A stretch of 64,000 nt of DNA. It comes from Clostridia bacterium (lineage in GTDB: Bacteria > Bacillota > Clostridia > UMGS1883). How positions within the stretch are numbered: the stretch's first letter is position 1; the number at the start of each line of letters is the position of its first letter. The stretch spans positions 7,338 to 71,337 of the forward strand of contig JAZRFC010000081.1 of the NCBI GenBank assembly GCA_045661145.1, in the 5' to 3' direction. Below are positions 1 to 64,000 of the stretch, piece by piece. The position numbers and the translations under genes are program-made. Below the pieces are notes generated by a model. The model did not search any database, was not told the DNA's origin, and saw only the letters and a list, made by a program, of their open reading frames with translations.

Positions 1-525
1 CTCTGTGTTCATTGCGGCAAAGAAATCCTCGCCGTAGCCCTGCTTTTTCCACATTTCAACAAGCCACAAGGGGAAAGAATACCTGATACTTATGTATTCT
101 CCGCTTCCCTTATCAGTAGGCAGAAAATCTCCCGATGAAGCTGAAGCACGGAGAACTGCATTGACATAGCCTGCCGATGCCCTGTGACCGTACCGTCTGG
201 CAAGACGTACACACTCATTAACTGTTGCAGAAACGGGAATTCTGTCTAAAAATCTCAGGCAGAATACGCCGATTCTCAGGATATTATGAATCCATACGGA
301 AAGTTTTTTTAACTTTACCGAGGACAGATTTTTTATAATATTATCAAGATAAAGGGAATTTTTCATTACACCGAAAGCAATGGTTGTGGCAAGAGCGTTG
401 TCCCTTGCATCCATCCCTGCCTCTGAGAGAATAGAACGAAGCGCAATGTTAAGATACGCACCGTCTTTCTCCCACGAAACAAGTGCTTTCAGTGCCGCTT
501 CCCTTGGTTTTGAAAGATTACTCAT
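1..525 (-). CDS. rsmB: 16S rRNA m5C967 methyltransferase RsmB, N-terminal NusB-like part; gene runs off the left edge
   Basis: Own minus-strand translation from the ATG at 525-523: MSNLSKPREAALKALVSWEKDGAYLNIALRSILSE... ATGA start/stop overlap with the upstream peptidase gene. Fits the conserved def-fmt-rsmB neighbourhood. Absent from the ORF track because no stop lies in the window. Confidence 0.7.
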   Translation of the reverse strand, partial: MSNLSKPREAALKALVSWEKDGAYLNIALRSILSEAGMDARDNALATTIAFGVMKNSLYLDNIIKNLSSVKLKKLSVWIHNILRIGVFCLRFLDRIPVSATVNECVRLARRYGHRASAGYVNAVLRASASSGDFLPTDKGSGEYISIRYSFPLWLVEMWKKQGYGEDFFAAMNTE

Positions 526-1244
526 CAATCATTCCGCCTTCTGCCGCCTATGAGCATTATAAATCTTAAAAGGTTTGCAATGGAAACTGCCGCTGCTGCA
601 ACATATGTCATTGCCGCCGCAGTGAGAACCTTTTTCACGGCAGGAACTTCATCCTCATACAGATACATTCCGTTTTTAAGTGTTGCGATTGCTCTGTTTG
701 ATGCATTGAATTCCACGGGGAGTGTAACAAGCTGGAACAAAACTGCCGCAGAGAAAAACCATACGCCTAAATTAAGCAGAACATCGCTCATTGCTCCCGA
801 AAGCAAAAGACCTATGATAATAAGGTACGGTCCTGCCATAGAGCCGATATTTGCGATGGGTACAATAGTGTTGCGAAGCTTTATAGGAGCGTAGCCTACT
901 GCGTGCTGAACGGCATGACCTGCCTCATGTGCCGCAACACCTACTGCCGCAACAGAAGTGGAACTGTGAACAGAGTCGGAAAGTCTGATAACCTTTGCTC
1001 TGGGGTCATAATGGTCTGTAAGATTTCCCGAAACCCTTTCTACACGAACATCGTGAAGTCCGTTTTCGTCGAGAATTTTTCTTGCCGCCTGCTTGCCTGT
1101 AATTGAACGGGAGGTAGGCTTTTGTGAAAACTTTTTAAATGTAGAGGATACTCTTGCCGATGCAACCATAGATAAAATTGCAGTAATAAGAACAAGAATA
1201 TATCCTGTATCAAAACCGTAGAAATAGGGATAATAACCAAACAT
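525..1244 (-). CDS. membrane zinc metallopeptidase (HExxH, PF04298-like)
   Basis: 239 aa ORF with an HEAGHAVQH zinc-binding motif and N- and C-terminal hydrophobic segments. Confidence 0.8.
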   Translation of the reverse strand: MFGYYPYFYGFDTGYILVLITAILSMVASARVSSTFKKFSQKPTSRSITGKQAARKILDENGLHDVRVERVSGNLTDHYDPRAKVIRLSDSVHSSTSVAAVGVAAHEAGHAVQHAVGYAPIKLRNTIVPIANIGSMAGPYLIIIGLLLSGAMSDVLLNLGVWFFSAAVLFQLVTLPVEFNASNRAIATLKNGMYLYEDEVPAVKKVLTAAAMTYVAAAAVSIANLLRFIMLIGGRRRND

Positions 1245-1245
1245 T

Positions 1246-2175
1246 TTATATACCTCCTAAAAGAGTCCCCTTTTCAATTTTGTGTCCGCGGAGATAATCC
1301 TCGGCAGACATTTTCTTTTTGCCCTCAACTTTAAGTTCTTTTATAAGAACAGAGCCTTTTCCCGTTGCAACAAGGATTCCGTCTGCATCAGCACGGAGAA
1401 CTTCGCCGGGAGTTCCCTCCTCGTCGCATTCAAAAACAAAATCAATTACAAATCGTTTTCCGTTTATGAAGCTGAAAGCCTTGGGCCAGGGGTTAAGTCC
1501 CCTTACTTTATTATAAATCTCTGTGCTTGTTTTATTCCAATCAATTTCACCCTCTGCCTTGGAAAGCTGAGACGCGTAGGTGGAAAGTGAATCATCCTGC
1601 TTTTCGGGGGTAAGAGTACCCTCTTTTAATTTGTCAAGGGTTTCAAGAAGCACCTCTCCGCCTAAAACAGCAAGGGCATCGTGATATTCGCCTGCAGTTG
1701 TTTCCCTGCCGATGGGAAGCTCTCTTTTAATGAGCATATCTCCCGTGTCAAGTCCTTTCTCCATATACATACTTGTAACACCGCTTACCTTTTCACCGTC
1801 AATTACGGCACGCTGAATGGGAGCCGCACCACGGTATTTGGGAAGCAGAGAGCCGTGGATGTTGATGCAACCGTATTTGGGATAGTTAAGAATATACTCA
1901 GGCAGAATTTTTCCGTATGCCACAACAATGATAACATCAGGCTTATATTCTTCCAGAAGCGGAAGAATTGCTCCATCTTTAAGTGTTTCGGGCTGATATA
2001 CAGGAATGTTTTTTTCCAGAGCATATACCTTAACCTCGGGCATTGCCATCTCGTAACCCCTGCCCTTTGGTTTGTCGGGCTGTGTGATTACACAGACAAC
2101 ATTGCGGTTATCCTCTGCAAGTGTTTTTAACGAAACCTCCGCAAATTCGGGAGTTCCCATAAATAATATGCGCAT
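1246..2175 (-). CDS. fmt: methionyl-tRNA formyltransferase
   Basis: 309 aa. MRILFMGTPEFA N-terminus, HGSLLPKYRGAAPIQ motif, adjacent to def. Confidence 0.95.
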   Translation of the reverse strand: MRILFMGTPEFAEVSLKTLAEDNRNVVCVITQPDKPKGRGYEMAMPEVKVYALEKNIPVYQPETLKDGAILPLLEEYKPDVIIVVAYGKILPEYILNYPKYGCINIHGSLLPKYRGAAPIQRAVIDGEKVSGVTSMYMEKGLDTGDMLIKRELPIGRETTAGEYHDALAVLGGEVLLETLDKLKEGTLTPEKQDDSLSTYASQLSKAEGEIDWNKTSTEIYNKVRGLNPWPKAFSFINGKRFVIDFVFECDEEGTPGEVLRADADGILVATGKGSVLIKELKVEGKKKMSAEDYLRGHKIEKGTLLGGI

Positions 2176-2179
2176 AAAA

Positions 2180-2650
2180 TTACTCCTCTTTGCTCAGATC
2201 AAATACATTATCCGCTTTTTCAACATACAAAATGCCGTCAAGGTGGTCACATTCGTGACAGATGCAACGAGCATAAAGGTCTTCTCCTGTAAACTCAAAT
2301 TCGTTACCGTCACGGTCAAAAGCACGGACAGTAGCTTTCTGGGGACGGGTAACTTCACCTGCCTTGCCGGGGACACTAAGGCATCCCTCTGTGTCAGTAA
2401 CACTTCCCTCTGTATGGGTAATAACGGGGTTTATAAGCTCTAATATACCATCTTCCTCGCCAAGGTCGATAACAACAACTCTTCTTAAAATTCCTACCTG
2501 CGGTGCGGCAAGACCGACACCGTTTGCAAGAAGCATGGTATCCTGCATATCGTCTAAAAGGTCATGGAGCTTACTGTCAAATTTTTCTACCTCACGGCAT
2601 TTCTTTTTAAGACAGGAATCTCCTATTTCCCTTATTTTTCTTATAGCCAT
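2180..2650 (-). CDS. def: peptide deformylase
   Basis: All three PDF motifs are present: GVGLAAPQVG, EGCLSVPG, HECDHLDG. Confidence 0.95.
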   Translation of the reverse strand: MAIRKIREIGDSCLKKKCREVEKFDSKLHDLLDDMQDTMLLANGVGLAAPQVGILRRVVVIDLGEEDGILELINPVITHTEGSVTDTEGCLSVPGKAGEVTRPQKATVRAFDRDGNEFEFTGEDLYARCICHECDHLDGILYVEKADNVFDLSKEE

Positions 2651-2672
2651 AATTTTTCCTCCAAAAATACTT

Positions 2673-5105
2673 TTATGTCATACTGTATGGGTTTATATCG
2701 GTAACCACTGTTAAATCTCCGTTACGTTTTGACGGATTTTGGTGCAATACCTCGCGGAGTGCAGATATAAAGCCCTCGTCAGCCTTGCACTTAAGCCACA
2801 GCCTTACTCTGTAACGGCCCTGAATACGGCTGAGGGGTGCAGGTGCAGGTCCGTAGAATGAACAGTTTTCGTATGAACGCAGAGCAACTCTTAATTTCAT
2901 TGCGATTTCCGAAGCTCTTTTCTCTGCCGCATCCTTGTCCGTGGAAGAAACGGTAATATTTACAATGTCACAGAAAGGCGGATAGAAAAATTCCCGTCTG
3001 TAACCGATTTCTTCCTCAAAAAATGCCTTGTAATCTTGCCTTGCGGCAAGGAGCAGGGTGGGATTCTCGGGCGAATATGTCTGAATGACACATCTTCCCT
3101 CTTTTTTTCCTCTGCCGGCTCTTCCGCAAACCTGCGTTATAAGGTTAAATGTACGCTCCTGAGCGCGGAAATCGTCAATATTCAGCGATGCATCTGCCGC
3201 CAAAACGCCTACTAAGGTTACGTCCTCAAAATCAAGGCCCTTTGTAACCATCTGCGTGCCCAGAAGAATATCAATGTTTTCGTCTGTAAATTTATCAAGA
3301 AGTTTTTCATGTCCCCGTTTTCCGCTTGTGGTGTCTGCATCCATACGGAGAATTTTTGCACCCCGGAAAATGGATTCAATCTGCTCCTCGGCTTTCTGTG
3401 TTCCCTTGCCAAAATCTTTTACTCTTGTACTCTGACAATTGGGGCAAAGTGAACGCACCTTTTCCATATGACCGCAATAGTGACAACTAAGCACGTCCCC
3501 CGATTTGTGATATGTCAGCGACACATTACAGTTGGGGCAGGTGAATACAAAGCCACAGTCACGGCAGGAAACGAATGTGGAATAACCGCGCCTGTTAAGA
3601 AACAGAATGGTCTTTTCTTTTTTATTTATATTTTCCGTCATTTCGGCGGCAAGAAGCCTGCTGAGTACGGTTTTGTTTCCCTCCCTAAGTTCTTTCCGCA
3701 TATCGGAAATAAAAACTTCGGGAAGCGGTTTTTTATTAAAACGGTCAAGCAGCTCTATAAGAGTATACTCACCGCATTTTGCTTTGTAATAGCTTTCAAC
3801 AGATGGGGTAGCACTGCCCAGAATAAGAGGACATCCGTGCTTTTTTGCAAGAAAATGTGCAATGTCCCTTGCGTGGTATCGGGGAGAGGATTCGGACTTA
3901 TAGGACTGTTCGTGCTCCTCGTCAATGATGATGGCACCCACCTTATCGCAGGGTGCAAAAATTGCACTTCTCGCCCCTATAATGATATTTGCATCCTTTC
4001 TTCTGATTCTGCGCCATTCATCAAGACGCTCTCCAAGAGAAAGGGCACTGTGAAGCACCGCCACATTGTCACCGAATCGGTTGAAAAACCGTCCTGTCAT
4101 TTGTGGCGTCAGGGCAATTTCAGGTACAAGAATAATAACCTGCTTCCCTTTTTCAAGTACGTCCATCGCAATTTTCATATATACCTCGGTCTTACCGCTG
4201 CCGGTAACACCGTGTATTAAAAATGTGCCGTTTTTATTGTCTGTAACGGTTTTTACAGCTTTTTTCTGTGCATCGGAAAGATCGAGAGGTGCAGTATTCT
4301 TTTGCACCTTCCCCTCAAGAGGGTTTCGGAGTACCTCAACCTCTTTATAGGCTATAAATCCTTTTACATGAAGTGATTCTACGGCATTTCTCGTTGTGTT
4401 TGCCACTGACAAAAGGTCGGGGATACTCATTTCCCCGAATTTCATAAGCGCATCAAGAACTGCCGCCTGTTTGGGGGCGGACTTGCGGAGCTTTTCAATG
4501 GTGTAGGAAATATCCTCCTCACCGCTGTAATAAGCTACACGCACTGTTTTCTCCCCTGCGCGCCGCTTGTCACAAAAGCTTTTTTCACACACGCCTTTTT
4601 TTATGAGTGCGTTGACCGTAGCTCTTGCACCTCGTCCTATAACGCTTTTTATCTGGGACATTTCTGCGCTGCCCTCACTCTGCTCCAGAAACATTATAAG
4701 GCGTTTATGACCTGTTCCCGTTACGGATTCCCTGAGATCATAATATTTATGAGTAAGTGAAATCCATTCTTCAAATTTGGCATCTGTTCCGGGAGGGATG
4801 CACAGCTGTGCCGCCTCCGAAAACGTACAAAAGTACCTCTCGCGCATAAAAAAGCACAAATCAATACCATTTTTTGTGAGAACGGGCAACTCATCCGTTA
4901 CACAGCGTATGGGCTTAAGAGAGTCAAAGTCACTCTTCTCCTTAACAGCCGTAACAAAAGCCTCTTTGGGCATATTTCCTCCGCCGAAAGAAACCTTTAC
5001 CCTTACCCCCGGTACAATTTTGTCTTCCATTTCGGGGGGGACCATATAGTCAAAGGGCTTGTCAATATTCAGGTTTGTAGTATTAACATAAACCTGAGCA
5101 ATCAT
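2673..5105 (-). CDS. priA: primosomal replication restart helicase PriA
   Basis: 810 aa. Walker A GVTGSGKT, DEEH box (IIIDEEHE), Cys4 zinc cluster CRDCG..CPNC..CHYCG..CPNC. Confidence 0.95.
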   Translation of the reverse strand: MIAQVYVNTTNLNIDKPFDYMVPPEMEDKIVPGVRVKVSFGGGNMPKEAFVTAVKEKSDFDSLKPIRCVTDELPVLTKNGIDLCFFMRERYFCTFSEAAQLCIPPGTDAKFEEWISLTHKYYDLRESVTGTGHKRLIMFLEQSEGSAEMSQIKSVIGRGARATVNALIKKGVCEKSFCDKRRAGEKTVRVAYYSGEEDISYTIEKLRKSAPKQAAVLDALMKFGEMSIPDLLSVANTTRNAVESLHVKGFIAYKEVEVLRNPLEGKVQKNTAPLDLSDAQKKAVKTVTDNKNGTFLIHGVTGSGKTEVYMKIAMDVLEKGKQVIILVPEIALTPQMTGRFFNRFGDNVAVLHSALSLGERLDEWRRIRRKDANIIIGARSAIFAPCDKVGAIIIDEEHEQSYKSESSPRYHARDIAHFLAKKHGCPLILGSATPSVESYYKAKCGEYTLIELLDRFNKKPLPEVFISDMRKELREGNKTVLSRLLAAEMTENINKKEKTILFLNRRGYSTFVSCRDCGFVFTCPNCNVSLTYHKSGDVLSCHYCGHMEKVRSLCPNCQSTRVKDFGKGTQKAEEQIESIFRGAKILRMDADTTSGKRGHEKLLDKFTDENIDILLGTQMVTKGLDFEDVTLVGVLAADASLNIDDFRAQERTFNLITQVCGRAGRGKKEGRCVIQTYSPENPTLLLAARQDYKAFFEEEIGYRREFFYPPFCDIVNITVSSTDKDAAEKRASEIAMKLRVALRSYENCSFYGPAPAPLSRIQGRYRVRLWLKCKADEGFISALREVLHQNPSKRNGDLTVVTDINPYSMT

Positions 5106-5107
5106 AA

Positions 5108-5347
5108 TTATTCCTCAATAGCTTCCTTTGTAGCTTCATATTCAGCAACAGCATCGGAAAATCTCTGAGCTGCACTGCCTTTTACACATTTGATTTTTCC
5201 GTTTGCAATTTCATTGATTGCACGGGAAACAGTCTTGTCATTGGTTGAATCTGACTGAAGCTGACGAGCACGCTTTGCAGTCATAATAACAAGAGAATAA
5301 CGGGAATCAAGTCCCTCCATAAGTTTGGAAATTTCGGGATACAACAT
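5108..5347 (-). CDS. rpoZ: DNA-directed RNA polymerase subunit omega
   Basis: 79 aa, [15 protein letters not shown] motif, position directly downstream of gmk. Confidence 0.85.
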
Positions 5348-5362
5348 AATAATTACCTTCCT

Positions 5363-5971
5363 TTATTTAATAAATTCTTCTTTAATAAAATTATAGTTGC
5401 GTGCCATCACGCATTTTTCCGCCTCGATAATACTGTGAAGACGGAACACCGCCTCGGGAACGGTATCGTTTACGAGAACATAGTTATATTTGTCTATATA
5501 CTTAAATTCAGCTTTCGCTCTTTCAAGACGTTTTTTAATAACCTCATCGGTTTCCGTTCCTCTTCCGCGGAGTCTTTCTTCAAGGACTTCCACAGACGGA
5601 GGGATAACGAAAACAAATACTGCCTCGGGATAGTGGGAACGCACCTGAAGGGCCCCCTGCACCTCAATTTCCAGGATTACATTTTTGCCTTCCTCAAGCT
5701 GCTGCATAACGGCATCCTTGGGTGTGCCGTAGTAATTGTCACAAAATACTGCGTGCTCTAAAAATCCGCCCTCGTCAATCTTTTTCCTAAACTCGTCGTG
5801 GGAGAGGAAAAAGTAGCTGACACCGTCCACTTCTCCGTCACGGGGAGCACGGGTGGTTGCCGATACAGACAGAGCACAATCGTCGTATTTGCTCAAATAT
5901 TCCTTGCAGATAGTTCCCTTTCCTACGCCCGAGGGACCGGAAACTACAAGGAGCAAACCTTTTTTAGTCAT
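5363..5971 (-). CDS. gmk: guanylate kinase
   Basis: 202 aa. P-loop [15 protein letters not shown] motif. Confidence 0.95.
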
Positions 5972-6233
5972 TCATATCATCTTCTTCCGTTATTTCTGTA
6001 TAGCTACCGTGACGAACAGCAATTGCTTCAGGTGTCAATGCTGAAAGCACAACGTGTTCGCTGTCCATAACGATAACGCTTTTTGTTTTTCTACCATAGG
6101 TTGCATCTATAAGCATTCCCTTTTCCCTTGCCTCCTGTGCAATTCTTTTCACGGGGGCACTTTCGGGAAGAGCTATGCTGATAATTCTCTCGTCGGAAAC
6201 GAGGTTTCCAAAGCCTATATTGATTAGTTTCAT
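5964..6233 (-). CDS. remA: RemA/DUF370 family extracellular-matrix regulator-like protein
   Basis: 89 aa. [10 protein letters not shown]...PVKR signature; conserved yicC-remA-gmk order. Confidence 0.8.
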
Positions 6234-6238
6234 ATCAA

Positions 6239-7117
6239 TTACTCCACATTCTGGATTTGTTCGCGGAGCTTCTCTATTTCCGCCTTTACATCAATTACAA
6301 TTCTTGCAATATCAAGGTCGTTTGATTTAGATCCAATGGTGTTGATTTCTCTGTTCATTTCCTGTATAAGGAAATCAATCTTTCTCCCTACACTGCCGCC
6401 CTCGTCAAGCATCTTTGTAAATTGGTCAACGTGGCTTCTGAGTCTCACTGTTTCTTCATTTACATTCACCTTGTCCGAGAAAATTGCAACCTCTGTAAGA
6501 AGCCTTGTTTCGTCATATGTAGCACTTCCTAAAATGTCGCGCATTCTTTCCTCAATTCTCTGTCTGTATTCAGTAACGATTTCGGGGGAACGCTTCTCAA
6601 CCTCGGCCGTTGCATTGGCAATAAAACCAAGGTGTTCTTTAAGGTCACATACAAGCTTTTCACCCTCGGCAATACGCATTGTATCAAATCCGTCAAGAGC
6701 TTCGGAAAGTGCAGATATAATCGCCTTGGAAATAACCTCCTCGTCCACATCCGCCTTGTCAACGGTAAATACATCGGGAATACGGAGAAATGTTTCAGCC
6801 GTCGTATTAGTGGAAACTTCAAGCTCCTCGGAAAGGGTTTTAAGCCCTGCAAGATACTCACGGGCAAGAGCCGTGTTAACCTTGACAACACTGTCATCTT
6901 CACCGTTTGTTTCTACATTTACATATATGTCCACTTTTCCGCGGTTGATTCTTGCCGATGCGGTTTTTCTGATGGCATCCTCCATAAATGTATAGATACG
7001 GGGCATCTTTATAGAAAAATCGCTGTATCTTGAATTAACCGATTTAACCTCAACGGTAAAGGTTTTCGTGCCTGCCTCAGCCTTTCCGCTGCCATATCCT
7101 GTCATACTTTTTATCAT
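6239..7117 (-). CDS. yicC: YicC family stress-induced protein
   Basis: 292 aa. SMTGYG N-terminus and C-terminal [13 protein letters not shown] (DUF1732-like). Confidence 0.85.
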
Positions 7118-7271
7118 AGGAAAAACTCCATTCTGCTTGTGATAGGGTATAATAACCCATAATTATTTTACATTATATCATATATATAGTATTTTAGTCA
7201 ACCGTTTTGTGGCGGGTATGACAGCAAACCAAACAACAGTATATCTTTTTGAAAAAAATAAAAAATAATGC

Positions 7272-7300
7272 TTGCATTTCCTGAAAACCTATGTTAATAT
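7272..7300 (+). promoter_or_regulatory. sigma-A type promoter for tRNA-Arg
   Basis: TTGCAT (7272-7277), 17 nt spacer, TAATAT (7295-7300), about 20 nt upstream of the tRNA. Confidence 0.5.
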
Positions 7301-7321
7301 AATTGTTGCGTTTAACAAGAT

Positions 7322-7398
7322 GTGCTTGTAGCTCAGTTGGATAGAGTATTTGGCTACGAACCAAAGGGTCAGGGGTTCGAATCCCTTCAAGCACGCCA
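7322..7398 (+). tRNA. tRNA-Arg (anticodon ACG), CCA encoded
   Basis: Manual cloverleaf. Acceptor GTGCTTG/CAAGCAC, D-arm AGCTCAGTTGGATAGAGT, anticodon loop CTACGAA, T-arm GGGGTTCGAATCCC, then GCCA. Confidence 0.9.
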
Positions 7399-7402
7399 TA
7401 AG

Positions 7403-7440
7403 AATACAGATATCCTCATTTATGGGTATCTGTATTTTTT
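7403..7440 (+). terminator. intrinsic terminator after tRNA-Arg
   Basis: Stem AATACAGATATCC/GGTATCTGTATT followed by a T6 run. Confidence 0.7.
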
Positions 7441-7586
7441 GTTTTTTAAAAAGGATTTGAACCCCTGAGGGGGAATCGAGCCTGAGCGCTTCCTGTGGAA
7501 GATACAGCGAAGGCGCAGAGATGTGCAGCGGTCGACAGAGGTCACGCCAAAACGGCGTGAGAAAGGTCGGGGACCGCAAACGGGTA

Positions 7587-7608
7587 GAATCCCTTCAAGC
7601 ACGCCATA
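7587..7608 (+). repeat. 22-nt perfect direct repeat of the tRNA-Arg 3' end (copy of 7379-7400)
   Basis: GAATCCCTTCAAGCACGCCATA occurs at 7379-7400 (T-arm 3' half, acceptor 3' strand, CCA and 2 further nt) and again at 7587-7608. Confidence 0.9.
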
Positions 7609-7619
7609 TTAAAGGAAGA

Positions 7620-7647
7620 ACACTCACTTTTTGGTGGGTGTTTTTTT
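7620..7647 (+). terminator. second intrinsic terminator directly after the repeat copy
   Basis: Stem ACACTCAC/GTGGGTGT (one G-U pair) followed by a T7 run. Confidence 0.65.
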
Positions 7648-7655
7648 CATTTCAA

Positions 7656-7685
7656 TTGACAAACCAATTCCCAAGGTGTTATACT
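7656..7685 (+). promoter_or_regulatory. candidate promoter of metY-metA
   Basis: TTGACA (7656-7661), 18 nt spacer, TATACT (7680-7685); about 45 nt before the metY ATG. Confidence 0.5.
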
Positions 7686-7734
7686 AACAATAATATAATG
7701 GAAAGAATTTTGTTTTTGGAAAGAGGTCATAAAT

Positions 7735-9018
7735 ATGAAAGATTACAAAATCGGTACAAAATGTATTCAGACAGGCTACACTCCCGGAAACGGAGAACCC
7801 CGTCAGATTCCTATTTATCAGAGTACTACATTTAAATATGATACAAGCGAAGAAATGGGCAAGCTTTTCGATTTGGAAGCTTCCGGTTACTTTTACAGCA
7901 GATTGCAGAATCCCACAAACGACTGCGTAGCGGCAAGAATCGCGGCACTTGAGGGCGGCACGGCTGCTATGCTTACCTCCAGCGGTCAGGCGGCATCTTT
8001 TTACAGTGTATTCAACATCGCATCATGCGGTGACCACATCGTTTCTTCTTCTGCGATTTACGGCGGAACATACAACCTGTTTGCCGTAACGATGAAACGT
8101 ATGGGAATTGAGTTCACATTTGTTGCTCCCGATTGCAGTGACGAGGAGCTGGAAGCGGCTTTCCGTCCTAATACAAAGGCAGTGTTCGGCGAAACAATTG
8201 CAAACCCTGCCCTTGATGTTCTTGATATTGAAAGATTTGCAAATGCAGCCCACGCCCACGGTGTTCCGCTGATTGTAGACAATACTTTTGCAACACCCAT
8301 CAACTGCAGACCTTTTGAATGGGGAGCAGATATTGTTACACATTCTACCACCAAATATATGGACGGTCACGCAAGCGGTGTCGGCGGATGTATCGTGGAC
8401 AGCGGCAGGTTTGATTGGACAAAATATCCCGACAAATTCCCTGGACTTTGCACTCCCGATGACAGTTACCACGGAGTAACTTATACTGAAAGATTCGGAC
8501 TTGAGGGCGCATATATTACCAACGCAACCGTTCAGCTTATGCGTGACCTTGGCTCAATTCAGTCACCTCAGAACGCATACCTTATAAACTTAGGCCTTGA
8601 AAGTCTTCAGCTTCGTATGAAGCGTCATTGCGACAATGCCGAGGCAGTTGCAAACTTTGTAAAGGACCACGAAAAAATCGAGTGGGTACGTTACTGCGGA
8701 CTTGAGGGTGACAAGAACTACGAGCTTGGAAAGAAATATCTTTCGGGTGGCTCCTGCGGTGTAATCTCCTTTGGTGTAAAAGGCGGAAGAGCTGCAGCAG
8801 AAAAGTTTATGAAGAATCTCCGTCTTGCATCCATTGAAACCCATGTAGCAGATTCAAAGACCTGCTGTCTTCATCCTGCAAGTGCAACACACCGTCAGAT
8901 GAATGATGACGAGCTTCGTGCAGCAGGTGTATCTCCCGACCTTATCCGTTTCTCCTGCGGTATCGAGGATAGAGACGACATAATTGCCGACATTGCTCAG
9001 GCACTTGAAACTATCTGA
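7735..9018 (+). CDS. metY: O-acetylhomoserine sulfhydrylase (PLP-dependent, Cys/Met metabolism family)
   Basis: 427 aa. PLP-lysine motif HSTTKYMDGH; N-terminal IPIYQSTTF motif typical of the family. Confidence 0.9.
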   Translation: MKDYKIGTKCIQTGYTPGNGEPRQIPIYQSTTFKYDTSEEMGKLFDLEASGYFYSRLQNPTNDCVAARIAALEGGTAAMLTSSGQAASFYSVFNIASCGDHIVSSSAIYGGTYNLFAVTMKRMGIEFTFVAPDCSDEELEAAFRPNTKAVFGETIANPALDVLDIERFANAAHAHGVPLIVDNTFATPINCRPFEWGADIVTHSTTKYMDGHASGVGGCIVDSGRFDWTKYPDKFPGLCTPDDSYHGVTYTERFGLEGAYITNATVQLMRDLGSIQSPQNAYLINLGLESLQLRMKRHCDNAEAVANFVKDHEKIEWVRYCGLEGDKNYELGKKYLSGGSCGVISFGVKGGRAAAEKFMKNLRLASIETHVADSKTCCLHPASATHRQMNDDELRAAGVSPDLIRFSCGIEDRDDIIADIAQALETI

Positions 9019-9032
9019 ATTGAGGTGGCATA

Positions 9033-9950
9033 ATGCCTATAAAAATCCCTAATAAACTCCCTGCGGCAAAGGTGCTTGCCGATGAAAATATATTCGTAAT
9101 GGACGAAAAACGCGCATCCACTCAGGATATCCGTCCCCTTCGTATAGGAATTCTGAATCTGATGCCTACAAAAATTGAAACCGAAACACAGCTTGCCCGT
9201 CTTCTGGGAAATACCCCCCTGCAGGTTGAGGTGGAACTTGTGCAGGTAAGCTCGCATAAGTCGAAAAATACCTCTGAGGAGCATATGCTTGCTTTCTACA
9301 AAACCTTTGATGAGATAAAGGACCAGAAATTTGACGGTTTTGTAATAACGGGGGCACCCGTTGAAAAGATGGAATTTGAAGAGGTGGACTATTGGGAAGA
9401 GCTTTGCACCATTATGGAATGGACAAAGACCAATGTACACTCTACATTCCATATCTGTTGGGGTGCACAGGCGGCTCTTTACTACCACTATGGTATTAAG
9501 AAATATCCGTTGGAAGAGAAGCTCTCGGGCGTATACCGTCATAAGGTTGTGTATAAAAACCCGATGCTTATGCGCGGGTTTGACGATGAGTTTATGGTTC
9601 CTCATTCAAGACATACCACCGTGCGTATTGAGGATGTAAAAAAATGCAAGGATATAAAAATCCTTTCTGTTTCCGATAAGGCAGGACTTTACGCCGCTGC
9701 AACGGAAAAAGGAAAGCAGATTTTCATAACGGGACATAGTGAGTATGACCGTGACACCTTAAAAAAAGAATATCTCCGTGACGAGGCGGCAGGAATGAAT
9801 CCCAAAGTTCCCGAAAACTATTTTCCCGATGATGACCCTGCAAGGGACCCGATAGTAACATGGAGAGGTCACGCAAACCTTATCTATTCCAATTGGCCCA
9901 ACTACTTTGTTTATCAGAGCACACCTTTTGACATTACAGAAATCAAATAA
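9033..9950 (+). CDS. metA: homoserine O-acyltransferase (MetA family)
   Basis: 305 aa. [11 protein letters not shown]...ILNLMP N-terminus typical of MetA; 14 nt downstream of metY. Confidence 0.9.
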
Positions 9951-9951
9951 T

Positions 9952-9978
9952 AAAACGGAGCGCAGTGCGCTCCGTTTT
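9952..9978 (+). terminator. intrinsic terminator after metA
   Basis: AAAACGGAGCGCAGTGCGCTCCGTTTT hairpin with a T-run. Confidence 0.75.
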
Positions 9979-10082
9979 CAAATCCCCTCCGCTTGACAAA
10001 ATAAAAAAATATGCTATAATGTACCTGTAAAACTTTGTGTTTTACAGATATCTACATAACTTTTAAAGGAGTGATTGTCCTA

Positions 10083-11369
10083 ATGGACGGGAGTAACGGG
10101 AGTAGTAACACACCGGTATTCGTATTAGTAATCCTTGTGCTTGTTGCACTCAGCGCATTTTTCAGCGCATCTGAAACAGCGCTTTCATCCTACAACAAGG
10201 CGAAGATGAAAAGTGAGGCAGAGGATAAAAAAGGTAAAAAAGCCCGCCGAGTTCTTGAAATCGGCGAAAATTATGAGAAACTGATATCTACAATACTTAT
10301 CGGAAATAATATTGTAAATATTGTAGCAACATCTGTTGCCACACTTCTTTTTACAAGTCTTATTGCGGATAAGGCATTGGCGACAACAGTATCAACTGCA
10401 GTAATGACATTGGCTGTATTGACCTTTGGCGAAATTACACCCAAGACCATTGCGAAACGTACTGCAGACAGCTTTTCCAAGAAAGTAGCAGGGATTTTTG
10501 AGGCCCTTATGGCTGTTTTTACACCTCTTACGGCAATATTTAATTTATGGCAGAAGTTTGTTATGAGCTTTGTCAAAGGGGAAGAGGTTTCCGTAACAGA
10601 GGATGAAATTATTACTGTCGTTGAAGAAGCGGCAGAGGATGGCGAGATTGACGAGCAGGAAAGCGAGCTTATCAAAAATGTCATTAAATTCAGCGACCTT
10701 GATGTAAACGATATTCTCACCCCTCGTGTTGATGTGGCGGCAGTCGATATCAGCTGGGACAGAGAGCGCATTGCTCAGGTTTTTGCAGATACAGAATTTT
10801 CAAGACTGCCTGTTTATGAAGACTCGATAGACAATATTGTGGGCATACTGTATCATAAGGATTTTTCCAATCATGGAGATACGGCTGTAAGTCAGCTGGT
10901 AAAGCCCGTAAAGTTTATTTTCTCATCAATGAAAATTTCAAGACTTCTCCGTCTTTTTCAGGAAAGCAAGTGCCATATGGTGGTCGTAAATGACGAATAT
11001 GGCGGAACAGAGGGTATTGTAACTTTAGAAGACGTTATAGAATCCCTTGTGGGTGAGATTTACGACGAGCACGACGAGGTTGTGGAGGATATTATAAAGA
11101 TTTCCGACGATAAGTACCGCGTTCTTGGTAGTACAAGCATTGATAAATTCCTCGAAACCTTTGAGCTTGAGCTTGAGGAAGAGGACGACGATTCAGACAT
11201 AACTACCGTCAGCGGATTTGCGGCGCATAACCTTGAAAAAATCCCTGATGAGGGTGATATATTCGAACACGAAAACCTTAAAAACACCATTACCAAAACG
11301 GACAGTAACCGTGTTATGGAAGCGGTGGTGCAGGTTTTCCCAAAACCTGAAGAAACAGAAGAAGAGTAA
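10083..11369 (+). CDS. CNNM/HlyC-CorC family transporter (DUF21 + CBS pair + CorC_HlyC)
   Basis: ATG at 10083 behind AAAGGAG. N-terminal TM segments, a central CBS-like region and an acidic C-terminus. The ORF-track start at 10035 is probably too far upstream. Confidence 0.8.
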   Translation: MDGSNGSSNTPVFVLVILVLVALSAFFSASETALSSYNKAKMKSEAEDKKGKKARRVLEIGENYEKLISTILIGNNIVNIVATSVATLLFTSLIADKALATTVSTAVMTLAVLTFGEITPKTIAKRTADSFSKKVAGIFEALMAVFTPLTAIFNLWQKFVMSFVKGEEVSVTEDEIITVVEEAAEDGEIDEQESELIKNVIKFSDLDVNDILTPRVDVAAVDISWDRERIAQVFADTEFSRLPVYEDSIDNIVGILYHKDFSNHGDTAVSQLVKPVKFIFSSMKISRLLRLFQESKCHMVVVNDEYGGTEGIVTLEDVIESLVGEIYDEHDEVVEDIIKISDDKYRVLGSTSIDKFLETFELELEEEDDDSDITTVSGFAAHNLEKIPDEGDIFEHENLKNTITKTDSNRVMEAVVQVFPKPEETEEE

Positions 11370-11425
11370 TAGAGAAAGGGAAAAATACACTGTATTTTTC
11401 CCTTTTTTACCAACAAAGGGGGGGA

Positions 11426-12261
11426 ATGTTATTAAAAAGGCAATTAAATTTATTGCGGATATTCTCGGGCGCATTTCAAAGGACCGTATCGGGGCACAGA
11501 CGGCACATGCCGCCTTTTTCGTAACAGTTTCCTTTGTCCCGTTTCTGATGCTCCTTATCAGTATGATTAAATTTGTCCCGATAGAGGAGGGTAAACTGCT
11601 TGAGGAAATTGTGTCAGTATTTCCAAAAAGCTCACAAGTATTAGTAGAAGCATTGATAACCGACACCTACTCGAAAAGCGATACCGCATTGATGTCTATA
11701 ACTGCTGTAACCACTCTTTGGGCAGCATCCATAGGTGTTTTTTCATTGGTGCGGGGATTAAACCGTGTTTTCTGTGCTGATGAAACGCGAAATTTCATAA
11801 TCGTGCGGATTGTAAGTATGTTCTACACCCTTCTTCTGATGGCACTTTTTATTTTATGTTTGACATTCTTTGTTTTTGGCAATACTATTACTGAGTGGAT
11901 TGCAGGCTATGTGCCGTGGCTGTTCAGAATAACTCCCCTTATCAGAATTCTTAAGCTGATAATCGGTATTCTGGTTTTATCTGCTATCTTTTTGGGGATG
12001 TTCAAAATTATTCCCAACAGAAAAACAAAACTGTCAATGCAGATTCCGGGTGCTCTCATAGGCGGTATCGGGTGGGTAGGATTTTCCGATGTGTTCTCAT
12101 GGTATTTTGAAAGCGTGGCAGACTTTTCCATTTACAGTACACTGTCTATTCTTGTGTTCTTTATGCTGTGGCTTTTTGTATGTATTTATATCCTTTATAT
12201 CGGTGCAGAGGTCAACAAATATTTTGAAGATGCACGCGAATACAAGGCTCTTAGAAAATAG
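11426..12261 (+). CDS. YihY/BrkB family membrane protein; start region apparently frameshifted or non-canonical
   Basis: The body reads ...IKKAIKFIADILGRISKDRIGAQTAHAAFFVTVSFVPFLMLL, plus multiple TM segments. The only SD-linked ATG (11426) is +1 out of frame relative to the body and meets it at an A5 run (11434-11438). Confidence 0.6.
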
Positions 12262-12298
12262 ATGGTGGAAAGCCCTGTAAAAAATTGAAAATAACTCT

Positions 12299-12327
12299 TT
12301 GACAAAAATTTCAGAAAGTGTTATAAT
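12299..12327 (+). promoter_or_regulatory. consensus promoter upstream of carD
   Basis: TTGACA (12299-12304), 17 nt spacer, TATAAT (12322-12327). Confidence 0.55.
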
Positions 12328-12373
12328 AATATTGTAGTTTTATGGCAGAATGTATCGAGGACGGAGGCGTACC

Positions 12374-12868
12374 ATGTACAAAATTGGTGACAGCGTTGTG
12401 TATCCTATGCATGGCGCAGGAGTCATTGAGGATATTGAGCAGAAAGAAATTTTGGGAAAACAGCAGTCGTACTATGTAATGCGTATGCCCATAGGCGATA
12501 TGAAGGTTATGGTCCCGATGGAAAACGCTGCAGGAGTAGGTATGCGCGACGTTATAGGGAAGGCGCAGGCTGAGAAGGTGCTTGATGAATTCCGTACGGT
12601 AGAAACTGACGTTATACAAAATTGGAATAAGAGATTCCGTGAAAATATGGTAAAGATTAAAAGCGGTGACATTTTTGAGGTTTCCGCCGTTGTGAAGAGT
12701 CTGATGCTCCGTGACAGACAGAAAGGACTCTCCACGGGGGAGAGGAAGATGCTCTCCAACGCAAAGCAGATTCTTATCAGCGAAATTGTAGTGGCAACGG
12801 GTATTGACCACAGCAGTATTGAACAGCGTCTCTACGGTATGGTTGATGAAGAACTTGCAAAAGGATAA
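12374..12868 (+). CDS. carD: CarD/CdnL family transcriptional regulator
   Basis: [23 protein letters not shown]-terminus (CarD_TRCF RNAP-interacting domain); ATG at 12374 behind GGAGG. Confidence 0.85.
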
Positions 12869-12926
12869 TATAACGAGCTTCTCCGAGAGGGGAAGCTTTT
12901 GTTTCAATTTACAGGTGGGTGAATTT

Positions 12927-14075
12927 ATGTACAACGGAAAAACCGTATCGGCAGTAATCGTAGCGGCAGGAAGCGGAACACGAATGGGCAGGGACAAGAT
13001 GCTTATTGACCTTTTTGGAAAGAGCGTGCTTTCCCGTACTGTGGAGGCTTTTTCGCACACGGGTTTTTTTGATGAAATAATCATAGTCTGCTCCGAAAAG
13101 AACAGGGATACCTTTGCAGAAGAATTGAAACCGTACCCCGTAAAGCTTGTGCTTGGCGGATTAACCCGTGGGGAAAGCTCCTTTTTGGGGATTGATGCGG
13201 CACAGGGCGAGATTGTAGTGATTCACGACGGGGCCCGTCCCCTTGTTACAAAGGAAATAATAGAAAATACCCTCATTGCCTGCATGACAACAGGTTGTGC
13301 GGCGGCAGGCGTAAAATCCAAGGATACCATAAAAACCGTCACCCCCGACAATATTATTGCATCTACCGTCGACAGAGACTCGGCGGTGCTTATACAGACC
13401 CCGCAGGCTTTTAAAAGGGAGCTTATTAAATCTGCATATGACAAATTTGGCTTCCAGATGACAGACGATTGCGCCCTTATGGAGAAAATGGGCGAAAGTA
13501 TAATAATTGTTGAGGGAAGCTACGAAAACATCAAGCTTACCACGGCGGAGGACATTGTAACTGCCGAGGGAATCTTGCGTAAACGCGGAACAGGAGGCAG
13601 TGCTGTGCGGATAGGAACGGGCTTTGATACACATAAACTTATAGAGGGCAGACCTCTTATAATAGGCGGTGTCAACATACCTTACGAAAAAGGTCTGGCA
13701 GGACACAGTGATGCGGATGTACTTATTCATGCCGTGATTGATGCGCTTTTCGGTGCGGCGGCATTGGGTGATATAGGAAAACATTTCCCCGACACCGACG
13801 AAAAGTACAAGGGTGCCGACAGTATGCTCCTTTTAGAGGAAACTGTAAGGGAAGTACGGGATGCAGGCTATGAAATAGGGAATATTGACGTAACCCTCAT
13901 AGCACAGGCACCGAAAATGGCACCGCACATAGACTCTATGCGTGAAAACCTTGCAAGGGCAATGAGAGTTTCAGCTCAGGCAGTCAGCATCAAGGCAAAA
14001 ACCAATGAACATATGGGCTTTACGGGCAGAGGTGAGGGAATCGAAGCACGTGCAGTTGCCCTCATAACAAAATAA
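12927..14075 (+). CDS. ispDF: bifunctional IspD/IspF (MEP cytidylyltransferase / MEcPP synthase)
   Basis: N-terminal AAGSGTRMG (IspD). C-terminal half has GTGFDTHKL and [10 protein letters not shown] (IspF). Confidence 0.9.
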
Positions 14076-14131
14076 CAATATCTGTAAATAAAAAACGCCT
14101 CTTTGGAAATGCTAACCAAAGAGGTGTTTTT

Positions 14132-15235
14132 ATGAAAGGTGTTATTAAAAAAGCGGCATTATTTTTAGGAAGCGGCGCAGTAATTATGCTTATTCTCGCA
14201 GGAACATATACCTTGTTTTCCCCCGAGGAAAATTTATCTCCCGAAAACGGTGAAAGACTCAGCTATTCTTCCACAAATTTCGGAGATATAGGGGAAACAA
14301 GTCCCTCCAATGTGGAAAATATGTTGGAGGAAACCCTCCAATGTGTGGTGGGAATATCCAGCGCCGACACATCCTCGGGAATAAACAGCAAAACTCAGTG
14401 GTATATGGGGAGCGGCATTCTTGCAAGCAGTGACGGGTATATTATCACCAATCACCACGTAATAGGTGCCCGTCCCCAACGTATTGAGGTAACGCTGTAC
14501 AACGGTGAAACTCTTGAAGGGAAAACCGTGTGGAGTGAGAGCAGTCTTGACCTTGCTGTTGTAAAAATTGAGGGTACAGATTATCCCTACTGTCAGTTGG
14601 GCGATGCAAGAAACCTCAGAGTCGGGGAAAGTGTCTTTGCTATCGGTAACCCACTCAGTATGCAGTTTCAGAGGACTGTTACTGCAGGTATTGTAAGTGC
14701 ATTGGGCAGAAGCATCAGCATAGAAAATGATGAGGGTGAGCAAAGCTATATGGAGGACCTTATCCAGACCGACGCTTCCATAAACCCCGGAAACAGTGGG
14801 GGCCCCCTCATAAATATATCGGGAGAGGTTGTGGGAATTAATACCGTCAAGGTTTCCTCGGCAGAGGGAATGGGCTTTGCCGTACCGATAAATACCTGCA
14901 TCCCCGTCATATCAAGGCTTCAGAATGCAGGAAGCTTCCGCACGCCGTACCTCGGACTATATGCATATACTCCTGAGGCGGCAAAATACCTTCGGGTGGA
15001 CGACACCATCAGCGAAGGTCTTTTTGTTGCAAAGCTTGATACCGACGGACCTGCATTCAAGGCAGGGCTCCGCTACGCTGACATTATTGTTTCGATAAAC
15101 GGCAAAAAAATCGATACAATGCTTTCCCTCCGTGAAGAGCTTTACAGACGGCAGGGCGGTGAAACCGTCGAAATAGAATTTATACGAAAAGGCTCGGTGC
15201 GAAGAGTAGAGGTAATGCTGGCAACTGCAAATTAA
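14132..15235 (+). CDS. HtrA/DegP-like trypsin-family serine protease with C-terminal PDZ
   Basis: N-terminal TM segment. Catalytic triad contexts TNHHV, DLAVVK, GNSGGPL. PDZ-like C-terminus. Confidence 0.85.
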   Translation: MKGVIKKAALFLGSGAVIMLILAGTYTLFSPEENLSPENGERLSYSSTNFGDIGETSPSNVENMLEETLQCVVGISSADTSSGINSKTQWYMGSGILASSDGYIITNHHVIGARPQRIEVTLYNGETLEGKTVWSESSLDLAVVKIEGTDYPYCQLGDARNLRVGESVFAIGNPLSMQFQRTVTAGIVSALGRSISIENDEGEQSYMEDLIQTDASINPGNSGGPLINISGEVVGINTVKVSSAEGMGFAVPINTCIPVISRLQNAGSFRTPYLGLYAYTPEAAKYLRVDDTISEGLFVAKLDTDGPAFKAGLRYADIIVSINGKKIDTMLSLREELYRRQGGETVEIEFIRKGSVRRVEVMLATAN

Positions 15236-15394
15236 AAAAATCGTAATATAAATAGGAAGAGGCTCTTTTTTATGAGTTTCTTCCTATTTAAATATGAAGC
15301 TCATTTTTACTTTGAGTCAATGTTACAGTAAATTACACAATATGATACTAATATTACAAAACATTACAGTTTGGTTACAGATGAAAAAAACCTA

Positions 15395-15423
15395 TTGACG
15401 TATAAAAAAAATGATGTTATACT
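15395..15423 (+). promoter_or_regulatory. consensus promoter of the S-layer gene
   Basis: TTGACG (15395-15400), 17 nt spacer, TATACT (15418-15423), followed by a ~60-nt leader and a strong AGGAGGAAGAG SD. Confidence 0.55.
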
Positions 15424-15486
15424 CGCAATAGAGTAAAGGGGGAAAGCCCCACTCAAAATATAATTTTATAGGAGGAAGAGATTATC

Positions 15487-18400
15487 ATGAAAAATCTCAA
15501 GAAGACACTCGCAGTTGTTCTTGCATTTGCTATGATTCTCAGCATGGGTGCAGTTAGCACATTTGCTGCATATTCAGATGTAACTGCTGGAACAATAGTT
15601 TCTGAGGCAGTTGATGTTCTTTCTGGTCTTAAGATTCTTACAGGCTTTGAAGATGGAACATTTAAGCCCGAAGATACTGTTACAAGAGCTCAGATGGCTG
15701 CAATCATCTGCCGTACTCTCGGTTACGAGGATCAGGCACAGAGCAGCATGGGTTCAACAGTATTCACTGACGTTCCCGCTAGTCACTGGGCAAGCGGCTA
15801 CATCAATGTAGCTCAGGCTCAGCAGATCATTAACGGTTACGGCAATGGTCAGTATGGCCCCGAAGATCTCGTTACTTACGAGCAGGCAGTTAAGATGATT
15901 GTTTCTGCACTCGGTTATGACATCGCTGCAGAAGGTAAGGGTGGTTACCCCACAGGTTACCTTGCAATCGCTTCTGCTGAAGGTATCACAAAGAATTCTA
16001 ACGGTCTTGTAGGTTCCGCTGCAAAGAGAGGAACAATCGCAGTTCTCGTTTACAATTCTCTTGAAGTTCGTCTTATGGACCAGACAGCTTGGTCAACAGA
16101 CGGTACTGACACTTATCAGAAGGACAATGCAAACATCCTTACAACTTACCTTGACGTTGTAAAGGTTGAAGGTACAGTAATTGCTAACCCCATTACTGAA
16201 GCTGCTGCTTACGGTGCATACGTTCCCGATTCAGAACCTTTCGTTACAATCGATGGTGATGCATGGGTATTCGGTTCCACTGCAAGCTACGAAGGTTACA
16301 GACCTTACAACAAGGAACCCATCGGTACTGTACAGGCTCTTCAGAGCAACGGCAGATTCGATGCTGAACGCGTAGATGTAAACAATCTCGCTGGTAAGTA
16401 TGTAATCGCTTACATTGGTCATGATGAAGTTACAGACAGAGAAACTGTTTTCGCTATCACAGAAAGCAAGAACAGAAACACAAGCATCAAGATTAGTGCT
16501 AACAAGCTTGTAGAAACAGGCCACAAGTGGTTCAACGAAGCAGGTTATGTTGGTTACAAGGATGGCGGTGCTAAGAGACTTTCTCTTGCAGCTAATGCAG
16601 TTCTTTACAAGAACTTCGATAACCTTGGTACAGGTTACAACACAACATCTGCTATCGCAGGTTTGCTTGGTAACGGTGGTATCGTTGAATTCGTTTCCAA
16701 CGATGGTGATGATGAAATCGAATACATCTTCGTTACAGCTTATGAAAACGAAGCAGTAATCGAAAAGGTTGAAGAAGTTAACGGTTCTTACCTCTTCGAA
16801 GCTTATAACCCCGGCGCTAACCTTAGCAAGATTGATCCTAACAATGACAGCAAGCTCTTTGTTATCTACAAGGACGGCGTAGCTGCTACAGCTGCTGACC
16901 TTGCTGTAAACGATACAATCTCTACTGTTAAGGTTGCAAAGAACTTCTATATCTACTACGCTTCCTCTGCAACAGTTACAGGTGCAGTTGAAGGTTACAA
17001 TCCTGATGAAGGTATCGTAACAATCGGTGGTACTGATTACGAAGTTTCTAAGCAGGAATACTATTCTGCTGGTTCTTACCAGGTAGCAAAACTTGCTGGT
17101 GAAGAAGGTATCTTCTTCCTTAACGTTGACGGTCAGATCGCTTATAACGAAACTGCTCCCGTAAACGGTGGTTCTTACGCTCTTATCACAGCTCTTTACA
17201 AGAAGACTTCTGGTATCAGCGAAGACTATGTACAGGTAGTTCTTGCTGACGGTACAGTTGCAGAATACCAGATTTCTGACAGAATTTCTGTTGTAGATGC
17301 TGATAACAACACTTACAACAATATCGATACAAAGGGTGAATTCCTCACAGAATACCAGGCTAAACTTACTGCTACAACACAGGCAGACGGCCAGGCTAAG
17401 GAAGCTACAAGCTACTTCGCAAAGAAGGGCGACTTCACAGCTGCAAGCAACCTTCTTGTTAAGCTTGCTGTAAACAGCAGCGGTGTTGTTACAAAGGTTA
17501 GACTCCTTGACGGTACTGCTCAGAATGCAAACGGTAAGTATGATGAAGCAGCTATTACAGTTGGTAACAAAGAATTCGACGAAAATGCAGTAATCTTCTC
17601 TGTTAAGACAAATACTGTTGGCACTAATGCAGCTATCAAGGCTACTGACGTTAAGGTTGGTGCAATTGCTGATTTCTTCGCTGATGATGAACTCTACACA
17701 CTTGTTGGTTTCGACGAAGAAGATAGCGTATTCAGCGCAGGTGTTGGCGTAGACCTTGCAAAAGCTCTTGCAGCTGACGGTGCTGTATTCGTTGTATCCG
17801 GTAGAAAGAACGTATCTTACAATGATGATGATGCATATGTAATCACAGGTATGATGGCTGGCGAAGAAATGTCTATCACTATCTACAATGAAGATGGTTA
17901 CAATGGACAGAATCCCGCTGTTCTTCAGGCTGGTGACGTTCTCGCTATTGCAGAACCCAATGAAGAAGGTATTGTAAGCGAATTCGAGCTTCTTAACGAC
18001 TTCGTTAAGTCTGCTCCTGCAACTTCTGTTTCTACTCAGATCACAACTGCAAAGGTTGATGATGAAATTGCACAGGGCTTCGGTGCTCTTGTAAGTGCTG
18101 ATAACAAGAAGTTTGCTATTGATTCAGCTGTAGCATATGCAATTCCTGTTCAGGATCCTGCTGATACTACACCTCCTTATTCTACTATTGCAAACTTGTA
18201 TGCTGCAAATGCAAACATTTCTTACAGAGATGCTAACTATACTCTTGTAGACTTCTCTGAAGATTACAAGTATCCTGCAGTAACAGCAGAAGGTGCTTCT
18301 AAGGCTCTCTTCGACTTCGATTCTTATGTAACATATGTATTCGTAAGAGCAGTTGAAGGCAAGCTTGCAGACGTTGTTGTTTACAGAATGTCTGAAAAGA

Positions 18401-18657
18401 GTGACCTTGTTATTACAGCTGACACAGTAGAAGCTGGTGATGGTGTTATTACTTTCACAGAAAATGCTGATACTGTTACTTTGTCCAACCTTGTTTACAC
18501 AATTCCTGGTGTTACATTGTCAATCAATGGTGACCAGATTGATGTAGATGCTGGTACTCTTGCAGCAGGCAATGTAATTACAGTTGATTATACTCTTACA
18601 AAGGCTGGATATGCTAATGTAACTGGTACACTTACAATTACAGTTGTTGCTCCGTAA
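15487..18657 (+). CDS. S-layer / cell-surface protein with signal peptide and three N-terminal SLH domains
   Basis: 1056 aa. Signal peptide MKNLKKTLAVVLAFAMILSMGAVSTFA. SLH repeats (FSDVTAG..FKPEDTVTRAQMAAII; FTDVPASHWASGYI..). Very strong codon bias consistent with high expression. Confidence 0.85.
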   Translation: MKNLKKTLAVVLAFAMILSMGAVSTFAAYSDVTAGTIVSEAVDVLSGLKILTGFEDGTFKPEDTVTRAQMAAIICRTLGYEDQAQSSMGSTVFTDVPASHWASGYINVAQAQQIINGYGNGQYGPEDLVTYEQAVKMIVSALGYDIAAEGKGGYPTGYLAIASAEGITKNSNGLVGSAAKRGTIAVLVYNSLEVRLMDQTAWSTDGTDTYQKDNANILTTYLDVVKVEGTVIANPITEAAAYGAYVPDSEPFVTIDGDAWVFGSTASYEGYRPYNKEPIGTVQALQSNGRFDAERVDVNNLAGKYVIAYIGHDEVTDRETVFAITESKNRNTSIKISANKLVETGHKWFNEAGYVGYKDGGAKRLSLAANAVLYKNFDNLGTGYNTTSAIAGLLGNGGIVEFVSNDGDDEIEYIFVTAYENEAVIEKVEEVNGSYLFEAYNPGANLSKIDPNNDSKLFVIYKDGVAATAADLAVNDTISTVKVAKNFYIYYASSATVTGAVEGYNPDEGIVTIGGTDYEVSKQEYYSAGSYQVAKLAGEEGIFFLNVDGQIAYNETAPVNGGSYALITALYKKTSGISEDYVQVVLADGTVAEYQISDRISVVDADNNTYNNIDTKGEFLTEYQAKLTATTQADGQAKEATSYFAKKGDFTAASNLLVKLAVNSSGVVTKVRLLDGTAQNANGKYDEAAITVGNKEFDENAVIFSVKTNTVGTNAAIKATDVKVGAIADFFADDELYTLVGFDEEDSVFSAGVGVDLAKALAADGAVFVVSGRKNVSYNDDDAYVITGMMAGEEMSITIYNEDGYNGQNPAVLQAGDVLAIAEPNEEGIVSEFELLNDFVKSAPATSVSTQITTAKVDDEIAQGFGALVSADNKKFAIDSAVAYAIPVQDPADTTPPYSTIANLYAANANISYRDANYTLVDFSEDYKYPAVTAEGASKALFDFDSYVTYVFVRAVEGKLADVVVYRMSEKSDLVITADTVEAGDGVITFTENADTVTLSNLVYTIPGVTLSINGDQIDVDAGTLAAGNVITVDYTLTKAGYANVTGTLTITVVAP

Positions 18658-18689
18658 TCTTTGACTCTTATAAAATTAATAGTCAATTT

Positions 18690-18727
18690 AAAAAAGGACA
18701 GTCCCGAAAGGGGCTGTTCTTTTTTTG
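18690..18727 (+). terminator. intrinsic terminator after the S-layer gene
   Basis: GGACAGTCCC-GAAA-GGGGCTGTTC hairpin flanked by an A-run and a T-run. Confidence 0.75.
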
Positions 18728-18777
18728 TTATTTTTCTTGACCTTTTAAAGCTCTTGTGTTATAATTACAAAGGAAAA

Positions 18778-19008
18778 AGCAATGATGGAGACAGTAACCT
18801 CTGCCGAGTATACGAGAGAGGGGTGCAAAGCTGGAAGCACCCTATACAGAGTTTTGGTGAAGACCACTCCGGAGCTGCAGGGAGGAAACCTAGTATTCTC
18901 TGCCGTGAACCTGCGTTAATGGAAATTGAGTTAAAATTAAGGTGGAACCGTGCTTGGTTTTTGAACTAACGCACCCTTAATACGTTGTATTAGGGGTGCT
19001 TATTTTTT
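18778..19008 (+). promoter_or_regulatory. T-box leader (Thr specifier ACC) controlling thrS
   Basis: AGAGAG/GGTGCAAAGCTGGAAGCACC stem I elements. Specifier-loop context GAAGACCA. T-box sequence AATTAAGGTGGAACCGTGC at about 18936-18954. Terminator GCACCC..GGGGTGC plus T-run at 18971-19008. Confidence 0.8.
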
Positions 19009-19024
19009 GAAAGGATGATATAAA

Positions 19025-20779
19025 ATGGCAGAAATGAATGAACTGCAAACCTTAAGACACTCTGCGTCACACGTTATGGCGCAGGCTGTAAAAAGACTTT
19101 TCCCCGAGGTAAAGCTTGCAATAGGTCCGGCTATTGACACAGGCTTTTACTATGACTTCGACACTCCCACTCCTTTCACTCCCGAGGATTTGGAGAAAAT
19201 CGAAGCGGAAATGAAAAAAATAGCAAAGGAAAACCTCAAAATTGAGCGTTTTGAACTTCCCCGTGAAGAAGCACTTGAGCTTATGAAGGACGAGCCCTAC
19301 AAGGTTGAGCTTATCAATGACCTTCCCGAGGGCGAAACAATTTCTTTCTACAAGCAGGGTGAATTTACAGACCTTTGTGCAGGTCCTCACGTGAACTACA
19401 CAAGCAAGGTTAAGGCATACAAGCTTCTCAGTGCAACAGGTGCATATTGGAGAGGCGACGAAAAGAACAAGATGCTTCAGCGTATCTACGCAACAGCATT
19501 CCTTAATAAAGAAGACCTTGAGGCAGAGCTTGCAAGGCGTGAAGAAGCAAAGAAGCGTGACCACAACAAGCTCGGCCGTGAACTTGAGCTCTTCACAACA
19601 AGCGATGTTATCGGTCAGGGACTTCCCATTCTTCTTCCCAAGGTTGCAAGAATAATTCAGCTTCTCCAGAGATTTGTTGAGGATGAAGAACAGAAGAGGG
19701 GTTGGCTCCTTACCAAGACTCCCCTTATGGCAAAGAGCGACCTTTACAAGATTTCCGGCCATTGGGACCACTATCAGGACGGTATGTTTGTAATGGGTGA
19801 CGAGGCAGAGGACAAGGAAGTTTTCGCACTCCGTCCCATGACCTGTCCTTTCCAATATCAGGCATTTCTTAACCGTGGCAGAAGCTACCGTGACCTTCCC
19901 ATGCGCCTTAACGAGACCTCTACACTTTTCCGTAACGAGGCTTCCGGCGAAATGCACGGCCTTATCCGTGTAAGACAGTTCACCATCTCCGAGGGACACC
20001 TTATGTGTACACCCGAGCAGTTGGAGGATGAATTCAAAAATTGCCTTGAGCTTGCTATCTATATGCTCAAGACTCTTGGTCTTTACGAAGATGTTTCCTA
20101 CCGTTTCTCACAGTGGGACCCCCACGACAGCGAAAAGTATATCGGCACTCCCGAGCAGTGGGATGAAGCTCAGGGTATGATGGAAAAAATCCTCAATCAC
20201 CTTGAAATCCCCTACAAGGTGGGTATCGGTGAAGCAGCATTCTACGGCCCCAAGCTTGACATTCAGATTAAGAATGTATTCGGCAAGGAAGATACTCTTA
20301 TCACAATTCAGATTGACCAGATGCTTGCACAGCAGTTCGGTATGGAATATGTGGATAAGGACGGCGTGAAGAAGAATCCCTACATCATTCACAGAACATC
20401 AATCGGCTGTTACGAGAGAACGCTTGCACTCCTTATCGAGAAGTATGCAGGTGCATTCCCCGTATGGCTTGCACCCGTTCAGGTGAAGCTTCTTCCCATT
20501 GCTGACCGTCACCTTGACTATATTTACGAGGTTAAGAGAAAGCTCGAGGAAAGCGGTATAATCCGTATTGAAATTGATGACAGAAGCGAAAAAATCGGTT
20601 ATAAGATTCGTGAAGCACAGCTTGAAAAAGTTCCATATATGCTTCTCGTAGGTGATAAGGATATTGAAGGGGGCACAGTTTCTATCCGTGACCGTCGCGA
20701 TGGTGACATCGGAAGTATGTCAATAGAGGAATTTATTGCAAAGATTACTGAAGAAGTAGCGAACAAAACAATTAAATAA
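19025..20779 (+). CDS. thrS: threonine--tRNA ligase (short form lacking the N-terminal TGS region)
   Basis: 584 aa. HSASHVMAQA editing-domain motif, class II core, C-terminal anticodon-binding domain. Confidence 0.95.
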   Translation: MAEMNELQTLRHSASHVMAQAVKRLFPEVKLAIGPAIDTGFYYDFDTPTPFTPEDLEKIEAEMKKIAKENLKIERFELPREEALELMKDEPYKVELINDLPEGETISFYKQGEFTDLCAGPHVNYTSKVKAYKLLSATGAYWRGDEKNKMLQRIYATAFLNKEDLEAELARREEAKKRDHNKLGRELELFTTSDVIGQGLPILLPKVARIIQLLQRFVEDEEQKRGWLLTKTPLMAKSDLYKISGHWDHYQDGMFVMGDEAEDKEVFALRPMTCPFQYQAFLNRGRSYRDLPMRLNETSTLFRNEASGEMHGLIRVRQFTISEGHLMCTPEQLEDEFKNCLELAIYMLKTLGLYEDVSYRFSQWDPHDSEKYIGTPEQWDEAQGMMEKILNHLEIPYKVGIGEAAFYGPKLDIQIKNVFGKEDTLITIQIDQMLAQQFGMEYVDKDGVKKNPYIIHRTSIGCYERTLALLIEKYAGAFPVWLAPVQVKLLPIADRHLDYIYEVKRKLEESGIIRIEIDDRSEKIGYKIREAQLEKVPYMLLVGDKDIEGGTVSIRDRRDGDIGSMSIEEFIAKITEEVANKTIK

Positions 20780-20782
20780 GCT

Positions 20783-20826
20783 AAAACAAGAACAGAATCT
20801 CAATTTGGAGATTCTGTTCTTGTTTT
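20783..20826 (+). terminator. intrinsic terminator after thrS
   Basis: AAAACAAGAACAGAATCTC...GAGATTCTGTTCTTGTTTT, a long perfect stem. Confidence 0.8.
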
Positions 20827-21104
20827 AGCTAGATTTTGTTTGGCGACAAAGATGTGCAATTAAAAAAGTGCACCAACAAAGTTGATGCACCGAAAAATGC
20901 ACACCCCTCTTTGTAGCGACACAAATCTTTTCGGTCCTTTATACAAGTATGCGAAAACAGAGCATGCACTTTTACCAAAAGTAAAAATACATACTTGTAT
21001 ACAAAGACCATTATTAAGATTTATGTCGCAGACTTAGTATAACACAATTCTAAGTGAATTACAATAATAAATATGAATAAATTTGAAATAATAGAAAATA
21101 ATAC

Positions 21105-21133
21105 TTGACTTTCGGCGTGGGTAGTGGTACATT
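21105..21133 (+). promoter_or_regulatory. promoter of the hrcA-dnaK operon
   Basis: TTGACT (21105-21110), 17 nt spacer, TACATT (21128-21133), immediately upstream of CIRCE. Confidence 0.55.
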
Positions 21134-21137
21134 ATTG

Positions 21138-21164
21138 TTAGCACTCAGGGAGATTGAGTGCTAA
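21138..21164 (+). promoter_or_regulatory. CIRCE operator (HrcA binding site)
   Basis: TTAGCACTC-AGGGAGATT-GAGTGCTAA, a perfect match to the consensus TTAGCACTC-N9-GAGTGCTAA. Confidence 0.92.
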
Positions 21165-21185
21165 CAAACGAAAAGAGGTGAGCAT

Positions 21186-22244
21186 ATGGAGCTTTCCGAA
21201 AGAAAAAAAGCAATACTTCAAGCCATTATTGAAGACTATATCCAGACGGCAGAGCCCGTAGGCTCGCGAAACATTGCGAAGAATCACGACCTCGGCCTTT
21301 CAGCCGCAACAATCCGTAACGAAATGGCGGATTTGGAGGAAATGGGCTATCTTGACAAGCCCCACACCTCCGCAGGACGAATCCCCTCGGAAATGGGTTA
21401 CCGCTTCTATGTGGATTCGCTGATGCACCGTTACAGCCTCACTATGGAGGAGATTTCAAGTCTGCAGAGCAGTATGGACAGAAAATACAGTCAGCTTGAA
21501 AATGTGGTGTCCGAAATTTCTGACATTATTTCCAAGGCAACGAATTACCCTGCCATTGTGGAGCTTCCCACGGCACAGAAGAGCCGTCTTAGAAGTGTCA
21601 AAATGATGCTTATTGAGAGGGGCAGTGTGCTAATCGTGGTAGTAACCGATGCAGGCGTGGTAAGAAACCGCCATATGAAAGTAAGTGCGGAAATTGACTA
21701 CGAAATTATTGATTCTATTTCAGAATTTTTGTCGGGACAGCTTACGGGACTTTCCGCAGACGATTTTACCCCTGCAAGGCTGATGCTGATTTACGAAGCA
21801 ATGACAGAGTACGGCGATTTCTTAAAAACAGTGGTTGAGTTTGTGCTGGAATGTCTCGGCAACACTCAAAGCAGGGTGTACATCGGCGGAGCGTCCAACA
21901 TACTTAACAACCCCGAATTTGAAAATATTGAACGCGCGAGGGAATTTTTCTCGTTTATTGATAGGAAAGAGAATGTGTCCCAGATGCTCAATCTTCTGGA
22001 AACGGCAGAAGAAAATATCAGCATAAAAATTGGCAGTGAAAACAACGCTCCCGAAATGCGTGACACAAGCCTTGTCGTAGCATCTTACAATGTAGGTGGC
22101 AAGCTTCACGGAAAAATCGGTATTATAGGTCCTAAACGAATGAACTATGCGAGAGTAATTTCCTCGCTTGAACTCATAAATGCAAACCTTACCGAAATAT
22201 TGGGAAGAATGATTTACGGAAAGGATGATACAGATGGCAACTAA
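21186..22244 (+). CDS. hrcA: heat-inducible transcription repressor HrcA
   Basis: 352 aa. ERKKAILQAIIEDYIQTAEPVGSR N-terminus; first gene of the hrcA-grpE-dnaK-dnaJ order. Confidence 0.95.
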   Translation: MELSERKKAILQAIIEDYIQTAEPVGSRNIAKNHDLGLSAATIRNEMADLEEMGYLDKPHTSAGRIPSEMGYRFYVDSLMHRYSLTMEEISSLQSSMDRKYSQLENVVSEISDIISKATNYPAIVELPTAQKSRLRSVKMMLIERGSVLIVVVTDAGVVRNRHMKVSAEIDYEIIDSISEFLSGQLTGLSADDFTPARLMLIYEAMTEYGDFLKTVVEFVLECLGNTQSRVYIGGASNILNNPEFENIERAREFFSFIDRKENVSQMLNLLETAEENISIKIGSENNAPEMRDTSLVVASYNVGGKLHGKIGIIGPKRMNYARVISSLELINANLTEILGRMIYGKDDTDGN

Positions 22245-22746
22245 GAAAAAAGCAGAAGAAATCAAGGAAGAAGTAAAAGAAGAGGTAACTCCCGAAGTTA
22301 CAGAAACCGAGCCCGAAAACGAATTTGAAAAAAAATATAACGACGTAAACGAAAAATATATGCGTACTCTTGCAGAATATGACAACTACCGCAAGCGTAC
22401 TATTAAAGAGAAAGAGAGCATTTACCCCGAAGCAAAAGCGGTCGTTATTGAAAAGTTTTTACCCGTTATGGATAACTTTCAGCGCGCAATTGACTCGGCA
22501 GAAAACAAGGACGGCTTCTACGAGGGTGTAGTAATGCTGAAAAAACAGATGGATGATGTGCTTACCGCCCTTGGTGTAGAGGAAATAAAGTCCGTTGGAG
22601 AAACCTTTAACCCCGAATTTCACAATGCAGTAATGCATATTGACGACGAAGAAGCAGGCGAGAATGTAATCGTGGAGGAATTCCAGAAAGGTTACAAAAT
22701 TGGTGACCGTGTAATAAGACACAGTATGGTTAAAGTAGCAAACTAA
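22234..22746 (+). CDS. grpE: nucleotide exchange factor GrpE
   Basis: Acidic N-terminus, YLRTLAEYDNYRKR motif. ATG at 22234 is preferred over 22225 on SD spacing. Confidence 0.9.
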   Translation: MATKKKAEEIKEEVKEEVTPEVTETEPENEFEKKYNDVNEKYMRTLAEYDNYRKRTIKEKESIYPEAKAVVIEKFLPVMDNFQRAIDSAENKDGFYEGVVMLKKQMDDVLTALGVEEIKSVGETFNPEFHNAVMHIDDEEAGENVIVEEFQKGYKIGDRVIRHSMVKVAN

Positions 22747-22751
22747 CATAG

Positions 22752-24614
<1,863 letters not shown>

Positions 24615-24676
24615 TTGGCAATAATGCAAAGGGACGGTGACTTTCGCCGCCCCTTTACATTCTTTGAGGTGACAAA

Positions 24677-25813
24677 ATGGCAGATAAGAGAGATTATTAT
24701 GAAGTCTTAGGCGTCCAAAAGGGTGCTTCGGACGATGAAATAAAAAAAGCATACAGAAAGCTTGCAAAAAAGTATCACCCCGACCTTAACAAGGACAATC
24801 CCGAGGCGGCTGATAAGTTCAAAGAGGCGGCAGAAGCATATGACGTATTAAGCGACAGCGAAAAGAGAAACCGTTATGACCAATTCGGTCATGCAGGTGT
24901 CGACCCCAATGCAGGCTTTGGCGGAGGTGGTTATGGCGGCGGCTTCGGCGGATTTGATATGGGTGACATTTTTGACAGCTTTTTCGGTGGCGGTTTCGGT
25001 GGAAGAAGCTCCAGAAGAAACGGACCTGTAAGGGGTAATGACATTCAGCAGGCGATAGAGCTTACCTTTGAGGAAGCTGTTTTCGGCTGTAAAAAGAAAG
25101 TAACCATCATCCGTGGAGAAAGCTGTAACGAGTGTGGCGGCAGCGGTGCAAAGAAAGGAACATCTCCCGTGAAGTGTGCCCGTTGCGGAGGAACAGGACA
25201 GATGAGAAGTGTCCAGAACACTCCCTTTGGTCAGTTTGCTTCCACCACTACCTGTAATCAGTGCGGCGGCAGAGGAACTACCATTTCCGACCCATGTCCC
25301 GTTTGTAACGGAAGCGGACAGAACAGAACCAAGAGAGAGCTGGAGGTTAACATTCCTGCAGGTATCGACCACGGGCAGACAGTATCTCTCCGCGGTCAGG
25401 GTGAGGCAGGCTTAAGAGGAGGCGGTCCCGGAGACCTGCTTATAACCGTTTATGTTAAACCGAGCCCCGTGTTTACCCGTGAGGGGAACAATGTGTACAT
25501 TGATGTGCCCATTACCTTTGTTCAAGCTTCCTTAGGTTGTGAAATTGAAATTCCCACAGTTGACGGAAAAATTATGCAGAGAATCCCCGAGGGTACTCAG
25601 CACGGAACAAAATTCAGACTTAAGGGCAGAGGAATCCCCTCAATACGCGGCGGTGCAAGGGGAGACCAATATGTCCGTGTGATAGTAGAAGTACCCAAGA
25701 ATCTTTCATCAAAACAGCGTGACATACTTGAGCAATTTGCCAAAGAAAGCAATGACAAAAACTACAATCAGCGAAAGAAATTTACTGAAAAGCTCAGAGA
25801 TTACTTTAAGTGA
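24677..25813 (+). CDS. dnaJ: molecular chaperone DnaJ
   Basis: J domain with HPD (KKYHPDLN), a G/F-rich linker and four CxxCxGxG zinc-finger repeats. Confidence 0.95.
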
Positions 25814-25827
25814 GAGGAAAATTAACT

Positions 25828-26796
25828 ATGGATTGGCTTCAGGTTAGTATATATACAACTCCTGAGGGGATAGAGCCCCTCTGTGGCAGACTTTATAACC
25901 TCGGTGTAACGGGACTTGAAATTGTTGACAAGGATGATTTTGAGGATTTCCTTGAAAACAATAAGCAGTATTGGGATTATGTGGATGAGGAACTCCGTGA
26001 AAAAATGAACGGAGAAACCCGTGTGAAGATATATCTCAGCGACAACGAAACAGGTCACAAGATGCTCTCTGCTGTCCGTGATGATTTGATTTCTTTCAAG
26101 AGTATTGATGCAGACGGCATTTTTGGTTCTCTCAGGGTAGAAATTGACTCCTGCAGGGAAGAGGATTGGGAAAATAATTGGAAGCAGTATTTTAAACCCA
26201 TCTATGTTGGTGACAGACTTGTAATAAAGCCCGAATGGGAAGAAATAAATGATGCTGACGGTAAAATTGTGTTTAACATTGACCCAGGAATGACATTCGG
26301 CAGCGGTCAGCACGAAACAACACGCCTTTGCGTGGAAACTCTTGACACCACTGTAAAAAAGGGAGACAAGGTACTTGACCTGGGTTGCGGAAGCGGTATC
26401 CTTTCTATTATTGCGCTGATGCTTGGTGCAGGTGAAGCGAGAGCCGTTGATATTGACCCCAACTGTAAGAAAATTGCATACTCCAACGCAGCACTTAATG
26501 GCATCGGGGAGGATGTGTATACTGTTCTTGACGGAAATATCCTCATTGACGAAGAGTTTAAGAGTAGCACGGAAAAAAGCGGACCTTACGATGTTGTTGT
26601 GGCAAACATTGTTGCTGATGTAATTATTCCCCTTGCAAGTGATGTGAAGCGTTATCTGAAAGACGGAGGAACATTCATTGCCAGCGGTATTATTGAGATG
26701 CGTATTGATGAGGTCAGGGAAGCTATCGAGAAAAACGGCTTCTCAATTCAGGAAATTAAGAAAGAAAATGATTGGTACTGCATAATTTCGAGGTAA
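25828..26796 (+). CDS. prmA: ribosomal protein L11 methyltransferase
   Basis: MDWLQVSIYT start, DPGMTFGSGQHETT, SAM motif LDLGCGSGILS. Confidence 0.9.
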   Translation: MDWLQVSIYTTPEGIEPLCGRLYNLGVTGLEIVDKDDFEDFLENNKQYWDYVDEELREKMNGETRVKIYLSDNETGHKMLSAVRDDLISFKSIDADGIFGSLRVEIDSCREEDWENNWKQYFKPIYVGDRLVIKPEWEEINDADGKIVFNIDPGMTFGSGQHETTRLCVETLDTTVKKGDKVLDLGCGSGILSIIALMLGAGEARAVDIDPNCKKIAYSNAALNGIGEDVYTVLDGNILIDEEFKSSTEKSGPYDVVVANIVADVIIPLASDVKRYLKDGGTFIASGIIEMRIDEVREAIEKNGFSIQEIKKENDWYCIISR

Positions 26797-26801
26797 CTAT
26801 T

Positions 26802-27530
26802 GTGGCTAATTTCTACATAGATAAGAGCGATATAACGGAAAATACTGCCACAATTTCAGGCGAGGAAGCACAGCACATCAGCCGTGTTTTACGTATGAAA
26901 AAGGGTGACAACGTAACGCTGTGTGACGGAGAGGGCTTCTTTTACGAGGCTGTGCTGTCGGATTTTTCAGACAAAACAGTTGTTGCAGACATTCTTTCAA
27001 GAAGAGAGGCTGAAACAGAGCCAACTGTAAAGGTGACAATCTTTCAGGGCGTGCCGAAAAACCCCAAGCTCGAAACAATAATTCAGAAACTGACGGAAAT
27101 CGGCGCAGTAAGACTTGTTCCCATGGACACAAAGCGTGCCGTGGCAAAGCTTGACAAGGAAAATAAGGTGGACCGACTCAGAAAAATCGCCAGAGAGGCG
27201 GCAAAGCAGAGCAAACGCGGAATTGTTCCCGAGGTTCTTTCCCCCGTAAGCTTTAAGGAAGCGGTAAAAATGGCAACGGAAGCGGACCTTGCCCTGATTC
27301 CTTACGAGGAAGAGAGGGAAATGTCCCTTAAAAAAGCTCTTTCAGGGAAAACTCCGAAAACTGTTTCCGTCATGATTGGGCCCGAGGGTGGTTTTGACAG
27401 CGACGAAATAAAGCTTGCAAAGGAAAACGGAATTACAAGTGTAACCTTGGGAAAACGAATTTTGAGAACAGAAACAGCGCCCCTTGCGGTATGTTCGGCA
27501 ATTCTTTACGAACTTGGTGAAATGGAATAA
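26802..27530 (+). CDS. rsmE: 16S rRNA m3U1498 methyltransferase RsmE
   Basis: (V)ANFYIDKSDI...HISRVLRMKKGD N-terminus, IGPEGGF motif. GTG at 26802 sits 8 nt after GAGG; the ATG at 26772 is an alternative start. Confidence 0.8.
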   Translation: MANFYIDKSDITENTATISGEEAQHISRVLRMKKGDNVTLCDGEGFFYEAVLSDFSDKTVVADILSRREAETEPTVKVTIFQGVPKNPKLETIIQKLTEIGAVRLVPMDTKRAVAKLDKENKVDRLRKIAREAAKQSKRGIVPEVLSPVSFKEAVKMATEADLALIPYEEEREMSLKKALSGKTPKTVSVMIGPEGGFDSDEIKLAKENGITSVTLGKRILRTETAPLAVCSAILYELGEME

Positions 27531-27546
27531 TAAAGGAGAGATACAT

Positions 27547-28749
27547 ATGGCAATTTTTAACAGAGCAGACATTATGCTTCCCAAAAACGCAGATTTAACC
27601 AAGTGGAGCGTAGTGGCTTGTGACCAATACACGTCACAGCCCGAATATTGGGAAAAAGCGCAGGAGGTTGTAGGTGACAGCCCCTCCACACTTAACCTTG
27701 TATATCCCGAGGCATTTTTGTCCCAAGGTGACGGCAGAATAGCAAAAATTAATGACACAATGAAAGAATATTGCGACAAGGGTATTTTTGAAACCTACAA
27801 AAATTGTCTTGTGTATGTTGAAAGAACTCTCTCAGGTGGCAGAATCAGAAAGGGTATCGTGGGGGCGGTAGACCTGGAGGCATACGACTTCCACAAAGGG
27901 GTAAAATGTCCCATTCGTGCTACCGAGGGTACAGTTCTTGAAAGGATTCCTCCCCGTGTAAAAATCCGTGAGAATGCTCCTCTTGAGCTTCCTCACGTAA
28001 TGCTTCTTGTAGACGACAAGGAAAAAACACTTGTGGAAAAGGCTCAGAAGGGCGAAAAGCTCTACGATTTCGAGCTTATGGCAGATGGAGGACATCTTGC
28101 AGGCTGGATTGTGGCAAATGATGATGAATTTATGGCATCTCTTGACAAATTCTCTGCCAATGCTCCCGACGGACTAGTGTTTGCGGTAGGCGACGGTAAT
28201 CATTCATTGGCAACGGCAAAAACCTGCTGGGACAATCTCAAATCCACACTTTCCAAGGAAGAACAGGAAACACATCCCGCACGTTTCTGCCTTGTTGAAA
28301 TTGAAAATATTCACGACGACGTGCTTGAGTTTGAACCTATTCACAGAGTTGTATTTGGCGTAGAGGATGAAGAAAACTTCATAAATGCACTTGCAGATAC
28401 GCTAGGTTGTACCATGGAAAATAACGGTGGTCAGGAAATCGTTCTTGTAAAGGGTAGCGACAAGAAAACTCTTTATATGAACAACACCACAAGCCCTCTT
28501 GCAGTAGGAACACTCCAGAAATATCTTGACACTCTTTCCTATGAGGTTGACTATATCCACGGGGAAGATGTTGTAGAGTCCCTTTCCGCAAAACAGGGTG
28601 CAGTAGGATTTCTTCTTCCCAAGCCCGAAAAGAGCAGTCTTTTTGAAACCGTTATAAAAGATGGTGCACTGCCGAGAAAGACTTTTTCAATGGGTGAGGC
28701 TAACGAAAAAAGGTATTACATGGAAGCCAAGTTTATAAAACGGGTGTAG
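27547..28749 (+). CDS. DUF1015 family protein
   Basis: MAIFNRADIMLPK... start behind AAAGGAGAG. About 400 aa with sequence features typical of DUF1015. Function unknown. Confidence 0.7.
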   Translation: MAIFNRADIMLPKNADLTKWSVVACDQYTSQPEYWEKAQEVVGDSPSTLNLVYPEAFLSQGDGRIAKINDTMKEYCDKGIFETYKNCLVYVERTLSGGRIRKGIVGAVDLEAYDFHKGVKCPIRATEGTVLERIPPRVKIRENAPLELPHVMLLVDDKEKTLVEKAQKGEKLYDFELMADGGHLAGWIVANDDEFMASLDKFSANAPDGLVFAVGDGNHSLATAKTCWDNLKSTLSKEEQETHPARFCLVEIENIHDDVLEFEPIHRVVFGVEDEENFINALADTLGCTMENNGGQEIVLVKGSDKKTLYMNNTTSPLAVGTLQKYLDTLSYEVDYIHGEDVVESLSAKQGAVGFLLPKPEKSSLFETVIKDGALPRKTFSMGEANEKRYYMEAKFIKRV

Positions 28750-28821
28750 TAAAATGCACAGATCGTGCAAATGGAAAAATATATATAGGAAAGCATATCA
28801 ATTACTTAGAAATATAAAAGG

Positions 28822-28854
28822 AAGGCATTCGCAAATGTTTGCGAATGCCTTTTT
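28822..28854. terminator. bidirectional intrinsic terminator
   Basis: AAGGCATTCGCAAATGTTTGCGAATGCCTT, a perfect palindrome flanked by A- and T-runs. Confidence 0.8.
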
Positions 28855-29023
28855 GTTTTATCCATTTGCACTACGAACAAACTTCGCCTCTCGCTGTATA
28901 CACATACAGCTTCGGGTAACCCACGGCAAGCCGTGGCTCAGTTTGTCCGTTCTGCACTATTTTCCGTCCACCCTCCACACTCGGAAAGAACAGAGGCTTG
29001 AACCTATTTTAGTTAGTTTATGA

Positions 29024-29242
29024 TTATTTTCTTTCTTTAGAGTTGCTTTCACCCAATAAATAATCACAGCTGACTTTATATAGTCTTGATAAGGCTATAA
29101 TATGATGGGTCGGAATTTCATTTGTCCCGTTTTCATATCTGGAATATACCTGTTGGGTAGTATTTAAATGTGCGGCAACTTCTTTTTGGCTTAAATCGTT
29201 ATCTTCGCGTAGCTCTTTTAATCTTTGTATGTATGAATTCAT
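29024..29242 (-). CDS. small XRE-family helix-turn-helix transcriptional regulator
   Basis: 72 aa. LSQKEVAAHLNTTQQVYSRYENG HTH_3 signature. Stand-alone, with no partner gene. Confidence 0.75.
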   Translation of the reverse strand: MNSYIQRLKELREDNDLSQKEVAAHLNTTQQVYSRYENGTNEIPTHHIIALSRLYKVSCDYLLGESNSKERK

Positions 29243-29352
29243 TTTTCCACCTCAAGAAAATTTTAACATATATTAAAAAAATATGTTGATTTTACATCTG
29301 ATGTGGTGTAAAATATTGGTTGCAGGTAGTATACCTGCTGTTGCGACACAGC

Positions 29353-29392
29353 AAAAAAGGTTATGTGATTTTATTATCACATAACCTTTTTT
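29353..29392. terminator. bidirectional terminator between the XRE gene upstream region and the aminotransferase
   Basis: AAAAAAGGTTATGTGAT...ATCACATAACCTTTTTT. Confidence 0.75.
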
Positions 29393-29407
29393 GTGTTCGG
29401 TGCTGCT

Positions 29408-30580
29408 TTATCTCATCTCCTGAACAAATTCTGCAATTCGTTCCAGAGCCTTTTCAATGTTCTTGATACTGTACGCATAACTGCAACGGATAAAGCCCTC
29501 ACCGCATTCACCGAATGCCGTGCCGGGAACAACTGCAACTTTCTTTTCGTAAAGAAGCTTTGTCACAAATTCCTCGCTTGTAAGTCCCGTTGAGCTGATG
29601 TTGGGGAATACATAGAATGCACCCAAAGGCTCAAAACAGCTAAGCCCCATTTCTCTGAAACCGTTTACCATAATTCTACGGCGGTGGTCGTATTCCGTGC
29701 ACATATATTCAACATCTTCATCGCAGCTTTTTAGTGCTTCAATAGCGGCAAATTGGCTTGTTGTGGGAGCACACATTATTGCGTACTGATGAATTTTTGT
29801 CATCTGCTTTATAACCGGCTCGGGTCCGCAAGCGTAACCGAGTCGCCAGCCTGTCATTGCAAACGCTTTACTGAAACCGTTTACCGTTACCGTTCTTTCC
29901 TTCATTCCGGGAATGGATGCAAAAGGAACGTGTGGCTCGCCCGTATATGTAAGCTCACCGTATATTTCGTCGGAAAGAACGAAAAGGTCGTGCTCTTCTA
30001 CGATTTCAGCAATCTTCTCCAAATCCTCTCTTGTCATTACCGCGCCTGTGGGATTGTTGGGGAATGGTAGTATTAACAGCTTGGACTTAGGTGTGATTTT
30101 TTCAAGAAGCTTTTCAGGAGTCAGCTTGAAATTATCTTTTTCCTCGGTTTGTATGGTTACGGGAGTACCGCCTGCCATAAGAGTGCATGGCTTGTAGCAT
30201 ACGAAACAAGGCTCGGGAATAAGTACCTCATCCCCCTGCGTAACAATTGCACGGATAAGCAGGTCAATTGCCTCGCTTCCGCCTACTGTTACGAGAGTTT
30301 CCGTCTTGGGATTATAGTGAAGGTTGTATTTTCTGGCAAGGTATGTGCAAATTTCATTACGAAGCTCTAAAAGTCCGCTGTTTGCACTATAATGAGTGCG
30401 CCCCTTTTCAAGGGAATAAATACCTGCCTCCCTCACTGCCCAAGGGGTTACAAAGTCAGGCTCACCAACGCCGAGGGATATTGCATCTTTCATTTCTGCT
30501 GCTATGTCAAAAAATTTTCGGATGCCGCTCGGAGCAAGGTTTTGTATCCCGGGGGAAATTAATTTAGAATAATCCATCAT
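29408..30580 (-). CDS. class I/II PLP-dependent aminotransferase
   Basis: 390 aa. PLP-lysine context SKAFAMTGWRLGY; GEPDF and NPTG motifs. Confidence 0.85.
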   Translation of the reverse strand: MMDYSKLISPGIQNLAPSGIRKFFDIAAEMKDAISLGVGEPDFVTPWAVREAGIYSLEKGRTHYSANSGLLELRNEICTYLARKYNLHYNPKTETLVTVGGSEAIDLLIRAIVTQGDEVLIPEPCFVCYKPCTLMAGGTPVTIQTEEKDNFKLTPEKLLEKITPKSKLLILPFPNNPTGAVMTREDLEKIAEIVEEHDLFVLSDEIYGELTYTGEPHVPFASIPGMKERTVTVNGFSKAFAMTGWRLGYACGPEPVIKQMTKIHQYAIMCAPTTSQFAAIEALKSCDEDVEYMCTEYDHRRRIMVNGFREMGLSCFEPLGAFYVFPNISSTGLTSEEFVTKLLYEKKVAVVPGTAFGECGEGFIRCSYAYSIKNIEKALERIAEFVQEMR

Positions 30581-31059
30581 ATACTAATAACCTCCCGGTT
30601 ATCTTCTTCCTTTTCCGTAAAGAGGACTCCATCTTTTTTGTATGTTTTAAGCTCAAAATGTGTAGCTGTGGATACAACAGATTCCATAGGTGCAAGTCTT
30701 TCTGAAACGAACATAGCAACTTCCTTAAGACTCTTTCCCTCTACCGTTACCAAAAGGTCATACGCGCCTGACATAAGAGTAACCGATTTAACCTGAGGGA
30801 ATTTATAAATTCTCTCCGCAACGGTGTCAAAGCCGCCGCCACGCTGAGGAGTCAGCTTTATTTCAATGTTTGCACGGGTGGTTTCCCTGCCTGCAAGCTC
30901 CCAATTGATGATAGTATTGTATCCAAGGATGACATTTTCCTCTTCCAGCTCACGAATGGCGGCCTTAACCTCACCTTCTTCAATGCCAAGCATAACCGCA
31001 ATCTTCGAAGATGTCAGACGGCTGTCCGATTCAAGAAGCGATAAGATTTTGTTTTTCAT
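30577..31059 (-). CDS. Lrp/AsnC family transcriptional regulator
   Basis: HTH_AsnC N-terminus (ILSLLESDSRLTSSKIAVMLGI) plus an AsnC_trans_reg C-terminus. ATGA-type overlap with the aminotransferase. Confidence 0.85.
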   Translation of the reverse strand: MKNKILSLLESDSRLTSSKIAVMLGIEEGEVKAAIRELEEENVILGYNTIINWELAGRETTRANIEIKLTPQRGGGFDTVAERIYKFPQVKSVTLMSGAYDLLVTVEGKSLKEVAMFVSERLAPMESVVSTATHFELKTYKKDGVLFTEKEEDNREVISI

Positions 31060-31196
31060 AATAATCACCCTTTCTTTTTTCGTTATTGTACCATTATACT
31101 CCGTTTTGACGAAAAAATCTACTGTTTTTTTCGAAAATACAAAAAATAATTGAAATAAAAGGCATTTTATGTTAAAATCTATTGAGGTGATTTACT

Positions 31197-32333
31197 ATGA
31201 AATCTAACTCGATAAATAAACTTGGCTTTTATCTTACAATGCTTAAATCCCGCTATGGTAACGGGGAATATTTTATTGAAATGAAAATAAACTTTAAATC
31301 GGGAACAAAATCGTTTCCTGCCACTGTCAAAAAGGACGGTGAAGAGCTTGTTCTCACCTTTTCGGGCATGAAACAGCCCTTTTCGTGGGAGAAGATTTCC
31401 GAAATTGCAAAGGATTACGACTCTATGCAGCTTGTTTATAAGGAGCGTGGCACCGATGCAATTATAAATGCGGACGACAGAAATGTTACCCTGCGCTACG
31501 ACGATATTGCTCCCATTGAGAAAAATACAACCGCCACCGTGGGCGAAAGGCAGTATCTCATTGCACCGCCCAAGGCAAATGCCCTTTTGAAAGAAATCGG
31601 CATTATGGGACAAAACGGAAAAATCAAAAATGATATGATTCGCAAGTACAATCAGATTGACCATTTCGTGGAGCTTATTGCAGATTATCTCAAAAAGCTG
31701 GACGGAAAAATTGAGGTGCTTGACTGTGCCTGCGGAAAAAGTTATCTTTCCTTTGCACTTAACTATTACCTCAAGGATGTTCTTAAAAAAGACTGCCACG
31801 TTACGGGCGTTGACTATTCTGAAATTGTAATTGAGGCTTCAAAAAAGAGTGCAAAAAACCTCGGCTACACCAATATGACCTTTGTAAAGGCAGACCTTAC
31901 TACATACAAACCCGAAAGAAAGCCCGACGTGGTAATAAGCCTGCACGCCTGCGACACGGCAACCGATATGGCTATCGGTGCAGCTATAAATGCAGGGGCA
32001 AAAGCGATTTTTGCTGTGCCCTGCTGTCATAAGGAGCTTCTTTCACAGTATTCCTATGAACCTTTTGCACCGCTTCTGAAATACGGCATATTCAAGGCAA
32101 GACAAGCAGATTTATTGACGGATTCTCTCCGTTGTCTGCTTCTTGAAGCATCGGGATATTCCGTAACGGCGCAGGAATACATTTCCCCCGTGGAAACTCC
32201 CAAGAATCTTCTTATAAAGGCATTCAAGGATGGTAATAACCGCAAAAAGGCAACAAGGGAGTATTTTGAGCTTAAGAGAATGCTTGGAATCACCCCGAAA
32301 TTGGAAACCCTTATAAAGTTGGAGGCAGAATAA
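31197..32333 (+). CDS. class I SAM-dependent methyltransferase
   Basis: 378 aa. SAM motif I VLDCACGKSYLS, later SLHACDTATD and CCH motifs. Confidence 0.65.
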   Translation: MKSNSINKLGFYLTMLKSRYGNGEYFIEMKINFKSGTKSFPATVKKDGEELVLTFSGMKQPFSWEKISEIAKDYDSMQLVYKERGTDAIINADDRNVTLRYDDIAPIEKNTTATVGERQYLIAPPKANALLKEIGIMGQNGKIKNDMIRKYNQIDHFVELIADYLKKLDGKIEVLDCACGKSYLSFALNYYLKDVLKKDCHVTGVDYSEIVIEASKKSAKNLGYTNMTFVKADLTTYKPERKPDVVISLHACDTATDMAIGAAINAGAKAIFAVPCCHKELLSQYSYEPFAPLLKYGIFKARQADLLTDSLRCLLLEASGYSVTAQEYISPVETPKNLLIKAFKDGNNRKKATREYFELKRMLGITPKLETLIKLEAE

Positions 32334-32878
32334 TGGACTTTTCAGAAAAGACAGTAAAGCAGGAATATATATTTAAAGGCGAGGTAATAAACCTCCGCGT
32401 AGATACAGTAACTACCCCCGGAGGAAATACCGCCACCCGTGAACTCGTAGAGCATCCCGGCGGAGTGTGTGTAGTGCCCCTTTTTGATGACGGTACAGTT
32501 ATGATGGAGTGGCAGTATCGCCGTCCTTTTGATACAAACACCTTTGAAATCCCTGCAGGCAAGCTCCATTACGGAGAGGACCCGTTGGAGTGTGGAAAAA
32601 GAGAGCTTGAAGAGGAAACGGGCTACTGTGCAAGAAATTATATTTCTCTCGGTAAGATGTATCCCACCCCCGGTTTTTGTTATGAGGTGGTTCATATGTA
32701 CCTTGCAACCGACCTTTATGAGGGCAGTATAAACCGTGACGAGGACGAATTTATGGAGCTTGAGCGAGTTCCCTTGGAAACCCTTGTGGAAAAGGCATTA
32801 AATGGTGAAATTGTTGATGCAAAAACCTGCCTTGCTCTCCTCAAGGTGAATGAGATGAAAAACAGAGGAATGATCTGA
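32333..32878 (+). CDS. NUDIX hydrolase (ADP-ribose pyrophosphatase-like)
   Basis: Nudix box GKLHYGEDPLECGKRELEEETGY. Confidence 0.85.
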   Translation: MDFSEKTVKQEYIFKGEVINLRVDTVTTPGGNTATRELVEHPGGVCVVPLFDDGTVMMEWQYRRPFDTNTFEIPAGKLHYGEDPLECGKRELEEETGYCARNYISLGKMYPTPGFCYEVVHMYLATDLYEGSINRDEDEFMELERVPLETLVEKALNGEIVDAKTCLALLKVNEMKNRGMI

Positions 32879-34170
32879 TGAAAGTTGCATTTTATGCGTT
32901 GGGCTGTAAGGTCAATCAGTATGAAATAGACTGCTATGCGAAAAAATTCAGCGAAATAGGGTGGGAGATAGGCTCTTTCACCGAAAAGTGTGATGCCTAT
33001 GTTATAAACACCTGCGCCGTTACCAATATCGGTGAGAGGAAATCGAGGCAGATTATCCGCCGTGCCAAAAAGCAAAACCCCGATGCCATTGTTGCTGTGA
33101 CGGGCTGTTATGCCCAGACCAAGGCAGAGGAAGTCAAGAGAATGGCGGAGGCAGACGTAGTCCTCGGAACAAGCAACCGGGGAAGAATTGCGGAAATTGT
33201 AACGGCAAAGCTCCGCGGTGAGGATATTGACCTTCTGGCCGACATTATGAAAGAGAGAATGTACGAGGAGCTTGAGTGCGAGGGAAAGCTGGAACGTACC
33301 CGTGCCTACATAAAAATTCAGGACGGATGTAACAATTTCTGTTCCTACTGCATTATTCCCTATGCGAGAGGACCCGTGCGTTCAAGAAAAATTGAAAATG
33401 TGGTAAACGAAGCAAAAAGGCTCGTTAGTTTAGGCTTTTCCGAGGTTGTGCTGACAGGAATCAGCGTTGCCTCCTACGGCAGGGATTTTAAGGACGGAAC
33501 AACCCTCAAAACAGTTATTGAAGCGGTGTGTCGTGTGAACGGTATTCAGCGAGTACGACTCAGCAGTATTTCCCCCACGCTGTTTGATGATGATTTTATT
33601 TCCTTTGTTTCAGGGGAGAAAAAGATGTGCAGGCATTTCCATATCTCTTTGCAATCGGGAAGCACCACCGTTCTTAAGCGGATGAACAGAAAATACACGG
33701 CAGACGAGTATCTTGATACTCTTGAAAGAATCAGGCAAAAGATGCCCGATAGCGGTATAACCACTGATATTATCTGTGGTTTCCCCGAAGAAACGGAGGA
33801 AGAATTTACTGAAACTCTGGAATTTGTGAAAAAGGCACGCTTTTTGAAGGTGCACGTTTTCCCCTATTCCGAGAGAAGCGGAACAGTAGCCGCCGAGATG
33901 CCCCAAGTTCCCCATTCGGTAAGGGAAGAGCGTGCGGCAAGGCTTATAAAACTGACTGAAAAAATTGCAGAGGATGTAGAAAATTCTTTTATAGGAAGTG
34001 AAGCGGAGGTCCTTTTTGAGCAGACAGACGGTGAATATGCAGAGGGACTTACGGGAAATTATCTCCGCATATACGTTAAAGGCGGGGAAGAACTGACAGG
34101 AAAAATCAAAAAGGTAAAAATAGCACGTAAAGAACACGGAATTTTGTTTGGCGAAATACGCTCTGTTTGA
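32878..34170 (+). CDS. mtaB: tRNA t6A37 methylthiotransferase MtaB (radical SAM)
   Basis: 430 aa. UPF0004 N-domain (GCKVNQYE), radical-SAM CNNFCSYCIIP, TRAM-like C-terminus. Confidence 0.85.
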   Translation: MKVAFYALGCKVNQYEIDCYAKKFSEIGWEIGSFTEKCDAYVINTCAVTNIGERKSRQIIRRAKKQNPDAIVAVTGCYAQTKAEEVKRMAEADVVLGTSNRGRIAEIVTAKLRGEDIDLLADIMKERMYEELECEGKLERTRAYIKIQDGCNNFCSYCIIPYARGPVRSRKIENVVNEAKRLVSLGFSEVVLTGISVASYGRDFKDGTTLKTVIEAVCRVNGIQRVRLSSISPTLFDDDFISFVSGEKKMCRHFHISLQSGSTTVLKRMNRKYTADEYLDTLERIRQKMPDSGITTDIICGFPEETEEEFTETLEFVKKARFLKVHVFPYSERSGTVAAEMPQVPHSVREERAARLIKLTEKIAEDVENSFIGSEAEVLFEQTDGEYAEGLTGNYLRIYVKGGEELTGKIKKVKIARKEHGILFGEIRSV

Positions 34171-34247
34171 CACAGAGCGTATTTTTTCTTTTAAACCACT
34201 TTACAAATCCCCGAAAAAGCTATACAATAGTGTATTATGGAGGGAGT

Positions 34248-34601
34248 ATGCACAATATGAGAAAAGGTGATATTGCTTTAATTATAGTAGCCGTGATTTT
34301 TCTTGTATTGTGGCTTATCCCCAGACCTATGGGCGGTATGGTCACAATATCGCTGAACGGTGAAGTTTACAGAGAGGTTTCGCTTGCTGAAAACTGTGAA
34401 ATTGCAGTTGTGTCAGAGTTTGGGAAAAATACTGTGGTAATAGAAAACGGTAAAGTTTTCGTAACTCATTCTGATTGCCCCGATGGACTTTGTGAAAAAC
34501 AAAAAATCAGCAAAAGCGGAGAGAGTATAGTTTGTCTGCCAAACCGATTAAGTGTGACCATAGAGGGTAAAAACAAAAAAGAAGTTGATGTAATCCTATG
34601 A
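34248..34601 (+). CDS. NusG domain II-containing membrane-anchored protein
   Basis: N-terminal TM helix followed by a small beta-rich domain with CPDGLC. Usual partner of the following Gx transporter gene. Start is 34248 or 34257. Confidence 0.55.
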   Translation: MHNMRKGDIALIIVAVIFLVLWLIPRPMGGMVTISLNGEVYREVSLAENCEIAVVSEFGKNTVVIENGKVFVTHSDCPDGLCEKQKISKSGESIVCLPNRLSVTIEGKNKKEVDVIL

Positions 34602-35092
34602 TAAATACAAGGAAGATAGCAAAGCTTGCAGCATTTATTGCTGTGGCGGTAATCCTCGGCTATGTGGAAAGCCTTTTTCCGCCTATTGCAGCAGGGGTAA
34701 AGCTGGGTATTGCAAATACAGTTATTATAACCGTACTTTTTGTCTGGGGTACAAAAGAAGCCTGGACAGTGTCAATCCTTAAAGTGGTTTTGTGTATGAC
34801 TCTTTTCGGCAGTGTGACATCCTTTATATACAGCCTGTCAGGTGCAATCCTCAGCCTTTCGGTAATGATTATTGCGAAAAGGAGCAAGCTCTTTTCAATT
34901 GTCAGCGTAAGCGGAATGGGAGGGCTATGCCATAATCTTGCGCAGTTTATCTGTGCATATATAATAATCGGTAAGGGCGTGATTTTTTATTTGCCCGTGC
35001 TGTGCCTTTCAGGAATTCTCTGCGGAGTGCTGACGGGAATTGCCGCACAGCTTATTGTTAAAAGAGGGAGGGAGATTTTTGGCAAAGAATGA
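34598..35092 (+). CDS. Gx transporter family membrane protein (heptaprenyl diphosphate synthase component I-like)
   Basis: 164 aa, about 5 TM segments, ATGA overlap with the upstream gene. Confidence 0.55.
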   Translation: MINTRKIAKLAAFIAVAVILGYVESLFPPIAAGVKLGIANTVIITVLFVWGTKEAWTVSILKVVLCMTLFGSVTSFIYSLSGAILSLSVMIIAKRSKLFSIVSVSGMGGLCHNLAQFICAYIIIGKGVIFYLPVLCLSGILCGVLTGIAAQLIVKRGREIFGKE

Positions 35093-36242
35093 CTACCTTA
35101 AATTATCAGACGAAAAAGTAAAAGAAATCGGGAACAAGCTGAATCTCCCCGTAAAGCAGGTAAAAAGACGGGTGGAGGAAAGGGATAAAGCCAATCTTTG
35201 GCGGCCTTGCTACATCCGTGATATTGAGAAAATTCTGCATCATCCGTACTACAACAGATACACCGACAAAACCCAGGTGTTCTCTTTCTACAAGGATGAC
35301 GACATAACCCGCCGTGCACTTCACGTACAGCTTGTGTCACGAATCGCGAAAAATATCGGCAGACTCTTAGGACTTGACCTTGACCTTATAGAAGCGATTG
35401 CATTAGGTCACGATATGGGACATACCCCATTCGGCCACGCAGGGGAAAGCCTTTTGAACGAGATTTACCACAACCGTACGGGCAGGTTTTTTAATCACAA
35501 TGTCCACAGCGTGAGGGTGCTTGACAAAATCTTTAACCTCAATATCAGCCTTGATACATTGGACGGAATACTCTGCCACAACGGTGAGCTGGAGCTTCAG
35601 GAATACAGACCGTCTGTTCTCAGCGGATTTTCCGAGTTTGACGAAAAGGTGGAGGGATGCTACCTCTCCCGTGAGAATATAAAAAAGCTTATACCCTCAA
35701 CGCTCGAGGGTTGCGTGGTTCGTGTAAGCGACATCATTGCCTATATCGGAAAGGATAGGCAGGATGCAGAGAGGGCAGGCTTGTCAGGTATTTATAAGGG
35801 CAGTGATAACTCTTATATGATAAATAACTTTGTGATAAACATTGTAGAAAACAGCTTTGGCAAGGATTATATAAAAATGGACGAGGAATATTTCCAAGCC
35901 CTCAAAAAAGCCAAGAGTGATAACTACGAAAATATTTATCTGTCACAGAGTGTAAAAGAGCAGTACGACAAATCTCTGAAGCCGATGTTTGAGATGCTTT
36001 ATGAAAAACTGATTTCTCAGATTGGGGACAAGCAGAGCCTTGTTCACAGACATCATATTGACTATGTTAACACACGCAGGGGATATTACCAGATACAGGT
36101 TGGCTATCTGGAAGAAAATACTCCTGACGAAATTGTAACAGACTATATTGCATCAATGACGGATGACTATTTTATTGATATTTGTAATTATTTATTACCC
36201 GATGCACCTACTGTAAATTATATAGGATACTTCGAAAAATAA
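35079..36242 (+). CDS. HD-domain phosphohydrolase (dGTPase-like)
   Basis: GHDMGHTPFGH HD motif. TTG at 35079 sits 5 nt after GAGGGAGGGAG and overlaps the end of the upstream gene. Confidence 0.75.
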   Translation: MAKNDYLKLSDEKVKEIGNKLNLPVKQVKRRVEERDKANLWRPCYIRDIEKILHHPYYNRYTDKTQVFSFYKDDDITRRALHVQLVSRIAKNIGRLLGLDLDLIEAIALGHDMGHTPFGHAGESLLNEIYHNRTGRFFNHNVHSVRVLDKIFNLNISLDTLDGILCHNGELELQEYRPSVLSGFSEFDEKVEGCYLSRENIKKLIPSTLEGCVVRVSDIIAYIGKDRQDAERAGLSGIYKGSDNSYMINNFVINIVENSFGKDYIKMDEEYFQALKKAKSDNYENIYLSQSVKEQYDKSLKPMFEMLYEKLISQIGDKQSLVHRHHIDYVNTRRGYYQIQVGYLEENTPDEIVTDYIASMTDDYFIDICNYLLPDAPTVNYIGYFEK

Positions 36243-36257
36243 GAAAGGAATATAACT

Positions 36258-37904
36258 ATGGACAACAAAAAAATGGCGGAGCTACTGCTTCCCGGAATTG
36301 ACAAAACTCCCGAATATTACGAAAACCTTTACCCCGAGAGAAACCTCCCCGAGGGTGCAAAGGTTACTCGTCTGGGCCCCAGTCCCACGGGATTTATACA
36401 CCTGGGAAACCTTTTCGGTGCAATTACCGACGAGCGTCTTGCACACCTTTCCGACGGTGTATTCTATCTTCGTATAGAGGACACCGACAACAAGCGTGAG
36501 GTTGAGGGTGCAGTTGATGTTGTTATAAACACTCTCCGTTATTTCGGTGTTGAATTTGACGAGGGTGCAACAAGCGACGGTGAAAAAGGTAATTACGGTC
36601 CCTACCGTCAGCGTCAGCGTGCGGAAATTTATCAGACATTTGCAAAGTGGCTCATCGAAAGAGGTATGGCATACCCCTGCTTCTGCACAGAGGACGAGCT
36701 TTCCGCAATGCGTGAAAAACAGACAGAACTTAAGGAAAACTTCGGTTATTACGGAAAATGGGCTGTTCACAGAAATATTACCGTAGAGGAAGCGGAGAAA
36801 AATATAAAAGAGGGCAAGCCTTATGTAATTCGTTTCCGCGCCCCCGAAAATACAGGAAAAACATTTACCATTGATGACGGTATCCGCGGAGAACTCACAA
36901 TGCCCGAAAACGAGCAGGATGTAGTAATCTTAAAGTCCGACGGTATCCCCACATATCACTTTGCTCACGTTGTTGATGACCACCTGATGAAGACCACCCA
37001 CGTTGTCCGTGGCGAGGAATGGCTTGCAACACTTCCCATCCACGTTCAGCTTTTCCAGGCTATGGGTTGGAAAGCTCCAATCTACTGTCATACAGCACAG
37101 CTTATGAAGATAGATGGCGGCGTGAAGCGTAAACTCAGCAAGCGTAAGGACCCCGAGCTTTCTCTTGACTACTACAAGAGTGAGGGCTATCTTCCCGGTG
37201 CAGTATGGGAATACCTTATGACCGTACTTAACTCCAACTATGAGCAGTGGAGAATGGACAACCCCGAAAAGGACGTAAAAGAGTTCGAGTTTACTACCAA
37301 GAAAATGGGAGTAAGCGGTTCTCTCTTTGACATAGATAAGCTTAATGATGTAAGCAAGAACTACCTTGCAACGCTTGATTCTGAAACTGTATATAACTAT
37401 ATAACAGAATGGGCGAAGGAATGTGACGAAGAGTATTACAATCTTCTTACACGTGACAAAGAATTCTCTCTCGGCATGATTGCAATCGGCAGAGGCGGAG
37501 AAAAGCCCAGAAAGGACATCAGCCATTGGAAGCAGTCCAAGGATTTTTACAGCTTTTTCTTTGACGAACTTTTCAGGATGGAAGACTCTTTCCCCGAAAA
37601 TGTTTCGGAAGAAGACAGAAAGGCTATTCTTACGAAATATATGGAAACCTACGACCACAGCGATGATCAGCAAACATGGTTCTCCAAGGTAAGAGCATTG
37701 GGAGAAGAGCTTGGTTACGCTCCCCAGCCAAAGCTTTATAAGAAAAACCCCGAAAGCTACAAGGGGCACGTTGGAGATGTCAGCGGTATTATTCGTGTAG
37801 CAATTACGGGAAGAACAAACTCTCCCGACATCTGGTGTATACAGCAGGTGCTTGGCGAAGAACGCTCCATGGAGAGGATAAGAAAGGCTTATGAGCAGAA
37901 ATAA
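36258..37904 (+). CDS. gltX: glutamate--tRNA ligase
   Basis: Class I motifs PSPTGFIHLGN (HIGH) and KLSKRK (KMSKS). Confidence 0.85.
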   Translation: MDNKKMAELLLPGIDKTPEYYENLYPERNLPEGAKVTRLGPSPTGFIHLGNLFGAITDERLAHLSDGVFYLRIEDTDNKREVEGAVDVVINTLRYFGVEFDEGATSDGEKGNYGPYRQRQRAEIYQTFAKWLIERGMAYPCFCTEDELSAMREKQTELKENFGYYGKWAVHRNITVEEAEKNIKEGKPYVIRFRAPENTGKTFTIDDGIRGELTMPENEQDVVILKSDGIPTYHFAHVVDDHLMKTTHVVRGEEWLATLPIHVQLFQAMGWKAPIYCHTAQLMKIDGGVKRKLSKRKDPELSLDYYKSEGYLPGAVWEYLMTVLNSNYEQWRMDNPEKDVKEFEFTTKKMGVSGSLFDIDKLNDVSKNYLATLDSETVYNYITEWAKECDEEYYNLLTRDKEFSLGMIAIGRGGEKPRKDISHWKQSKDFYSFFFDELFRMEDSFPENVSEEDRKAILTKYMETYDHSDDQQTWFSKVRALGEELGYAPQPKLYKKNPESYKGHVGDVSGIIRVAITGRTNSPDIWCIQQVLGEERSMERIRKAYEQK

Positions 37905-39021
37905 AAAACTGATTACACTTTTATCTGTGATAGTCTGTGCCGTAGCGATCCTTGTCTATGTTGTCGCTTTTACGGGAAAGGACAGCGAGGTTAAAACCAT
38001 AGCCCAAAAGGAACCCGAGAAGATTTCTGTAACAATAAAGGCGGTTGGAGATAATCTTATACATTCACCCATATTCAAAGCCTGCAGGACAGAGGACGGA
38101 TTTAACTTCGACGGCTTATATACCCATATAACTCCTTATATTGCAGATGCCGACATAGCAGTAATAAATCAGGAAACAATTTTCGTGGACGAAACTCAGA
38201 CCTTCACGGGCTATCCGGCTTTCGGAACACCCACTGAGGTGGGAGAAAGCGTTGCTACTGCAGGATTTAACGTGGTTACTCACGCGACAAATCATACTTA
38301 TGACCGTGGGTACAATGCGATGATGCATACGATGAATTTCTGGAAACAGTATGAACATATTACCGTTTTAGGTATTCACGAATCCCCCGAAAAACAGCAG
38401 GAAATAACCGTGTGGGAAAAAGACGGCCTTAAAATTGCAATGCTTAATTTCACCTATGGACTTAACGGGTACAGACTCCCTGCGGACAAGCCCTATCTTG
38501 TAAATCTGCTTGACCGCGGTGAGGGAAATGCTGACCTTTTAAGACGGGCGGAGGAGATTGCCGATATTACGGTGGTGTTTGTGCATTTCGGTACGGAGTA
38601 TACCCACAATCCCACCAGAGAACAGAAGAGAGATGTTGAATTTCTAACAGAAAACGGTGCCGATGTAATTATCGGAGGGCATCCCCACGTAATACAGCCT
38701 GTTGCGGAGCATACTTCCGAAAACGCTAACAAGTCGGTTGTTTTTTACTCGCTTGGGAATTTTCTTTCCAACCAAAGCGGAACAGACAAAATATTGGGCG
38801 GTATGGCATCAGTGACCATATCAAAGGAAAACGGTGAAACCTTTGTGGAAAGCTATGAAATGCTTCCCACCGTTACACACGCAGAGAGTGGACTGTATAC
38901 GGCATATATGCTCAACGACTACACTGATGACCTTGCAAAAAAACACAGACGATGCCCGGGACTTACCGTGGAAAAGATACAGACACTTTACGATAAGGTT
39001 ATGGCAATAGAAGTATATTGA
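37891..39021 (+). CDS. CapA family (poly-gamma-glutamate/metallophosphatase-like) membrane-anchored protein
   Basis: N-terminal TM segment; AVGDNLIH, HATNHTYD and GGHPHVIQP motifs. Confidence 0.8.
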   Translation: MSRNKKLITLLSVIVCAVAILVYVVAFTGKDSEVKTIAQKEPEKISVTIKAVGDNLIHSPIFKACRTEDGFNFDGLYTHITPYIADADIAVINQETIFVDETQTFTGYPAFGTPTEVGESVATAGFNVVTHATNHTYDRGYNAMMHTMNFWKQYEHITVLGIHESPEKQQEITVWEKDGLKIAMLNFTYGLNGYRLPADKPYLVNLLDRGEGNADLLRRAEEIADITVVFVHFGTEYTHNPTREQKRDVEFLTENGADVIIGGHPHVIQPVAEHTSENANKSVVFYSLGNFLSNQSGTDKILGGMASVTISKENGETFVESYEMLPTVTHAESGLYTAYMLNDYTDDLAKKHRRCPGLTVEKIQTLYDKVMAIEVY

Positions 39022-39024
39022 AAC

Positions 39025-39065
39025 AAAAAATGGATTAAGACAAAGTTTGTCTTAATCCATTTTTT
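39025..39065. terminator. bidirectional terminator separating capA from the repressor gene
   Basis: AAAAAATGGATTAAGAC...GTCTTAATCCATTTTTT. Confidence 0.8.
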
Positions 39066-39067
39066 GT

Positions 39068-39664
39068 TTATAAAGTCGTATGGCACGCAACTGCTTTACC
39101 AAGAATCCGTATATTTTTACATTGTTTTTTTGTATATACCATTGGTTTGTATTTTGGGTTTTCGGAAATAAGAGTAACGGCATCATCGGAGATGTACACT
39201 CTTTTAAGTGTTGCTTCATCTTCTACCAGAACGGCAGCGATTTCACCGTCATCAACAGATTCCTGTTTGCGGATAAAAACTATATCCCCGTCTTTTATTC
39301 CTGCACCTATCATAGAGTCCCCCCTGACTCTTAAACAAAAGTCTGCCCGTGTATCATTTATCGGGGAGAAATATTCGCAATCTTCCGTTGCAAGTATGGG
39401 CTGACCTGCCGCAATTTTACCGAGTAATGGTAGTTTTTCGGTATTTGCAGAGCTTTCTAGATAGTCTTCCCAGCCCATAAGGTAGGCGGGGGAGCAATTA
39501 AATATTCTTGCCATCTCAAGCACTGTTGCCTGCTTGAGATTTTTTATTTCTCCGCTTTCATATCTTTGTGCGGTTGCCTCACGGACACCTAAAGCGGTTG
39601 CAACCTCTAAAAGTGTCATACCTGAGTCAAGACGGCATTTTTTTATTCTTTCATGTAATTTCAT
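39068..39664 (-). CDS. CI-like repressor: XRE HTH N-domain + S24 (LexA/CI-type) self-cleaving peptidase C-domain
   Basis: 198 aa. HTH MTLLEVATALGVREATAQRYESG. S24 motifs GDSM (catalytic Ser) and a later lysine context (ATLKRV). Possible AG cleavage site in KIAAGQP. Divergent from the phage late genes. Confidence 0.85.
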   Translation of the reverse strand: MKLHERIKKCRLDSGMTLLEVATALGVREATAQRYESGEIKNLKQATVLEMARIFNCSPAYLMGWEDYLESSANTEKLPLLGKIAAGQPILATEDCEYFSPINDTRADFCLRVRGDSMIGAGIKDGDIVFIRKQESVDDGEIAAVLVEDEATLKRVYISDDAVTLISENPKYKPMVYTKKQCKNIRILGKAVACHTTL

Positions 39665-39710
39665 AATAATTAGTCCTTTCGAAATGCTATTTTTAAGGGC
39701 TTCTGATGTT

Positions 39711-39739
39711 ATTATAACAGTAACTTACGTAAAAAGCAA
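39711..39739 (-). promoter_or_regulatory. leftward promoter of the repressor gene
   Basis: On the minus strand: TTGCTT, 17 nt spacer, TATAAT. Operator copy 1 lies inside the spacer. Confidence 0.55.
39723..39736. promoter_or_regulatory. operator copy 1 (ACTTACGTAAAAAG; palindromic core TTACGTAA)
   Basis: First of three copies of the same 12-14 nt motif within 92 bp. Confidence 0.6.
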
Positions 39740-39754
39740 GAAAAAATTTAAAAA

Positions 39755-39768
39755 ACTTACGTAAAAAG
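39755..39768. promoter_or_regulatory. operator copy 2 (ACTTACGTAAAAAG)
   Basis: Identical 14-mer that abuts the -35 of the rightward promoter. Confidence 0.6.
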
Positions 39769-39770
39769 TA

Positions 39771-39799
39771 TTGACAATCGACAAACACCCGATTATACT
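39771..39799 (+). promoter_or_regulatory. rightward (late/lytic) promoter
   Basis: TTGACA (39771-39776), 17 nt spacer, TATACT (39794-39799). Confidence 0.6.
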
Positions 39800-39800
39800 G

Positions 39801-39814
39801 ACTTACGTAAAACG
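39801..39814. promoter_or_regulatory. operator copy 3 (ACTTACGTAAAACG, part of the palindrome CTTACGTAAAACGTAAG)
   Basis: Lies directly after the -10, at the expected transcription start. Confidence 0.6.
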
Positions 39815-39856
39815 TAAGGATAATAGAAACAGCTTACATGAAAGGAAAGATAAAAA

Positions 39857-40105
39857 ATGAAGTATTACGGAAAATTTTGTATAGTATGCGGCAGGAGAAT
39901 TCCCGAACTTTCCTTAAGACGACGTACCTGCAGTGAATTTTGCCGTTCCCGTTACAAATGCGGATATGCTCCGTATAAAAACTATAAGTCATTGCCTTAT
40001 GATGATTTAACTTCCATTCAGGAGGAGGCACAGAAAATGGGAATGAGCTACGGAAAATATATGGCTATGAAATACAGGAAGGAGGGTGAAAACCTATGCC
40101 GATGA
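39857..40105 (+). CDS. small zinc-ribbon protein (CxxC...CxxxC), function unknown
   Basis: 82 aa. CIVCGRR...CSEFC followed by a basic helical tail (MSYGKYMAMKYRKEG). First gene after the rightward promoter, with a good SD. Confidence 0.6.
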   Translation: MKYYGKFCIVCGRRIPELSLRRRTCSEFCRSRYKCGYAPYKNYKSLPYDDLTSIQEEAQKMGMSYGKYMAMKYRKEGENLCR

Positions 40106-40296
40106 TGATGCAATGCCCTTTTTATAAAAGGGACAACTACCTTAAGCTTTATTGCGAGGGAGGAACATTAAAATTCCCCGATGCAAGTGCAAGGAGTGAG
40201 TATGTTTTGGGATACTGTGCAAACAGCTACAATTGGCGAAAATGTCCCATCGCCCATTGCCTTGAAAATTACTATTTCAGAAAGGAAGAAAAGTAA
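40096..40296 (+). CDS. small cysteine-rich protein, function unknown
   Basis: 66 aa with 5 Cys (CPFY..YCEGG..YCANS..KCPIAHC); overlaps its neighbours. Confidence 0.55.
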   Translation: MPMMMQCPFYKRDNYLKLYCEGGTLKFPDASARSEYVLGYCANSYNWRKCPIAHCLENYYFRKEEK

Positions 40297-40550
40297 TGGA
40301 ATATAAAAAGGAAATTGACCGCCGCGACAAAAAGATTGAGAATCTAAAAAAGGAAATAAAGCTACGTGAAGAAGAAATAGAGGCAATGCATCAGCTTCTC
40401 GACTGTGCGGCAGCAAATCTTATGCTTGCGATCAAAGAAAAAACAGTAAAAATCTCAAAAAAAGAGGTAAGTGAGGCTCTGGGAAAATTCCATCTTCGTG
40501 CAAAGGATGACGGAAACGGAAATTACCTGCTGGAGATACTTGAAGAATGA
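40296..40550 (+). CDS. small coiled-coil protein, function unknown
   Basis: 84 aa, charged heptad-like N-terminus. TAATG and ATGA overlaps with the flanking genes. Confidence 0.55.
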   Translation: MEYKKEIDRRDKKIENLKKEIKLREEEIEAMHQLLDCAAANLMLAIKEKTVKISKKEVSEALGKFHLRAKDDGNGNYLLEILEE

Positions 40551-41968
40551 ACATAATCTGGACCCCACAACCAAGGCAGAAAGAATTTATGAAACGCAGA
40601 GAACACGAAGCACTCTACGGCGGTGCGGCAGGAGGAGGGAAAAGCGACTGTGCCATTGCCGAGGCACTCCGTCAGGTGCATATCCCTCATTACAGAGGAC
40701 TTATCCTGAGAAAAACATATCCGCAGCTTTCGGAAATGGTGGACAGAAGCAGGGAAATATACCTTCCTGCATTTCCCGATGCAAAGTACAACGACCAGAA
40801 ACACTCCTGGACATTCCCAAGCGGTGCAAAAATATATTTCGGTGCAATGCAGCATACCAAGGACAGAACGAACTATCAGGGTAAAAGGTACGACTTTATT
40901 GACTTTGACGAGCTGACTCATTTTACATGGGATGAATACAGCTATCTGTTTTCCAGAAACCGCCCCAACGGACCGGGGACAAGATGTTACATCCGTGCTC
41001 AGGCAAATCCGGGCGGTATTGGTCACGGATGGGTAAAGGAGAGGTTTATTACGCCTGCTCCGCCTATGACTCCTATTCATGAGGATGTCAAAATAACATT
41101 CCCCGACGGCAAAAGTGAAATAAGACGGCAGAGCAGGGTTTTTGTTCCCTCAAGTATTTTTGACAACAAAATCCTTATGGAAAATGACCCTGAATACATA
41201 ACCCGCCTTGCATCTCTTCCCGAAAATGAGAAAAGGGCGCTTTTATATGGTGATTGGGACAGCTTCTCAGGGCAGGTTTTTACCGAATGGAGAAACAACC
41301 CTGATGGCTACTCCACAAGGAAGAATACCCATGTAATTCCACCTTTCAAAATACCTCATTCGTGGAAAATATACCGTGGCTTTGACTTTGGTTATTCCCG
41401 TCCTTTTTCAGTAGGGTGGTACGGAGTGGACCACGACGGCAGGCTTTACCGCATACGGGAACTTTACGGTTGTACGGGAACTCCAAACGAGGGGGTACGA
41501 TGGGAACCGGGGGAAATTGCAAAAAAAATAAAAGCCATTGAAAACGAGGACATTAACCTTAAGGGAAAATATATATACGGCATAGCCGACCCTTCAATTT
41601 TTGACGAGAGCAGAGGCGAAAGTGTTGCCGTAATGATGGAAAGGCAGGGTATATTCTTCGAAAAGGCTGACAACACCCGTGTTGCAGGAAAAATGCAGCT
41701 TCATAACCGACTTGCCTTTGATGAAAACGGGATACCGATGCTTTATGTTTTCAGCACCTGCAAGCACTTTATAAGAACGATTCCCTCCCTTGTGTATAGC
41801 GAGGTCGATGTGGAGGATATTGACACAACTCAGGAGGACCATATCTATGACGAGGTCAGATACATTGCAATGACAAACCCCATAAATCCGCCGAAAAAAG
41901 AAAGCCCGGTAAAAATATATAACCCATTGGAGGAGGATTCTTACGGAGAATACAATTTTTACAGATAA
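40547..41968 (+). CDS. terL: terminase large subunit
   Basis: 473 aa. Walker A YGGAAGGGKS, Walker B YDFIDFDE, C-terminal nuclease-like region (..DHIYDEVRY). Confidence 0.9.
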   Translation: MNIIWTPQPRQKEFMKRREHEALYGGAAGGGKSDCAIAEALRQVHIPHYRGLILRKTYPQLSEMVDRSREIYLPAFPDAKYNDQKHSWTFPSGAKIYFGAMQHTKDRTNYQGKRYDFIDFDELTHFTWDEYSYLFSRNRPNGPGTRCYIRAQANPGGIGHGWVKERFITPAPPMTPIHEDVKITFPDGKSEIRRQSRVFVPSSIFDNKILMENDPEYITRLASLPENEKRALLYGDWDSFSGQVFTEWRNNPDGYSTRKNTHVIPPFKIPHSWKIYRGFDFGYSRPFSVGWYGVDHDGRLYRIRELYGCTGTPNEGVRWEPGEIAKKIKAIENEDINLKGKYIYGIADPSIFDESRGESVAVMMERQGIFFEKADNTRVAGKMQLHNRLAFDENGIPMLYVFSTCKHFIRTIPSLVYSEVDVEDIDTTQEDHIYDEVRYIAMTNPINPPKKESPVKIYNPLEEDSYGEYNFYR

Positions 41969-41996
41969 TGAAAAAATTGCCGATAAACTTTTAGGA

Positions 41997-42257
41997 GTGC
42001 TTGATGAGGCGATAAACGACAAAAAACAATTCTACCGATATATCGTAAAAGAGAAGAACGGTTCAGACAGCGGAGAAGAGGAGCGTATATTCGGTAAAAT
42101 GGATATGCAGGCACTCAATAATGCCATAAAGGCACTTGACTCCCTGACCGAAATAAAAAAAGTCATAACAGGAGAAACATCCCGTACGGAAACAAACGGA
42201 AAAGAAGAACAGGAAACGGGAGTAGTAATACTTCCCGAAGTGGAGGAAGATGAATGA
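41997..42257 (+). CDS. hypothetical small acidic protein
   Basis: 86 aa ORF between terL and portal. GTG start is uncertain; the end overlaps the portal ATG. Confidence 0.4.
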   Translation: MLDEAINDKKQFYRYIVKEKNGSDSGEEERIFGKMDMQALNNAIKALDSLTEIKKVITGETSRTETNGKEEQETGVVILPEVEEDE

Positions 42258-43894
42258 AATTAACTGAATTTTTAAAGGAAAAAGAAACCGCGTCCTTAAG
42301 GCGGAAAATAGGAAAAGAGGAAATTGCCGTTGCCGCAGGAGTCTTGCGTGATTACAAAAACTCCAAATCGTCTTTGGAGGGAAGAATTATCGAGGATGAA
42401 CAATGGTGGAGATTAAGGCATTGGGAAACTTTTGGAAAGGAGCAGGATAAAGGTAAAACGAAAAGCGTCAGTGCGTGGCTTTTTAACACTATTACAAGTA
42501 AACACGCCGATGCAATGGACTCCTTTCCTGATGCAAGCGTCCTTCCAAGGGCAAGAGATGACGAAGAGGAGGCAAAGCTTCTTTCAGGGATTTTGCCTGC
42601 CCTTATGGAACATAACAATTTCGAAGAAATCTATTCAAACAATTGGTGGTACAAGCTGAAGCACGGATGCTGTGCCTATGGAGTTTTCTGGAACAGCGAG
42701 GCGGAAAACGGCTTAGGTGACATACAGATTAAGAAGATTGACCTTCTTAATATTTTCTGGGAGCCGGGCGTAAACGATATACAAAAAAGCAGAAACCTTT
42801 TTATTGTTGATTTAAAGGATTCGGATGTTCTGGAGAGCGAATACCCCTCTCTCCGCGGAAAGAATCTCGGCAGTGCAATTGATGTAAAGCAGTACATATA
42901 TGACGATACAGTAGATGTATCAAATAAGGTGCTGGTAGTTGATTGGTACTATAAGCTCCGTAATTCCGACGGTAAAACAGTTCTTCATTACTGCAAATTT
43001 GTAGGGGACAATGTACTTTTTGCCTCAGAAAATGAAGAAGAATACAAGGATTGCGGATGGTATGACCACGGCGAATATCCCATAGTCCTTGACAGCCTTT
43101 TTCCCGAGGAGGGAACTCCCGTGGGTTTTGGCTTTGTAGCTGTCACGAAAAATCCGCAGATGTACATTGATAAGCTTAATGATGTTATTTTAGATAATGC
43201 TCTTATGGCGGCAAAACCCAGATATTTTGCTAAAATCTCCGCCGGGGTGAATGAACAAGAATTTTTAGATTGGTCAAGACCTATTGTTCACGTGGAGGGA
43301 GATATAAACGAGGAAAGACTCCGCCCCATTGGTGTCAGTCAGCTCCCTCCTGCCTGCACAAATATCCTGCAGATGAAGATAAACGAACTAAAGGAAACAA
43401 GCTCTAACAGCGACTTTAACCGTGGCAGCGCAGGAGGCGGAGTAACCGCAGCATCAGCCATTGCGGCACTTCAGGAAGCAGGCAATAAAATGAGCCGTGA
43501 TATGCTCAAGGCAACTTACAGGGCATACACCACAATAAATTATTTGTGCATAGAGCTGATTCGTCAGTTCTATACGGAAACAAGGTGTTTTCGCATAACA
43601 ACGGCAGACGGCGGATACAGTTTTTCCGATTACAGTAATAAAAATCTTAAGGCAGTTAAAAACGGGGACAGCCTCTACCGCAAGCCGGTTTTCGATATTG
43701 CGGTGAAAACGCAGAAAAAGAGTCCATACACAAGACTTGCACAGAATGAACTTGCAAAGGAGCTTTTCAGATTGGGGTTTTTCAATCCCCAAAATTCTGC
43801 ATGTGCATTGGCGGCACTTGAAATAATGGACTTTGAGGGTAAACGAGCCGTGGAAGAAAAAATAAGGGAACTTTCACAGAATGAAAGGGTGTAA
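42254..43894 (+). CDS. portal protein
   Basis: 546 aa, position directly after terL and before scaffold and MCP. Size and alpha/beta composition fit a portal. No database check was possible. Confidence 0.75.
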   Translation: MKLTEFLKEKETASLRRKIGKEEIAVAAGVLRDYKNSKSSLEGRIIEDEQWWRLRHWETFGKEQDKGKTKSVSAWLFNTITSKHADAMDSFPDASVLPRARDDEEEAKLLSGILPALMEHNNFEEIYSNNWWYKLKHGCCAYGVFWNSEAENGLGDIQIKKIDLLNIFWEPGVNDIQKSRNLFIVDLKDSDVLESEYPSLRGKNLGSAIDVKQYIYDDTVDVSNKVLVVDWYYKLRNSDGKTVLHYCKFVGDNVLFASENEEEYKDCGWYDHGEYPIVLDSLFPEEGTPVGFGFVAVTKNPQMYIDKLNDVILDNALMAAKPRYFAKISAGVNEQEFLDWSRPIVHVEGDINEERLRPIGVSQLPPACTNILQMKINELKETSSNSDFNRGSAGGGVTAASAIAALQEAGNKMSRDMLKATYRAYTTINYLCIELIRQFYTETRCFRITTADGGYSFSDYSNKNLKAVKNGDSLYRKPVFDIAVKTQKKSPYTRLAQNELAKELFRLGFFNPQNSACALAALEIMDFEGKRAVEEKIRELSQNERV

Positions 43895-43898
43895 AAAT

Positions 43899-44612
43899 AT
43901 GAAGAAAAATGATAAAAAGGATATTATCTCTGCCGAAAGCGCGCAGGCAGAGGGAAATATAAATGCTGAAAAAACTGCGGAAGTCAGCAATCCGCAAACG
44001 GGCGATGAAAAAAGCTTTGCCGCCGGAAGCACAAGGGACAAGGAAAAAGAATTTGATGCCCTCATTGAAAACGAATACAAGGAACAGTTTTCAAAAAAGG
44101 TGCAGAAAATCATCAGCAAAAGACTCAGGGAGGTGAAAAATTTGAAGGAAGAAAATATGAGGAACGCAGAAAACAAGGAAGAAATTCTAAGAAGACTTGC
44201 TCTGGAAAACAACTTCCTTAAGAAGCGTCACGAGAATGAGCTTCAGCTTATGAAGCTTCGTGGCGAGGCGCAGAAACTCAGAAAGCAAGCGGCAGAAACC
44301 AAGGAGGTTTATCCCGAATTTGACTTTGAAAAGGAGATAAAAAATCCTGAATTTATGAGACTTCTCAAGCTTGGTGTAGGTGTTAAAAACGCATACGAGG
44401 TTGCAAATATCGATGCAATCCTTGAAAACAACACAAAAGCTGCGGAAAAAAAGGTCGTTGATTCAATCCGTCTTAAGGGTAACAGACCCGTTGAAAACGG
44501 AAGTGAGGGTGCATCGGGCATTCTTCTTTCTGGCAATGCATCCAAGCTTTCCAGAAAGGAAAGATCAGAGCTTGCAAGAAGAGCTGCCAAGGGCGAAAGA
44601 ATCAGCCTTTAA
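43899..44612 (+). CDS. capsid scaffolding protein
   Basis: About 237 aa, highly charged (K/E-rich) helical protein between the portal and major capsid genes. Confidence 0.7.
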   Translation: MKKNDKKDIISAESAQAEGNINAEKTAEVSNPQTGDEKSFAAGSTRDKEKEFDALIENEYKEQFSKKVQKIISKRLREVKNLKEENMRNAENKEEILRRLALENNFLKKRHENELQLMKLRGEAQKLRKQAAETKEVYPEFDFEKEIKNPEFMRLLKLGVGVKNAYEVANIDAILENNTKAAEKKVVDSIRLKGNRPVENGSEGASGILLSGNASKLSRKERSELARRAAKGERISL

Positions 44613-44640
44613 AAACTATAAAAAAATGGAGGACTAATTA

Positions 44641-45666
44641 ATGTATAAGTTTAATTTGCAGCATTTTGCTGCAGGCGATGTTGTTAATACGACAGCAGGC
44701 ATTACAAATGCCAATACGGGAGAAAACACTCCCTATAACGGAGACGGCGGTCTTTCGGGTGAAATGAAGATTTACTACTCCGACTATCTTATTGATATGG
44801 CGGAACCCAAGCTGGTCCATGACCAGTTCGGTCAGAAGTGCCCTATCCCGCAAAAAGGCGGTAAGACAATTGAATTTCGCAAGTACGACCCTCTTCCCAA
44901 GATGACAACTCCTCTTATGGAGGGCGTTACACCTGAAGGCCAGAAGCTTGATATGAAGACAGTATCTGCAGAGGTTAAGCAGTTCGGCGGTTTCATTGAG
45001 CTTTCCGATATTCTTTTGCTTACAGCCATTGACAATAATCTTGTTCAGGCTACAAAGCTTCTCGGCGGTCAGGCAGGCAGAACTCTTGACACTATTACAA
45101 GAGAGGTTCTTGCGGGCGGTACAAACGTACAGTTTGCAGAAGGTCAGGTTGACAGCCGTGATGCTCTTGTGGGTGGTCAGGAAGAAGGCAACCACTACCT
45201 TACCGTTGATGCGATAAGACGTGCGGTAAGATACCTTAAGAAGATGAATGCCGAAACAATCAACGGCAGTTACGTGGGTATTATTCATCCCGATGCTTCT
45301 TATGACCTTATGAGCGACCCCAAGTGGATAAATGTAAAGACTTACTCCGACCCCGAGGGTATCTATCAGGGAGAAATCGGTAAGATTGAAAATGTCCGCT
45401 TTGTGGAAACCTCCGAAGCAAAGATTTTCGAGGGTGAGGGAAAAGACGGTGTTGATGTGTACGCAACCCTTATCATCGGCGATAATGCTTATGGCACAAC
45501 CGAAATTTCCGGCGGCGGTCTTCAGCATATCGTCAAGCAGCTTGGCTCTGCAGGTACGTCAGACCCTCTCAACCAGCGTGCAACCGCAGGCTGGAAGGCA
45601 ACCAAGGCGGCTGTAAGACTTGTTGAACCCTATATGGTTCGTATCGAAACAGCCTCAAGCTTCTGA
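44641..45666 (+). CDS. major capsid protein (HK97 fold; resembles the N4-gp56-type family from memory)
   Basis: 341 aa. N-terminal (M)YKFNLQHFA motif typical of this MCP family. Strong SD, strongest codon bias in the cluster, hairpin directly downstream. Confidence 0.8.
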   Translation: MYKFNLQHFAAGDVVNTTAGITNANTGENTPYNGDGGLSGEMKIYYSDYLIDMAEPKLVHDQFGQKCPIPQKGGKTIEFRKYDPLPKMTTPLMEGVTPEGQKLDMKTVSAEVKQFGGFIELSDILLLTAIDNNLVQATKLLGGQAGRTLDTITREVLAGGTNVQFAEGQVDSRDALVGGQEEGNHYLTVDAIRRAVRYLKKMNAETINGSYVGIIHPDASYDLMSDPKWINVKTYSDPEGIYQGEIGKIENVRFVETSEAKIFEGEGKDGVDVYATLIIGDNAYGTTEISGGGLQHIVKQLGSAGTSDPLNQRATAGWKATKAAVRLVEPYMVRIETASSF

Positions 45667-45685
45667 TAAAGAACAAAATGAAAAT

Positions 45686-45712
45686 CCATCAGTCGGCAGG
45701 ACCGACTGATGG
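45686..45712 (+). other. 11-bp perfect stem-loop after the capsid gene (no U-tract)
   Basis: CCATCAGTCGG-CAGGA-CCGACTGATGG. Confidence 0.7.
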
Positions 45713-45737
45713 AACATTTGAAAGGAGTAAATAAATT

Positions 45738-46001
45738 ATGGCGACAAATAAAGAAAAAAAGGTTGACGGAAACACATTGGTGGAAATTGAGCTTTTCCGT
45801 GATAACAAGGACTACAAGGACGATGTGTTCGTAGCGGTAAACGGCGAAAGCTGTGTTATTGCACGCGGTAAGAAGGTAATGGTGAAAAAGAAGTTTGCCG
45901 ATGTAATTGCACAGTCTATGAGTCAGGATGTAAAGACAGCAAGACTTATGGATAATAAGTCCGATGAATTTTTCACGGAAGCCACCGCAAGAAACATATA
46001 A
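45738..46001 (+). CDS. hypothetical small virion-associated protein
   Basis: 87 aa with a strong SD (AAAGGAG), between MCP and the collagen-like protein. Confidence 0.55.
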   Translation: MATNKEKKVDGNTLVEIELFRDNKDYKDDVFVAVNGESCVIARGKKVMVKKKFADVIAQSMSQDVKTARLMDNKSDEFFTEATARNI

Positions 46002-46016
46002 AAGGAGGGCTTTTAT

Positions 46017-47138
46017 ATGGCGGGATTCAATTTAGGAAGAATCATAGGTGAAAAGGGCGAAAAGGGCGAAATGGGACCCAAGGGCGATACAGGTGCAAAG
46101 GGTGAAAGAGGCGAAAAAGGAGATAACGGAAAGGACGGATTGACACCCATTTTTTCTGTTGGAAAAGTAGAAACCCTGCTTCCGGGAGAGGATGCATCAG
46201 TAGAAATAGATGTAGCAAATCCTGCCTCCCCTCTACTTAACTTCGGAATTCCTGCAGGAAAGGACGGAAAAGACTCTCTTGGAGATATGATTAAGGCAGT
46301 TTATGATAAAAAAGGTGTAAATACGGATGTTTATGAATATGCCGAAAAACTTTTTGAAAAATGTCTTGAAAAAACAGGGGGGAATATGGCAGGCAGCCTT
46401 ATTGCGGCGGAAGCTCCTCTCACAGAAAGAGCCGTGAGAAACATATCCGTAGGAGTAAAGTTGCCCCAGTCAGGTGCAAACGGAGATATATGCATTATCA
46501 CAAAAGACACTTCTGAAAAAAAGCTTGGAGAGTGTCAGGAAGGAAATGCAGTTATATTAAAAGAAAATGGTAAGGATTGCACCTATATCATTGTAGGACT
46601 GAACCGTCATGCAGAGAACAGCGTTACTTTGGTCAGGGAAGAATTGTGCGGACAAAAGGCTTATTATGATTACGGTAACCGCGGAGAATATTTTATGAGT
46701 GATATAGACAGTTATCTGGAATCAATTCATATATCTGTTTTCCCTGACAAAATAAGAAATTCTCTTTTGTCGGTAGAGGTAGAAGGCGGTTGTTATAGAC
46801 ATTGCTTCCTGCTTAGTCAGTCGGATTTTGCGAATATGAGTTATTTTAATACTAAAAATAACAGAATTGCCAAAATCAACGGTAGCGATACAGCCGGCGA
46901 GTATATGACATCCACCTGCAGCAGTATGAAGAAAATAACCACAATTACCGCAACCGGGGATTTCTCAATAGTAGACACTTATGAAAAAAAGATGTTTCGT
47001 CCTGCAATAGTTTTGCCTTCTGAATTTCCCGTGGAAAACACTTCGGCAAGCTCGCGACCGACAATGAAATTGCCTGATGCTGAAAAAGGAATATATGTAT
47101 TTCTTGACGGTGTGTGGAAGGAGTGCAGCGGAGTATGA
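46017..47138 (+). CDS. collagen-like (GXY repeat) fibre protein
   Basis: 373 aa. 10 uninterrupted G-X-Y triplets near the N-terminus (GEKGEKGEMGPKGDTGAKGERGEKGDNGKDG), then a globular C-terminal part. Confidence 0.75.
   Translation: MAGFNLGRIIGEKGEKGEMGPKGDTGAKGERGEKGDNGKDGLTPIFSVGKVETLLPGEDASVEIDVANPASPLLNFGIPAGKDGKDSLGDMIKAVYDKKGVNTDVYEYAEKLFEKCLEKTGGNMAGSLIAAEAPLTERAVRNISVGVKLPQSGANGDICIITKDTSEKKLGECQEGNAVILKENGKDCTYIIVGLNRHAENSVTLVREELCGQKAYYDYGNRGEYFMSDIDSYLESIHISVFPDKIRNSLLSVEVEGGCYRHCFLLSQSDFANMSYFNTKNNRIAKINGSDTAGEYMTSTCSSMKKITTITATGDFSIVDTYEKKMFRPAIVLPSEFPVENTSASSRPTMKLPDAEKGIYVFLDGVWKECSGV
46047..46139 (+). repeat. coding GXY collagen-like triplet repeat
   Basis: Read directly from the translated sequence. 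Confidence 0.9.
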
Positions 47139-47485
47139 CAATAAATACCGTAATAGAGCAGACATTAAAGCTTCATCCCGATTCGATTTCTGATTCAATA
47201 AAGTGTCGTTGGCTCAGCGAACTTGACGGAAAAATTATACGTGAAACCATGCACAAAAATGACTTTACGCCCTATAAATTTCCGGAAGACGGGGAAAGAG
47301 AGCTTGTAGTCAAAGCTCCTTATGATAATATGTATGAACTGTATCTTATAGCAATGAGCGACTTTTTCAGCGGAGAAATGGCAAACTATTCTGCTTCGGC
47401 GGTACTGTTTGAACAGGCTTATCAGGAGTTCAGGAAGAACTATATCCGTAACAATATGCCGCCGCAGTGTAGTTTTGTGATTTGA
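47135..47485 (+). CDS. hypothetical head-tail connector/adaptor-sized protein
   Basis: ATGA overlap with the upstream gene; about 116 aa. The functional call rests on position only. Confidence 0.5.
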   Translation: MTINTVIEQTLKLHPDSISDSIKCRWLSELDGKIIRETMHKNDFTPYKFPEDGERELVVKAPYDNMYELYLIAMSDFFSGEMANYSASAVLFEQAYQEFRKNYIRNNMPPQCSFVI

Positions 47486-47497
47486 GGAGGGGATAAG

Positions 47498-49273
47498 GTG
47501 CATCTTCCAATATTGAAGAGAGAAAACAGGTATAAACGCAGTATAATAAGTTTCGGAGGATTAAACCTGACAAGTGATTATGCTGAAGGAGAACTTATTG
47601 AATGTAACGGTATAACTCATGGTGAATATCCATTTCTTACCCAAAGGAAAAAAAGAGAAAATGAATTCAGATGTGCTTATCCCTCTGCCGTTATTTTTGA
47701 AAAGAAGGAATGTATTGCGGCTGAAGACGGCCTTTACTATGACCGCAAAAAAGTAGGAGAACTTTCTCCGGGTAAAAAACAGATTGCGGTATTGGGAAGT
47801 AAAATACTGGTTTTTCCTGATAAAATGTATTACGATACAGAGAAAAATGAGTTTAAACACCTCAGCGGAGAAGTATACACAAGCGGTACGGTTACATTTA
47901 CCACTAACAGTATTTCTTTAAAGGATGGCTATTATGAGGAAATACGGCAAATGGAAAAGACAGAGTTTCAAAAAGATATCTCTCTTGTAACCTATCGGGA
48001 AGTTGCTGTAAGCAACAGAAAAATAACATTTTCAGGATTCCTGCCTAAATTGCCGGGTGAACTTAGTGCAGAAACAATAATTTTTGAAAAATGTAACCAA
48101 AACCAGTACCGTGTAGTTACAAGTGTCAACTATAATGAAGAAACAGACTGTTATGAAATTATAAATGAACTTGTGACTATAAAAAACTATACGGGAAATC
48201 TTTTTTCACACTTTAAAGTAGGCGATGTCGTGGAAATCAGCGGATGCAAAAATAAGGTTTATAATAACAAGAGTGCGACGGTAGTGTCTAATCGCGGAAC
48301 ATCTCTCATTTTTTCAGAAGGAACATTTTTAGAGGTGAATGAAGATGAGAGCATAACAATAAAGAGGAAGATTCCTGATTTTGTTTCTGTGTGCACCTAT
48401 GAGAACAGACTGTGGGGTTGCGAAGGAAACACCATATACGCATCCGCATTAGGAGATGCAACCTCGTTTTTCACCTATCAAGGAATATCCACCGACAGTT
48501 TTTCCGTTAAATCTAATTCAGCGGGAGATTTTACGGCGTGTGTAAACTATGGAAACAGTTGTTACTTTTTTAAGGAAACCTCCTGTTACAGGCTTTATGG
48601 TAACCGTCCTGCTAATTTTCAGCTTACTGAAAGCTTTGGTGCAGGCATATTAAAAAGCGATGCGAAAAGCATAGTTACAGCAGGTGACAGACTTATATAT
48701 AAAGGAAACGGCGGTATTTACAGCTTTTATGGGGGAAGCCCAACAAGAATTTCTGATAAGCTGGGGAACATAAAAATGAGAAATGCAACAGCAGGGACTG
48801 ACGGAAAGCTTTATTATATAAGTGCTGATACAGAAAACGGTCGGGAAGAATTTATATGGGATATTGAAAAAAATTTCTGGTGTAAATCCGGAATTAAAGG
48901 TGTCAACGGATATGCTTCTTACGGAGAAAATGTTTTCACCTTTAAAGATGAAGGCATAGAAAAAATCTCGGAAAGTACGGATGATAAGGTTTTGTGGAGC
49001 GTAACGCTGTGTCCTTTTGACGAGAAATACTACAAAACAAAAAACTATTCCAGACTTCATTTGAAAACACAGCTCTTTAAGGGTTCTTTTATCAGTGTGG
49101 ATATTAAATATGATGACAGCAAATGGGAAAACATCGGAAGTTTTCATGGTGAAAGCAAGAGGTATCTCAATATTCCCTGTGTGGTAAAAAAATGTCATGA
49201 ATTCAGTATAAGAATTTCAGGAAAAGGAAAGAGTGTGCTGGAGTCGATAGTAAGAGAATACACGGTAAACTGA
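47498..49273 (+). CDS. large virion protein, beta-propeller-like repeats (candidate tail nozzle/stabilisation protein)
   Basis: 591 aa. GTG start 5 nt after GAGGAGGGG. C-terminal half has repeated ..YG/..G..IY..G.. beta-strand-like segments. The function is an inference from size and position. Confidence 0.55.
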   Translation: MHLPILKRENRYKRSIISFGGLNLTSDYAEGELIECNGITHGEYPFLTQRKKRENEFRCAYPSAVIFEKKECIAAEDGLYYDRKKVGELSPGKKQIAVLGSKILVFPDKMYYDTEKNEFKHLSGEVYTSGTVTFTTNSISLKDGYYEEIRQMEKTEFQKDISLVTYREVAVSNRKITFSGFLPKLPGELSAETIIFEKCNQNQYRVVTSVNYNEETDCYEIINELVTIKNYTGNLFSHFKVGDVVEISGCKNKVYNNKSATVVSNRGTSLIFSEGTFLEVNEDESITIKRKIPDFVSVCTYENRLWGCEGNTIYASALGDATSFFTYQGISTDSFSVKSNSAGDFTACVNYGNSCYFFKETSCYRLYGNRPANFQLTESFGAGILKSDAKSIVTAGDRLIYKGNGGIYSFYGGSPTRISDKLGNIKMRNATAGTDGKLYYISADTENGREEFIWDIEKNFWCKSGIKGVNGYASYGENVFTFKDEGIEKISESTDDKVLWSVTLCPFDEKYYKTKNYSRLHLKTQLFKGSFISVDIKYDDSKWENIGSFHGESKRYLNIPCVVKKCHEFSIRISGKGKSVLESIVREYTVN

Positions 49274-49274
49274 G

Positions 49275-49469
49275 GTGATTTTATTGTTTATGAAGCTTGG
49301 TGATATATCAGGAAAAAGTCCGCAGGAAGCAATCTCAGTTATTGAAAGTTATCTCAGAAACAATCAGGAGCTGCTGGAATATATTCTGACTCACCTTGAC
49401 AGTTCAAATATTATTGAAATTGATTTAAGTAAAACAAACATTTATAAGGGGGAGGAAAATGGGTTATAA
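49275..49469 (+). CDS. hypothetical small protein
   Basis: About 60 aa. Start is ambiguous (TTG at 49284 or ATG at 49290). The end overlaps the next gene. Confidence 0.4.
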   Translation: MILLFMKLGDISGKSPQEAISVIESYLRNNQELLEYILTHLDSSNIIEIDLSKTNIYKGEENGL

Positions 49470-50457
49470 CAAAGAAACCGACTATCAATCAAAAATTAAC
49501 GAGGCAGTATCCAAAGGCGATTACGAAAGTGCAGCAAAGTATGAGCAGAGCAGAAATGAAAAGATTGACGGCGAAAATTTAGGCTACGAAAAGACAAATC
49601 GTTATTCGGGCTGGCTTGATAAAACCGACTATTCAAATGTTCTCAGAAAGCAGATGTCATCAGGAGCATCAAAAAATGATGTTTCCGAAACCTTGAAAAA
49701 GCGTATTTCAAAGGCAACCGGAACAGACGGTCTTACTCAATATGCTTACGATGACGTTTATGACCAGGCAATTCGCTACATAATGGAAAAAAGCTCCTAC
49801 GGAGAAAGACCGCAGTATAAAAATTCCTACGAAAGCGAAATTTCAAAGATTTTGGAAAGACTTACGAAAATAAAAGAATTTTCCTACAATCCATATGAAG
49901 ACGAGCTTTATGAATTTTACAAACAGCAGTATCTTCGTGAAGGAAGCAGGGCAATGGAGGATCTGTTGGGCGAGCTTTCCGCTTCTACGGGAGGTATAGC
50001 ATCAAGCTATGCTGTAAGTGCCGCCGCTCAGGCAAGAGAAAACTATAACCACAAGCTTACAGACAAGATTCCCGAGCTTTATGAGGCTGCATATGAACAA
50101 TACCTTGACGGAATTGATACGGATGAAAGCATCTTAAAAATTATTCAGGCATTGTCAGACGGAGAGTACGAAAAATATCTTGACAGTATGAATATTTACA
50201 ACAAAGACAGAGAGCTTTACAACAAGGAGAGAGAACTCTATAACAAGGAAAAAGAATTTGAGTACAAGGTAAATGCTGCCGAAGAGGAAGATGAATATAA
50301 CCGTAATCAGGACATGATTGATACTGCCCTGACGAAGTGGAAGAATTTAGGCTACCTTGATGAAGAAAGTGCAAAAATATTGGGACTTCCGGCAGGACTT
50401 CATACCACTGACTACGACTATAAGAAAGCACAGCAGTACAAAATTTACAGCAGATAA
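49459..50457 (+). CDS. hypothetical helical virion/internal protein with a 9-aa tandem repeat
   Basis: 332 aa, strong SD. YNKDRELYNKERELYNKEKEF is three tandem 27-nt units at about 50187-50265. Confidence 0.6.
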   Translation: MGYNKETDYQSKINEAVSKGDYESAAKYEQSRNEKIDGENLGYEKTNRYSGWLDKTDYSNVLRKQMSSGASKNDVSETLKKRISKATGTDGLTQYAYDDVYDQAIRYIMEKSSYGERPQYKNSYESEISKILERLTKIKEFSYNPYEDELYEFYKQQYLREGSRAMEDLLGELSASTGGIASSYAVSAAAQARENYNHKLTDKIPELYEAAYEQYLDGIDTDESILKIIQALSDGEYEKYLDSMNIYNKDRELYNKERELYNKEKEFEYKVNAAEEEDEYNRNQDMIDTALTKWKNLGYLDEESAKILGLPAGLHTTDYDYKKAQQYKIYSR

Positions 50458-50512
50458 ATCTGTTTAAAACACAAAAAACCCCGTGTGATGCATCCCGAAA
50501 GTAAAAAACTAC

Positions 50513-50541
50513 TTGCACAAATGCGAGTAATCGAGTATAAT
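50513..50541 (+). promoter_or_regulatory. own promoter of nfnAB
   Basis: TTGCAC (50513-50518), 17 nt spacer, TATAAT (50536-50541). Confidence 0.6.
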
Positions 50542-50575
50542 TGAATTTAGATTGTTTATTAAGGGATGAATTTAT

Positions 50576-51418
50576 ATGTACAGAATTGCTGAAAAGACGG
50601 TGCTTAACCCCACCGTTACCAAAATGGTTGTAGAAGCTCCCCTTATTGCGAAGAAGGCGGAACCCGGACAGTTTATAATTTTCAGGGTATCGGAGGATGG
50701 AGAGAGAGTTCCTCTTACAATTGCCGACTATGACCGTGAAAAGGGAACAGTAACTATAATATTTCAGGTAGCAGGTGCATCCACAATGGAGCTTAACGCT
50801 CTTAATGAGGGTGATTTCATCTGTGATTTTGCAGGCCCTCTCGGAACTTCCAGCAAGATTGAAAATCTCAAAAAGGTTTGTGTTGTAGGCGGTGGAGTGG
50901 GATGTGCCATAGCGTACCCCGTTGCAAAGAAGCTTCACGAAAACGGATGTGAAGTACACGTAGTGACAGGCTTCAGAAATAAAGATTTGGTGATTCTGGA
51001 AAAGGAATTTTCTGCGGTGAGCGACATAATGAAAATTATGACCGATGACGGAAGCTACGGCGAAAAAGGTCTTGTCACAAATGCCCTGGAAGAGCTTATA
51101 AATGCAGGCAATGATTACGACGAGGTTATTGCAATCGGACCCCTTGTTATGATGAAATTTGTGTGTCTTACCACAAAAAAATACGGTATCAAAACCACAG
51201 TTTCAATGAATCCCATTATGGTAGACGGAACGGGAATGTGTGGAGGATGCCGTCTTACGGTAGGCGGTGAAACCAAGTTTGCCTGCGTTGACGGTCCTGA
51301 TTTTGACGGACATCAGGTGGACTTTGATGAAGCTATGAAGCGTAATGGAATATACAAGGAATTTGAAGCACATAAAAGAGAAGAAACCTGCAACCTCTTC
51401 AAAAAGGAGGTAATGTGA
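50576..51418 (+). CDS. nfnA: NADH-dependent reduced ferredoxin:NADP+ oxidoreductase subunit A (FAD/[2Fe-2S], PyrK-like)
   Basis: 280 aa. Close recalled similarity along the whole length to Thermotoga NfnA (..ERVPLTIADYD.., ..NPIMVDGTGMCGGCRLTVGGETKFACVDGPDFDGH..). Confidence 0.88.
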   Translation: MYRIAEKTVLNPTVTKMVVEAPLIAKKAEPGQFIIFRVSEDGERVPLTIADYDREKGTVTIIFQVAGASTMELNALNEGDFICDFAGPLGTSSKIENLKKVCVVGGGVGCAIAYPVAKKLHENGCEVHVVTGFRNKDLVILEKEFSAVSDIMKIMTDDGSYGEKGLVTNALEELINAGNDYDEVIAIGPLVMMKFVCLTTKKYGIKTTVSMNPIMVDGTGMCGGCRLTVGGETKFACVDGPDFDGHQVDFDEAMKRNGIYKEFEAHKREETCNLFKKEVM

Positions 51419-51419
51419 T

Positions 51420-52808
51420 ATGACTAATATGAGTCCTAAAAAAAATCCAATGCCTTCTCTTGACCCCAAAGAAAGAAGAACGAACTTCGATGAGGTTGCC
51501 ACGGGATATACCTATGAGATGGCAATAGAAGAGGCGAAAAGATGCTTTGCCTGTAAGCACAAGCCATGCAGGAGCAAGTGCCCCGTTGGAATTGACATTC
51601 CTGCGTTTATTGAAAAACTTGCGGCACAGGACATAAAGGGTGCATATGAAATTATTTCAGAAAGCAGCACTCTTCCTGCCGTATGCGGAAGAGTGTGTCC
51701 TCAGGAAAGTCAGTGCGAAAGTGCTTGCGTCCGCGGTATTAAAGGTGAGAGTGTGGCAATCGGCAGACTTGAAAGGTTTGTTGCCGATTACTGCAGAGAG
51801 CATTATAAGGAAGAAGCCCAAAAGCCTCAGTTAAATGGCAAAAAGGTGGCTATTATAGGTTCAGGCCCTTCGGGACTTACTGCTGCAGGCGACCTTGCGA
51901 AGCTTGGCTACGAGGTAACGGTTTTTGAAGCACTTCATACTCCGGGTGGTGTTCTTGTTTACGGAATCCCCGAATTCAGACTTCCCAAAACGATTGTCAG
52001 TGAAGAAATTGAAAAGCTTCAGGCTATGGGTGTGAAAATTGAAACCAATGTAATAATCGGTAAAACAATTACCGTTGATGAGCTTTTTGATGATGGATTT
52101 TCCGCAGTTTATATAGCCAGCGGGGCAGGACTCCCAAGCTTTATGAATATAAAGGGAGAGAGTCTTAACGGAGTTTACAGTGCAAACGAATACCTTACCA
52201 GAATAAATCTTATGAAAGCATATCTGCCCGATTCCAAAACGCCCGTTAAAAAGAGTAAGCGCGTTGCAGTAGTAGGCGGCGGAAACGTGGCGATGGATGC
52301 GGCTCGCAGTGCCGTAAGGCTCGGGGCTGAAGCAGTGTACATTATTTATAGAAGAGGTATGGAAGAGCTTCCTGCAAGAAATGAAGAAATCGAGCACGCC
52401 CACGAAGAGGGGGTTATTTTCAGAACTCTGACTGCCCCTGTAGAAATACTCGGCGACGATAATGGAAATGTCAGTGGTATAAGATGTGTCCGTATGGAGC
52501 TTGGAGAACCTGATGAAAGCGGAAGAAGAAGACCGGCTCCGATAGAGGGTAGTGAATATGACCGTGAAGTGGACACTGTAATTATGGCGATAGGAACAAG
52601 TCCCAATCCTCTTATCCGCAGTACTACACCCGGCTTGGAAGTTAACAGCCGTGGCTGTATAGTAACCGACGGAGAAGACGGAAAAACCTCCCGTGAAGGT
52701 GTGTATGCCGGCGGTGATGCAGTTACCGGTGCCGCAACGGTTATACTTGCAATGGGTGCAGGAAAGAGTGCGGCAAAGGCAATTGATAATTATTTAAAAA
52801 ATAAATAA
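51420..52808 (+). CDS. nfnB: NfnB subunit (GltD-like; two [4Fe-4S] + FAD/NADPH)
   Basis: 462 aa. RCFACKHKPC..CPVGIDIP, AVCGRVCPQESQCESACVRG, GSGPSGLTAAGDLAKLGY, GGDAVTGAATVILAMGAGK. Start overlaps the nfnA stop region. Confidence 0.88.
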   Translation: MTNMSPKKNPMPSLDPKERRTNFDEVATGYTYEMAIEEAKRCFACKHKPCRSKCPVGIDIPAFIEKLAAQDIKGAYEIISESSTLPAVCGRVCPQESQCESACVRGIKGESVAIGRLERFVADYCREHYKEEAQKPQLNGKKVAIIGSGPSGLTAAGDLAKLGYEVTVFEALHTPGGVLVYGIPEFRLPKTIVSEEIEKLQAMGVKIETNVIIGKTITVDELFDDGFSAVYIASGAGLPSFMNIKGESLNGVYSANEYLTRINLMKAYLPDSKTPVKKSKRVAVVGGGNVAMDAARSAVRLGAEAVYIIYRRGMEELPARNEEIEHAHEEGVIFRTLTAPVEILGDDNGNVSGIRCVRMELGEPDESGRRRPAPIEGSEYDREVDTVIMAIGTSPNPLIRSTTPGLEVNSRGCIVTDGEDGKTSREGVYAGGDAVTGAATVILAMGAGKSAAKAIDNYLKNK

Positions 52809-52839
52809 AAAACTTAAAAAGTGTAACGACTTTCGACAA

Positions 52840-52865
52840 CCCCCGTGATATATATATCACGGGGG
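52840..52865 (+). terminator. GC-rich hairpin after nfnB (weak U-tract), nested in an 11-bp outer inverted repeat (52816-52826 / 52883-52893)
   Basis: CCCCCGTGATAT/ATATCACGGGGG followed by TTTGTGTTTGTGGG. Outer repeat is AAAAAGTGTAA / TTACACTTTTT. Confidence 0.6.
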
Positions 52866-52912
52866 TTTGTGTTTGTGGGTTATTACACTTTTTATTTGTA
52901 AAAGGAGAAAAT

Positions 52913-53956
52913 ATGAAGGATATAGTAATTAAAGTCAGCGGACAGTTTATTTCAAAAAACAGCAAAAATGCAGGTGTGGCAGGAGATGCAAATTCCTGCA
53001 GTATAACATTCTGCTTTGACAGCAGTTGGACAGGGTTTTCCAAAAGAGTTCTCTGGCGTGACAGCAAGGGAGAAAACCTTACAAGCGTAATCCTTGTTCC
53101 CGATATAGAAAACCAAAGTGAGTATAAGACCTCTATTCCACCCTGCATCACAAAAACGCAAGGTTGGTGTACATTCACAGTTGAGGGATATTTTGAATCA
53201 AACCCCGAAATTGTAAATAAGTCTGTAAGTGACAGTCTTTTCGTGGGTTATTCCGACCTTAGCGACGAAATCGTTCCCATAACTCCAAGCGAGGCAATGC
53301 AGCTTCAAAGTGAATTTGAAGCCCTGATGCCCCGTGTGAAAAGCCTGATGGAGGAAACGCAAAAAAGTATAACTTCCTACTGTGAGAATCACAATGTCTG
53401 GGAGGATTACAACAGTGCCACTCTTTATAACCCAGGAAACAAGGTTTTCTATAAAGGCTGCGCTTATGTCTGCATCAAGGAAAATCAGGGAGTATCTCCC
53501 GAAAACAGTGATTTCTGGCAGATAATTGCAGAACGTGGACAGCGGGGACAGAAAGGAAATCAGGGACCGCAGGGTATTCAGGGCGACAGAGGTGAAAAAG
53601 GCGAGAAGGGTGACAAAGGCGACAAAGGAGAAAAGGGCGACAGAGGTGACAAGGGAGATAAAGGTATAAACGGAAGTGTCGTTCCTGCTAACGGTTTTTA
53701 TTCCTTTAGCGTAGATGAAAACGGAGATTTGTGGCTGTATTATCCCGATTCTGGAAATAAACCCGAAGCAACACTTAACGAAAACGGTGAACTTATTCTG
53801 ACTGTTGATGGAGAAACCGATTACTCCTTTAATGTCGGCAAGGTTAAAGGGGAAAAAGGTGATTTCCCCCAAAAAGGAGTAGATTACTGGACAGAAAACG
53901 ATAAAGCTGAAATAAAAGCCTATGTAAAAGATGCTATTTTAGGAGGTGCGTGGTAA
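52913..53956 (+). CDS. tail fibre-like protein with collagen-like GXY repeat and CBM5/12-like motif
   Basis: 347 aa. 15 G-X-Y triplets (GQRGQKGNQGPQGIQGDRGEKGEKGDKGDKGEKGDRGDKGDKGING). YNPGNKVFYKGCAYVCIKENQGVSPENSDFWQ resembles a carbohydrate-binding CBM5/12 signature. Confidence 0.7.
   Translation: MKDIVIKVSGQFISKNSKNAGVAGDANSCSITFCFDSSWTGFSKRVLWRDSKGENLTSVILVPDIENQSEYKTSIPPCITKTQGWCTFTVEGYFESNPEIVNKSVSDSLFVGYSDLSDEIVPITPSEAMQLQSEFEALMPRVKSLMEETQKSITSYCENHNVWEDYNSATLYNPGNKVFYKGCAYVCIKENQGVSPENSDFWQIIAERGQRGQKGNQGPQGIQGDRGEKGEKGDKGDKGEKGDRGDKGDKGINGSVVPANGFYSFSVDENGDLWLYYPDSGNKPEATLNENGELILTVDGETDYSFNVGKVKGEKGDFPQKGVDYWTENDKAEIKAYVKDAILGGAW
53537..53674 (+). repeat. coding GXY collagen-like triplet repeat
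   Basis: Read directly from the translated sequence. Confidence 0.9.
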
Positions 53957-54729
53957 TGAGCGTAAATGAGAAAATGACTGCTATTGCAGATAATATCCGC
54001 AGTAAGACAGGCGGTACAGAAGCACTTACACTTGATGATATGGCAAGCGGTGTAAATGAAGTATATGAGGCAGGAAAAAAAGAGGAGTATAACGAGTTTT
54101 GGGATTCTTTTCAGAATAACGGAAGCAGACTTGACTATAGACGGGCTTTTGCAGGAAATAGTTGGAGTCCCAGTATCTTTAAACCTAAATACCCCATAAA
54201 ACCTACAAATGCAGAACAAATGTTTTATTTATCGACTTATCTAACTTGTGACATTACAGAGGTTTCAGATATTGATTTTTCATCATCTACAAATTTACTC
54301 CAAACTTTTCAAAATTTTTACGGAAATAGGATTGGAGTTTTGGACACAAGAAAAGCAACAAATATTACTAATATGGTCGTTAATTGTTCCCGCTTAGTAA
54401 CGATTGATAAAATTATCGTAGGGGAAAATTTACCTTCCACGTTAAGCTTTAATAACGATTCACGTCTAGAAAATGTCACCATAGAGGGTATCCTTGTAAG
54501 AAGTGTAAATGCAGCAGCGTGTCCTCTTACAGTGGCGAGTATGAAAAGTATTATATCTGCACTGAAAGACTATGCAGGAACAGACAGCGAATACACTTAC
54601 ACAGGAACCTTTAAGGCATCAGCTTTCAACGCCCTTGAATTCGAAGGTGCAACGGCAGAATATAACGGGGTAGCTTGCACGTGGGCGGAACTGATAGATA
54701 ATAAAAAGTGGAATCTTACATTGGCATAA
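53956..54729 (+). CDS. hypothetical fibre/receptor-binding-associated protein (leucine-rich-repeat-like segments)
   Basis: TAATG overlap with the upstream fibre gene, SD AGGAGGTG. About 257 aa. Confidence 0.55.
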   Translation: MSVNEKMTAIADNIRSKTGGTEALTLDDMASGVNEVYEAGKKEEYNEFWDSFQNNGSRLDYRRAFAGNSWSPSIFKPKYPIKPTNAEQMFYLSTYLTCDITEVSDIDFSSSTNLLQTFQNFYGNRIGVLDTRKATNITNMVVNCSRLVTIDKIIVGENLPSTLSFNNDSRLENVTIEGILVRSVNAAACPLTVASMKSIISALKDYAGTDSEYTYTGTFKASAFNALEFEGATAEYNGVACTWAELIDNKKWNLTLA

Positions 54730-54740
54730 GGAGTGGTGAA

Positions 54741-55019
54741 ATGTATAAACGAATTAAAACAAAAATAGAGCACGCAACCTTTAAAGCGCGAACAGATGCC
54801 GACGGAAATATATTGTCTTATCGTATCAGTCCGAATGAGGGGTACAAGCTTCACGAAGTAACACTTGATGAACCTGTTGTTGACGAAAACGGAAACGAGA
54901 CAGGAGAAAAGAAACTTGGATTTACGAAATCGTATGTAACGGCAGGTGTCGGATACGATTTTGAGAAAAATGAAAGAGAAATTTATGCGGAGGAGGTAAA
55001 AAATGAACACAACAATTAA
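54741..55019 (+). CDS. hypothetical small protein
   Basis: 92 aa, ATG behind AAGGAGTGGTG, precedes the holin. Confidence 0.5.
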   Translation: MYKRIKTKIEHATFKARTDADGNILSYRISPNEGYKLHEVTLDEPVVDENGNETGEKKLGFTKSYVTAGVGYDFEKNEREIYAEEVKNEHNN

Positions 55020-55431
55020 AAATGCCCTACTTGCCCTGTGTGCAGGTATGGGAAGCGTTTTTGCGGAAGCCTTTGGCGGTTGGGACTCTTTTTTAAAGGC
55101 ATTGGTTCTTTTTATGATTGTAGATTACATAACGGGAATGACCGTTGCCCTTGTTTTTCACAAGTCTGAAAAAACAAAGAGCGGAGGTGCTTCTAGTGCA
55201 GTAGGGTTTAAAGGTATTGTAAAAAAAATATGTATCTTTTTCCTTGTAGCATTAGCAGTAAGAGTTGACCTTATCACCGGAACAAGCTATGTGCGTAATG
55301 CTACAATATTCTTTTTCTTAGGCAACGAGGGGCTTAGTGTCATTGAAAATATCGGGCGTATGGGTGTTAAGTATCCTGCTTTTTTAAAGAAAGCATTGGA
55401 AACCTTAAAAGAGAAAAGCGAAGAAACATAA
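55003..55431 (+). CDS. holin (phage_holin_4 / TcdE-like family)
   Basis: 142 aa, three TM segments, charged C-terminus, directly upstream of the amidase. Confidence 0.8.
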   Translation: MNTTIKNALLALCAGMGSVFAEAFGGWDSFLKALVLFMIVDYITGMTVALVFHKSEKTKSGGASSAVGFKGIVKKICIFFLVALAVRVDLITGTSYVRNATIFFFLGNEGLSVIENIGRMGVKYPAFLKKALETLKEKSEET

Positions 55432-55474
55432 TTTTTAAAATTAAACATATTATGTACAAGGAAGGATTGATAAG

Positions 55475-56212
55475 ATGAGTGAGTTTAAAAAATATAATAT
55501 AGAAGAATTTGAAAAGTACATAACCTCGCTTAATGTTTCACGCGGAATAAAGCTTGTTCAGCTTCACCATACCTATATTCCCGGCTATAAGCAGTTTACA
55601 GGGGACAATCATATTCAACTGCAGACGGGAATGAGAAATTACCACATAAACACCAACGGCTGGTCAGACATAGCACAGCATTTTACGATTTTCCCTGATG
55701 GTGCAATAGTGACGGGAAGAAGTATGGAAATGATTCCTGCAGGCATAAAGGGGGGAAACGCAGGTGCTATATGTATAGAATGCGTAGGAAATTTTGATAA
55801 GTGCGGAGATGTGATGAGAAAAGAACAGAAAGATGCAATCGTGAGTGCGGTAAAAATCCTTATGGATAAATTCTCTCTTCAGCCTGAAAATGCAATTGTA
55901 TACCACGGCTGGTGGACAGCGTCAGGAAAGAAATTGGGTGATTACACAAAAGGAAAATCCGCCAAAACCTGCCCTGGTACAAATTTCTTCGGTGGAAATA
56001 CGAGAAAGGATTTTGAGGAGAATTTGCTACCGCTTATTGTCGGATGCAGAAAGAAAATGCTGGAAACAGCTAATGATATTACATGGGAGCTAAATCATAC
56101 ATATTTTCCTATTGATGATGTTGATAGATTTAAGAAAATTCTTGATGAAGCAAAAAAAAATAACAGCCCTCTATATTGGGGCTATTATAAGCTTGTGAAC
56201 AGAATAAAATAA
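55475..56212 (+). CDS. N-acetylmuramoyl-L-alanine amidase (Amidase_2/PGRP type endolysin)
   Basis: 245 aa. VQLHHTY.., NGWSDIAQHFTIFPDG.., ICIECVGNFD motifs. Confidence 0.8.
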   Translation: MSEFKKYNIEEFEKYITSLNVSRGIKLVQLHHTYIPGYKQFTGDNHIQLQTGMRNYHINTNGWSDIAQHFTIFPDGAIVTGRSMEMIPAGIKGGNAGAICIECVGNFDKCGDVMRKEQKDAIVSAVKILMDKFSLQPENAIVYHGWWTASGKKLGDYTKGKSAKTCPGTNFFGGNTRKDFEENLLPLIVGCRKKMLETANDITWELNHTYFPIDDVDRFKKILDEAKKNNSPLYWGYYKLVNRIK

Positions 56213-56417
56213 ATATTTACAAACAGACATAAAGCGGAGCAGGTATTTTAAAAATACAGAAATAGTTTGACAAACTTTTGACAAACATTCATGTCATATA
56301 GAGCAACATGCGCCATCAGTTTGAACGAAGAGAAACAATCCAGCGAATTGTTTCTCCGTTCAAAGTCCCTGTGAGCTGAAAACCGCATTATTATGCGGAA
56401 TTTCAGCCACCTTCAGG

Positions 56418-56482
56418 ATGGCGCACCATAAGAAAACAGCATCTACTTAAAAGCAGATGCTGTTTTCTTATGGTGCGCCATC
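56418..56482. terminator. 28-bp perfect inverted repeat: a bidirectional terminator core whose outer arms include the last 12 nt of tRNA-Lys
   Basis: GATGGCGCACCATAAGAAAACAGCATCT - ACTTAAAAGC - AGATGCTGTTTTCTTATGGTGCGCCATC. Confidence 0.85.
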
Positions 56483-56546
56483 AGGGACTCGAACCCTGGA
56501 CACCCTGATTAAGAGTCAGGTGCTCTACCAACTGAGCTAATGGCAC
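56471..56546 (-). tRNA. tRNA-Lys (anticodon CTT), CCA encoded
   Basis: Minus strand GTGCCATTAGCTCAGTTGGTAGAGCACCTGACTCTTAATCAGGGTGTCCAGGGTTCGAGTCCCTGATGGCGCACCA folds as a cloverleaf. Confidence 0.9.
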
Positions 56547-56551
56547 AAATA

Positions 56552-56627
56552 TGGAGCTGCCCAGCAGATTCGAACTGCCGACCTCTTCCTTACCAAGGAA
56601 GTGCTCTGCCAACTGAGCTAGGGCAGC
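56552..56627 (-). tRNA. tRNA-Thr (anticodon GGT), CCA encoded
   Basis: Minus strand GCTGCCCTAGCTCAGTTGGCAGAGCACTTCCTTGGTAAGGAAGAGGTCGGCAGTTCGAATCTGCTGGGCAGCTCCA. Confidence 0.9.
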
Positions 56628-56632
56628 AAAAT

Positions 56633-56709
56633 TGGCGACCCGGAAGGGGCTCGAACCCTCGACCTCCAGCGTGACAGGCTGGCGTTCTAACCAACTGAAC
56701 TACCGGGCC
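56633..56709 (-). tRNA. tRNA-Asp (anticodon GTC), CCA encoded
   Basis: Minus strand GGCCCGGTAGTTCAGTTGGTTAGAACGCCAGCCTGTCACGCTGGAGGTCGAGGGTTCGAGCCCCTTCCGGGTCGCCA. Confidence 0.9.
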
Positions 56710-56770
56710 GGATATCTTGTCACGTCAGATGCCGATGCGTTAACACGCTTGTTATCCGCTGACTTGACAT

Positions 56771-56799
56771 ATTATACTTGTTTTGCATCAGTTTGTCAA
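56771..56799 (-). promoter_or_regulatory. consensus promoter of the tRNA Asp-Thr-Lys operon
   Basis: Minus strand TTGACA, 17 nt spacer, TATAAT: a perfect consensus about 60 nt upstream of tRNA-Asp. Confidence 0.7.
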
Positions 56800-56917
56800 G
56801 AGGTTTTTTTAAAAACTTTGAAAAAAGTTTTAACCTCGGATGTAAACCGTGTTTCTGCTTGAATTTTACTCATAGACGTTGTATAATAATATATAAGTAT
56901 CACATGGGGGGGGAATT

Positions 56918-57193
56918 ATGAAAAACAACTATGCCTACTTTCAAAATAAAGATTGCGAATATTACCCCTGCCACAAGACCAAGGGGGAGGATTTTAACTG
57001 TCTTTTCTGCTTTTGTCCCCTTTATTCTATGGGCAGGGAATGTGGCGGTAACTTTACTTATACCGAAGATGGGATAAAGGATTGCAGTGGTTGTACGATT
57101 CCCCACAGTAAAGACGGATATGATTATATTGTGAAGAAATGTCCTGAAATCATTAAAAAAATCAAGGAAGAAGCTGATAACGGTGAATTATAA
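56918..57193 (+). CDS. cysteine-rich small domain protein
   Basis: 91 aa with 9 Cys (CEYYPCH..CLFCFCPLY..CGG..CSGC). Confidence 0.65.
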   Translation: MKNNYAYFQNKDCEYYPCHKTKGEDFNCLFCFCPLYSMGRECGGNFTYTEDGIKDCSGCTIPHSKDGYDYIVKKCPEIIKKIKEEADNGEL

Positions 57194-57959
57194 TTACCAT
57201 ACACATACATCCTTTTGCGGCCATGCAACGGGCGAAATAGCAGAATATATACAGTGTGCCATAGAAAGCGGAATTATCCATATGGGATTTTCCGACCACG
57301 CCCCTTACTTCTTTGCCGATGACAAGGCAACAGGACAAAGAATGACGTGCGCCGAGGCAAGGGAGTACGTTGCCTCAATCCGCAGATTAGGAGAGCTTTA
57401 TAAGAATAAGATAGATATAAAAAGCGGTTTTGAAATGGAATACTATCCTGACAAATTCCACGATATGCTGGCCTTTGTAAAAAGCATAGGGGCGGAGTAT
57501 CTTATTCTCGGTCAGCATTATATGAAAGGAATTTTTACGGGCGGCTATCATGTAATAAACGGTAAAGCTACTGATGAAGACCTCATGAACTATGTTAAGG
57601 AGATTATATCAGCTATGGAAAGCGGTGTTTTCACTTATGTGGCACATCCCGATATGATAAACTATCTTGGCGATAAATTGCTTTACGAAAGAGAAATGCG
57701 AAAGCTCTGCATAGCATCGAAAAGGACAAATACTCCCCTTGAAATTAATTGTCAGGGGATACGGGAGGACAGAATTTATCCTGCCGAGAGATTCTGGAAA
57801 ATTGCAGGTGAGGTGGGTTGTCCCGTTACAATAGGACTCGATGCCCACAGTGCCGATGCCGCAGGTGACAGGGAATCGGAGAAAAAAGCACAGAAGCTTA
57901 TTAATAAATACAACCTTAATTATATAGGAAAACCCAATTTAGTATTAATACAGGAATAA
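57183..57959 (+). CDS. PHP-family (HisJ-like) histidinol-phosphatase/phosphoesterase
   Basis: NYHTHTSFCGHA N-terminal metal-binding motif, GFSDHAPY, later HPD. GTG start overlaps the upstream gene. Confidence 0.75.
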   Translation: MNYNYHTHTSFCGHATGEIAEYIQCAIESGIIHMGFSDHAPYFFADDKATGQRMTCAEAREYVASIRRLGELYKNKIDIKSGFEMEYYPDKFHDMLAFVKSIGAEYLILGQHYMKGIFTGGYHVINGKATDEDLMNYVKEIISAMESGVFTYVAHPDMINYLGDKLLYEREMRKLCIASKRTNTPLEINCQGIREDRIYPAERFWKIAGEVGCPVTIGLDAHSADAAGDRESEKKAQKLINKYNLNYIGKPNLVLIQE

Positions 57960-58045
57960 AATGCAAAATTATGTTTTAATGTTGAAATATTTGTGAAATT
58001 CTGTTATAATAAGCAAAGTGTTTGAATATTAGGAGGGATAAAAAG

Positions 58046-58912
58046 ATGAGAAGATGGGGAGACAGGTATGATGCCTACCGTATACGTAATATAGACGGTG
58101 TCCATCATTATATGGCATATCTTATGCCTAAAAGGACCGATGCGGAGGTTTATATCAACGAAAAAATAGATGTTACGGAGCTTCTTTCTTATATAAAAGA
58201 GAAAAATTTGTCAGGGGAGAGAAAGGTAACAATTTTCCATTGTGTAATTGCTGCCGTTGCACGAACAGTCAAGATGCGCCCCCTTTTAAACCGATATATT
58301 TCAGGAAAGCGTTATTATATGCGCCACGATATTTCCCTTGGTTTTACAATCAAGAAAAAGTTTGAGGACCATGCGGAGGAATCCTTGATGATATACAAGC
58401 CCAAGGATGATGAAAACCTCTGCACAATAACCGACAGACTTACGCCCCACGTGAAAGAGGCAAAAAAAGAAAACAGCGGAAGGAGTGTTGATAATATCCT
58501 GAATATTGTCAAGAAATTCCCTAAGTGGTTTATGAATCTTTTTATGTGGTTTATGAATTTTGCCGATTCTCACGGCTTTATGCCTAAGGCATTCAGCAGT
58601 GTAGATATAAATTACTGCAGCGTGCTTCTTTCAAATCTCGGAAGCATCAAATGTGATGCAGTATATCACCATCTTAACAACTTCGGAACAAACGGTGTTG
58701 TTATCACAATCGGTGAGGTACACAAGGAAAACGTCATTGACGAAAACGGAGTTTCTCAGGTGCGTGACGTTATGAGTATAGGTGTTACTCTGGATGAGAG
58801 AATTGCGGACGGATTTTATTTTGCACGCAGCCTCAAACTTATAAAGCATCTGTTTAAAAACCCGCAGCTGCTCGACAAAACATTAGGGGAGGAAATTGAC
58901 TTTGAATTCTGA
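58046..58912 (+). CDS. 2-oxoacid dehydrogenase E2 / CAT-fold acyltransferase-like protein
   Basis: About 288 aa. The C-terminal motif LDERIADGFYF aligns with the E2 DHRxxDG catalytic motif, but with Glu in place of His. Confidence 0.6.
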   Translation: MRRWGDRYDAYRIRNIDGVHHYMAYLMPKRTDAEVYINEKIDVTELLSYIKEKNLSGERKVTIFHCVIAAVARTVKMRPLLNRYISGKRYYMRHDISLGFTIKKKFEDHAEESLMIYKPKDDENLCTITDRLTPHVKEAKKENSGRSVDNILNIVKKFPKWFMNLFMWFMNFADSHGFMPKAFSSVDINYCSVLLSNLGSIKCDAVYHHLNNFGTNGVVITIGEVHKENVIDENGVSQVRDVMSIGVTLDERIADGFYFARSLKLIKHLFKNPQLLDKTLGEEIDFEF

Positions 58913-60602
58913 AGCAAAATGGTTGAAATTTTACGGAACTACTCCGCATACATTGGACTATCCCGATATATCTCTTTATAAAATGGTTGAAAATACAGGA
59001 GAAAAATATCCTGAATATACAGCTTACGACTTTATGGGTAAAAGCTCTACATACCGCGAGTTTATTAAGGATGTAGACACTTGTGCAAAAGCACTGAGGC
59101 AGGAGGGAATCAAAAAGGGTGATGCAGTAACAATATGTCTCCCCAATGTTCCTCAGGCAGTAATTATGTTTTATGCAGTCAACAAAATCGGTGCAATTGC
59201 AAGTATGGTGCATCCGCTTTCTGCTGAAAACGAAATTATGTTTTACATAAATGAGAGTAAGAGCCGCATAGCAATAACTCTCAGCCGCTTTTACAATAAG
59301 TTTGAAGCTATAAAGGGCAGAACACAGCTTGAAAAAGTAATAGTTGCAAAAATAGGGGAGGCACTTCCCACAGTAAAGGGATTTTTGTATAAATTTGTAG
59401 GTCATGAGCCAAAGGTAGAGGAATCTTCGTGGACAATTTCGTGGCAGCAGTTTATGGAAAATGCCAAAAACTGTACACAGGATATTATCGATGAGGGAAA
59501 GGGCGATGATTCAGCGGCAATTCTTTTCAGCGGCGGAACAACGGGTACTTCAAAGGGAATACTTCTTACAAACCTTAATTTCAATGCTCTTGCAATGCAG
59601 ACTGTGGCTATGGCGCAGTGCCTTGAACCAGGCGATGTAATGCTTTCCATAATGCCTGTGTTTCACGGCTTTGGTCTGGGCGTAGGCATACATACAATGC
59701 TCTCTGCAGGTGCAAAATGTGTACTCACTCCGCAGATTAATCCCAAGGAATTCCCCTCTTTGTTCAAGAAACAGAAGCCTAACTATATGGCAGGCGTTCC
59801 TACCTTGTTTGAGGCAATCCTCCGCAACAAGGAAATGGACGGGGTTGACCTCTCTTTTATGAAAGGACTTTTCAGTGGCGGAGATTCACTGTCAATTGAA
59901 CTTAAGAAAAAAATGGATAAGTTTCTCAAAGAACACGGTGCAACAATTCAGGTACAGGAGGGTTACGGCACAACCGAATGTGTAACAGCAAGCTGTCTTA
60001 CTCCTAATGGACATTACAGAGAGGGTAGTATTGGTATTCCTTTCCCAGATACGTTCTACAAGATTGTAACCCCCGAAACCAACGAGGAAGTAGCACCCAA
60101 TCAGATGGGTGAAATCTGTATAACAGGTCCCACCCTGATGAAAGAATACATAAATAACCCCAAGGAAACCTATCAGACTCTCCGTGTGCATGAGGATGGA
60201 AAAACATATCTCCATACAGGTGACCTTGGCTATATGGACGAAGACGGCTTTGTTTACTTTGTTCAGCGTCTTAAGAGAATGATTATAACAAGCGGATACA
60301 ACGTATACCCCTCTCAGGTTGAGAATGTTATTGATGCTCACGAGGCGGTGCTTTTCAGCACGGTTATCGGTGTCAAGGATGACTATAAAATGCAGAGGGT
60401 AAAGGCATTTATTGTATTGAAACCCGGCTTTGCTCCTTCAGACGAAATAAGGGAGTCCATAAAAGCACATTGTGCAAAAAGTATTGCAAAATATGCTCTC
60501 CCCTCGGAATATGAATTCCGTGATAATCTTCCCAAAACGCTGGTAGGTAAGGTTGCTTACCGCGAGCTTGAAAAGGAAGAAGAAGCAAAAGCAACTGTAT
60601 AA
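58896..60602 (+). CDS. AMP-dependent synthetase/ligase (acyl-CoA synthetase family)
   Basis: 568 aa. LFSGGTTGTSKG, GYGTTE, TGDLGYMDEDGF motifs. TTG start overlaps the upstream gene by 17 nt. Confidence 0.85.
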   Translation: MTLNSEAKWLKFYGTTPHTLDYPDISLYKMVENTGEKYPEYTAYDFMGKSSTYREFIKDVDTCAKALRQEGIKKGDAVTICLPNVPQAVIMFYAVNKIGAIASMVHPLSAENEIMFYINESKSRIAITLSRFYNKFEAIKGRTQLEKVIVAKIGEALPTVKGFLYKFVGHEPKVEESSWTISWQQFMENAKNCTQDIIDEGKGDDSAAILFSGGTTGTSKGILLTNLNFNALAMQTVAMAQCLEPGDVMLSIMPVFHGFGLGVGIHTMLSAGAKCVLTPQINPKEFPSLFKKQKPNYMAGVPTLFEAILRNKEMDGVDLSFMKGLFSGGDSLSIELKKKMDKFLKEHGATIQVQEGYGTTECVTASCLTPNGHYREGSIGIPFPDTFYKIVTPETNEEVAPNQMGEICITGPTLMKEYINNPKETYQTLRVHEDGKTYLHTGDLGYMDEDGFVYFVQRLKRMIITSGYNVYPSQVENVIDAHEAVLFSTVIGVKDDYKMQRVKAFIVLKPGFAPSDEIRESIKAHCAKSIAKYALPSEYEFRDNLPKTLVGKVAYRELEKEEEAKATV

Positions 60603-60606
60603 CGTT

Positions 60607-60634
60607 AAAAGGAGTCTGTAAAGGCTCCTTTTTT
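60607..60634 (+). terminator. intrinsic terminator
   Basis: AAAAGGAGTCTGTAAAGGCTCCTTTTTT. Confidence 0.75.
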
Positions 60635-60707
60635 GGTTGACAAATGCCAATAAATGGGGTAGAATATAGGATAATGGAAAAATATTATTTTTTAGGGAGG
60701 CACCACT

Positions 60708-62099
60708 ATGAGAAATCAGGACAAAACAATGGATAAGATTGTTGCGCTTTGCAAAGGACGTGGATATGTCTATGCAGGAAGTGAAATTTACGGCGGTCTT
60801 TCCAATACATGGGACTACGGTCCTCTTGGTGTAGAATATAAGAACAATGTTAAAAAAGCTTGGTGGAAGAAATTCGTTACAGAAAGCCCCTACAACGTAG
60901 GTCTTGACTGTGCGATTCTTATGAATCCTCAGGTATGGGTAGCCAGCGGTCACGTTGGCGGTTTCTCTGACCCCCTTATGGATTGTAAGGAGTGTAAGGC
61001 AAGACACCGTGCAGATAAGCTTATCGAGGATTTCTGCCACGAAAAAGGTGAGGACATCGTAGTTGACGGCTGGAGCAACGAAGAAATGCTCAAGTACATT
61101 GACGAAAACGGTATTAACTGCCCTGATTGCGGTAAGCACAACTTTACAGATATCCGTAAGTTCAACCTTATGTTTAAAACATTCCAGGGCGTTACCGAGG
61201 ATGCAAAGGCTGAAATCTACCTTCGTCCCGAAACAGCTCAGGGTATTTTCGTAAACTTCAAGAATGTTGCACGTACTAGCCGTAAGAAGGTTCCTTTCGG
61301 CATAGCTCAGGTTGGTAAGTCTTTCAGAAATGAAATTACCCCCGGTAACTTCATCTTCAGAACAAGAGAGTTCGAGCAGATGGAGCTTGAATTCTTCTGC
61401 AAGCCCGGCACAGACCTTGAATGGTTCAAGTATTGGAAGGATTACTGCAGAGATTTCCTTCTTACCCTCGGTATGAAAGAGGAAAACATTCGTCTTCGTG
61501 ACCACAGTCCTGAAGAACTCAGCCACTATTCCAATGCTACAACCGACATCGAGTTTATGTTCCCCTTCGGTTGGGGCGAGCTTTGGGGTATCGCTGACAG
61601 AACAGATTTCGACCTTACTCAGCACCAGAATCACAGCGGTGAAAGTATGGAATATATTGACCAGATTACAAATGAGCGTTATGTTCCCTATGTTGTTGAG
61701 CCCTCTCTCGGTGCAGACCGCGTAGCTCTTGCATTCCTTTGCGAAGCATATGACGAGGAAGAAGTAGGAGAGGGCGATGTTCGTACAGTTCTTCGTCTTC
61801 ATCCTGCACTTGCACCTGTTAAGGCTGCAGTTCTTCCCCTTTCCAAGAAGCTTGGAGAAAAGGCTGACGAAGTATATCAGAAGCTTATTAAGAAGTATAA
61901 CTGTGAATATGATGATGCAGGCTCAATCGGTAAGCGTTACCGCCGTCAGGACGAAATCGGTACTCCCGTATGTATCACAATCGAGTTTGATACACTTGAG
62001 GATGAATCCGTTACAGTTCGTGACCGTGACACTATGGAGCAGAAGAGAATCAAGATTGAAGAGCTTGACAGTTACATGGCAAATCTTCTTGAGTGGTAA
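60708..62099 (+). CDS. glyQS: glycine--tRNA ligase (alpha2 dimeric type)
   Basis: 463 aa. [18 protein letters not shown], class II motifs, C-terminal anticodon-binding domain. No T-box in the 100-nt upstream region. Confidence 0.93.
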
Positions 62100-62105
62100 C
62101 AGAAT

Positions 62106-63296
62106 ATGAATAATCCGCGTGAAATTATAAGAGACAGATTTATAAAACCCTTTGCAGGAAAAAAATCAGGCAATGTGGGCGTCGAGTTGGAATTTCCGCT
62201 GATAAACAATAATGGAGGCGACGTAGACACAAAGTTTGTCGCCTCCATTATGGATTTTATTGAGGGAAAAGGATTTTCCTGTGTGCTCTATGGGGTAAAC
62301 GGAGAAAAGCTCTTTATGGAAAACGAAAAAGGCGATTGCCTCAGTTTTGACAACTCCTACAACAATTTTGAGTTTTCAATGATGTACGGTGACAATCTTC
62401 TGGATATAAAATCCCGTTTTGACTCCTATTATGATATGGTGCAGGAATACCTTGCACGAGAAAACCATTCCCTTGCAGACCGTGGGACAAACCCCAACTA
62501 TCATAGAATCAGCGTAAATCATACTCCATTTGCAACCTACAATATGGTGCAGGAGTATCTCCACAAATTCCCCGGTAAACACAGCTACAACGATTTTCCT
62601 GCATTTATGTCCTCGGTGCAGACACACCTTGACATCGGGCTGGAGGAAATCCCCCGTGCATATACCCTCTTTTGCAAGCTGGACTTTGTGCGTGGACTTC
62701 TTTTCGGTAATTCCCCCGATTTTGAGGGGAAAGGTTGGCGGATATTCCGTGACTATCTGTGGGAGCAAAGCGGCTTCAGTAACTCCCCCGAAACAACGGG
62801 AAGTGTTGACCGTAATTTTAAAACAACCGACGATATTATAGATTTCTATCTTGAAAAAGGTATGTTTAACCGCATCCGAAACGGAGAGTATGAGGTTTTC
62901 AGCCCCGTACCTATCAAAGAATATTTTCTGAAAGATGATGCCGTGAAAGAAGATATTGAATGCTATCTTTCTTTCCGCAATGTGGAGCTTACCTCTCGCG
63001 GTACGTTGGAGGTCAGGAGCGACTGCATACAGAAAAAGGGCAGATTCTTTATGCCCCCTGCCTTTAACTTGGGTATACTTTACAATATGGGAAAGGCGGA
63101 GAGTACGCTTGACACTTTCTTCAAAAACTGCAGCATTAATAAGCCAAACTCCGAGCTTAGGAAACTTGTGAATGAGTGCAGGGAAGAGGAAATTGCCCCA
63201 AAGTTTATTCTTGATGAGCTTTGTGCCGAATTTCTCAATATTGCACGTGAGGGACTTATTTCCCGTGGCAATGGTGAAGAAGAACTATTAAAATGA
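62106..63296 (+). CDS. glutamate--cysteine ligase-like / carboxylate-amine ligase family protein
   Basis: 396 aa. N-terminal GVELEFPL motif typical of the GCS2 / gamma-glutamylcysteine synthetase fold. The family call is from memory only. Confidence 0.5.
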   Translation: MNNPREIIRDRFIKPFAGKKSGNVGVELEFPLINNNGGDVDTKFVASIMDFIEGKGFSCVLYGVNGEKLFMENEKGDCLSFDNSYNNFEFSMMYGDNLLDIKSRFDSYYDMVQEYLARENHSLADRGTNPNYHRISVNHTPFATYNMVQEYLHKFPGKHSYNDFPAFMSSVQTHLDIGLEEIPRAYTLFCKLDFVRGLLFGNSPDFEGKGWRIFRDYLWEQSGFSNSPETTGSVDRNFKTTDDIIDFYLEKGMFNRIRNGEYEVFSPVPIKEYFLKDDAVKEDIECYLSFRNVELTSRGTLEVRSDCIQKKGRFFMPPAFNLGILYNMGKAESTLDTFFKNCSINKPNSELRKLVNECREEEIAPKFILDELCAEFLNIAREGLISRGNGEEELLK

Positions 63297-63329
63297 AAAA
63301 TACGGTGTGAAAATTCACACCGTATTTTT
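63296..63329. terminator. bidirectional terminator between convergent genes
   Basis: AAAAATACGGTGTGAAAATTCACACCGTATTTTT. Confidence 0.75.
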
Positions 63330-63333
63330 GTGT

Positions 63334-63993
63334 TTATATATCCTTTGCAAGATAAGTAATAGCTGTTTTTACCGATTCCTTTTCCTCTGTGGTAAGTTCT
63401 TTTCCTGCATTGCGATAGTCAAATGACAGGGTGAAATTATGTAAATTTTGATACAACACATCAAGCTGTCTTTTTTGATTTTCCGAAAGCATCAGAAGAA
63501 ATTCCTCTTTTTTCTTTCCGTGAATTTCCCCATTGCATTTTTGTGCTGCAAGAGCAGTATGCTCCAGACAAAGCCCCTTTGAATTTTCAAACATTTTGCG
63601 AAAATCAGCTTCACTTGCCCACAGGTGAGAAAAATTTTCTGCTGCATCGGACATTTGTGAATCAAGCTTTTCACAAAGGGCGCAACTGGTGGCTTTCCTA
63701 TATAAATTCCTGCTGAAAATATCCCCGGGAGCTTCCTTGGAAAACATACCAGATTTTTTAGGTATCTCCATACTTTTCTCCAGCTCTTTTATATGAGTTT
63801 CAAGCATAAGCGCAAGACTCAGCCTGTTTTTTCTGTCAAAAAGCATCTTTATATGATTTTTGCAAAAGCCCTTTTCATTAGTCATTTCACGGCTGTCAGG
63901 CTCCATCATCGATGGTCCTAAAAAATATTCCACTGCCTGCTCCTGAAGTTTCTTTTCAAGTGTGCAAAGCGGACAGCCTGAGTTTTCCTCCAA
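63334..63993 (-). CDS. hypothetical protein with two CxxC pairs (DUF6062-like)
   Basis: 219 aa. CPLC near the N-terminus and CALC mid-protein. The start lies close to the window edge. Confidence 0.5.
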   Translation of the reverse strand: MEENSGCPLCTLEKKLQEQAVEYFLGPSMMEPDSREMTNEKGFCKNHIKMLFDRKNRLSLALMLETHIKELEKSMEIPKKSGMFSKEAPGDIFSRNLYRKATSCALCEKLDSQMSDAAENFSHLWASEADFRKMFENSKGLCLEHTALAAQKCNGEIHGKKKEEFLLMLSENQKRQLDVLYQNLHNFTLSFDYRNAGKELTTEEKESVKTAITYLAKDI

Positions 63994-64000
63994 CGCCTCT

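Follow-up and report, generated by a model that had tools for sequence, protein, structure and literature searches.

A podovirus-type gene cluster of Clostridia as a probable domesticated, gene-transfer-agent-like particle module

A block of phage-type genes in a Clostridia bacterium was analysed and is probably derived from a Page/API480-like podovirus that was domesticated and is retained by Clostridia hosts (Oscillospiraceae-type) as a chromosomal particle-production module that resembles gene transfer agents (GTAs) or PBSX. Since it is intact and under selection in about 30 species of gut Clostridia and has no genes for self-copying or mobility, the element would, judged from its genes, most likely be a host-owned particle maker of the gene-transfer-agent kind, neither a dead nor a live virus. 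A first-pass annotation had read the locus as a domesticated, non-self-propagating short-tailed element like GTAs or PBSX, and this reading gains support from the absent integration and replication genes, the syntenic intact orthologues and the predicted nozzle fold. All coordinates refer to the window, which is the whole stretch of 64,000 nucleotides analysed.

Extent, content and boundaries of the element

The phage gene cluster forms one block of 17.1 kb at 39068-56212, running from repressor to amidase with all late ORFs on the plus strand and densely packed, as first described; without a nested host operon (nfnAB) the element measures 14.8 kb. Its contents are a repressor, a switch, three tiny ORFs (82, 66 and 84 aa), the large terminase TerL, portal, scaffold, capsid protein, nozzle, collagen-like fibres, holin and amidase, so that, apart from the nested operon, only repressor, switch, DNA-packaging, head, short-tail, fibre and lysis roles are present. 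Searches of the cluster ORFs against Pfam, PHROGs and NCBIfam gave no match to an integrase, recombinase, primase, helicase or polymerase and none to tape-measure, sheath or tube genes; the first-pass annotation had claimed both absences, and no hidden integration or replication gene emerged from these profiles. Nine cluster ORFs received no family assignment in the same searches.

39030-39065, bidirectional hairpin terminator serving converging capA (plus) and repressor (minus); left edge of the element
56471-56709, minus strand, host tRNA-Lys/Thr/Asp operon outside the element; marks the right boundary

The left-edge hairpin reads ATGGATTAAGAC-AAAGTT-TGTCTTAATCCAT and is bordered by an A-run and a T-run. 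The 46-bp spacer between capA and the repressor gene is indeed a terminator, as had been claimed, and no att-like direct repeat was found; the tRNA operon (tRNA-Lys, tRNA-Thr and tRNA-Asp) was likewise located where the right flank had been placed. The right flank varies between species, the neighbour elsewhere being ribosomal protein S20/ApbE or a glucosamine-6-P isomerase-family gene, and the left flank varies in four species; capA, or GltX where capA is absent, adjoins the element in 19 of the 23 loci that reach leftward. Immediate neighbours are housekeeping genes, except in L029 and L041, where a 2-3-kb insert carries a gene for an IS200-type transposase or a GH2 glycosidase, and no relative has an integrase.

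Repressor and genetic switch

39068-39664, minus strand, predicted CI/LexA-like self-cleaving repressor, 198 aa, XRE HTH plus S24 peptidase
39665-39856, plus strand, genetic switch with promoter and operator-like palindromes

The repressor matches HTH_3 (PF01381), Peptidase_S24 (PF00717), phrog_4 and, at its C-terminus, TIGR00498 (lexA). Its Ala86-Gly87 site, Ser117 (in GDSM) and Lys154 (in LKRV) are invariant among 27 orthologues, and its dN/dS is ~0.05. The rightward promoter is TTGACA (39771)-17-TATACT (39799), accompanied by operator-like palindromes of the form CTTAC-N7-GTAAG at 39724-39740, 39802-39818 and 39833-39849 and by a half-site at ~39756; when aligned by eye, this pattern was discernible in nearly all 27 orthologous loci.

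Packaging and head genes

39857-40105, plus strand, 82-aa Cys-rich zinc-ribbon-like protein; opens the late operon, possibly a regulator
40096-40296, plus strand, 66-aa protein with four invariant Cys; possibly a packaging or late-regulation factor
40296-40550, plus strand, 84-aa helical protein; overlaps the TerL start (ATGA), conserved LLDCAAAN motif
40547-41968, plus strand, large terminase TerL, 473 aa; phrog_979 (E 3e-64), PF03237 (Terminase_6N)
41997-42257, plus strand, 86-aa conserved protein between TerL and portal; in all element loci
42254-43894, plus strand, portal protein of P22/SU10 type, 546 aa; phrog_156 (E 4e-79), PF16510 (P22_portal), PF23899
43881-44612, plus strand, scaffolding protein (role by position), 243 aa; phrog_13908
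44641-45666, plus strand, major capsid protein (MCP), N4-gp56 family (HK97 fold class), 341 aa; TIGR04387 (E 1e-95), phrog_1357
45685-45713, hairpin with 13-bp stem directly 3' of the MCP stop codon
45738-46001, plus strand, 87-aa conserved virion-module protein; phrog_15239, 41 invariant positions

The 82-aa protein gave a weak match to the DUF2116 treble clef and is kept in all element loci (dN/dS ~0.05). In the 66-aa protein, C7, C20, C41 and C50 are invariant, dN/dS is 0.005-0.014 and the protein is 100% identical in two loci (L001 and L036); a homologue also lies upstream of the terminase in related phages. The model of the 84-aa protein shows one long helix (residues 2-48) besides a short helix and a beta-hairpin; it contains no HTH, and comparison with the PDB gave no match; no small terminase was identified in the cluster, and the 84-aa protein is an unproven candidate for one that, by this model, would lack a DNA-binding domain. 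TerL carries a Walker A motif (GGAAGGGKS), and dN/dS is 0.03 for TerL, 0.03 for the portal and 0.04 for the MCP.

The podophages API480 and Page have a small ORF in the place of the 86-aa ORF and a scaffold in the same position, and at its C-terminus the scaffold shares homology with the Prp-domain 'scaffold' of a Faecalibacterium cluster. Within the window the claimed absence of a prohead protease stands, but the MCP N-terminus (MYKFNLQHFA/AG) resembles a cleavage motif of Prp type, and a ~300-nt slot lies between portal and scaffold in many orthologous loci; in the one locus with checked gene calls this slot is annotated as a 102-aa Peptidase_Prp gene. It had also been argued that a 341-aa MCP usually builds a head for well over 17 kb; this is unsafe, as the FpGTA capsid protein, which bears the N4-gp56 family name too, forms heads of ~40 nm that hold ~8.5 kb (PMC12946183). 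The hairpin after the MCP has no T-run on the plus strand and therefore likely stabilises the RNA or acts as a partial stop; API480 and Page have annotated terminators at the equivalent position. Homologues of the 87-aa protein come after the MCP in all related phages.

Tail, fibre and lysis genes

46017-47138, plus strand, collagen-repeat fibre protein with DUF6273 C-terminal domain, 373 aa; fast-evolving
47114-47485, plus strand, ~116-123-aa protein directly upstream of the nozzle; phrog_12105
47498-49273, plus strand, podovirus tail nozzle (beta-propeller), 591 aa; AlphaFold model (pLDDT 87) and Foldseek
49275-49469, plus strand, 64-aa conserved protein; in all element loci and the Faecalibacterium cluster
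49459-50457, plus strand, 332-aa conserved virion-module protein (p332); possibly an ejection or internal protein, closes module 1
52913-53956, plus strand, collagen-repeat tail fibre, 347 aa; opens module 2, phrog_5073 (E 4e-21), PF01391
53950-54729, plus strand, 259-aa hypervariable protein; 31-61% identity among orthologues, dS saturated
54708-55019, plus strand, 103-aa protein; in several orthologous loci
55003-55431, plus strand, holin (Phage_holin_4_1); PF05105 (E 4e-38), TIGR01593, dN/dS 0.03-0.05
55475-56212, plus strand, predicted N-acetylmuramoyl-L-alanine amidase endolysin; PF01510, right edge of the element

The 591-aa protein, previously called propeller-like, can be specified as a podovirus tail nozzle from its AlphaFold model: the top 29 Foldseek PDB matches are all podovirus portal-tail or tail-complex entries (E 1e-14 to 4e-7), and those with protein-naming titles are P22 gp10, the T7 gp12 nozzle, the PhiM1 nozzle and the crAss001 muzzle. 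The modelled fold confirms a short-tail design. By position, the protein upstream of the nozzle is a probable head-to-tail adaptor, a role which we take from the T7 gp11-gp12 gene order; API480 has a 126-aa ORF in the equivalent place. In p332, 59 positions are invariant, and homologues come after the nozzle in related phages and the Faecalibacterium cluster.

The 373-aa fibre is only 36-56% identical to its orthologues, and dS is saturated even in the comparison with the closest relative; every element locus has a full-length homologue, and non-syntenic phage loci gave partial, low-identity matches at most. The 259-aa protein is, by position, a probable receptor-binding or fibre-tip protein, and a 582-bp piece of its region matches a co-resident prophage in another genome at 91%. 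Between module 1 (with nfnAB) and the fibre-lysis module lies a strong terminator, and no operator-bearing promoter was found before module 2, so that joint expression of both modules is only assumed.

Nested host operon

50514-52867, plus strand, nested host operon; promoter TGCACA-16-TATAAT (50514-50541), hairpin terminator 52838-52867
50576-51418, plus strand, nfnA-like gene; PF10418 and PF00175, PRK06222 above cut-off
51420-52808, plus strand, nfnB/gltA-like gene; PF14691 and PF07992, TIGR01316 above cut-off

By its domain content, 50576-52808 is a host oxidoreductase operon, not phage genes, which sits between the two phage modules. The description of the whole cluster as phage-type is thus right for the phage modules and wrong for these two genes. 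The nfnAB promoter and terminator are conserved across loci, and the operon genes have a dN/dS of 0.04. The operon is missing from L013, L014, L019 and L021; in the first three of these an equivalent of the nfnAB-terminator hairpin directly follows p332, and L021 has a different hairpin there.

Conservation and inheritance

Related genomes were compared, as the first-pass annotation had suggested, using 33 loci from GTDB species representatives, which share one gene order. About 30 species-level Clostridia/Oscillospiraceae genomes carry the element in intact and syntenic form, mostly adjoining equivalent host genes, and it is under strong purifying selection. Among the 468 gene copies that could be scored, 456 are intact, and the other 12 resemble contig-edge or alignment artefacts; dN/dS is 0.01-0.2 over the element genes, with TerL, portal and the packaging-associated small proteins among the most constrained (0.01-0.03), and dS matches that of the host flanks. 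For TerL, portal and nozzle, pairwise distances are correlated with host GltX distances (r 0.73-0.82), and in trees the element TerL and portal are monophyletic, apart from phage-context homologues. On these divergences, inheritance of the element is shown to be mainly vertical, and every gene to be under purifying selection. Recent horizontal copying as the origin of the orthologous loci is excluded by the dS values together with the host-tracking distances.

Capsid genes have been swapped with resident prophages, and inheritance is therefore not purely vertical. Three carrier assemblies also contain related prophages whose capsid genes are 76-84% identical in nucleotide sequence; in one of these assemblies (L031) the prophage additionally shares two adjacent segments with the element at 88-91%. 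The element is not confined to a single strain, relatives show no build-up of stop codons, and no larger intact phage with element-type TerL and portal was found among GTDB species genomes or in IMG/VR, where the element type is present only as fragments of at most 12 kb.

Proposed mechanism and alternative explanations

In the proposed mechanism, the LexA-like repressor would bind three or four CTTAC-N7-GTAAG operators flanking the -35 and +1 of the strong rightward promoter; upon DNA damage (RecA*), self-cleavage at Ala86-Gly87 would derepress the operon from the 82-aa gene to p332. Procapsids would be built from portal, scaffold and N4-gp56-type capsid protein, and the capsid propeptide would be cut off by a Prp protease, in this genome the host's own. 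TerL with one or more small proteins would then fill the heads with unexcised, unamplified chromosome; as this would be the only packaging substrate, the particles are proposed to carry host DNA. Adaptor, nozzle and collagen-like fibres would complete the short tail, the fibre-lysis module beyond the inter-module terminator would be reached via read-through, antitermination or a promoter not yet recognised, and holin and amidase would release the particles.

Particles might instead be made and kept for a role other than transfer, i.e. PBSX-like killing or competition, programmed lysis that sets free DNA or public goods, or interference with related podophages, for example by sequestering or exchanging capsid parts of those that infect carrier hosts. 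The PBSX-like regulation (repressor plus SOS-type switch) fits such a role, as do the very fast evolution of fibre and receptor-binding genes, typical of arms races, and the related prophages in three carrier genomes, one of which shares capsid and fibre segments with the element; a tailocin-like function was also left possible by the FpGTA authors (PMC12946183). The tight constraint on TerL, portal and the small packaging-associated proteins is hard to explain unless packaging matters, so that this reading is rather unlikely. A further point against it is that we know of no podovirus-type killing particle.

A live temperate phage, whose integration and replication functions would lie undetected among the unannotated ORFs or be supplied by the host (Xer-type integration, host replisome), with nfnAB as a metabolic passenger, would account for the nine unassigned ORFs, the adjoining tRNA operon in this genome and the complete lysogeny-type switch. 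It is very unlikely: the unannotated ORFs are 64-123 aa long or have homologues at matching positions within the virion modules of related phages, no att repeats were found, neighbours vary between species, contrary to a single attB, divergence tracks that of the host with dS equal to the flanks, 14.8 kb is far below the 40-45 kb of relatives, and IMG/VR yielded no free genome of the element type. The prophages in three carrier assemblies, above all that of L031, could also serve as helpers for a defective phage or satellite replicated and mobilised only on infection by, or induction of, a related full podophage; for most carriers the retrieved data show no phage of this kind. Satellites known so far, capsid-forming PICIs among them, retain integrase and replication module, mostly do without lysis genes and have a patchy distribution, which is the opposite of the pattern seen here and makes this origin highly improbable. 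Loss of the integration and replication module is the usual first step of prophage decay, but a functionless cryptic remnant is scarcely credible given intact genes across species with synonymous sites near or at saturation, purifying selection on every gene and conserved promoter and operators. A host-kept particle module thus remains the preferred reading.

Comparison with known systems

Page (NC_022764) and API480 (MK533143), Pagevirus/API480-like podophages of Bacillus and Paenibacillus, share the structural gene order of the element: small ORFs/TerS, TerL, small ORF, portal, scaffold, MCP, small ORF, a ~125-aa ORF and a 660-730-aa tail protein, later holin and endolysin; the MCP is 35% identical. 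API480 (45 kb), Page (40 kb) and the related L057 are complete phages with replication arms (DNA polymerase/primase/helicase, or Rep/DnaD/DnaC/RecT/SSB in Page and API480) and a giant virion protein (1600-1700 aa in Page and API480), whereas the element has neither. Capsid-forming PICIs are likewise small elements encoding terminase, portal and capsid plus a repressor; they are mobile, patchy, keep an integrase and replication module and have no tails and usually no lysis genes, a pattern that does not apply to the element.

With GTAs of the RcGTA type, the element has in common vertical inheritance, purifying selection, lost replication and integration genes, fast-evolving attachment proteins and interspersed host genes. 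RcGTA is siphovirus-like, belongs to an unrelated protein lineage and is controlled by the host regulators CtrA and GafA and by quorum sensing, not by a phage repressor. PBSX of Bacillus subtilis, too, is a Firmicute chromosomal element with genes for structure and lysis that a phage-type repressor controls; it is SOS-inducible and non-propagating and packages 13.4 kb of host DNA, but differs in being contractile-tailed (myovirus-like) and ~28 kb long, with sheath, tube and tape-measure genes, and no homology between it and the element was seen. Xre, the repressor of PBSX, does not belong to the self-cleaving S24 proteins.

Among described systems, FpGTA of Faecalibacterium prausnitzii comes closest; it is a podovirus-like agent, and its particles contain 8.4-8.9 kb of packaged host DNA (Borodovich et al., Nat Commun 2026, PMC12946183). 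FpGTA and the element are both chromosomal sets of podovirus-like particle genes that lack replication and integration genes, both use a capsid protein of the N4-gp56 family, and in both the genes for fibres and lysis make up a transcription unit of their own. The Faecalibacterium cluster (L047/L058) is collinear with module 1 (TerL 65%, portal 48%, MCP 54%, then homologues of the 87-aa protein, nozzle, 64-aa protein and p332), and from its gene order and the NCBI names of FpGTA I proteins we infer that it is FpGTA operon I. L058 runs into a 3375-aa ORF, which the FpGTA paper does not mention. The two FpGTA operons lie ~125 kb apart, whereas the element modules are adjacent or have only nfnAB between them; FpGTA has no reported repressor or switch, whereas the element keeps a LexA-like repressor with operators; and the FpGTA scaffold has a Prp domain, of which there is none in the window. 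In TerL and portal trees the Faecalibacterium copies fall outside many phage lineages, which makes a separate domestication likely, and the element would then be a lineage distinct from FpGTA.

Gene content and boundaries of the element

The element comprises 25 tightly packed ORFs at window positions 39068–56212, from repressor to amidase, between capA and a tRNA operon. Every ORF was searched against Pfam, PHROGs and NCBIfam profiles, and the following features were recorded from left to right (small proteins named by length in amino acids).

39068–56212, whole element
minus strand, repressor, 198 aa, XRE helix-turn-helix and S24 peptidase domains, C-terminal half matching LexA
plus strand, three tiny ORFs of 82 (s82), 66 (s66, 40096–40296) and 84 aa (s84)
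plus strand, large terminase (TerL), followed by an 86-aa ORF
plus strand, P22/SU10-type portal
plus strand, 243-aa scaffold candidate
plus strand, major capsid protein (MCP), N4-gp56 family (TIGR04387, E 1e-95)
after the MCP, 87-aa protein (s87), collagen-repeat protein with a DUF6273 domain, protein of ~120 aa, 591-aa protein
then 64-aa (s64) and 332-aa (p332) proteins
50576–51418, DHODB-type Fe-S/NAD-binding protein (PRK06222, above the curated cut-off)
51420–52808, NADPH-dependent glutamate-synthase-type flavoprotein (TIGR01316, above the curated cut-off)
then second collagen-repeat fibre, 259-aa and 103-aa proteins, holin and amidase

The ORF map and profile searches agree with the first-pass annotation, which had described a block of phage genes between capA and the tRNA operon with no integrase or replication ORF. 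Head, tail and lysis genes of phage type thus lie in a cellular genome, as in the GTA/viriform definition (sensu Lang-Beatty; Kogay et al. 2022). The three profile collections gave no match to an integrase, recombinase, replication protein, antirepressor, tape measure, sheath or tube for any ORF, with sensitivity limited for ORFs of 64–123 aa, and nine unannotated proteins had no NCBIfam match. No replication module was seen, the interval between switch and TerL holding only three ORFs of 66–84 aa. Megablast with the entire block as query matched none of 50,697 phage records, Rfam gave no match within the element, and a search for att-like direct repeats returned only collagen repeats and chance matches, so that neither the integrase or recombinase nor the attL/attR repeats of an intact temperate prophage were found. 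The spacer between capA and the repressor is filled by a bidirectional hairpin terminator and the right side is closed by three tRNA genes. A repeat at 56416–56480 was considered as an att site and ruled out because it is inverted, not direct; it is the terminator hairpin of the minus-strand tRNA operon, whose stem includes the 3′ acceptor end of tRNA-Lys (GGCGCACCA...TGGTGCGCC).

Elsewhere in the window, a T-box leader (18773–18981, 97.8 bits) upstream of a class II aminoacyl-tRNA synthetase gene (19025–20779) is an ordinary host feature. A GC-skew switch near 7 kb was dropped as a candidate replication origin; ordinary genes lie there (PriA, YicC, MetY/MetA), with no DnaA.

Repressor and switch region

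The Ala86-Gly87 cleavage site, Ser117 and Lys154 of the repressor are invariant in 27 species. The switch region of 192 bp contains a TTGACA-17-TATACT promoter (11/12 consensus) directed into the late operon, and three CTTAC-N7-GTAAG palindromes plus a half-site lie around the −35 and just past the −10; this layout is recognisable in nearly all orthologous loci. The late operon would be derepressed in LexA fashion with stimulation by RecA. No host regulator site was identified, and control appears to run via the phage-derived LexA-like repressor, predicted to respond to host RecA. Repressor, operator-like sites and cleavage residues are present; SOS inducibility of the kind that marks PBSX-like clusters is predicted.

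Capsid and predicted head maturation

The MCP begins with MYKFNLQHFA/AG (window 44641–44675), which matches the site at which the Prp cysteine protease cleaves ribosomal protein L27 and the capsid proteins of staphylococcal phage 80-alpha. Eleven orthologous loci (L010, L011, L018, L024, L026, L029, L034, L035, L039, L040 and L056) have a slot of ~300 nt between portal and scaffold, annotated at the L056 locus (L095:6092-6400) as a stand-alone 102-aa Peptidase_Prp gene; the window and its subclade have no such slot. Retention of the cleavage motif where the Prp gene is missing implies dependence on the host enzyme, and host Prp presumably carries out MCP cleavage in the window genome.

Most orthologous MCPs are 437–457 aa long and carry an in-frame insertion of ~100 aa after window residue 266 (L013, L014, L017-L032 and others, e.g. 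L018:10001-11317; P0010-P0025), which may be a surface or decoration domain; it is missing in the window subclade and in L010/L011/L056. The L065 MCP has a further interruption of ~1.1 kb in its C-terminal part. Head size does not follow from the N4-gp56 family name, which is shared with FpGTA, the gene transfer agent of Faecalibacterium prausnitzii, which packs 8.5 kb, and phage relatives pack 40–45 kb.

Tail nozzle and small proteins

The 591-aa protein was modelled with AlphaFold from 28 homologues (pLDDT 87), and the model was compared with PDB structures. Each of the 29 best matches (E 1e-14 to 4e-7) was a podovirus portal-tail or tail-complex entry; those naming a protein include T7 gp12, P22 gp10, the PhiM1 nozzle and the crAss001 muzzle, and the remainder include tail complexes of Sf6, SU10, GP4 and Kp9. 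The protein, earlier described as propeller-like, is accordingly identified by predicted fold as a podovirus tail nozzle, which points to a podovirus-like particle design. Nozzle fold, P22/SU10-type portal and collagen fibres occur together, with no tape measure, tube or sheath. In PDB sequence searches, neither the MCP nor profiles of the nozzle, s87 and p332 gave a significant match. The small ORF directly upstream of the nozzle is probably the adaptor, judged by position only.

The s84 ORF overlaps the TerL start and is predicted to form a long helix and a beta-hairpin with no helix-turn-helix; its model had no Foldseek match, sequence searches linked it to no small terminase (TerS), and its candidacy for that role is a guess. 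Four cysteines of the s66 protein are invariant, its dN/dS (about 0.01) is the lowest of the locus, and homologues lie upstream of the terminase in related phages too (L007:3398-3607, L033:4030-4209, L042:489-644, L044:3511-3702). It would be one of an unnamed family of small Zn-binding proteins linked with packaging or late control.

A host operon between two late modules

The first-pass annotation took the whole block as phage, which stands for the late genes; it overlooked that 50576–51418 and 51420–52808 are host metabolic genes. This is the gene pair now usually called NfnAB. It has its own sigma-70-like promoter (50514–50541) and a strong hairpin terminator (52838–52867), both kept in other species. 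The operon (window 50514–52867) lies between module 1 (s82 to p332: packaging, head, nozzle) and module 2 (second collagen fibre to amidase: fibre-lysis) in most species and is missing in L013, L014, L019 and L021. A GC-rich hairpin with a T-run separates p332 from the second fibre gene in every locus, including the nfnAB-less L013, L014 and L019; in L021, also nfnAB-less, the hairpin at this place is a different one. Since the hairpin occurs in nfnAB-less loci too, the two-module structure is taken to be ancestral, with nfnAB slotted in upstream of the terminator. The nfnAB operon uses the ancestral inter-module hairpin as its own terminator, and a half-copy of the hairpin left arm persists after p332.

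No second operator-bearing promoter was found before module 2. The fibre-lysis module might be turned on by read-through, by an antiterminator among the small Zn-binding proteins, or by an unseen promoter. The stretch at 52805–52840 (AAAAAGTGTAACGACTTTCG(A/G)CAA(A)CCCCC) is very similar to the −35 side of the main promoter at 39750–39790 (AAAAAGTATTGAC(A/T)(A/T)TCG(A/G)CAAAC(A/C)CCC), and the same likeness precedes the inter-module hairpin in L023, L041, L051 and L052. This may be a duplicated promoter fragment with no operators alongside; being partial, confined to one subclade and devoid of operators, it is not claimed as a promoter.

Conservation and inheritance of the element

An MCP scan of one genome per GTDB species returned 56 loci. 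The element is present in 33 of them, its gene order preserved from repressor through to amidase; these are Clostridia/Oscillospiraceae MAGs from ruminant and human guts. Leftward sequence was available for 23 loci, and 19 of these share the left flank of the window (HD phosphohydrolase, GltX-type tRNA synthetase, capA), L021 among them with GltX present and capA missing, and L029 and L041 with an insertion between capA and repressor that holds an IS200-type transposase or a GH2 glycosidase gene. The remaining four have NusA/RimP (L034), PNPase (L035), an ACT/metallo-beta-lactamase protein (L005) or an unannotated ORF (L040) on their left. Right neighbours differ among loci, and the flanks of about 30 orthologous loci contained no integrase. 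Immediately beyond the right end of the element in one species, an ORF (L019:15681-16193) joins an N-terminal segment like that of phage Mu F to a ribonuclease domain and looks like a polymorphic toxin.

A recent prophage, a decaying remnant and a vertically inherited, selectively maintained element were weighed on these loci together with gene integrity, divergence, trees and viral databases. With copies cut by contig ends left out, 456 of 468 element gene copies were full length, the other 12 being edge or alignment-overhang artefacts. Against the closest relatives, dN/dS was 0.03 for TerL and portal, 0.04 for the MCP and 0.05 for the repressor, and at most about 0.2 for any gene. Element dS against L001 was 0.4–0.9, equal to that of the flanking housekeeping genes (flank dN/dS 0.03–0.06), and pairwise protein distances correlated with those of host GltX (TerL, portal and nozzle, r 0.73–0.82; the nested host gene NfnB, 0.88). 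In neighbour-joining trees all element copies of TerL and portal grouped in a single clade with congruent subclades, and every phage-context homologue fell outside it. In IMG/VR, the element type occurs only as pieces of 7–12 kb, s82 to p332, never inside a larger viral genome. Five UViGs (L062-L066) are module 1 listed as viral genomes, and four of them are trimmed at p332; prophage callers evidently cut the element at the host nfnAB operon. A search of metagenomes with capA for ‘empty’ sites gave, among the matches listed, one distant paralogue.

Synteny, intact genes, low dN/dS, host-matched divergence, trees and the IMG/VR pattern together argue for vertical inheritance with selective maintenance, and against a recent prophage or a decaying remnant. 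Cross-species conservation and purifying selection are those of a GTA, with one exception, the capsid gene, which has been exchanged with phages. The domestication proposed in the first-pass annotation is thus supported by comparative genomics, and what that annotation had named as contrary evidence (a larger intact phage, decay in relatives, presence in a single strain) was not encountered in GTDB species genomes or IMG/VR.

Phage relatives and exchange of parts

Among complete phages, Paenibacillus phage API480 (45 kb) and Bacillus phage Page (40 kb) come closest, sharing the structural gene order of the element. Both carry in addition an early and replication arm of 13–25 kb and a giant protein of 1600–1700 aa, whereas the element has neither; by gene content it would be only the late arm plus repressor of its phage kin. 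A gut prophage (L057), with an MCP 83% identical, encodes a protein exceeding 2700 aa and a TerS-like protein of helix-turn-helix type.

Phage capsid genes nest within the element capsid clade. One MAG, JAFTOF01, holds both a prophage (L031; compared regions 10000–11564 and 4143–4724) and a resident element (L024); the two are identical at the nucleotide level by 84% in the capsid gene, 88% in the next gene and 91% in a 582-bp piece of the fibre region, and the L031 portal is only 50% identical to that of the window. From the nested capsid genes and this sharing we infer that element and phages exchange parts.

Interpretation and significance

Few lineages have yielded characterised GTAs. Human-gut commensals were added only in 2026, with a GTA of Faecalibacterium that is also the first known with a short tail (PMC12946183). 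Sequencing of virus-like particles has shown that Oscillospiraceae chromosomal DNA is heavily packaged, and no locus in the family has been assigned to this; among the events without a locus are ‘generalised transduction’ of ~35 kb (Oscillospiraceae/F23-B02) and ‘GTA’ events of ~6 kb in Onthomonas (PMC12946183, Supplementary Data 1). That the element is the locus behind one of these ~35-kb or ~6-kb events is speculation.

Literature searches found no description of this element. GTA-like domesticated phages are a known kind, to which it adds a widespread new member whose architecture and switch are its own. Our tentative reading, possible but held at rather below even confidence, is of a second, independently domesticated podovirus-type GTA, fixed across an entire clade of Oscillospiraceae-like Clostridia from gut and rumen, triggered by the SOS response via a retained phage switch, trading capsid and fibre genes with host-infecting phages, with a core redox operon (nfnAB) settled between its late modules, and a candidate locus for the unassigned Oscillospiraceae DNA of faecal virus-like particles. 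As such it offers a concrete, widely conserved candidate with an explicit predicted trigger (LexA-like repressor, mapped operators, one promoter), and GTA-type packaging would become predictable from genomes of uncultured gut and rumen Clostridia. It would also be an independent case of phage domestication in which the switch was kept, the replication arm and giant virion protein were lost, Prp came to be supplied by the host and a host operon settled at the module boundary. The listing of its pieces as viral genomes in IMG/VR is a caution for prophage-calling pipelines.

Comparison with known particle systems

In FpGTA, one operon of 10.5 kb encodes a TerS that lacks a DNA-binding domain, TerL, portal, a Prp-annotated scaffold, an N4-gp56 capsid protein and tail proteins, a separate fibre-lysis operon of 5.5 kb lies 125 kb away, and the particles of ~40 nm pack 8.4–8.9 kb of host DNA (PMC12946183). 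In the element, too, a single operon contains the core of TerL, portal, scaffold and N4-gp56 MCP with tail proteins downstream. A Faecalibacterium cluster (L047) is collinear with module 1 (TerL 65%, portal 48%, MCP 54% identical, plus homologues of s87, nozzle, s64 and p332); by gene order and product names it is probably FpGTA I, and accession RCH50849.1 did not appear in its cluster listing. It is as distant from the element as any phage, and many phage-context sequences lie between the two in trees of TerL, portal and MCP. The two also differ in scaffold architecture, flanks and regulation, which speaks against orthology: the element keeps its repressor switch, whereas no repressor is reported for FpGTA. 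On tree distance, flanks and repressor the element is regarded as a separate lineage, and it was probably domesticated independently of FpGTA.

In Faecalibacterium langellae, a 3375-aa ORF (L058:16053-21020; LPD3, and MuF_C in L059) directly follows the cluster, which is preceded by many small same-strand ORFs; the published FpGTA description mentions neither. The L058 locus may be closer to a phage than the publication suggests; alternatively, it may be a prophage related to FpGTA.

PBSX resembles the predicted logic of the element (repressor, SOS induction, packaging of host DNA), but it is myovirus-like, and no contractile tail genes (sheath, tube, tape measure, baseplate) were found in the element, its tail being of the nozzle type. 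RcGTA is unrelated in sequence and alike in evolutionary behaviour.

Follow-up and report, generated by a model that had tools for sequence, protein, structure and literature searches.

A host nfnAB operon at the seam of a probably domesticated, podovirus-derived element in uncultured gut Clostridia

Introduction

Why does a complete operon of core redox metabolism lie within an array of phage genes? The question is raised by the window, the whole analysed stretch of 64,000 nucleotides from a Clostridia bacterium, in which nfnA and nfnB are flanked on both sides by phage genes of the same strand. An earlier note on this DNA had offered two readings, either a very large auxiliary metabolic moron or a domesticated phage locus that has come to enclose a core host operon. 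The analysis presented here favours the latter. With a probability of roughly 0.7, the region 39068–56212 represents an element of the gene transfer agent (GTA) or PBSX type that derives from a podovirus, has been domesticated and is passed on vertically, with the host nfnAB operon at its seam. This reading is carried by the gene content, its conservation, the selection acting on it, co-divergence, deletion scars and a conserved promoter and terminator.

Results

Identity of the nfnAB pair

The 280-aa NfnA and 462-aa NfnB ORFs were found on the phage strand exactly where the earlier note had placed them, with a gap of 1 nt between the two (Table 1). One encodes a PyrK-like small subunit and the other, next to it, a GltD-like large subunit, which is the architecture of NfnAB. 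NfnA matched NCBIfam PRK06222 (412 bits) and the Pfam families DHODB_Fe-S_bind and NAD_binding_1, and NfnB matched TIGR01316 (592 bits), Fer4_20 and Pyr_redox_2. In the comparison with PDB sequences, NfnB scored 572 bits with T. maritima 4ylf_B and 530 bits with P. furiosus NfnI 5jca_L, followed by 5vj7_A (491) and GltD (275), and NfnA scored 298 bits with 5jca_S and 267 bits with 4ylf_A, followed by 5vj7_B (194) and PyrK (105). For both proteins the scores to bifurcating Nfn exceeded those to NfnII/Xfn 5vj7, GltD, DPD and PyrK, and the closest solved relatives were the Thermotoga and Pyrococcus NfnI. The Cys-rich motifs CxxCxxxxCxxxCP and CGRVCPQExQCExxC of NfnB and the motif DGTGMCGxCR...FACVDGP of NfnA matched the PDB sequences residue for residue, and the Cys, Glu and Asp positions in these cluster-motif stretches were identical in alignments with the bifurcating enzymes. 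The individual cluster ligands are presumably those assigned in the published structures.

It is highly improbable that the two proteins form some other PyrK-like/GltD-like pair that catalyses another reaction in the cell, e.g., a sulfide dehydrogenase or an enzyme of the NfnII/Xfn type. The automatic names do differ ('NADPH-dependent glutamate synthase', 'sulfide/dihydroorotate dehydrogenase-like') and a sequence cannot reveal activity, but the scores to the crystallised T. maritima NfnAB and P. furiosus NfnI lie clearly above those to NfnII (5vj7), GltD and PyrK, and the cluster motifs agree with those of the bifurcating enzymes. As far as can be told from sequence, the window pair is of the NfnI type rather than another GltD/PyrK pair, as the earlier note had assumed. 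It shares with T. maritima NfnAB (4YLF) and P. furiosus NfnI (5JCA) the two-subunit architecture, the domain order and the cluster-binding motifs, and differs from them in genomic context. Its product is predicted to be an NADH-dependent ferredoxin:NADP+ oxidoreductase.

Gene content and control of the surrounding element

The cluster that encloses nfnAB (39068–56212) consists of an S24 autocleavable repressor with presumed operators, a 10.6-kb head/packaging/short-tail operon (operon I) and a 3.3-kb fibre/holin/amidase operon (operon II). It is bordered by host genes, GltX and PGA_cap on the left and tRNAs, a PHP protein, a 2-oxoacid dehydrogenase acyltransferase and an AMP-binding enzyme on the right. 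Every ORF in this region was assigned (repressor, small ORFs, TerL, portal, scaffold-like, N4-gp56-type capsid, fibre/tail, holin, amidase and nfnAB), and family searches revealed no integrase, excisionase or replication genes among them. Head, packaging, tail and lysis genes are present and genes for replication, integration and excision are missing, which is the gene content of a GTA. A cf-PICI satellite, characterized by an integrase, a replication/primase module and helper dependence and devoid of tail or lysis genes, was also considered and was ruled out, as integrase and replication genes are lacking here and fibre, holin and amidase genes are present.

The genes of operon I were colinear in all long related loci, and an IMG/VR provirus call corresponded exactly to this operon (s1 to g332, 10,606 bp), ending before nfnAB. 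The gene that ends at 50457 had been taken for an internal-virion-type gene; it turned out to encode a 332-aa protein (g332) without a family match, and the PHROG match in question belongs to the gene at 47498–49273.

In the translated repressor gene the Ala-Gly cleavage site lies in KIAAGQP, with the Ser and the Lys found in GDSM and LKR, respectively. TIGR00498 lexA matched only its C-terminal part, with 105 bits, under the cut-off. The repeats ACTTACGTAAAAAG and the palindrome ACTTACGTAAAACGTAAG of the control region are presumed to be the repressor operators.

Table 1. Features of the nfnAB locus and the surrounding element (positions in the window).
Feature	Position	Strand	Basis or remark
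CI/LexA-like repressor (HTH_3 + Peptidase_S24)	39068..39664	-	Pfam and PHROG matches
Element control region	39723..39818	+	repeats, promoter and palindrome read from sequence
Two ACTTACGTAAAAAG repeats	39723-39736 and 39755-39768	+	control region
Control-region promoter TTGACA-17-TATACT	TTGACA (39771), TATACT (39799)	+	scan score 11/12
Palindrome ACTTACGTAAAACGTAAG	39801-39818	+	control region
Operon I (10.6 kb)	39857..50457	+	PHROG, Pfam and NCBIfam matches
Operon I: three small ORFs	start 39857, 40096, 40296	+	last one a possible TerS
Operon I: TerL	40547-41968	+	
Operon I: 86-aa ORF	between TerL and portal	+	
Operon I: portal	42254-43894	+	
Operon I: scaffold-like	43881-44612	+	
Operon I: N4-gp56-type major capsid protein	44641-45666	+	TIGR04387, 321 bits, cut-off 60
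Operon I: 87-aa ORF	after capsid gene	+	
Operon I: collagen/DUF6273 protein	46017-47138	+	
Operon I: 123-aa ORF	after collagen/DUF6273 gene	+	
Operon I: 591-aa 'internal virion protein'-like	47498-49273	+	PHROG match
Operon I: 64-aa ORF	after 591-aa gene	+	
Operon I: 332-aa protein (g332)	49459-50457	+	no family match
Left half-copy of terminator 5' arm AAAACCCCGTGTGAT	50475..50489	+	decayed direct repeat flanking nfnAB cassette; weak in window, strong in L005
nfnAB promoter TTGCAC-17-TATAAT	50513..50541	+	TTGCAC 50513-50518, TATAAT 50536-50541; conserved in relatives
nfnA	50576..51418	+	280 aa; small subunit, FAD/NAD(P)-binding domains and [2Fe-2S] cluster; family and PDB matches
nfnB	51420..52808	+	462 aa; large subunit, two [4Fe-4S] clusters, FAD, NADPH site; family and PDB matches
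17-nt motif AAGTGTAACGACTTTCG	52819..52835	+	nfnB 3' region; conserved across loci
Intrinsic-terminator-type hairpin AACCCCCGTGATATATATATCACGGGGGTT	52838..52867	+	3' of nfnB; sequence and folding
Operon II (3.3 kb)	52913..56212	+	family matches; colinear in relatives
Operon II: collagen-like fibre (col2)	52913-53956	+	
Operon II: 259-aa ORF	53950-54729	+	
Operon II: 103-aa ORF	54708-55019	+	
Operon II: holin	55003-55431	+	
Operon II: N-acetylmuramoyl-L-alanine amidase	55475-56212	+	
tRNA-Lys, tRNA-Thr, tRNA-Asp	56471..56709	-	host genes, right border of element

Transcription signals and junction sequences

The promoter and the hairpin that the earlier note had ascribed to nfnAB were both present. 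A TTGnnn-17-TATAAT promoter was located 31–64 nt 5' of nfnA in 35/35 homologous junctions examined and was also kept in loci devoid of operon I. A strong hairpin of varying sequence was detected in every nfnB-col2 spacer of the 35 junctions, and nfn-less spacers likewise contained one. In the clade of the window, the hairpin at 52838–52867 is enclosed by an outer stem (52815–52894) with a folding energy of -39.9 kcal/mol (z = -6.4). Promoter-like sites in the region numbered 48 versus 40 expected; a lone promoter or hairpin match means little, and it is the conservation across junctions that carries weight. A scan of the + strand from 47732 to nfnA found no terminator-like site, in line with the earlier claim that none is visible upstream. 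The hairpin was separated from the col2 ribosome-binding site by just 20–45 nt in every locus, and no promoter for operon II was found.

The half-copy of the 5' arm of the hairpin, AAAACCCCGTGTGAT, which had been noticed at the left junction, is real. In the window it amounts to a 10-nt match, reached or exceeded in 12/100 shuffles and hence within chance by itself, whereas the 18-nt match in locus L005 had a length reached in 0/100 shuffles. The half-copy gains support from L005 and from the junctions of the sister loci L054 and L056 described below, the left-junction sequence of the window being retained in the nfn-less scar of L054.

The 17-nt motif AAGTGTAACGACTTTCG was identical in 14 loci; L046 and the scar left by the deletion in L054 retain it. 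It had no Rfam family, and several nfn+ clades as well as the nfn-less L017/18/30 clade do not have it. No excess synonymous conservation was detected at the nfnB 3' end.

The same locus in relatives

The pair was found at the same place in 34 other assemblies, among them 27 of the 31 GTDB species representatives with informative loci; in the remaining 4/31 nfnAB was not present at the seam. Further metagenome contigs showed the same arrangement. Its position is the exact boundary of operon I and operon II, which in nfn-less relatives is a plain hairpin spacer. The earlier description of nfnAB as nested in the virion array has to be made more precise: the pair sits between the two operons.

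In five loci (L017, L018, L030, L037 and L054), col2 followed directly after g332 and nfnAB was absent. Because the phage genes are contiguous in these relatives, the segments 39–50.4 kb and 52.9–56.2 kb belong to one element, and two independent prophage remnants flanking nfnAB, an arrangement that the earlier note had named as fatal to its proposal, were ruled out.

The nfn-less loci were nested among nfn+ loci. In simple neighbour-joining trees rooted on long-branch outgroups, monophyly of the nfn+ loci was recovered in 0/200 bootstraps with either outgroup, and nfn-less L054 was sister to nfn+ L056 in 200/200. The L054 spacer still contains the left-junction sequence, the nfnB 3' motif and the hairpin and is a deletion scar. 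nfnAB has been precisely deleted at least two times, once with a clear scar, and this repeated clean loss suggests that the pair is not essential at this site.

A further state was represented by L046–L051, where host genes are followed by nfnAB, fibre, small ORFs and amidase, and operon I is not located upstream. These loci have the promoter, the 17-nt motif and the hairpin of the window. NfnAB of these loci nest inside the in-element clade (in-element monophyly in 5/200 bootstraps), and a dN/dS of 0.04–0.27 indicates that operon II is under purifying selection there without an adjacent operon I.

Selection and co-divergence

The dN/dS of the phage genes of the element ranged from 0.01 to 0.25, with 0.015–0.05 for TerL, portal and capsid, 0.03–0.06 for NfnA/B and 0.02–0.12 for the flanking host genes. 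The dS of the element was similar to that of the flanking host genes (about 0.4–0.8). No break in GC or GC3 between host, element and nfnAB was revealed by the comparison with the flanking genes that the earlier note had proposed. The right flank was conserved within clades and common to deep lineages, positional conservation being judged from the right chromosomal flank only. The NfnA+NfnB distances were correlated with the TerL+portal+capsid distances (Mantel r = 0.84, reached in 0/2000 permutations), and the two trees contained the same major clades.

Purifying selection alone is equally expected for a successful temperate phage. Taken with dS and the right flank, dN/dS indicates for the element in 31 species-level genomes the vertical inheritance and purifying selection that mark GTAs. 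nfnAB and the phage-derived cluster are inherited together across dozens of species of uncultured gut Clostridia.

Discussion

Comparison with known systems

RcGTA, other alphaproteobacterial GTAs and PBSX are domesticated phage structural clusters under purifying selection and vertical inheritance. PBSX of Bacillus subtilis is repressor-controlled and SOS-inducible, and the accessory (fibre/lysis) genes of such clusters may be located elsewhere, separated from the rest by host genes. The window element resembles RcGTA and PBSX as a vertically inherited structural cluster kept by purifying selection, but it is podovirus-like with an N4-type capsid, whereas RcGTA is siphovirus-like and PBSX myovirus-like, and the intervening host DNA is here a single operon with a traceable insertion, deletion scars and co-divergence. 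With regard to the earlier statement that the arrangement is not a described one, a literature search found no paper on nfnAB inside such a cluster, although multi-locus GTA 'genomes' interrupted by host genes are already established.

Phage morons, such as lambda bor/lom and the HK97/HK022 insertions, reside on mobile, infectious phages and are usually compositionally distinct. nfnAB is similar to them as an independent promoter-gene-terminator unit with a junction hairpin, placed between two late-type genes on the same strand and absent in relatives. In contrast to a moron, its carrier is not a mobile, infectious phage and is host-like in composition, and what it carries is a core redox operon of 2.2 kb that co-diverges with the host lineage.

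FpGTA of Faecalibacterium prausnitzii is podovirus-like with a capsid of the N4-gp56 family (Borodovich et al., Nat Commun 2026, PMC12946183). Its 10.5-kb operon I encodes TerS, TerL, portal, Prp, capsid and others, and its operon II, located 125 kb away, encodes fibres, holin and endolysin (PMC12946183). FpGTA was verified by electron microscopy, proteomics and 8.4–8.9-kb packaged DNA (PMC12946183). The window element resembles it in gene content and organisation. Both belong to strictly anaerobic gut Clostridia and have a podovirus-like gene set without replication/integration genes, an operon I of ~10.5 kb in which TerL, portal and N4-gp56-family capsid come after a small TerS-like ORF at the start, and a separate fibre/holin/endolysin module; the two modules are present in the window and their split state in L046–L051. 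The FpGTA capsid protein RCH50849.1 bears the PGAP name N4-gp56 family, and the window capsid passes the same model, TIGR04387. A Prp-like ORF follows the portal gene in the in-family relative L053; the window itself has no recognisable Prp ORF, and its fibre genes are collagen-like. The operons of FpGTA lie far apart, whereas only nfnAB (2.45 kb) separates them here, and contiguous and split variants coexist within the family of the window. An S24 repressor with presumed operators heads the window cluster, and none was reported for FpGTA. The relationship is at best distant, since scanning the GTDB genomes for motifs of the g332 alignment gave no Faecalibacterium locus; the two-operon FpGTA may be regarded as an analogue. 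The cluster members of 10 portal representatives carried no informative names. GTA-like packaging in several uncultured gut Clostridia, with the gene cluster unassigned (Borodovich et al., PMC12946183), is a lead only.

Alternative explanations

It is very unlikely that the 17-kb region is a functional small podovirus prophage with nfnAB as a horizontally spread lysogenic-conversion cassette (moron/AMG). The promoter and terminator that bracket the cassette on the phage strand, the resemblance of the S24 repressor and its presumed operators to a lysogeny switch and the distant relatives in faecal virome and IMG/VR data would agree with such a phage, but integrase, excisionase and replication gene are all absent, a DNA-level search of GenBank phages gave no match, dS and composition are those of the host genes, the right flanks are shared, and throughout the clade NfnAB and the structural genes diverge together. 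The IMG/VR provirus calls end before nfnAB, and the virome scaffold L044, on which a distant relative lies, continues straight into host genes. The large auxiliary metabolic moron of the earlier note found no support in view of the missing integrase/replication genes, the lack of a compositional break and evolution in step with the flanking chromosome. Its core host operon in a domesticated phage locus is supported, as the nfn-less relatives with contiguous phage genes and the NfnI identity of the pair are contrary to both conditions that the earlier note had named as refuting it. A decaying defective prophage without present function, with nfnAB merely sitting inside, is hardly credible. Its replication and integration modules are indeed absent, and loss is possible for nfnAB as well as for operon I, but the ~20 element ORFs are all intact in dozens of species, dN/dS is 0.01–0.25 at dS 0.4 to above 1, and the slow evolution of NfnAB is matched by that of TerL, portal and capsid.

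An unlikely explanation of the linkage is a functional coupling, in which operon II would lack a promoter of its own and be transcribed only via read-through of the nfnB terminator, with the nfnAB promoter, the 17-nt motif and the hairpin as a gate. It is similarly doubtful that this gate ties release/lysis to transcription of the redox operon or to an element-encoded antiterminator and that selection, not inertia, keeps the linkage. The short distance from the hairpin to the col2 ribosome-binding site is in agreement with a gate, as is the fact that, in the loci that have lost operon I, nfnAB stays directly 5' of an operon II still subject to purifying selection. Saturated lineages share an identical 17-nt motif, and the right end of the L054 deletion stops just short of it. 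However, nfnAB was cleanly lost at least two times with operon II kept, the motif is missing in several nfn+ clades and in the nfn-less L017/18/30 clade, the nfnB 3' end lacks excess synonymous conservation, and vertical inheritance explains the adjacency equally well. Regulated read-through as the only route to operon II expression, with the motif as a putative site for an element-encoded antiterminator/activator, is also a doubtful proposal. If true, the release of particles and the lysis of the host would be coupled to transcription of a core redox operon, and this coupling would explain why nfnAB and operon II have remained neighbours although the head operon has moved away.

Proposed history and meaning

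According to the preferred reading, a domesticated element with no means of replication, integration or excision would have received nfnAB once, in the common ancestor of the bacterial clade. The pair, presumably an ordinary housekeeping unit that is self-sufficient through its sigma-A-type promoter and intrinsic terminator, may have lodged in the only place where the cluster was permissive, the hairpin spacer that separates operon I from operon II, and the insertion may have duplicated the 5' arm of the hairpin. From then on nfnAB and the element would have been inherited jointly. Later, precise deletion of nfnAB at least two times would have re-simplified the arrangement, and one lineage would have been pulled apart, with nfnAB and operon II remaining and operon I not upstream.

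In uninduced cells NfnAB would fulfil its normal redox role, expressed from its own promoter. We infer that upon induction, possibly under SOS control, the repressor would be lifted from the operon I promoter; since no terminator precedes nfnA, transcription would cross nfnAB and proceed to the hairpin, read-through of which would be needed for the expression of the fibre and lysis genes. The element may then produce particles and package DNA. The contiguous, nfnAB-interrupted and split states would represent a snapshot of a phage cluster becoming a multi-locus GTA 'genome'.

Organization of the element and of the nfnAB operon

The phage-derived element is preceded by host genes extending to position 39021 (aminotransferase, methyltransferase, NUDIX protein, MiaB-like radical SAM enzyme, HD phosphohydrolase, GltX and PGA_cap) and is followed, to the right of the amidase gene, by three tRNA genes and further host genes. 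It starts with a gene for an S24 repressor, and the three ACTTACGTAA-type repeats near this gene are predicted to serve the repressor as a compact group of operators; the element is probably under SOS control. Operon I codes for packaging, head and short-tail functions and operon II for fibre, holin and amidase. No integrase, excisionase or replication genes were found in the element, and GC and GC3 were alike for host, element and nfnAB, thus showing no compositional contrast between nfnAB and its phage flanks. The gene ending at 50457, taken in the earlier note for an internal-virion-type gene, encodes a 332-aa product with no family match; the "internal virion protein" match belonged to the 591-aa gene instead. 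Compared with the window, L001 and L011, the related loci L002, L010 and L012 carry the tRNA cluster (Lys-Thr-Asp) in inverted orientation; L002 has, in addition, small ORFs and one more HTH gene inserted ahead of the zf-like and PHP genes. Elsewhere in the window, a T-box leader was detected.

Coordinates of the features in the window and of the giant ORFs in two distant relatives (L039 and L065)
Feature	Position	Strand	Characteristics
T-box leader	18773-18981		97.8 bits, above the gathering score; upstream of 584-aa ORF
584-aa ORF	19025-20779		
Repressor	39068-39664	-	198 aa; HTH_3 and Peptidase_S24; Ala-Gly site, GDSM serine, LKR lysine
ACTTACGTAA(AA) repeats, three copies	39723-39818		bracket the promoter facing operon I
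Strong divergent promoter toward operon I	39771-39799		TTGACA-17-TATACT
Operon I	39857-50457	+	includes TerL, portal and capsid genes; distal end, in order: 87-aa ORF, collagen/DUF6273 protein, 123-aa ORF, 591-aa protein, 64-aa ORF, 332-aa protein
Block from collagen/DUF6273 gene to 332-aa gene	46017-50457		
591-aa gene	47498-49273		"internal virion protein" match
Left half-copy of hairpin arm	50475-50489		
nfnAB promoter	50513-50541		TTGCAC-17-TATAAT
nfnA	50576-51418	+	280 aa; PRK06222 (NCBIfam), 412 bits; Pfam DHODB_Fe-S_bind and NAD_binding_1
nfnB	51420-52808	+	462 aa; TIGR01316, 592 bits; Fer4_20 and Pyr_redox_2
Longer stem	52815-52894		-39.9 kcal/mol, z = -6.4
17-nt motif AAGTGTAACGACTTTCG	52819-52835		between nfnB stop and terminator; identical in 14 loci
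Hairpin after nfnB	52838-52867		
Operon II	52913-56212	+	collagen-like fibre, two ORFs without assigned role, holin, amidase
tRNA-Lys, tRNA-Thr, tRNA-Asp	56471-56709		right of amidase, then host genes
Giant ORF of L039	11341-18585		2414 aa; no Pfam or PHROG match
Giant ORF of L065	10775-19837		3020 aa; phrog_22978 match; no PDB match

Both nfn ORFs were found where the earlier note had placed them, on the plus strand in the seam between the two operons. Among all PDB sequences, the best matches of NfnB were Thermotoga maritima NfnB (4ylf_B, 572 bits) and Pyrococcus furiosus NfnI (5jca_L, 530 bits), and those of NfnA were 5jca_S (298 bits) and 4ylf_A (267 bits). NfnII/Xfn (5vj7), GltD, dihydropyrimidine dehydrogenase and PyrK scored lower for both subunits, which speaks against the possibility raised earlier that the genes code for another pair of the GltD/PyrK family. 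The Cys-rich cluster motifs of both proteins aligned position by position with those of the solved Nfn enzymes, and the pair would be expected to have Nfn activity. The exact look-up returned no identical NfnB sequence on record, and no second nfnAB copy was present within the 64-kb window.

Conserved signals around nfnAB

The promoter of nfnAB and the hairpin after nfnB were both confirmed, and the plus strand scan found no terminator-like site upstream of nfnAB, as the earlier note had claimed; read-through transcription from operon I into nfnAB would be expected. The TTGnnn-17-TATAAT promoter preceded nfnA in 35 of 35 junctions (in one as TAAAAT), at 31-64 nt from the start codon, the sequence around it being otherwise divergent. 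A strong hairpin of variable sequence (-19 to -44 kcal/mol) was present in every spacer after nfnB, nested in a longer stem in the clade of the window, and in all of these spacers a T-rich tract came next, ahead of the ribosome-binding site of the fibre gene. The 17-nt motif was retained in loci without operon I and was intact beside the nfnAB deletion of L054 (described below); it was absent from several clades. Neither the motif nor the hairpin matched any Rfam family above chance. The half-copy of the hairpin arm noticed earlier at the left junction does exist, but in the window alone its match is at the level of chance (reached by 12 of 100 shuffles). Since the corresponding match in L005 comprises 18 nt (reached by 0 of 100 shuffles) and an AAACCCC remnant recurs elsewhere, the half-arm may be read as a decayed duplicate that arose on insertion of the cassette ahead of the hairpin.

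These signals also bear on the idea that the terminator region of nfnB gates the lysis operon. The spacer between nfnB and the fibre gene is too short for an operon II promoter, and none was found; when the spacers of loci lacking nfnAB were read by eye, no conserved extended -10 was seen in their hairpins, and synonymous sites at the 3' end of nfnB were without unusual conservation. Such gating is considered unlikely.

Three states of the seam in related loci

The 332-aa protein has homologues in 183 clusters, which were traced to contigs and to GTDB species-representative genomes, giving 31 informative GTDB loci. All of these belong to MAGs that are labelled Clostridia or Oscillospiraceae and come from the gut of humans, goats, sheep and roe deer. 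In every relative locus of sufficient length, the complete array was colinear. Of the 31 loci, 27 have nfnAB between the genes for the 332-aa protein and the fibre, as do the further contigs L001, L002, L005, L052, L053 and L056; because the arrangement recurs in many independent assemblies, a chimeric contig is excluded. In L017, L018, L030, L037 and L054/L055 the 332-aa and fibre genes were adjacent, with the hairpin spacer alone between them. The phage genes are thus contiguous without nfnAB in some relatives, an arrangement that the earlier note had proposed to look for, and the two phage parts (39-50.4 kb and 52.9-56.2 kb) are not unrelated remnants that merely flank an nfnAB locus.

A third state was reached through NfnB homologues of 78-79% identity. 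In loci L046-L051, nfnAB was preceded by host genes (YtxC, DUF6873), with operon I absent upstream, and was followed by the collagen-like fibre gene, three small ORFs, the amidase gene and host genes. These loci shared with the window the promoter (TTGCCA-17-TATAAT there), the 3' motif and the CCCCCGTGAT hairpin. Their NfnAB were nested inside the in-element clade (monophyly of the latter in 5 of 200 bootstraps) and their operon II genes were under purifying selection (dN/dS 0.04-0.27); therefore, the head operon was detached or lost and nfnAB was kept with the lysis operon. YtxC and DUF6873 occurred near nfnAB nowhere outside loci of this type and thus give no clue to the ancestral host locus.

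Selection, descent and losses of nfnAB

When the window was compared with the closely related loci L001, L010 and L011, dN/dS was 0.015-0.05 for TerL, portal and capsid and 0.03-0.06 for NfnA/B; all other element genes that could be measured stayed at or below 0.25, and host genes on the flanks gave 0.02-0.12. The dS of the element (about 0.4-0.8) was in line with that of the flanks (0.42-0.54). The right flank was conserved within clades, and one flank type was common to the deep lineages L014, L033 and L036. Distances of NfnA+NfnB and of TerL+portal+capsid were correlated (Mantel r = 0.84, reached in 0 of 2000 permutations), with the same major clades in both trees and maximum p-distances of 0.28 for the redox enzyme and 0.27 for the phage core, which are equally slow. 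The pattern is that of a domesticated, vertically inherited element, neither a decaying remnant nor a roaming phage.

In the block that begins with the collagen/DUF6273 gene and ends with the gene for the 332-aa protein, amino acid identity to L001, L010 and L011 was only 53-77%, with dS above 1, while the remaining genes (TerL, portal, capsid, nfnAB and operon II) were about 96% identical; the three relatives were mutually 87-97% identical across this block. The divergence of the block against the rest indicates that the tail module was exchanged by recombination.

A capsid-only tree rooted on the distant relative L039 had too poor a resolution to place the loci lacking nfnAB, and multi-gene trees were used instead, with either L039 or the virome relative L044 as the root. 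With both rootings, loci lacking nfnAB were nested among those carrying it, and monophyly of the latter was recovered in 0 of 200 bootstraps. L054, which lacks nfnAB, was sister to L056, which has it, in 200 of 200 bootstraps, and the L054 spacer has the L056 left-junction sequence (…CACCCGCCCCATGATAAAAAAA) fused directly to the L056 sequence after the nfnB stop (…TGTAACGACTTTCGTCAAACCCCGTGATACC… and the hairpin). This spacer is a deletion scar and therefore nfnAB was lost in L054. A second, independent loss accounts for the clade of L017, L018, L030 and L037; compared with the left junction of the window, the L017 and L018 spacers appear to stem from recombination of the left half-arm with the 5' arm of the hairpin. 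In the proposed course of events, nfnAB entered once, at the seam between the two operons of a GTA-type element (GTA, gene transfer agent). It co-diverged with the element afterwards, was lost by deletion on two or more occasions, and in one lineage persisted after the operon on its left was gone.

Comparison with phages and with the Faecalibacterium GTA

The earlier note had left a choice between an auxiliary metabolic gene (AMG) carried by a phage and a domesticated phage locus in which a core host operon has become embedded. Three "UNVERIFIED Bacteriophage sp." GenBank scaffolds from a Mexican faecal virome (L041-L043; MT836119, MT835804 and MT835785) carry outgroup nfnAB homologues of 64-70% identity. 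They are uninformative about carriage of nfnAB by phages: their neighbours are host genes matching no element gene (downstream of nfnB in L042, for instance, an inorganic-pyrophosphatase-like ORF), their terminators are unrelated and the 17-nt motif is missing. These scaffolds are bacterial DNA in VLP preparations and are not to be taken for phage AMGs. Megablast gave no DNA-level match of the 17-kb element to GenBank phages, and protein-level matches came from unverified faecal-virome scaffolds only, among them L044, a distant relative with a contiguous cluster whose sequence continues into host genes. IMG/VR holds operon I alone as a provirus ending exactly at the 332-aa gene (L058, 10,606 bp). 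The provirus calls there (L058-L062) stop at this gene end, so that automated pipelines recognise operon I alone and miss operon II beyond nfnAB. With operon I alone called viral, a naive reading would label nfnAB a viral AMG. The phage AMG reading is unsupported, given the absence of integrase and replication genes, the host-like composition and the equal dS of element and flanks. The embedded host operon is favoured by purifying selection, host-like dS and the co-divergence of NfnAB with the phage core. The nfnAB genes lie at the seam of two operons of a probable GTA-type element, which may produce particles; the literature search turned up no publication that connects nfnAB with a cluster of this kind.

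One directly relevant system emerged from the literature, the Faecalibacterium prausnitzii GTA (FpGTA). There, operon I (10.5 kb) codes for a TerS-like ORF, TerL, portal, Prp, N4-gp56-family capsid, tail nozzle and abundant terminal protein, and operon II (5.5 kb), located 125 kb from operon I, for fibres, receptor-binding protein, holin and endolysin; capsids of about 40 nm package 8.4-8.9 kb of host DNA (PMC12946183). The window element has the same two-operon logic and capsid family, and L053, of the window family, also has a Prp-like ORF after the portal gene. The motif scan of GTDB representatives with the 332-aa protein gave no Faecalibacterium locus and the element is thus at most a distant FpGTA relative. 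The portal family is huge (444 clusters below 1e-30 in a search of 50%-identity representatives), and ten high-GC-like portal representatives had no informative names.

In the distant relatives L039, L065 and L066, among which are IMG/VR contigs 23-42 kb long, the 332-aa homologue is followed by a giant ORF (2414-3020 aa); it might, as a guess, encode a virion RNA polymerase. Because it occupies the exact position of the seam and nfnAB in the window family, its placement suggests that a giant virion gene may have been lost there during domestication.

GTA-like packaging of 4-7-kb fragments was reported in uncultured gut Clostridia HGM11616 and QANA01 and in Ruminococcus_C callidus, with gene clusters unidentified (PMC12946183, supplementary file 3). 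The window family, present in similarly labelled MAGs ("Clostridia bacterium HGM11516", L008), could be a candidate producer of such packaging. The first demonstration of a GTA in gut Firmicutes dates from 2026 and concerns one genus (PMC12946183). The window locus represents a second, much broader GTA candidate family, which comprises no fewer than 35 species-level lineages among uncultured Clostridia of the human and ruminant gut. The predicted repressor operators, nfnAB promoter, hairpin and 17-nt motif are concrete targets that could show whether the housekeeping operon is co-transcribed with the lysis module or insulates it. Within one family, the cluster occurs uninterrupted, divided by one host operon, and reduced to one half after detachment of the other. 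How multi-locus GTA "genomes" originate can thereby be traced directly, with deletion scars polarising the losses of nfnAB.
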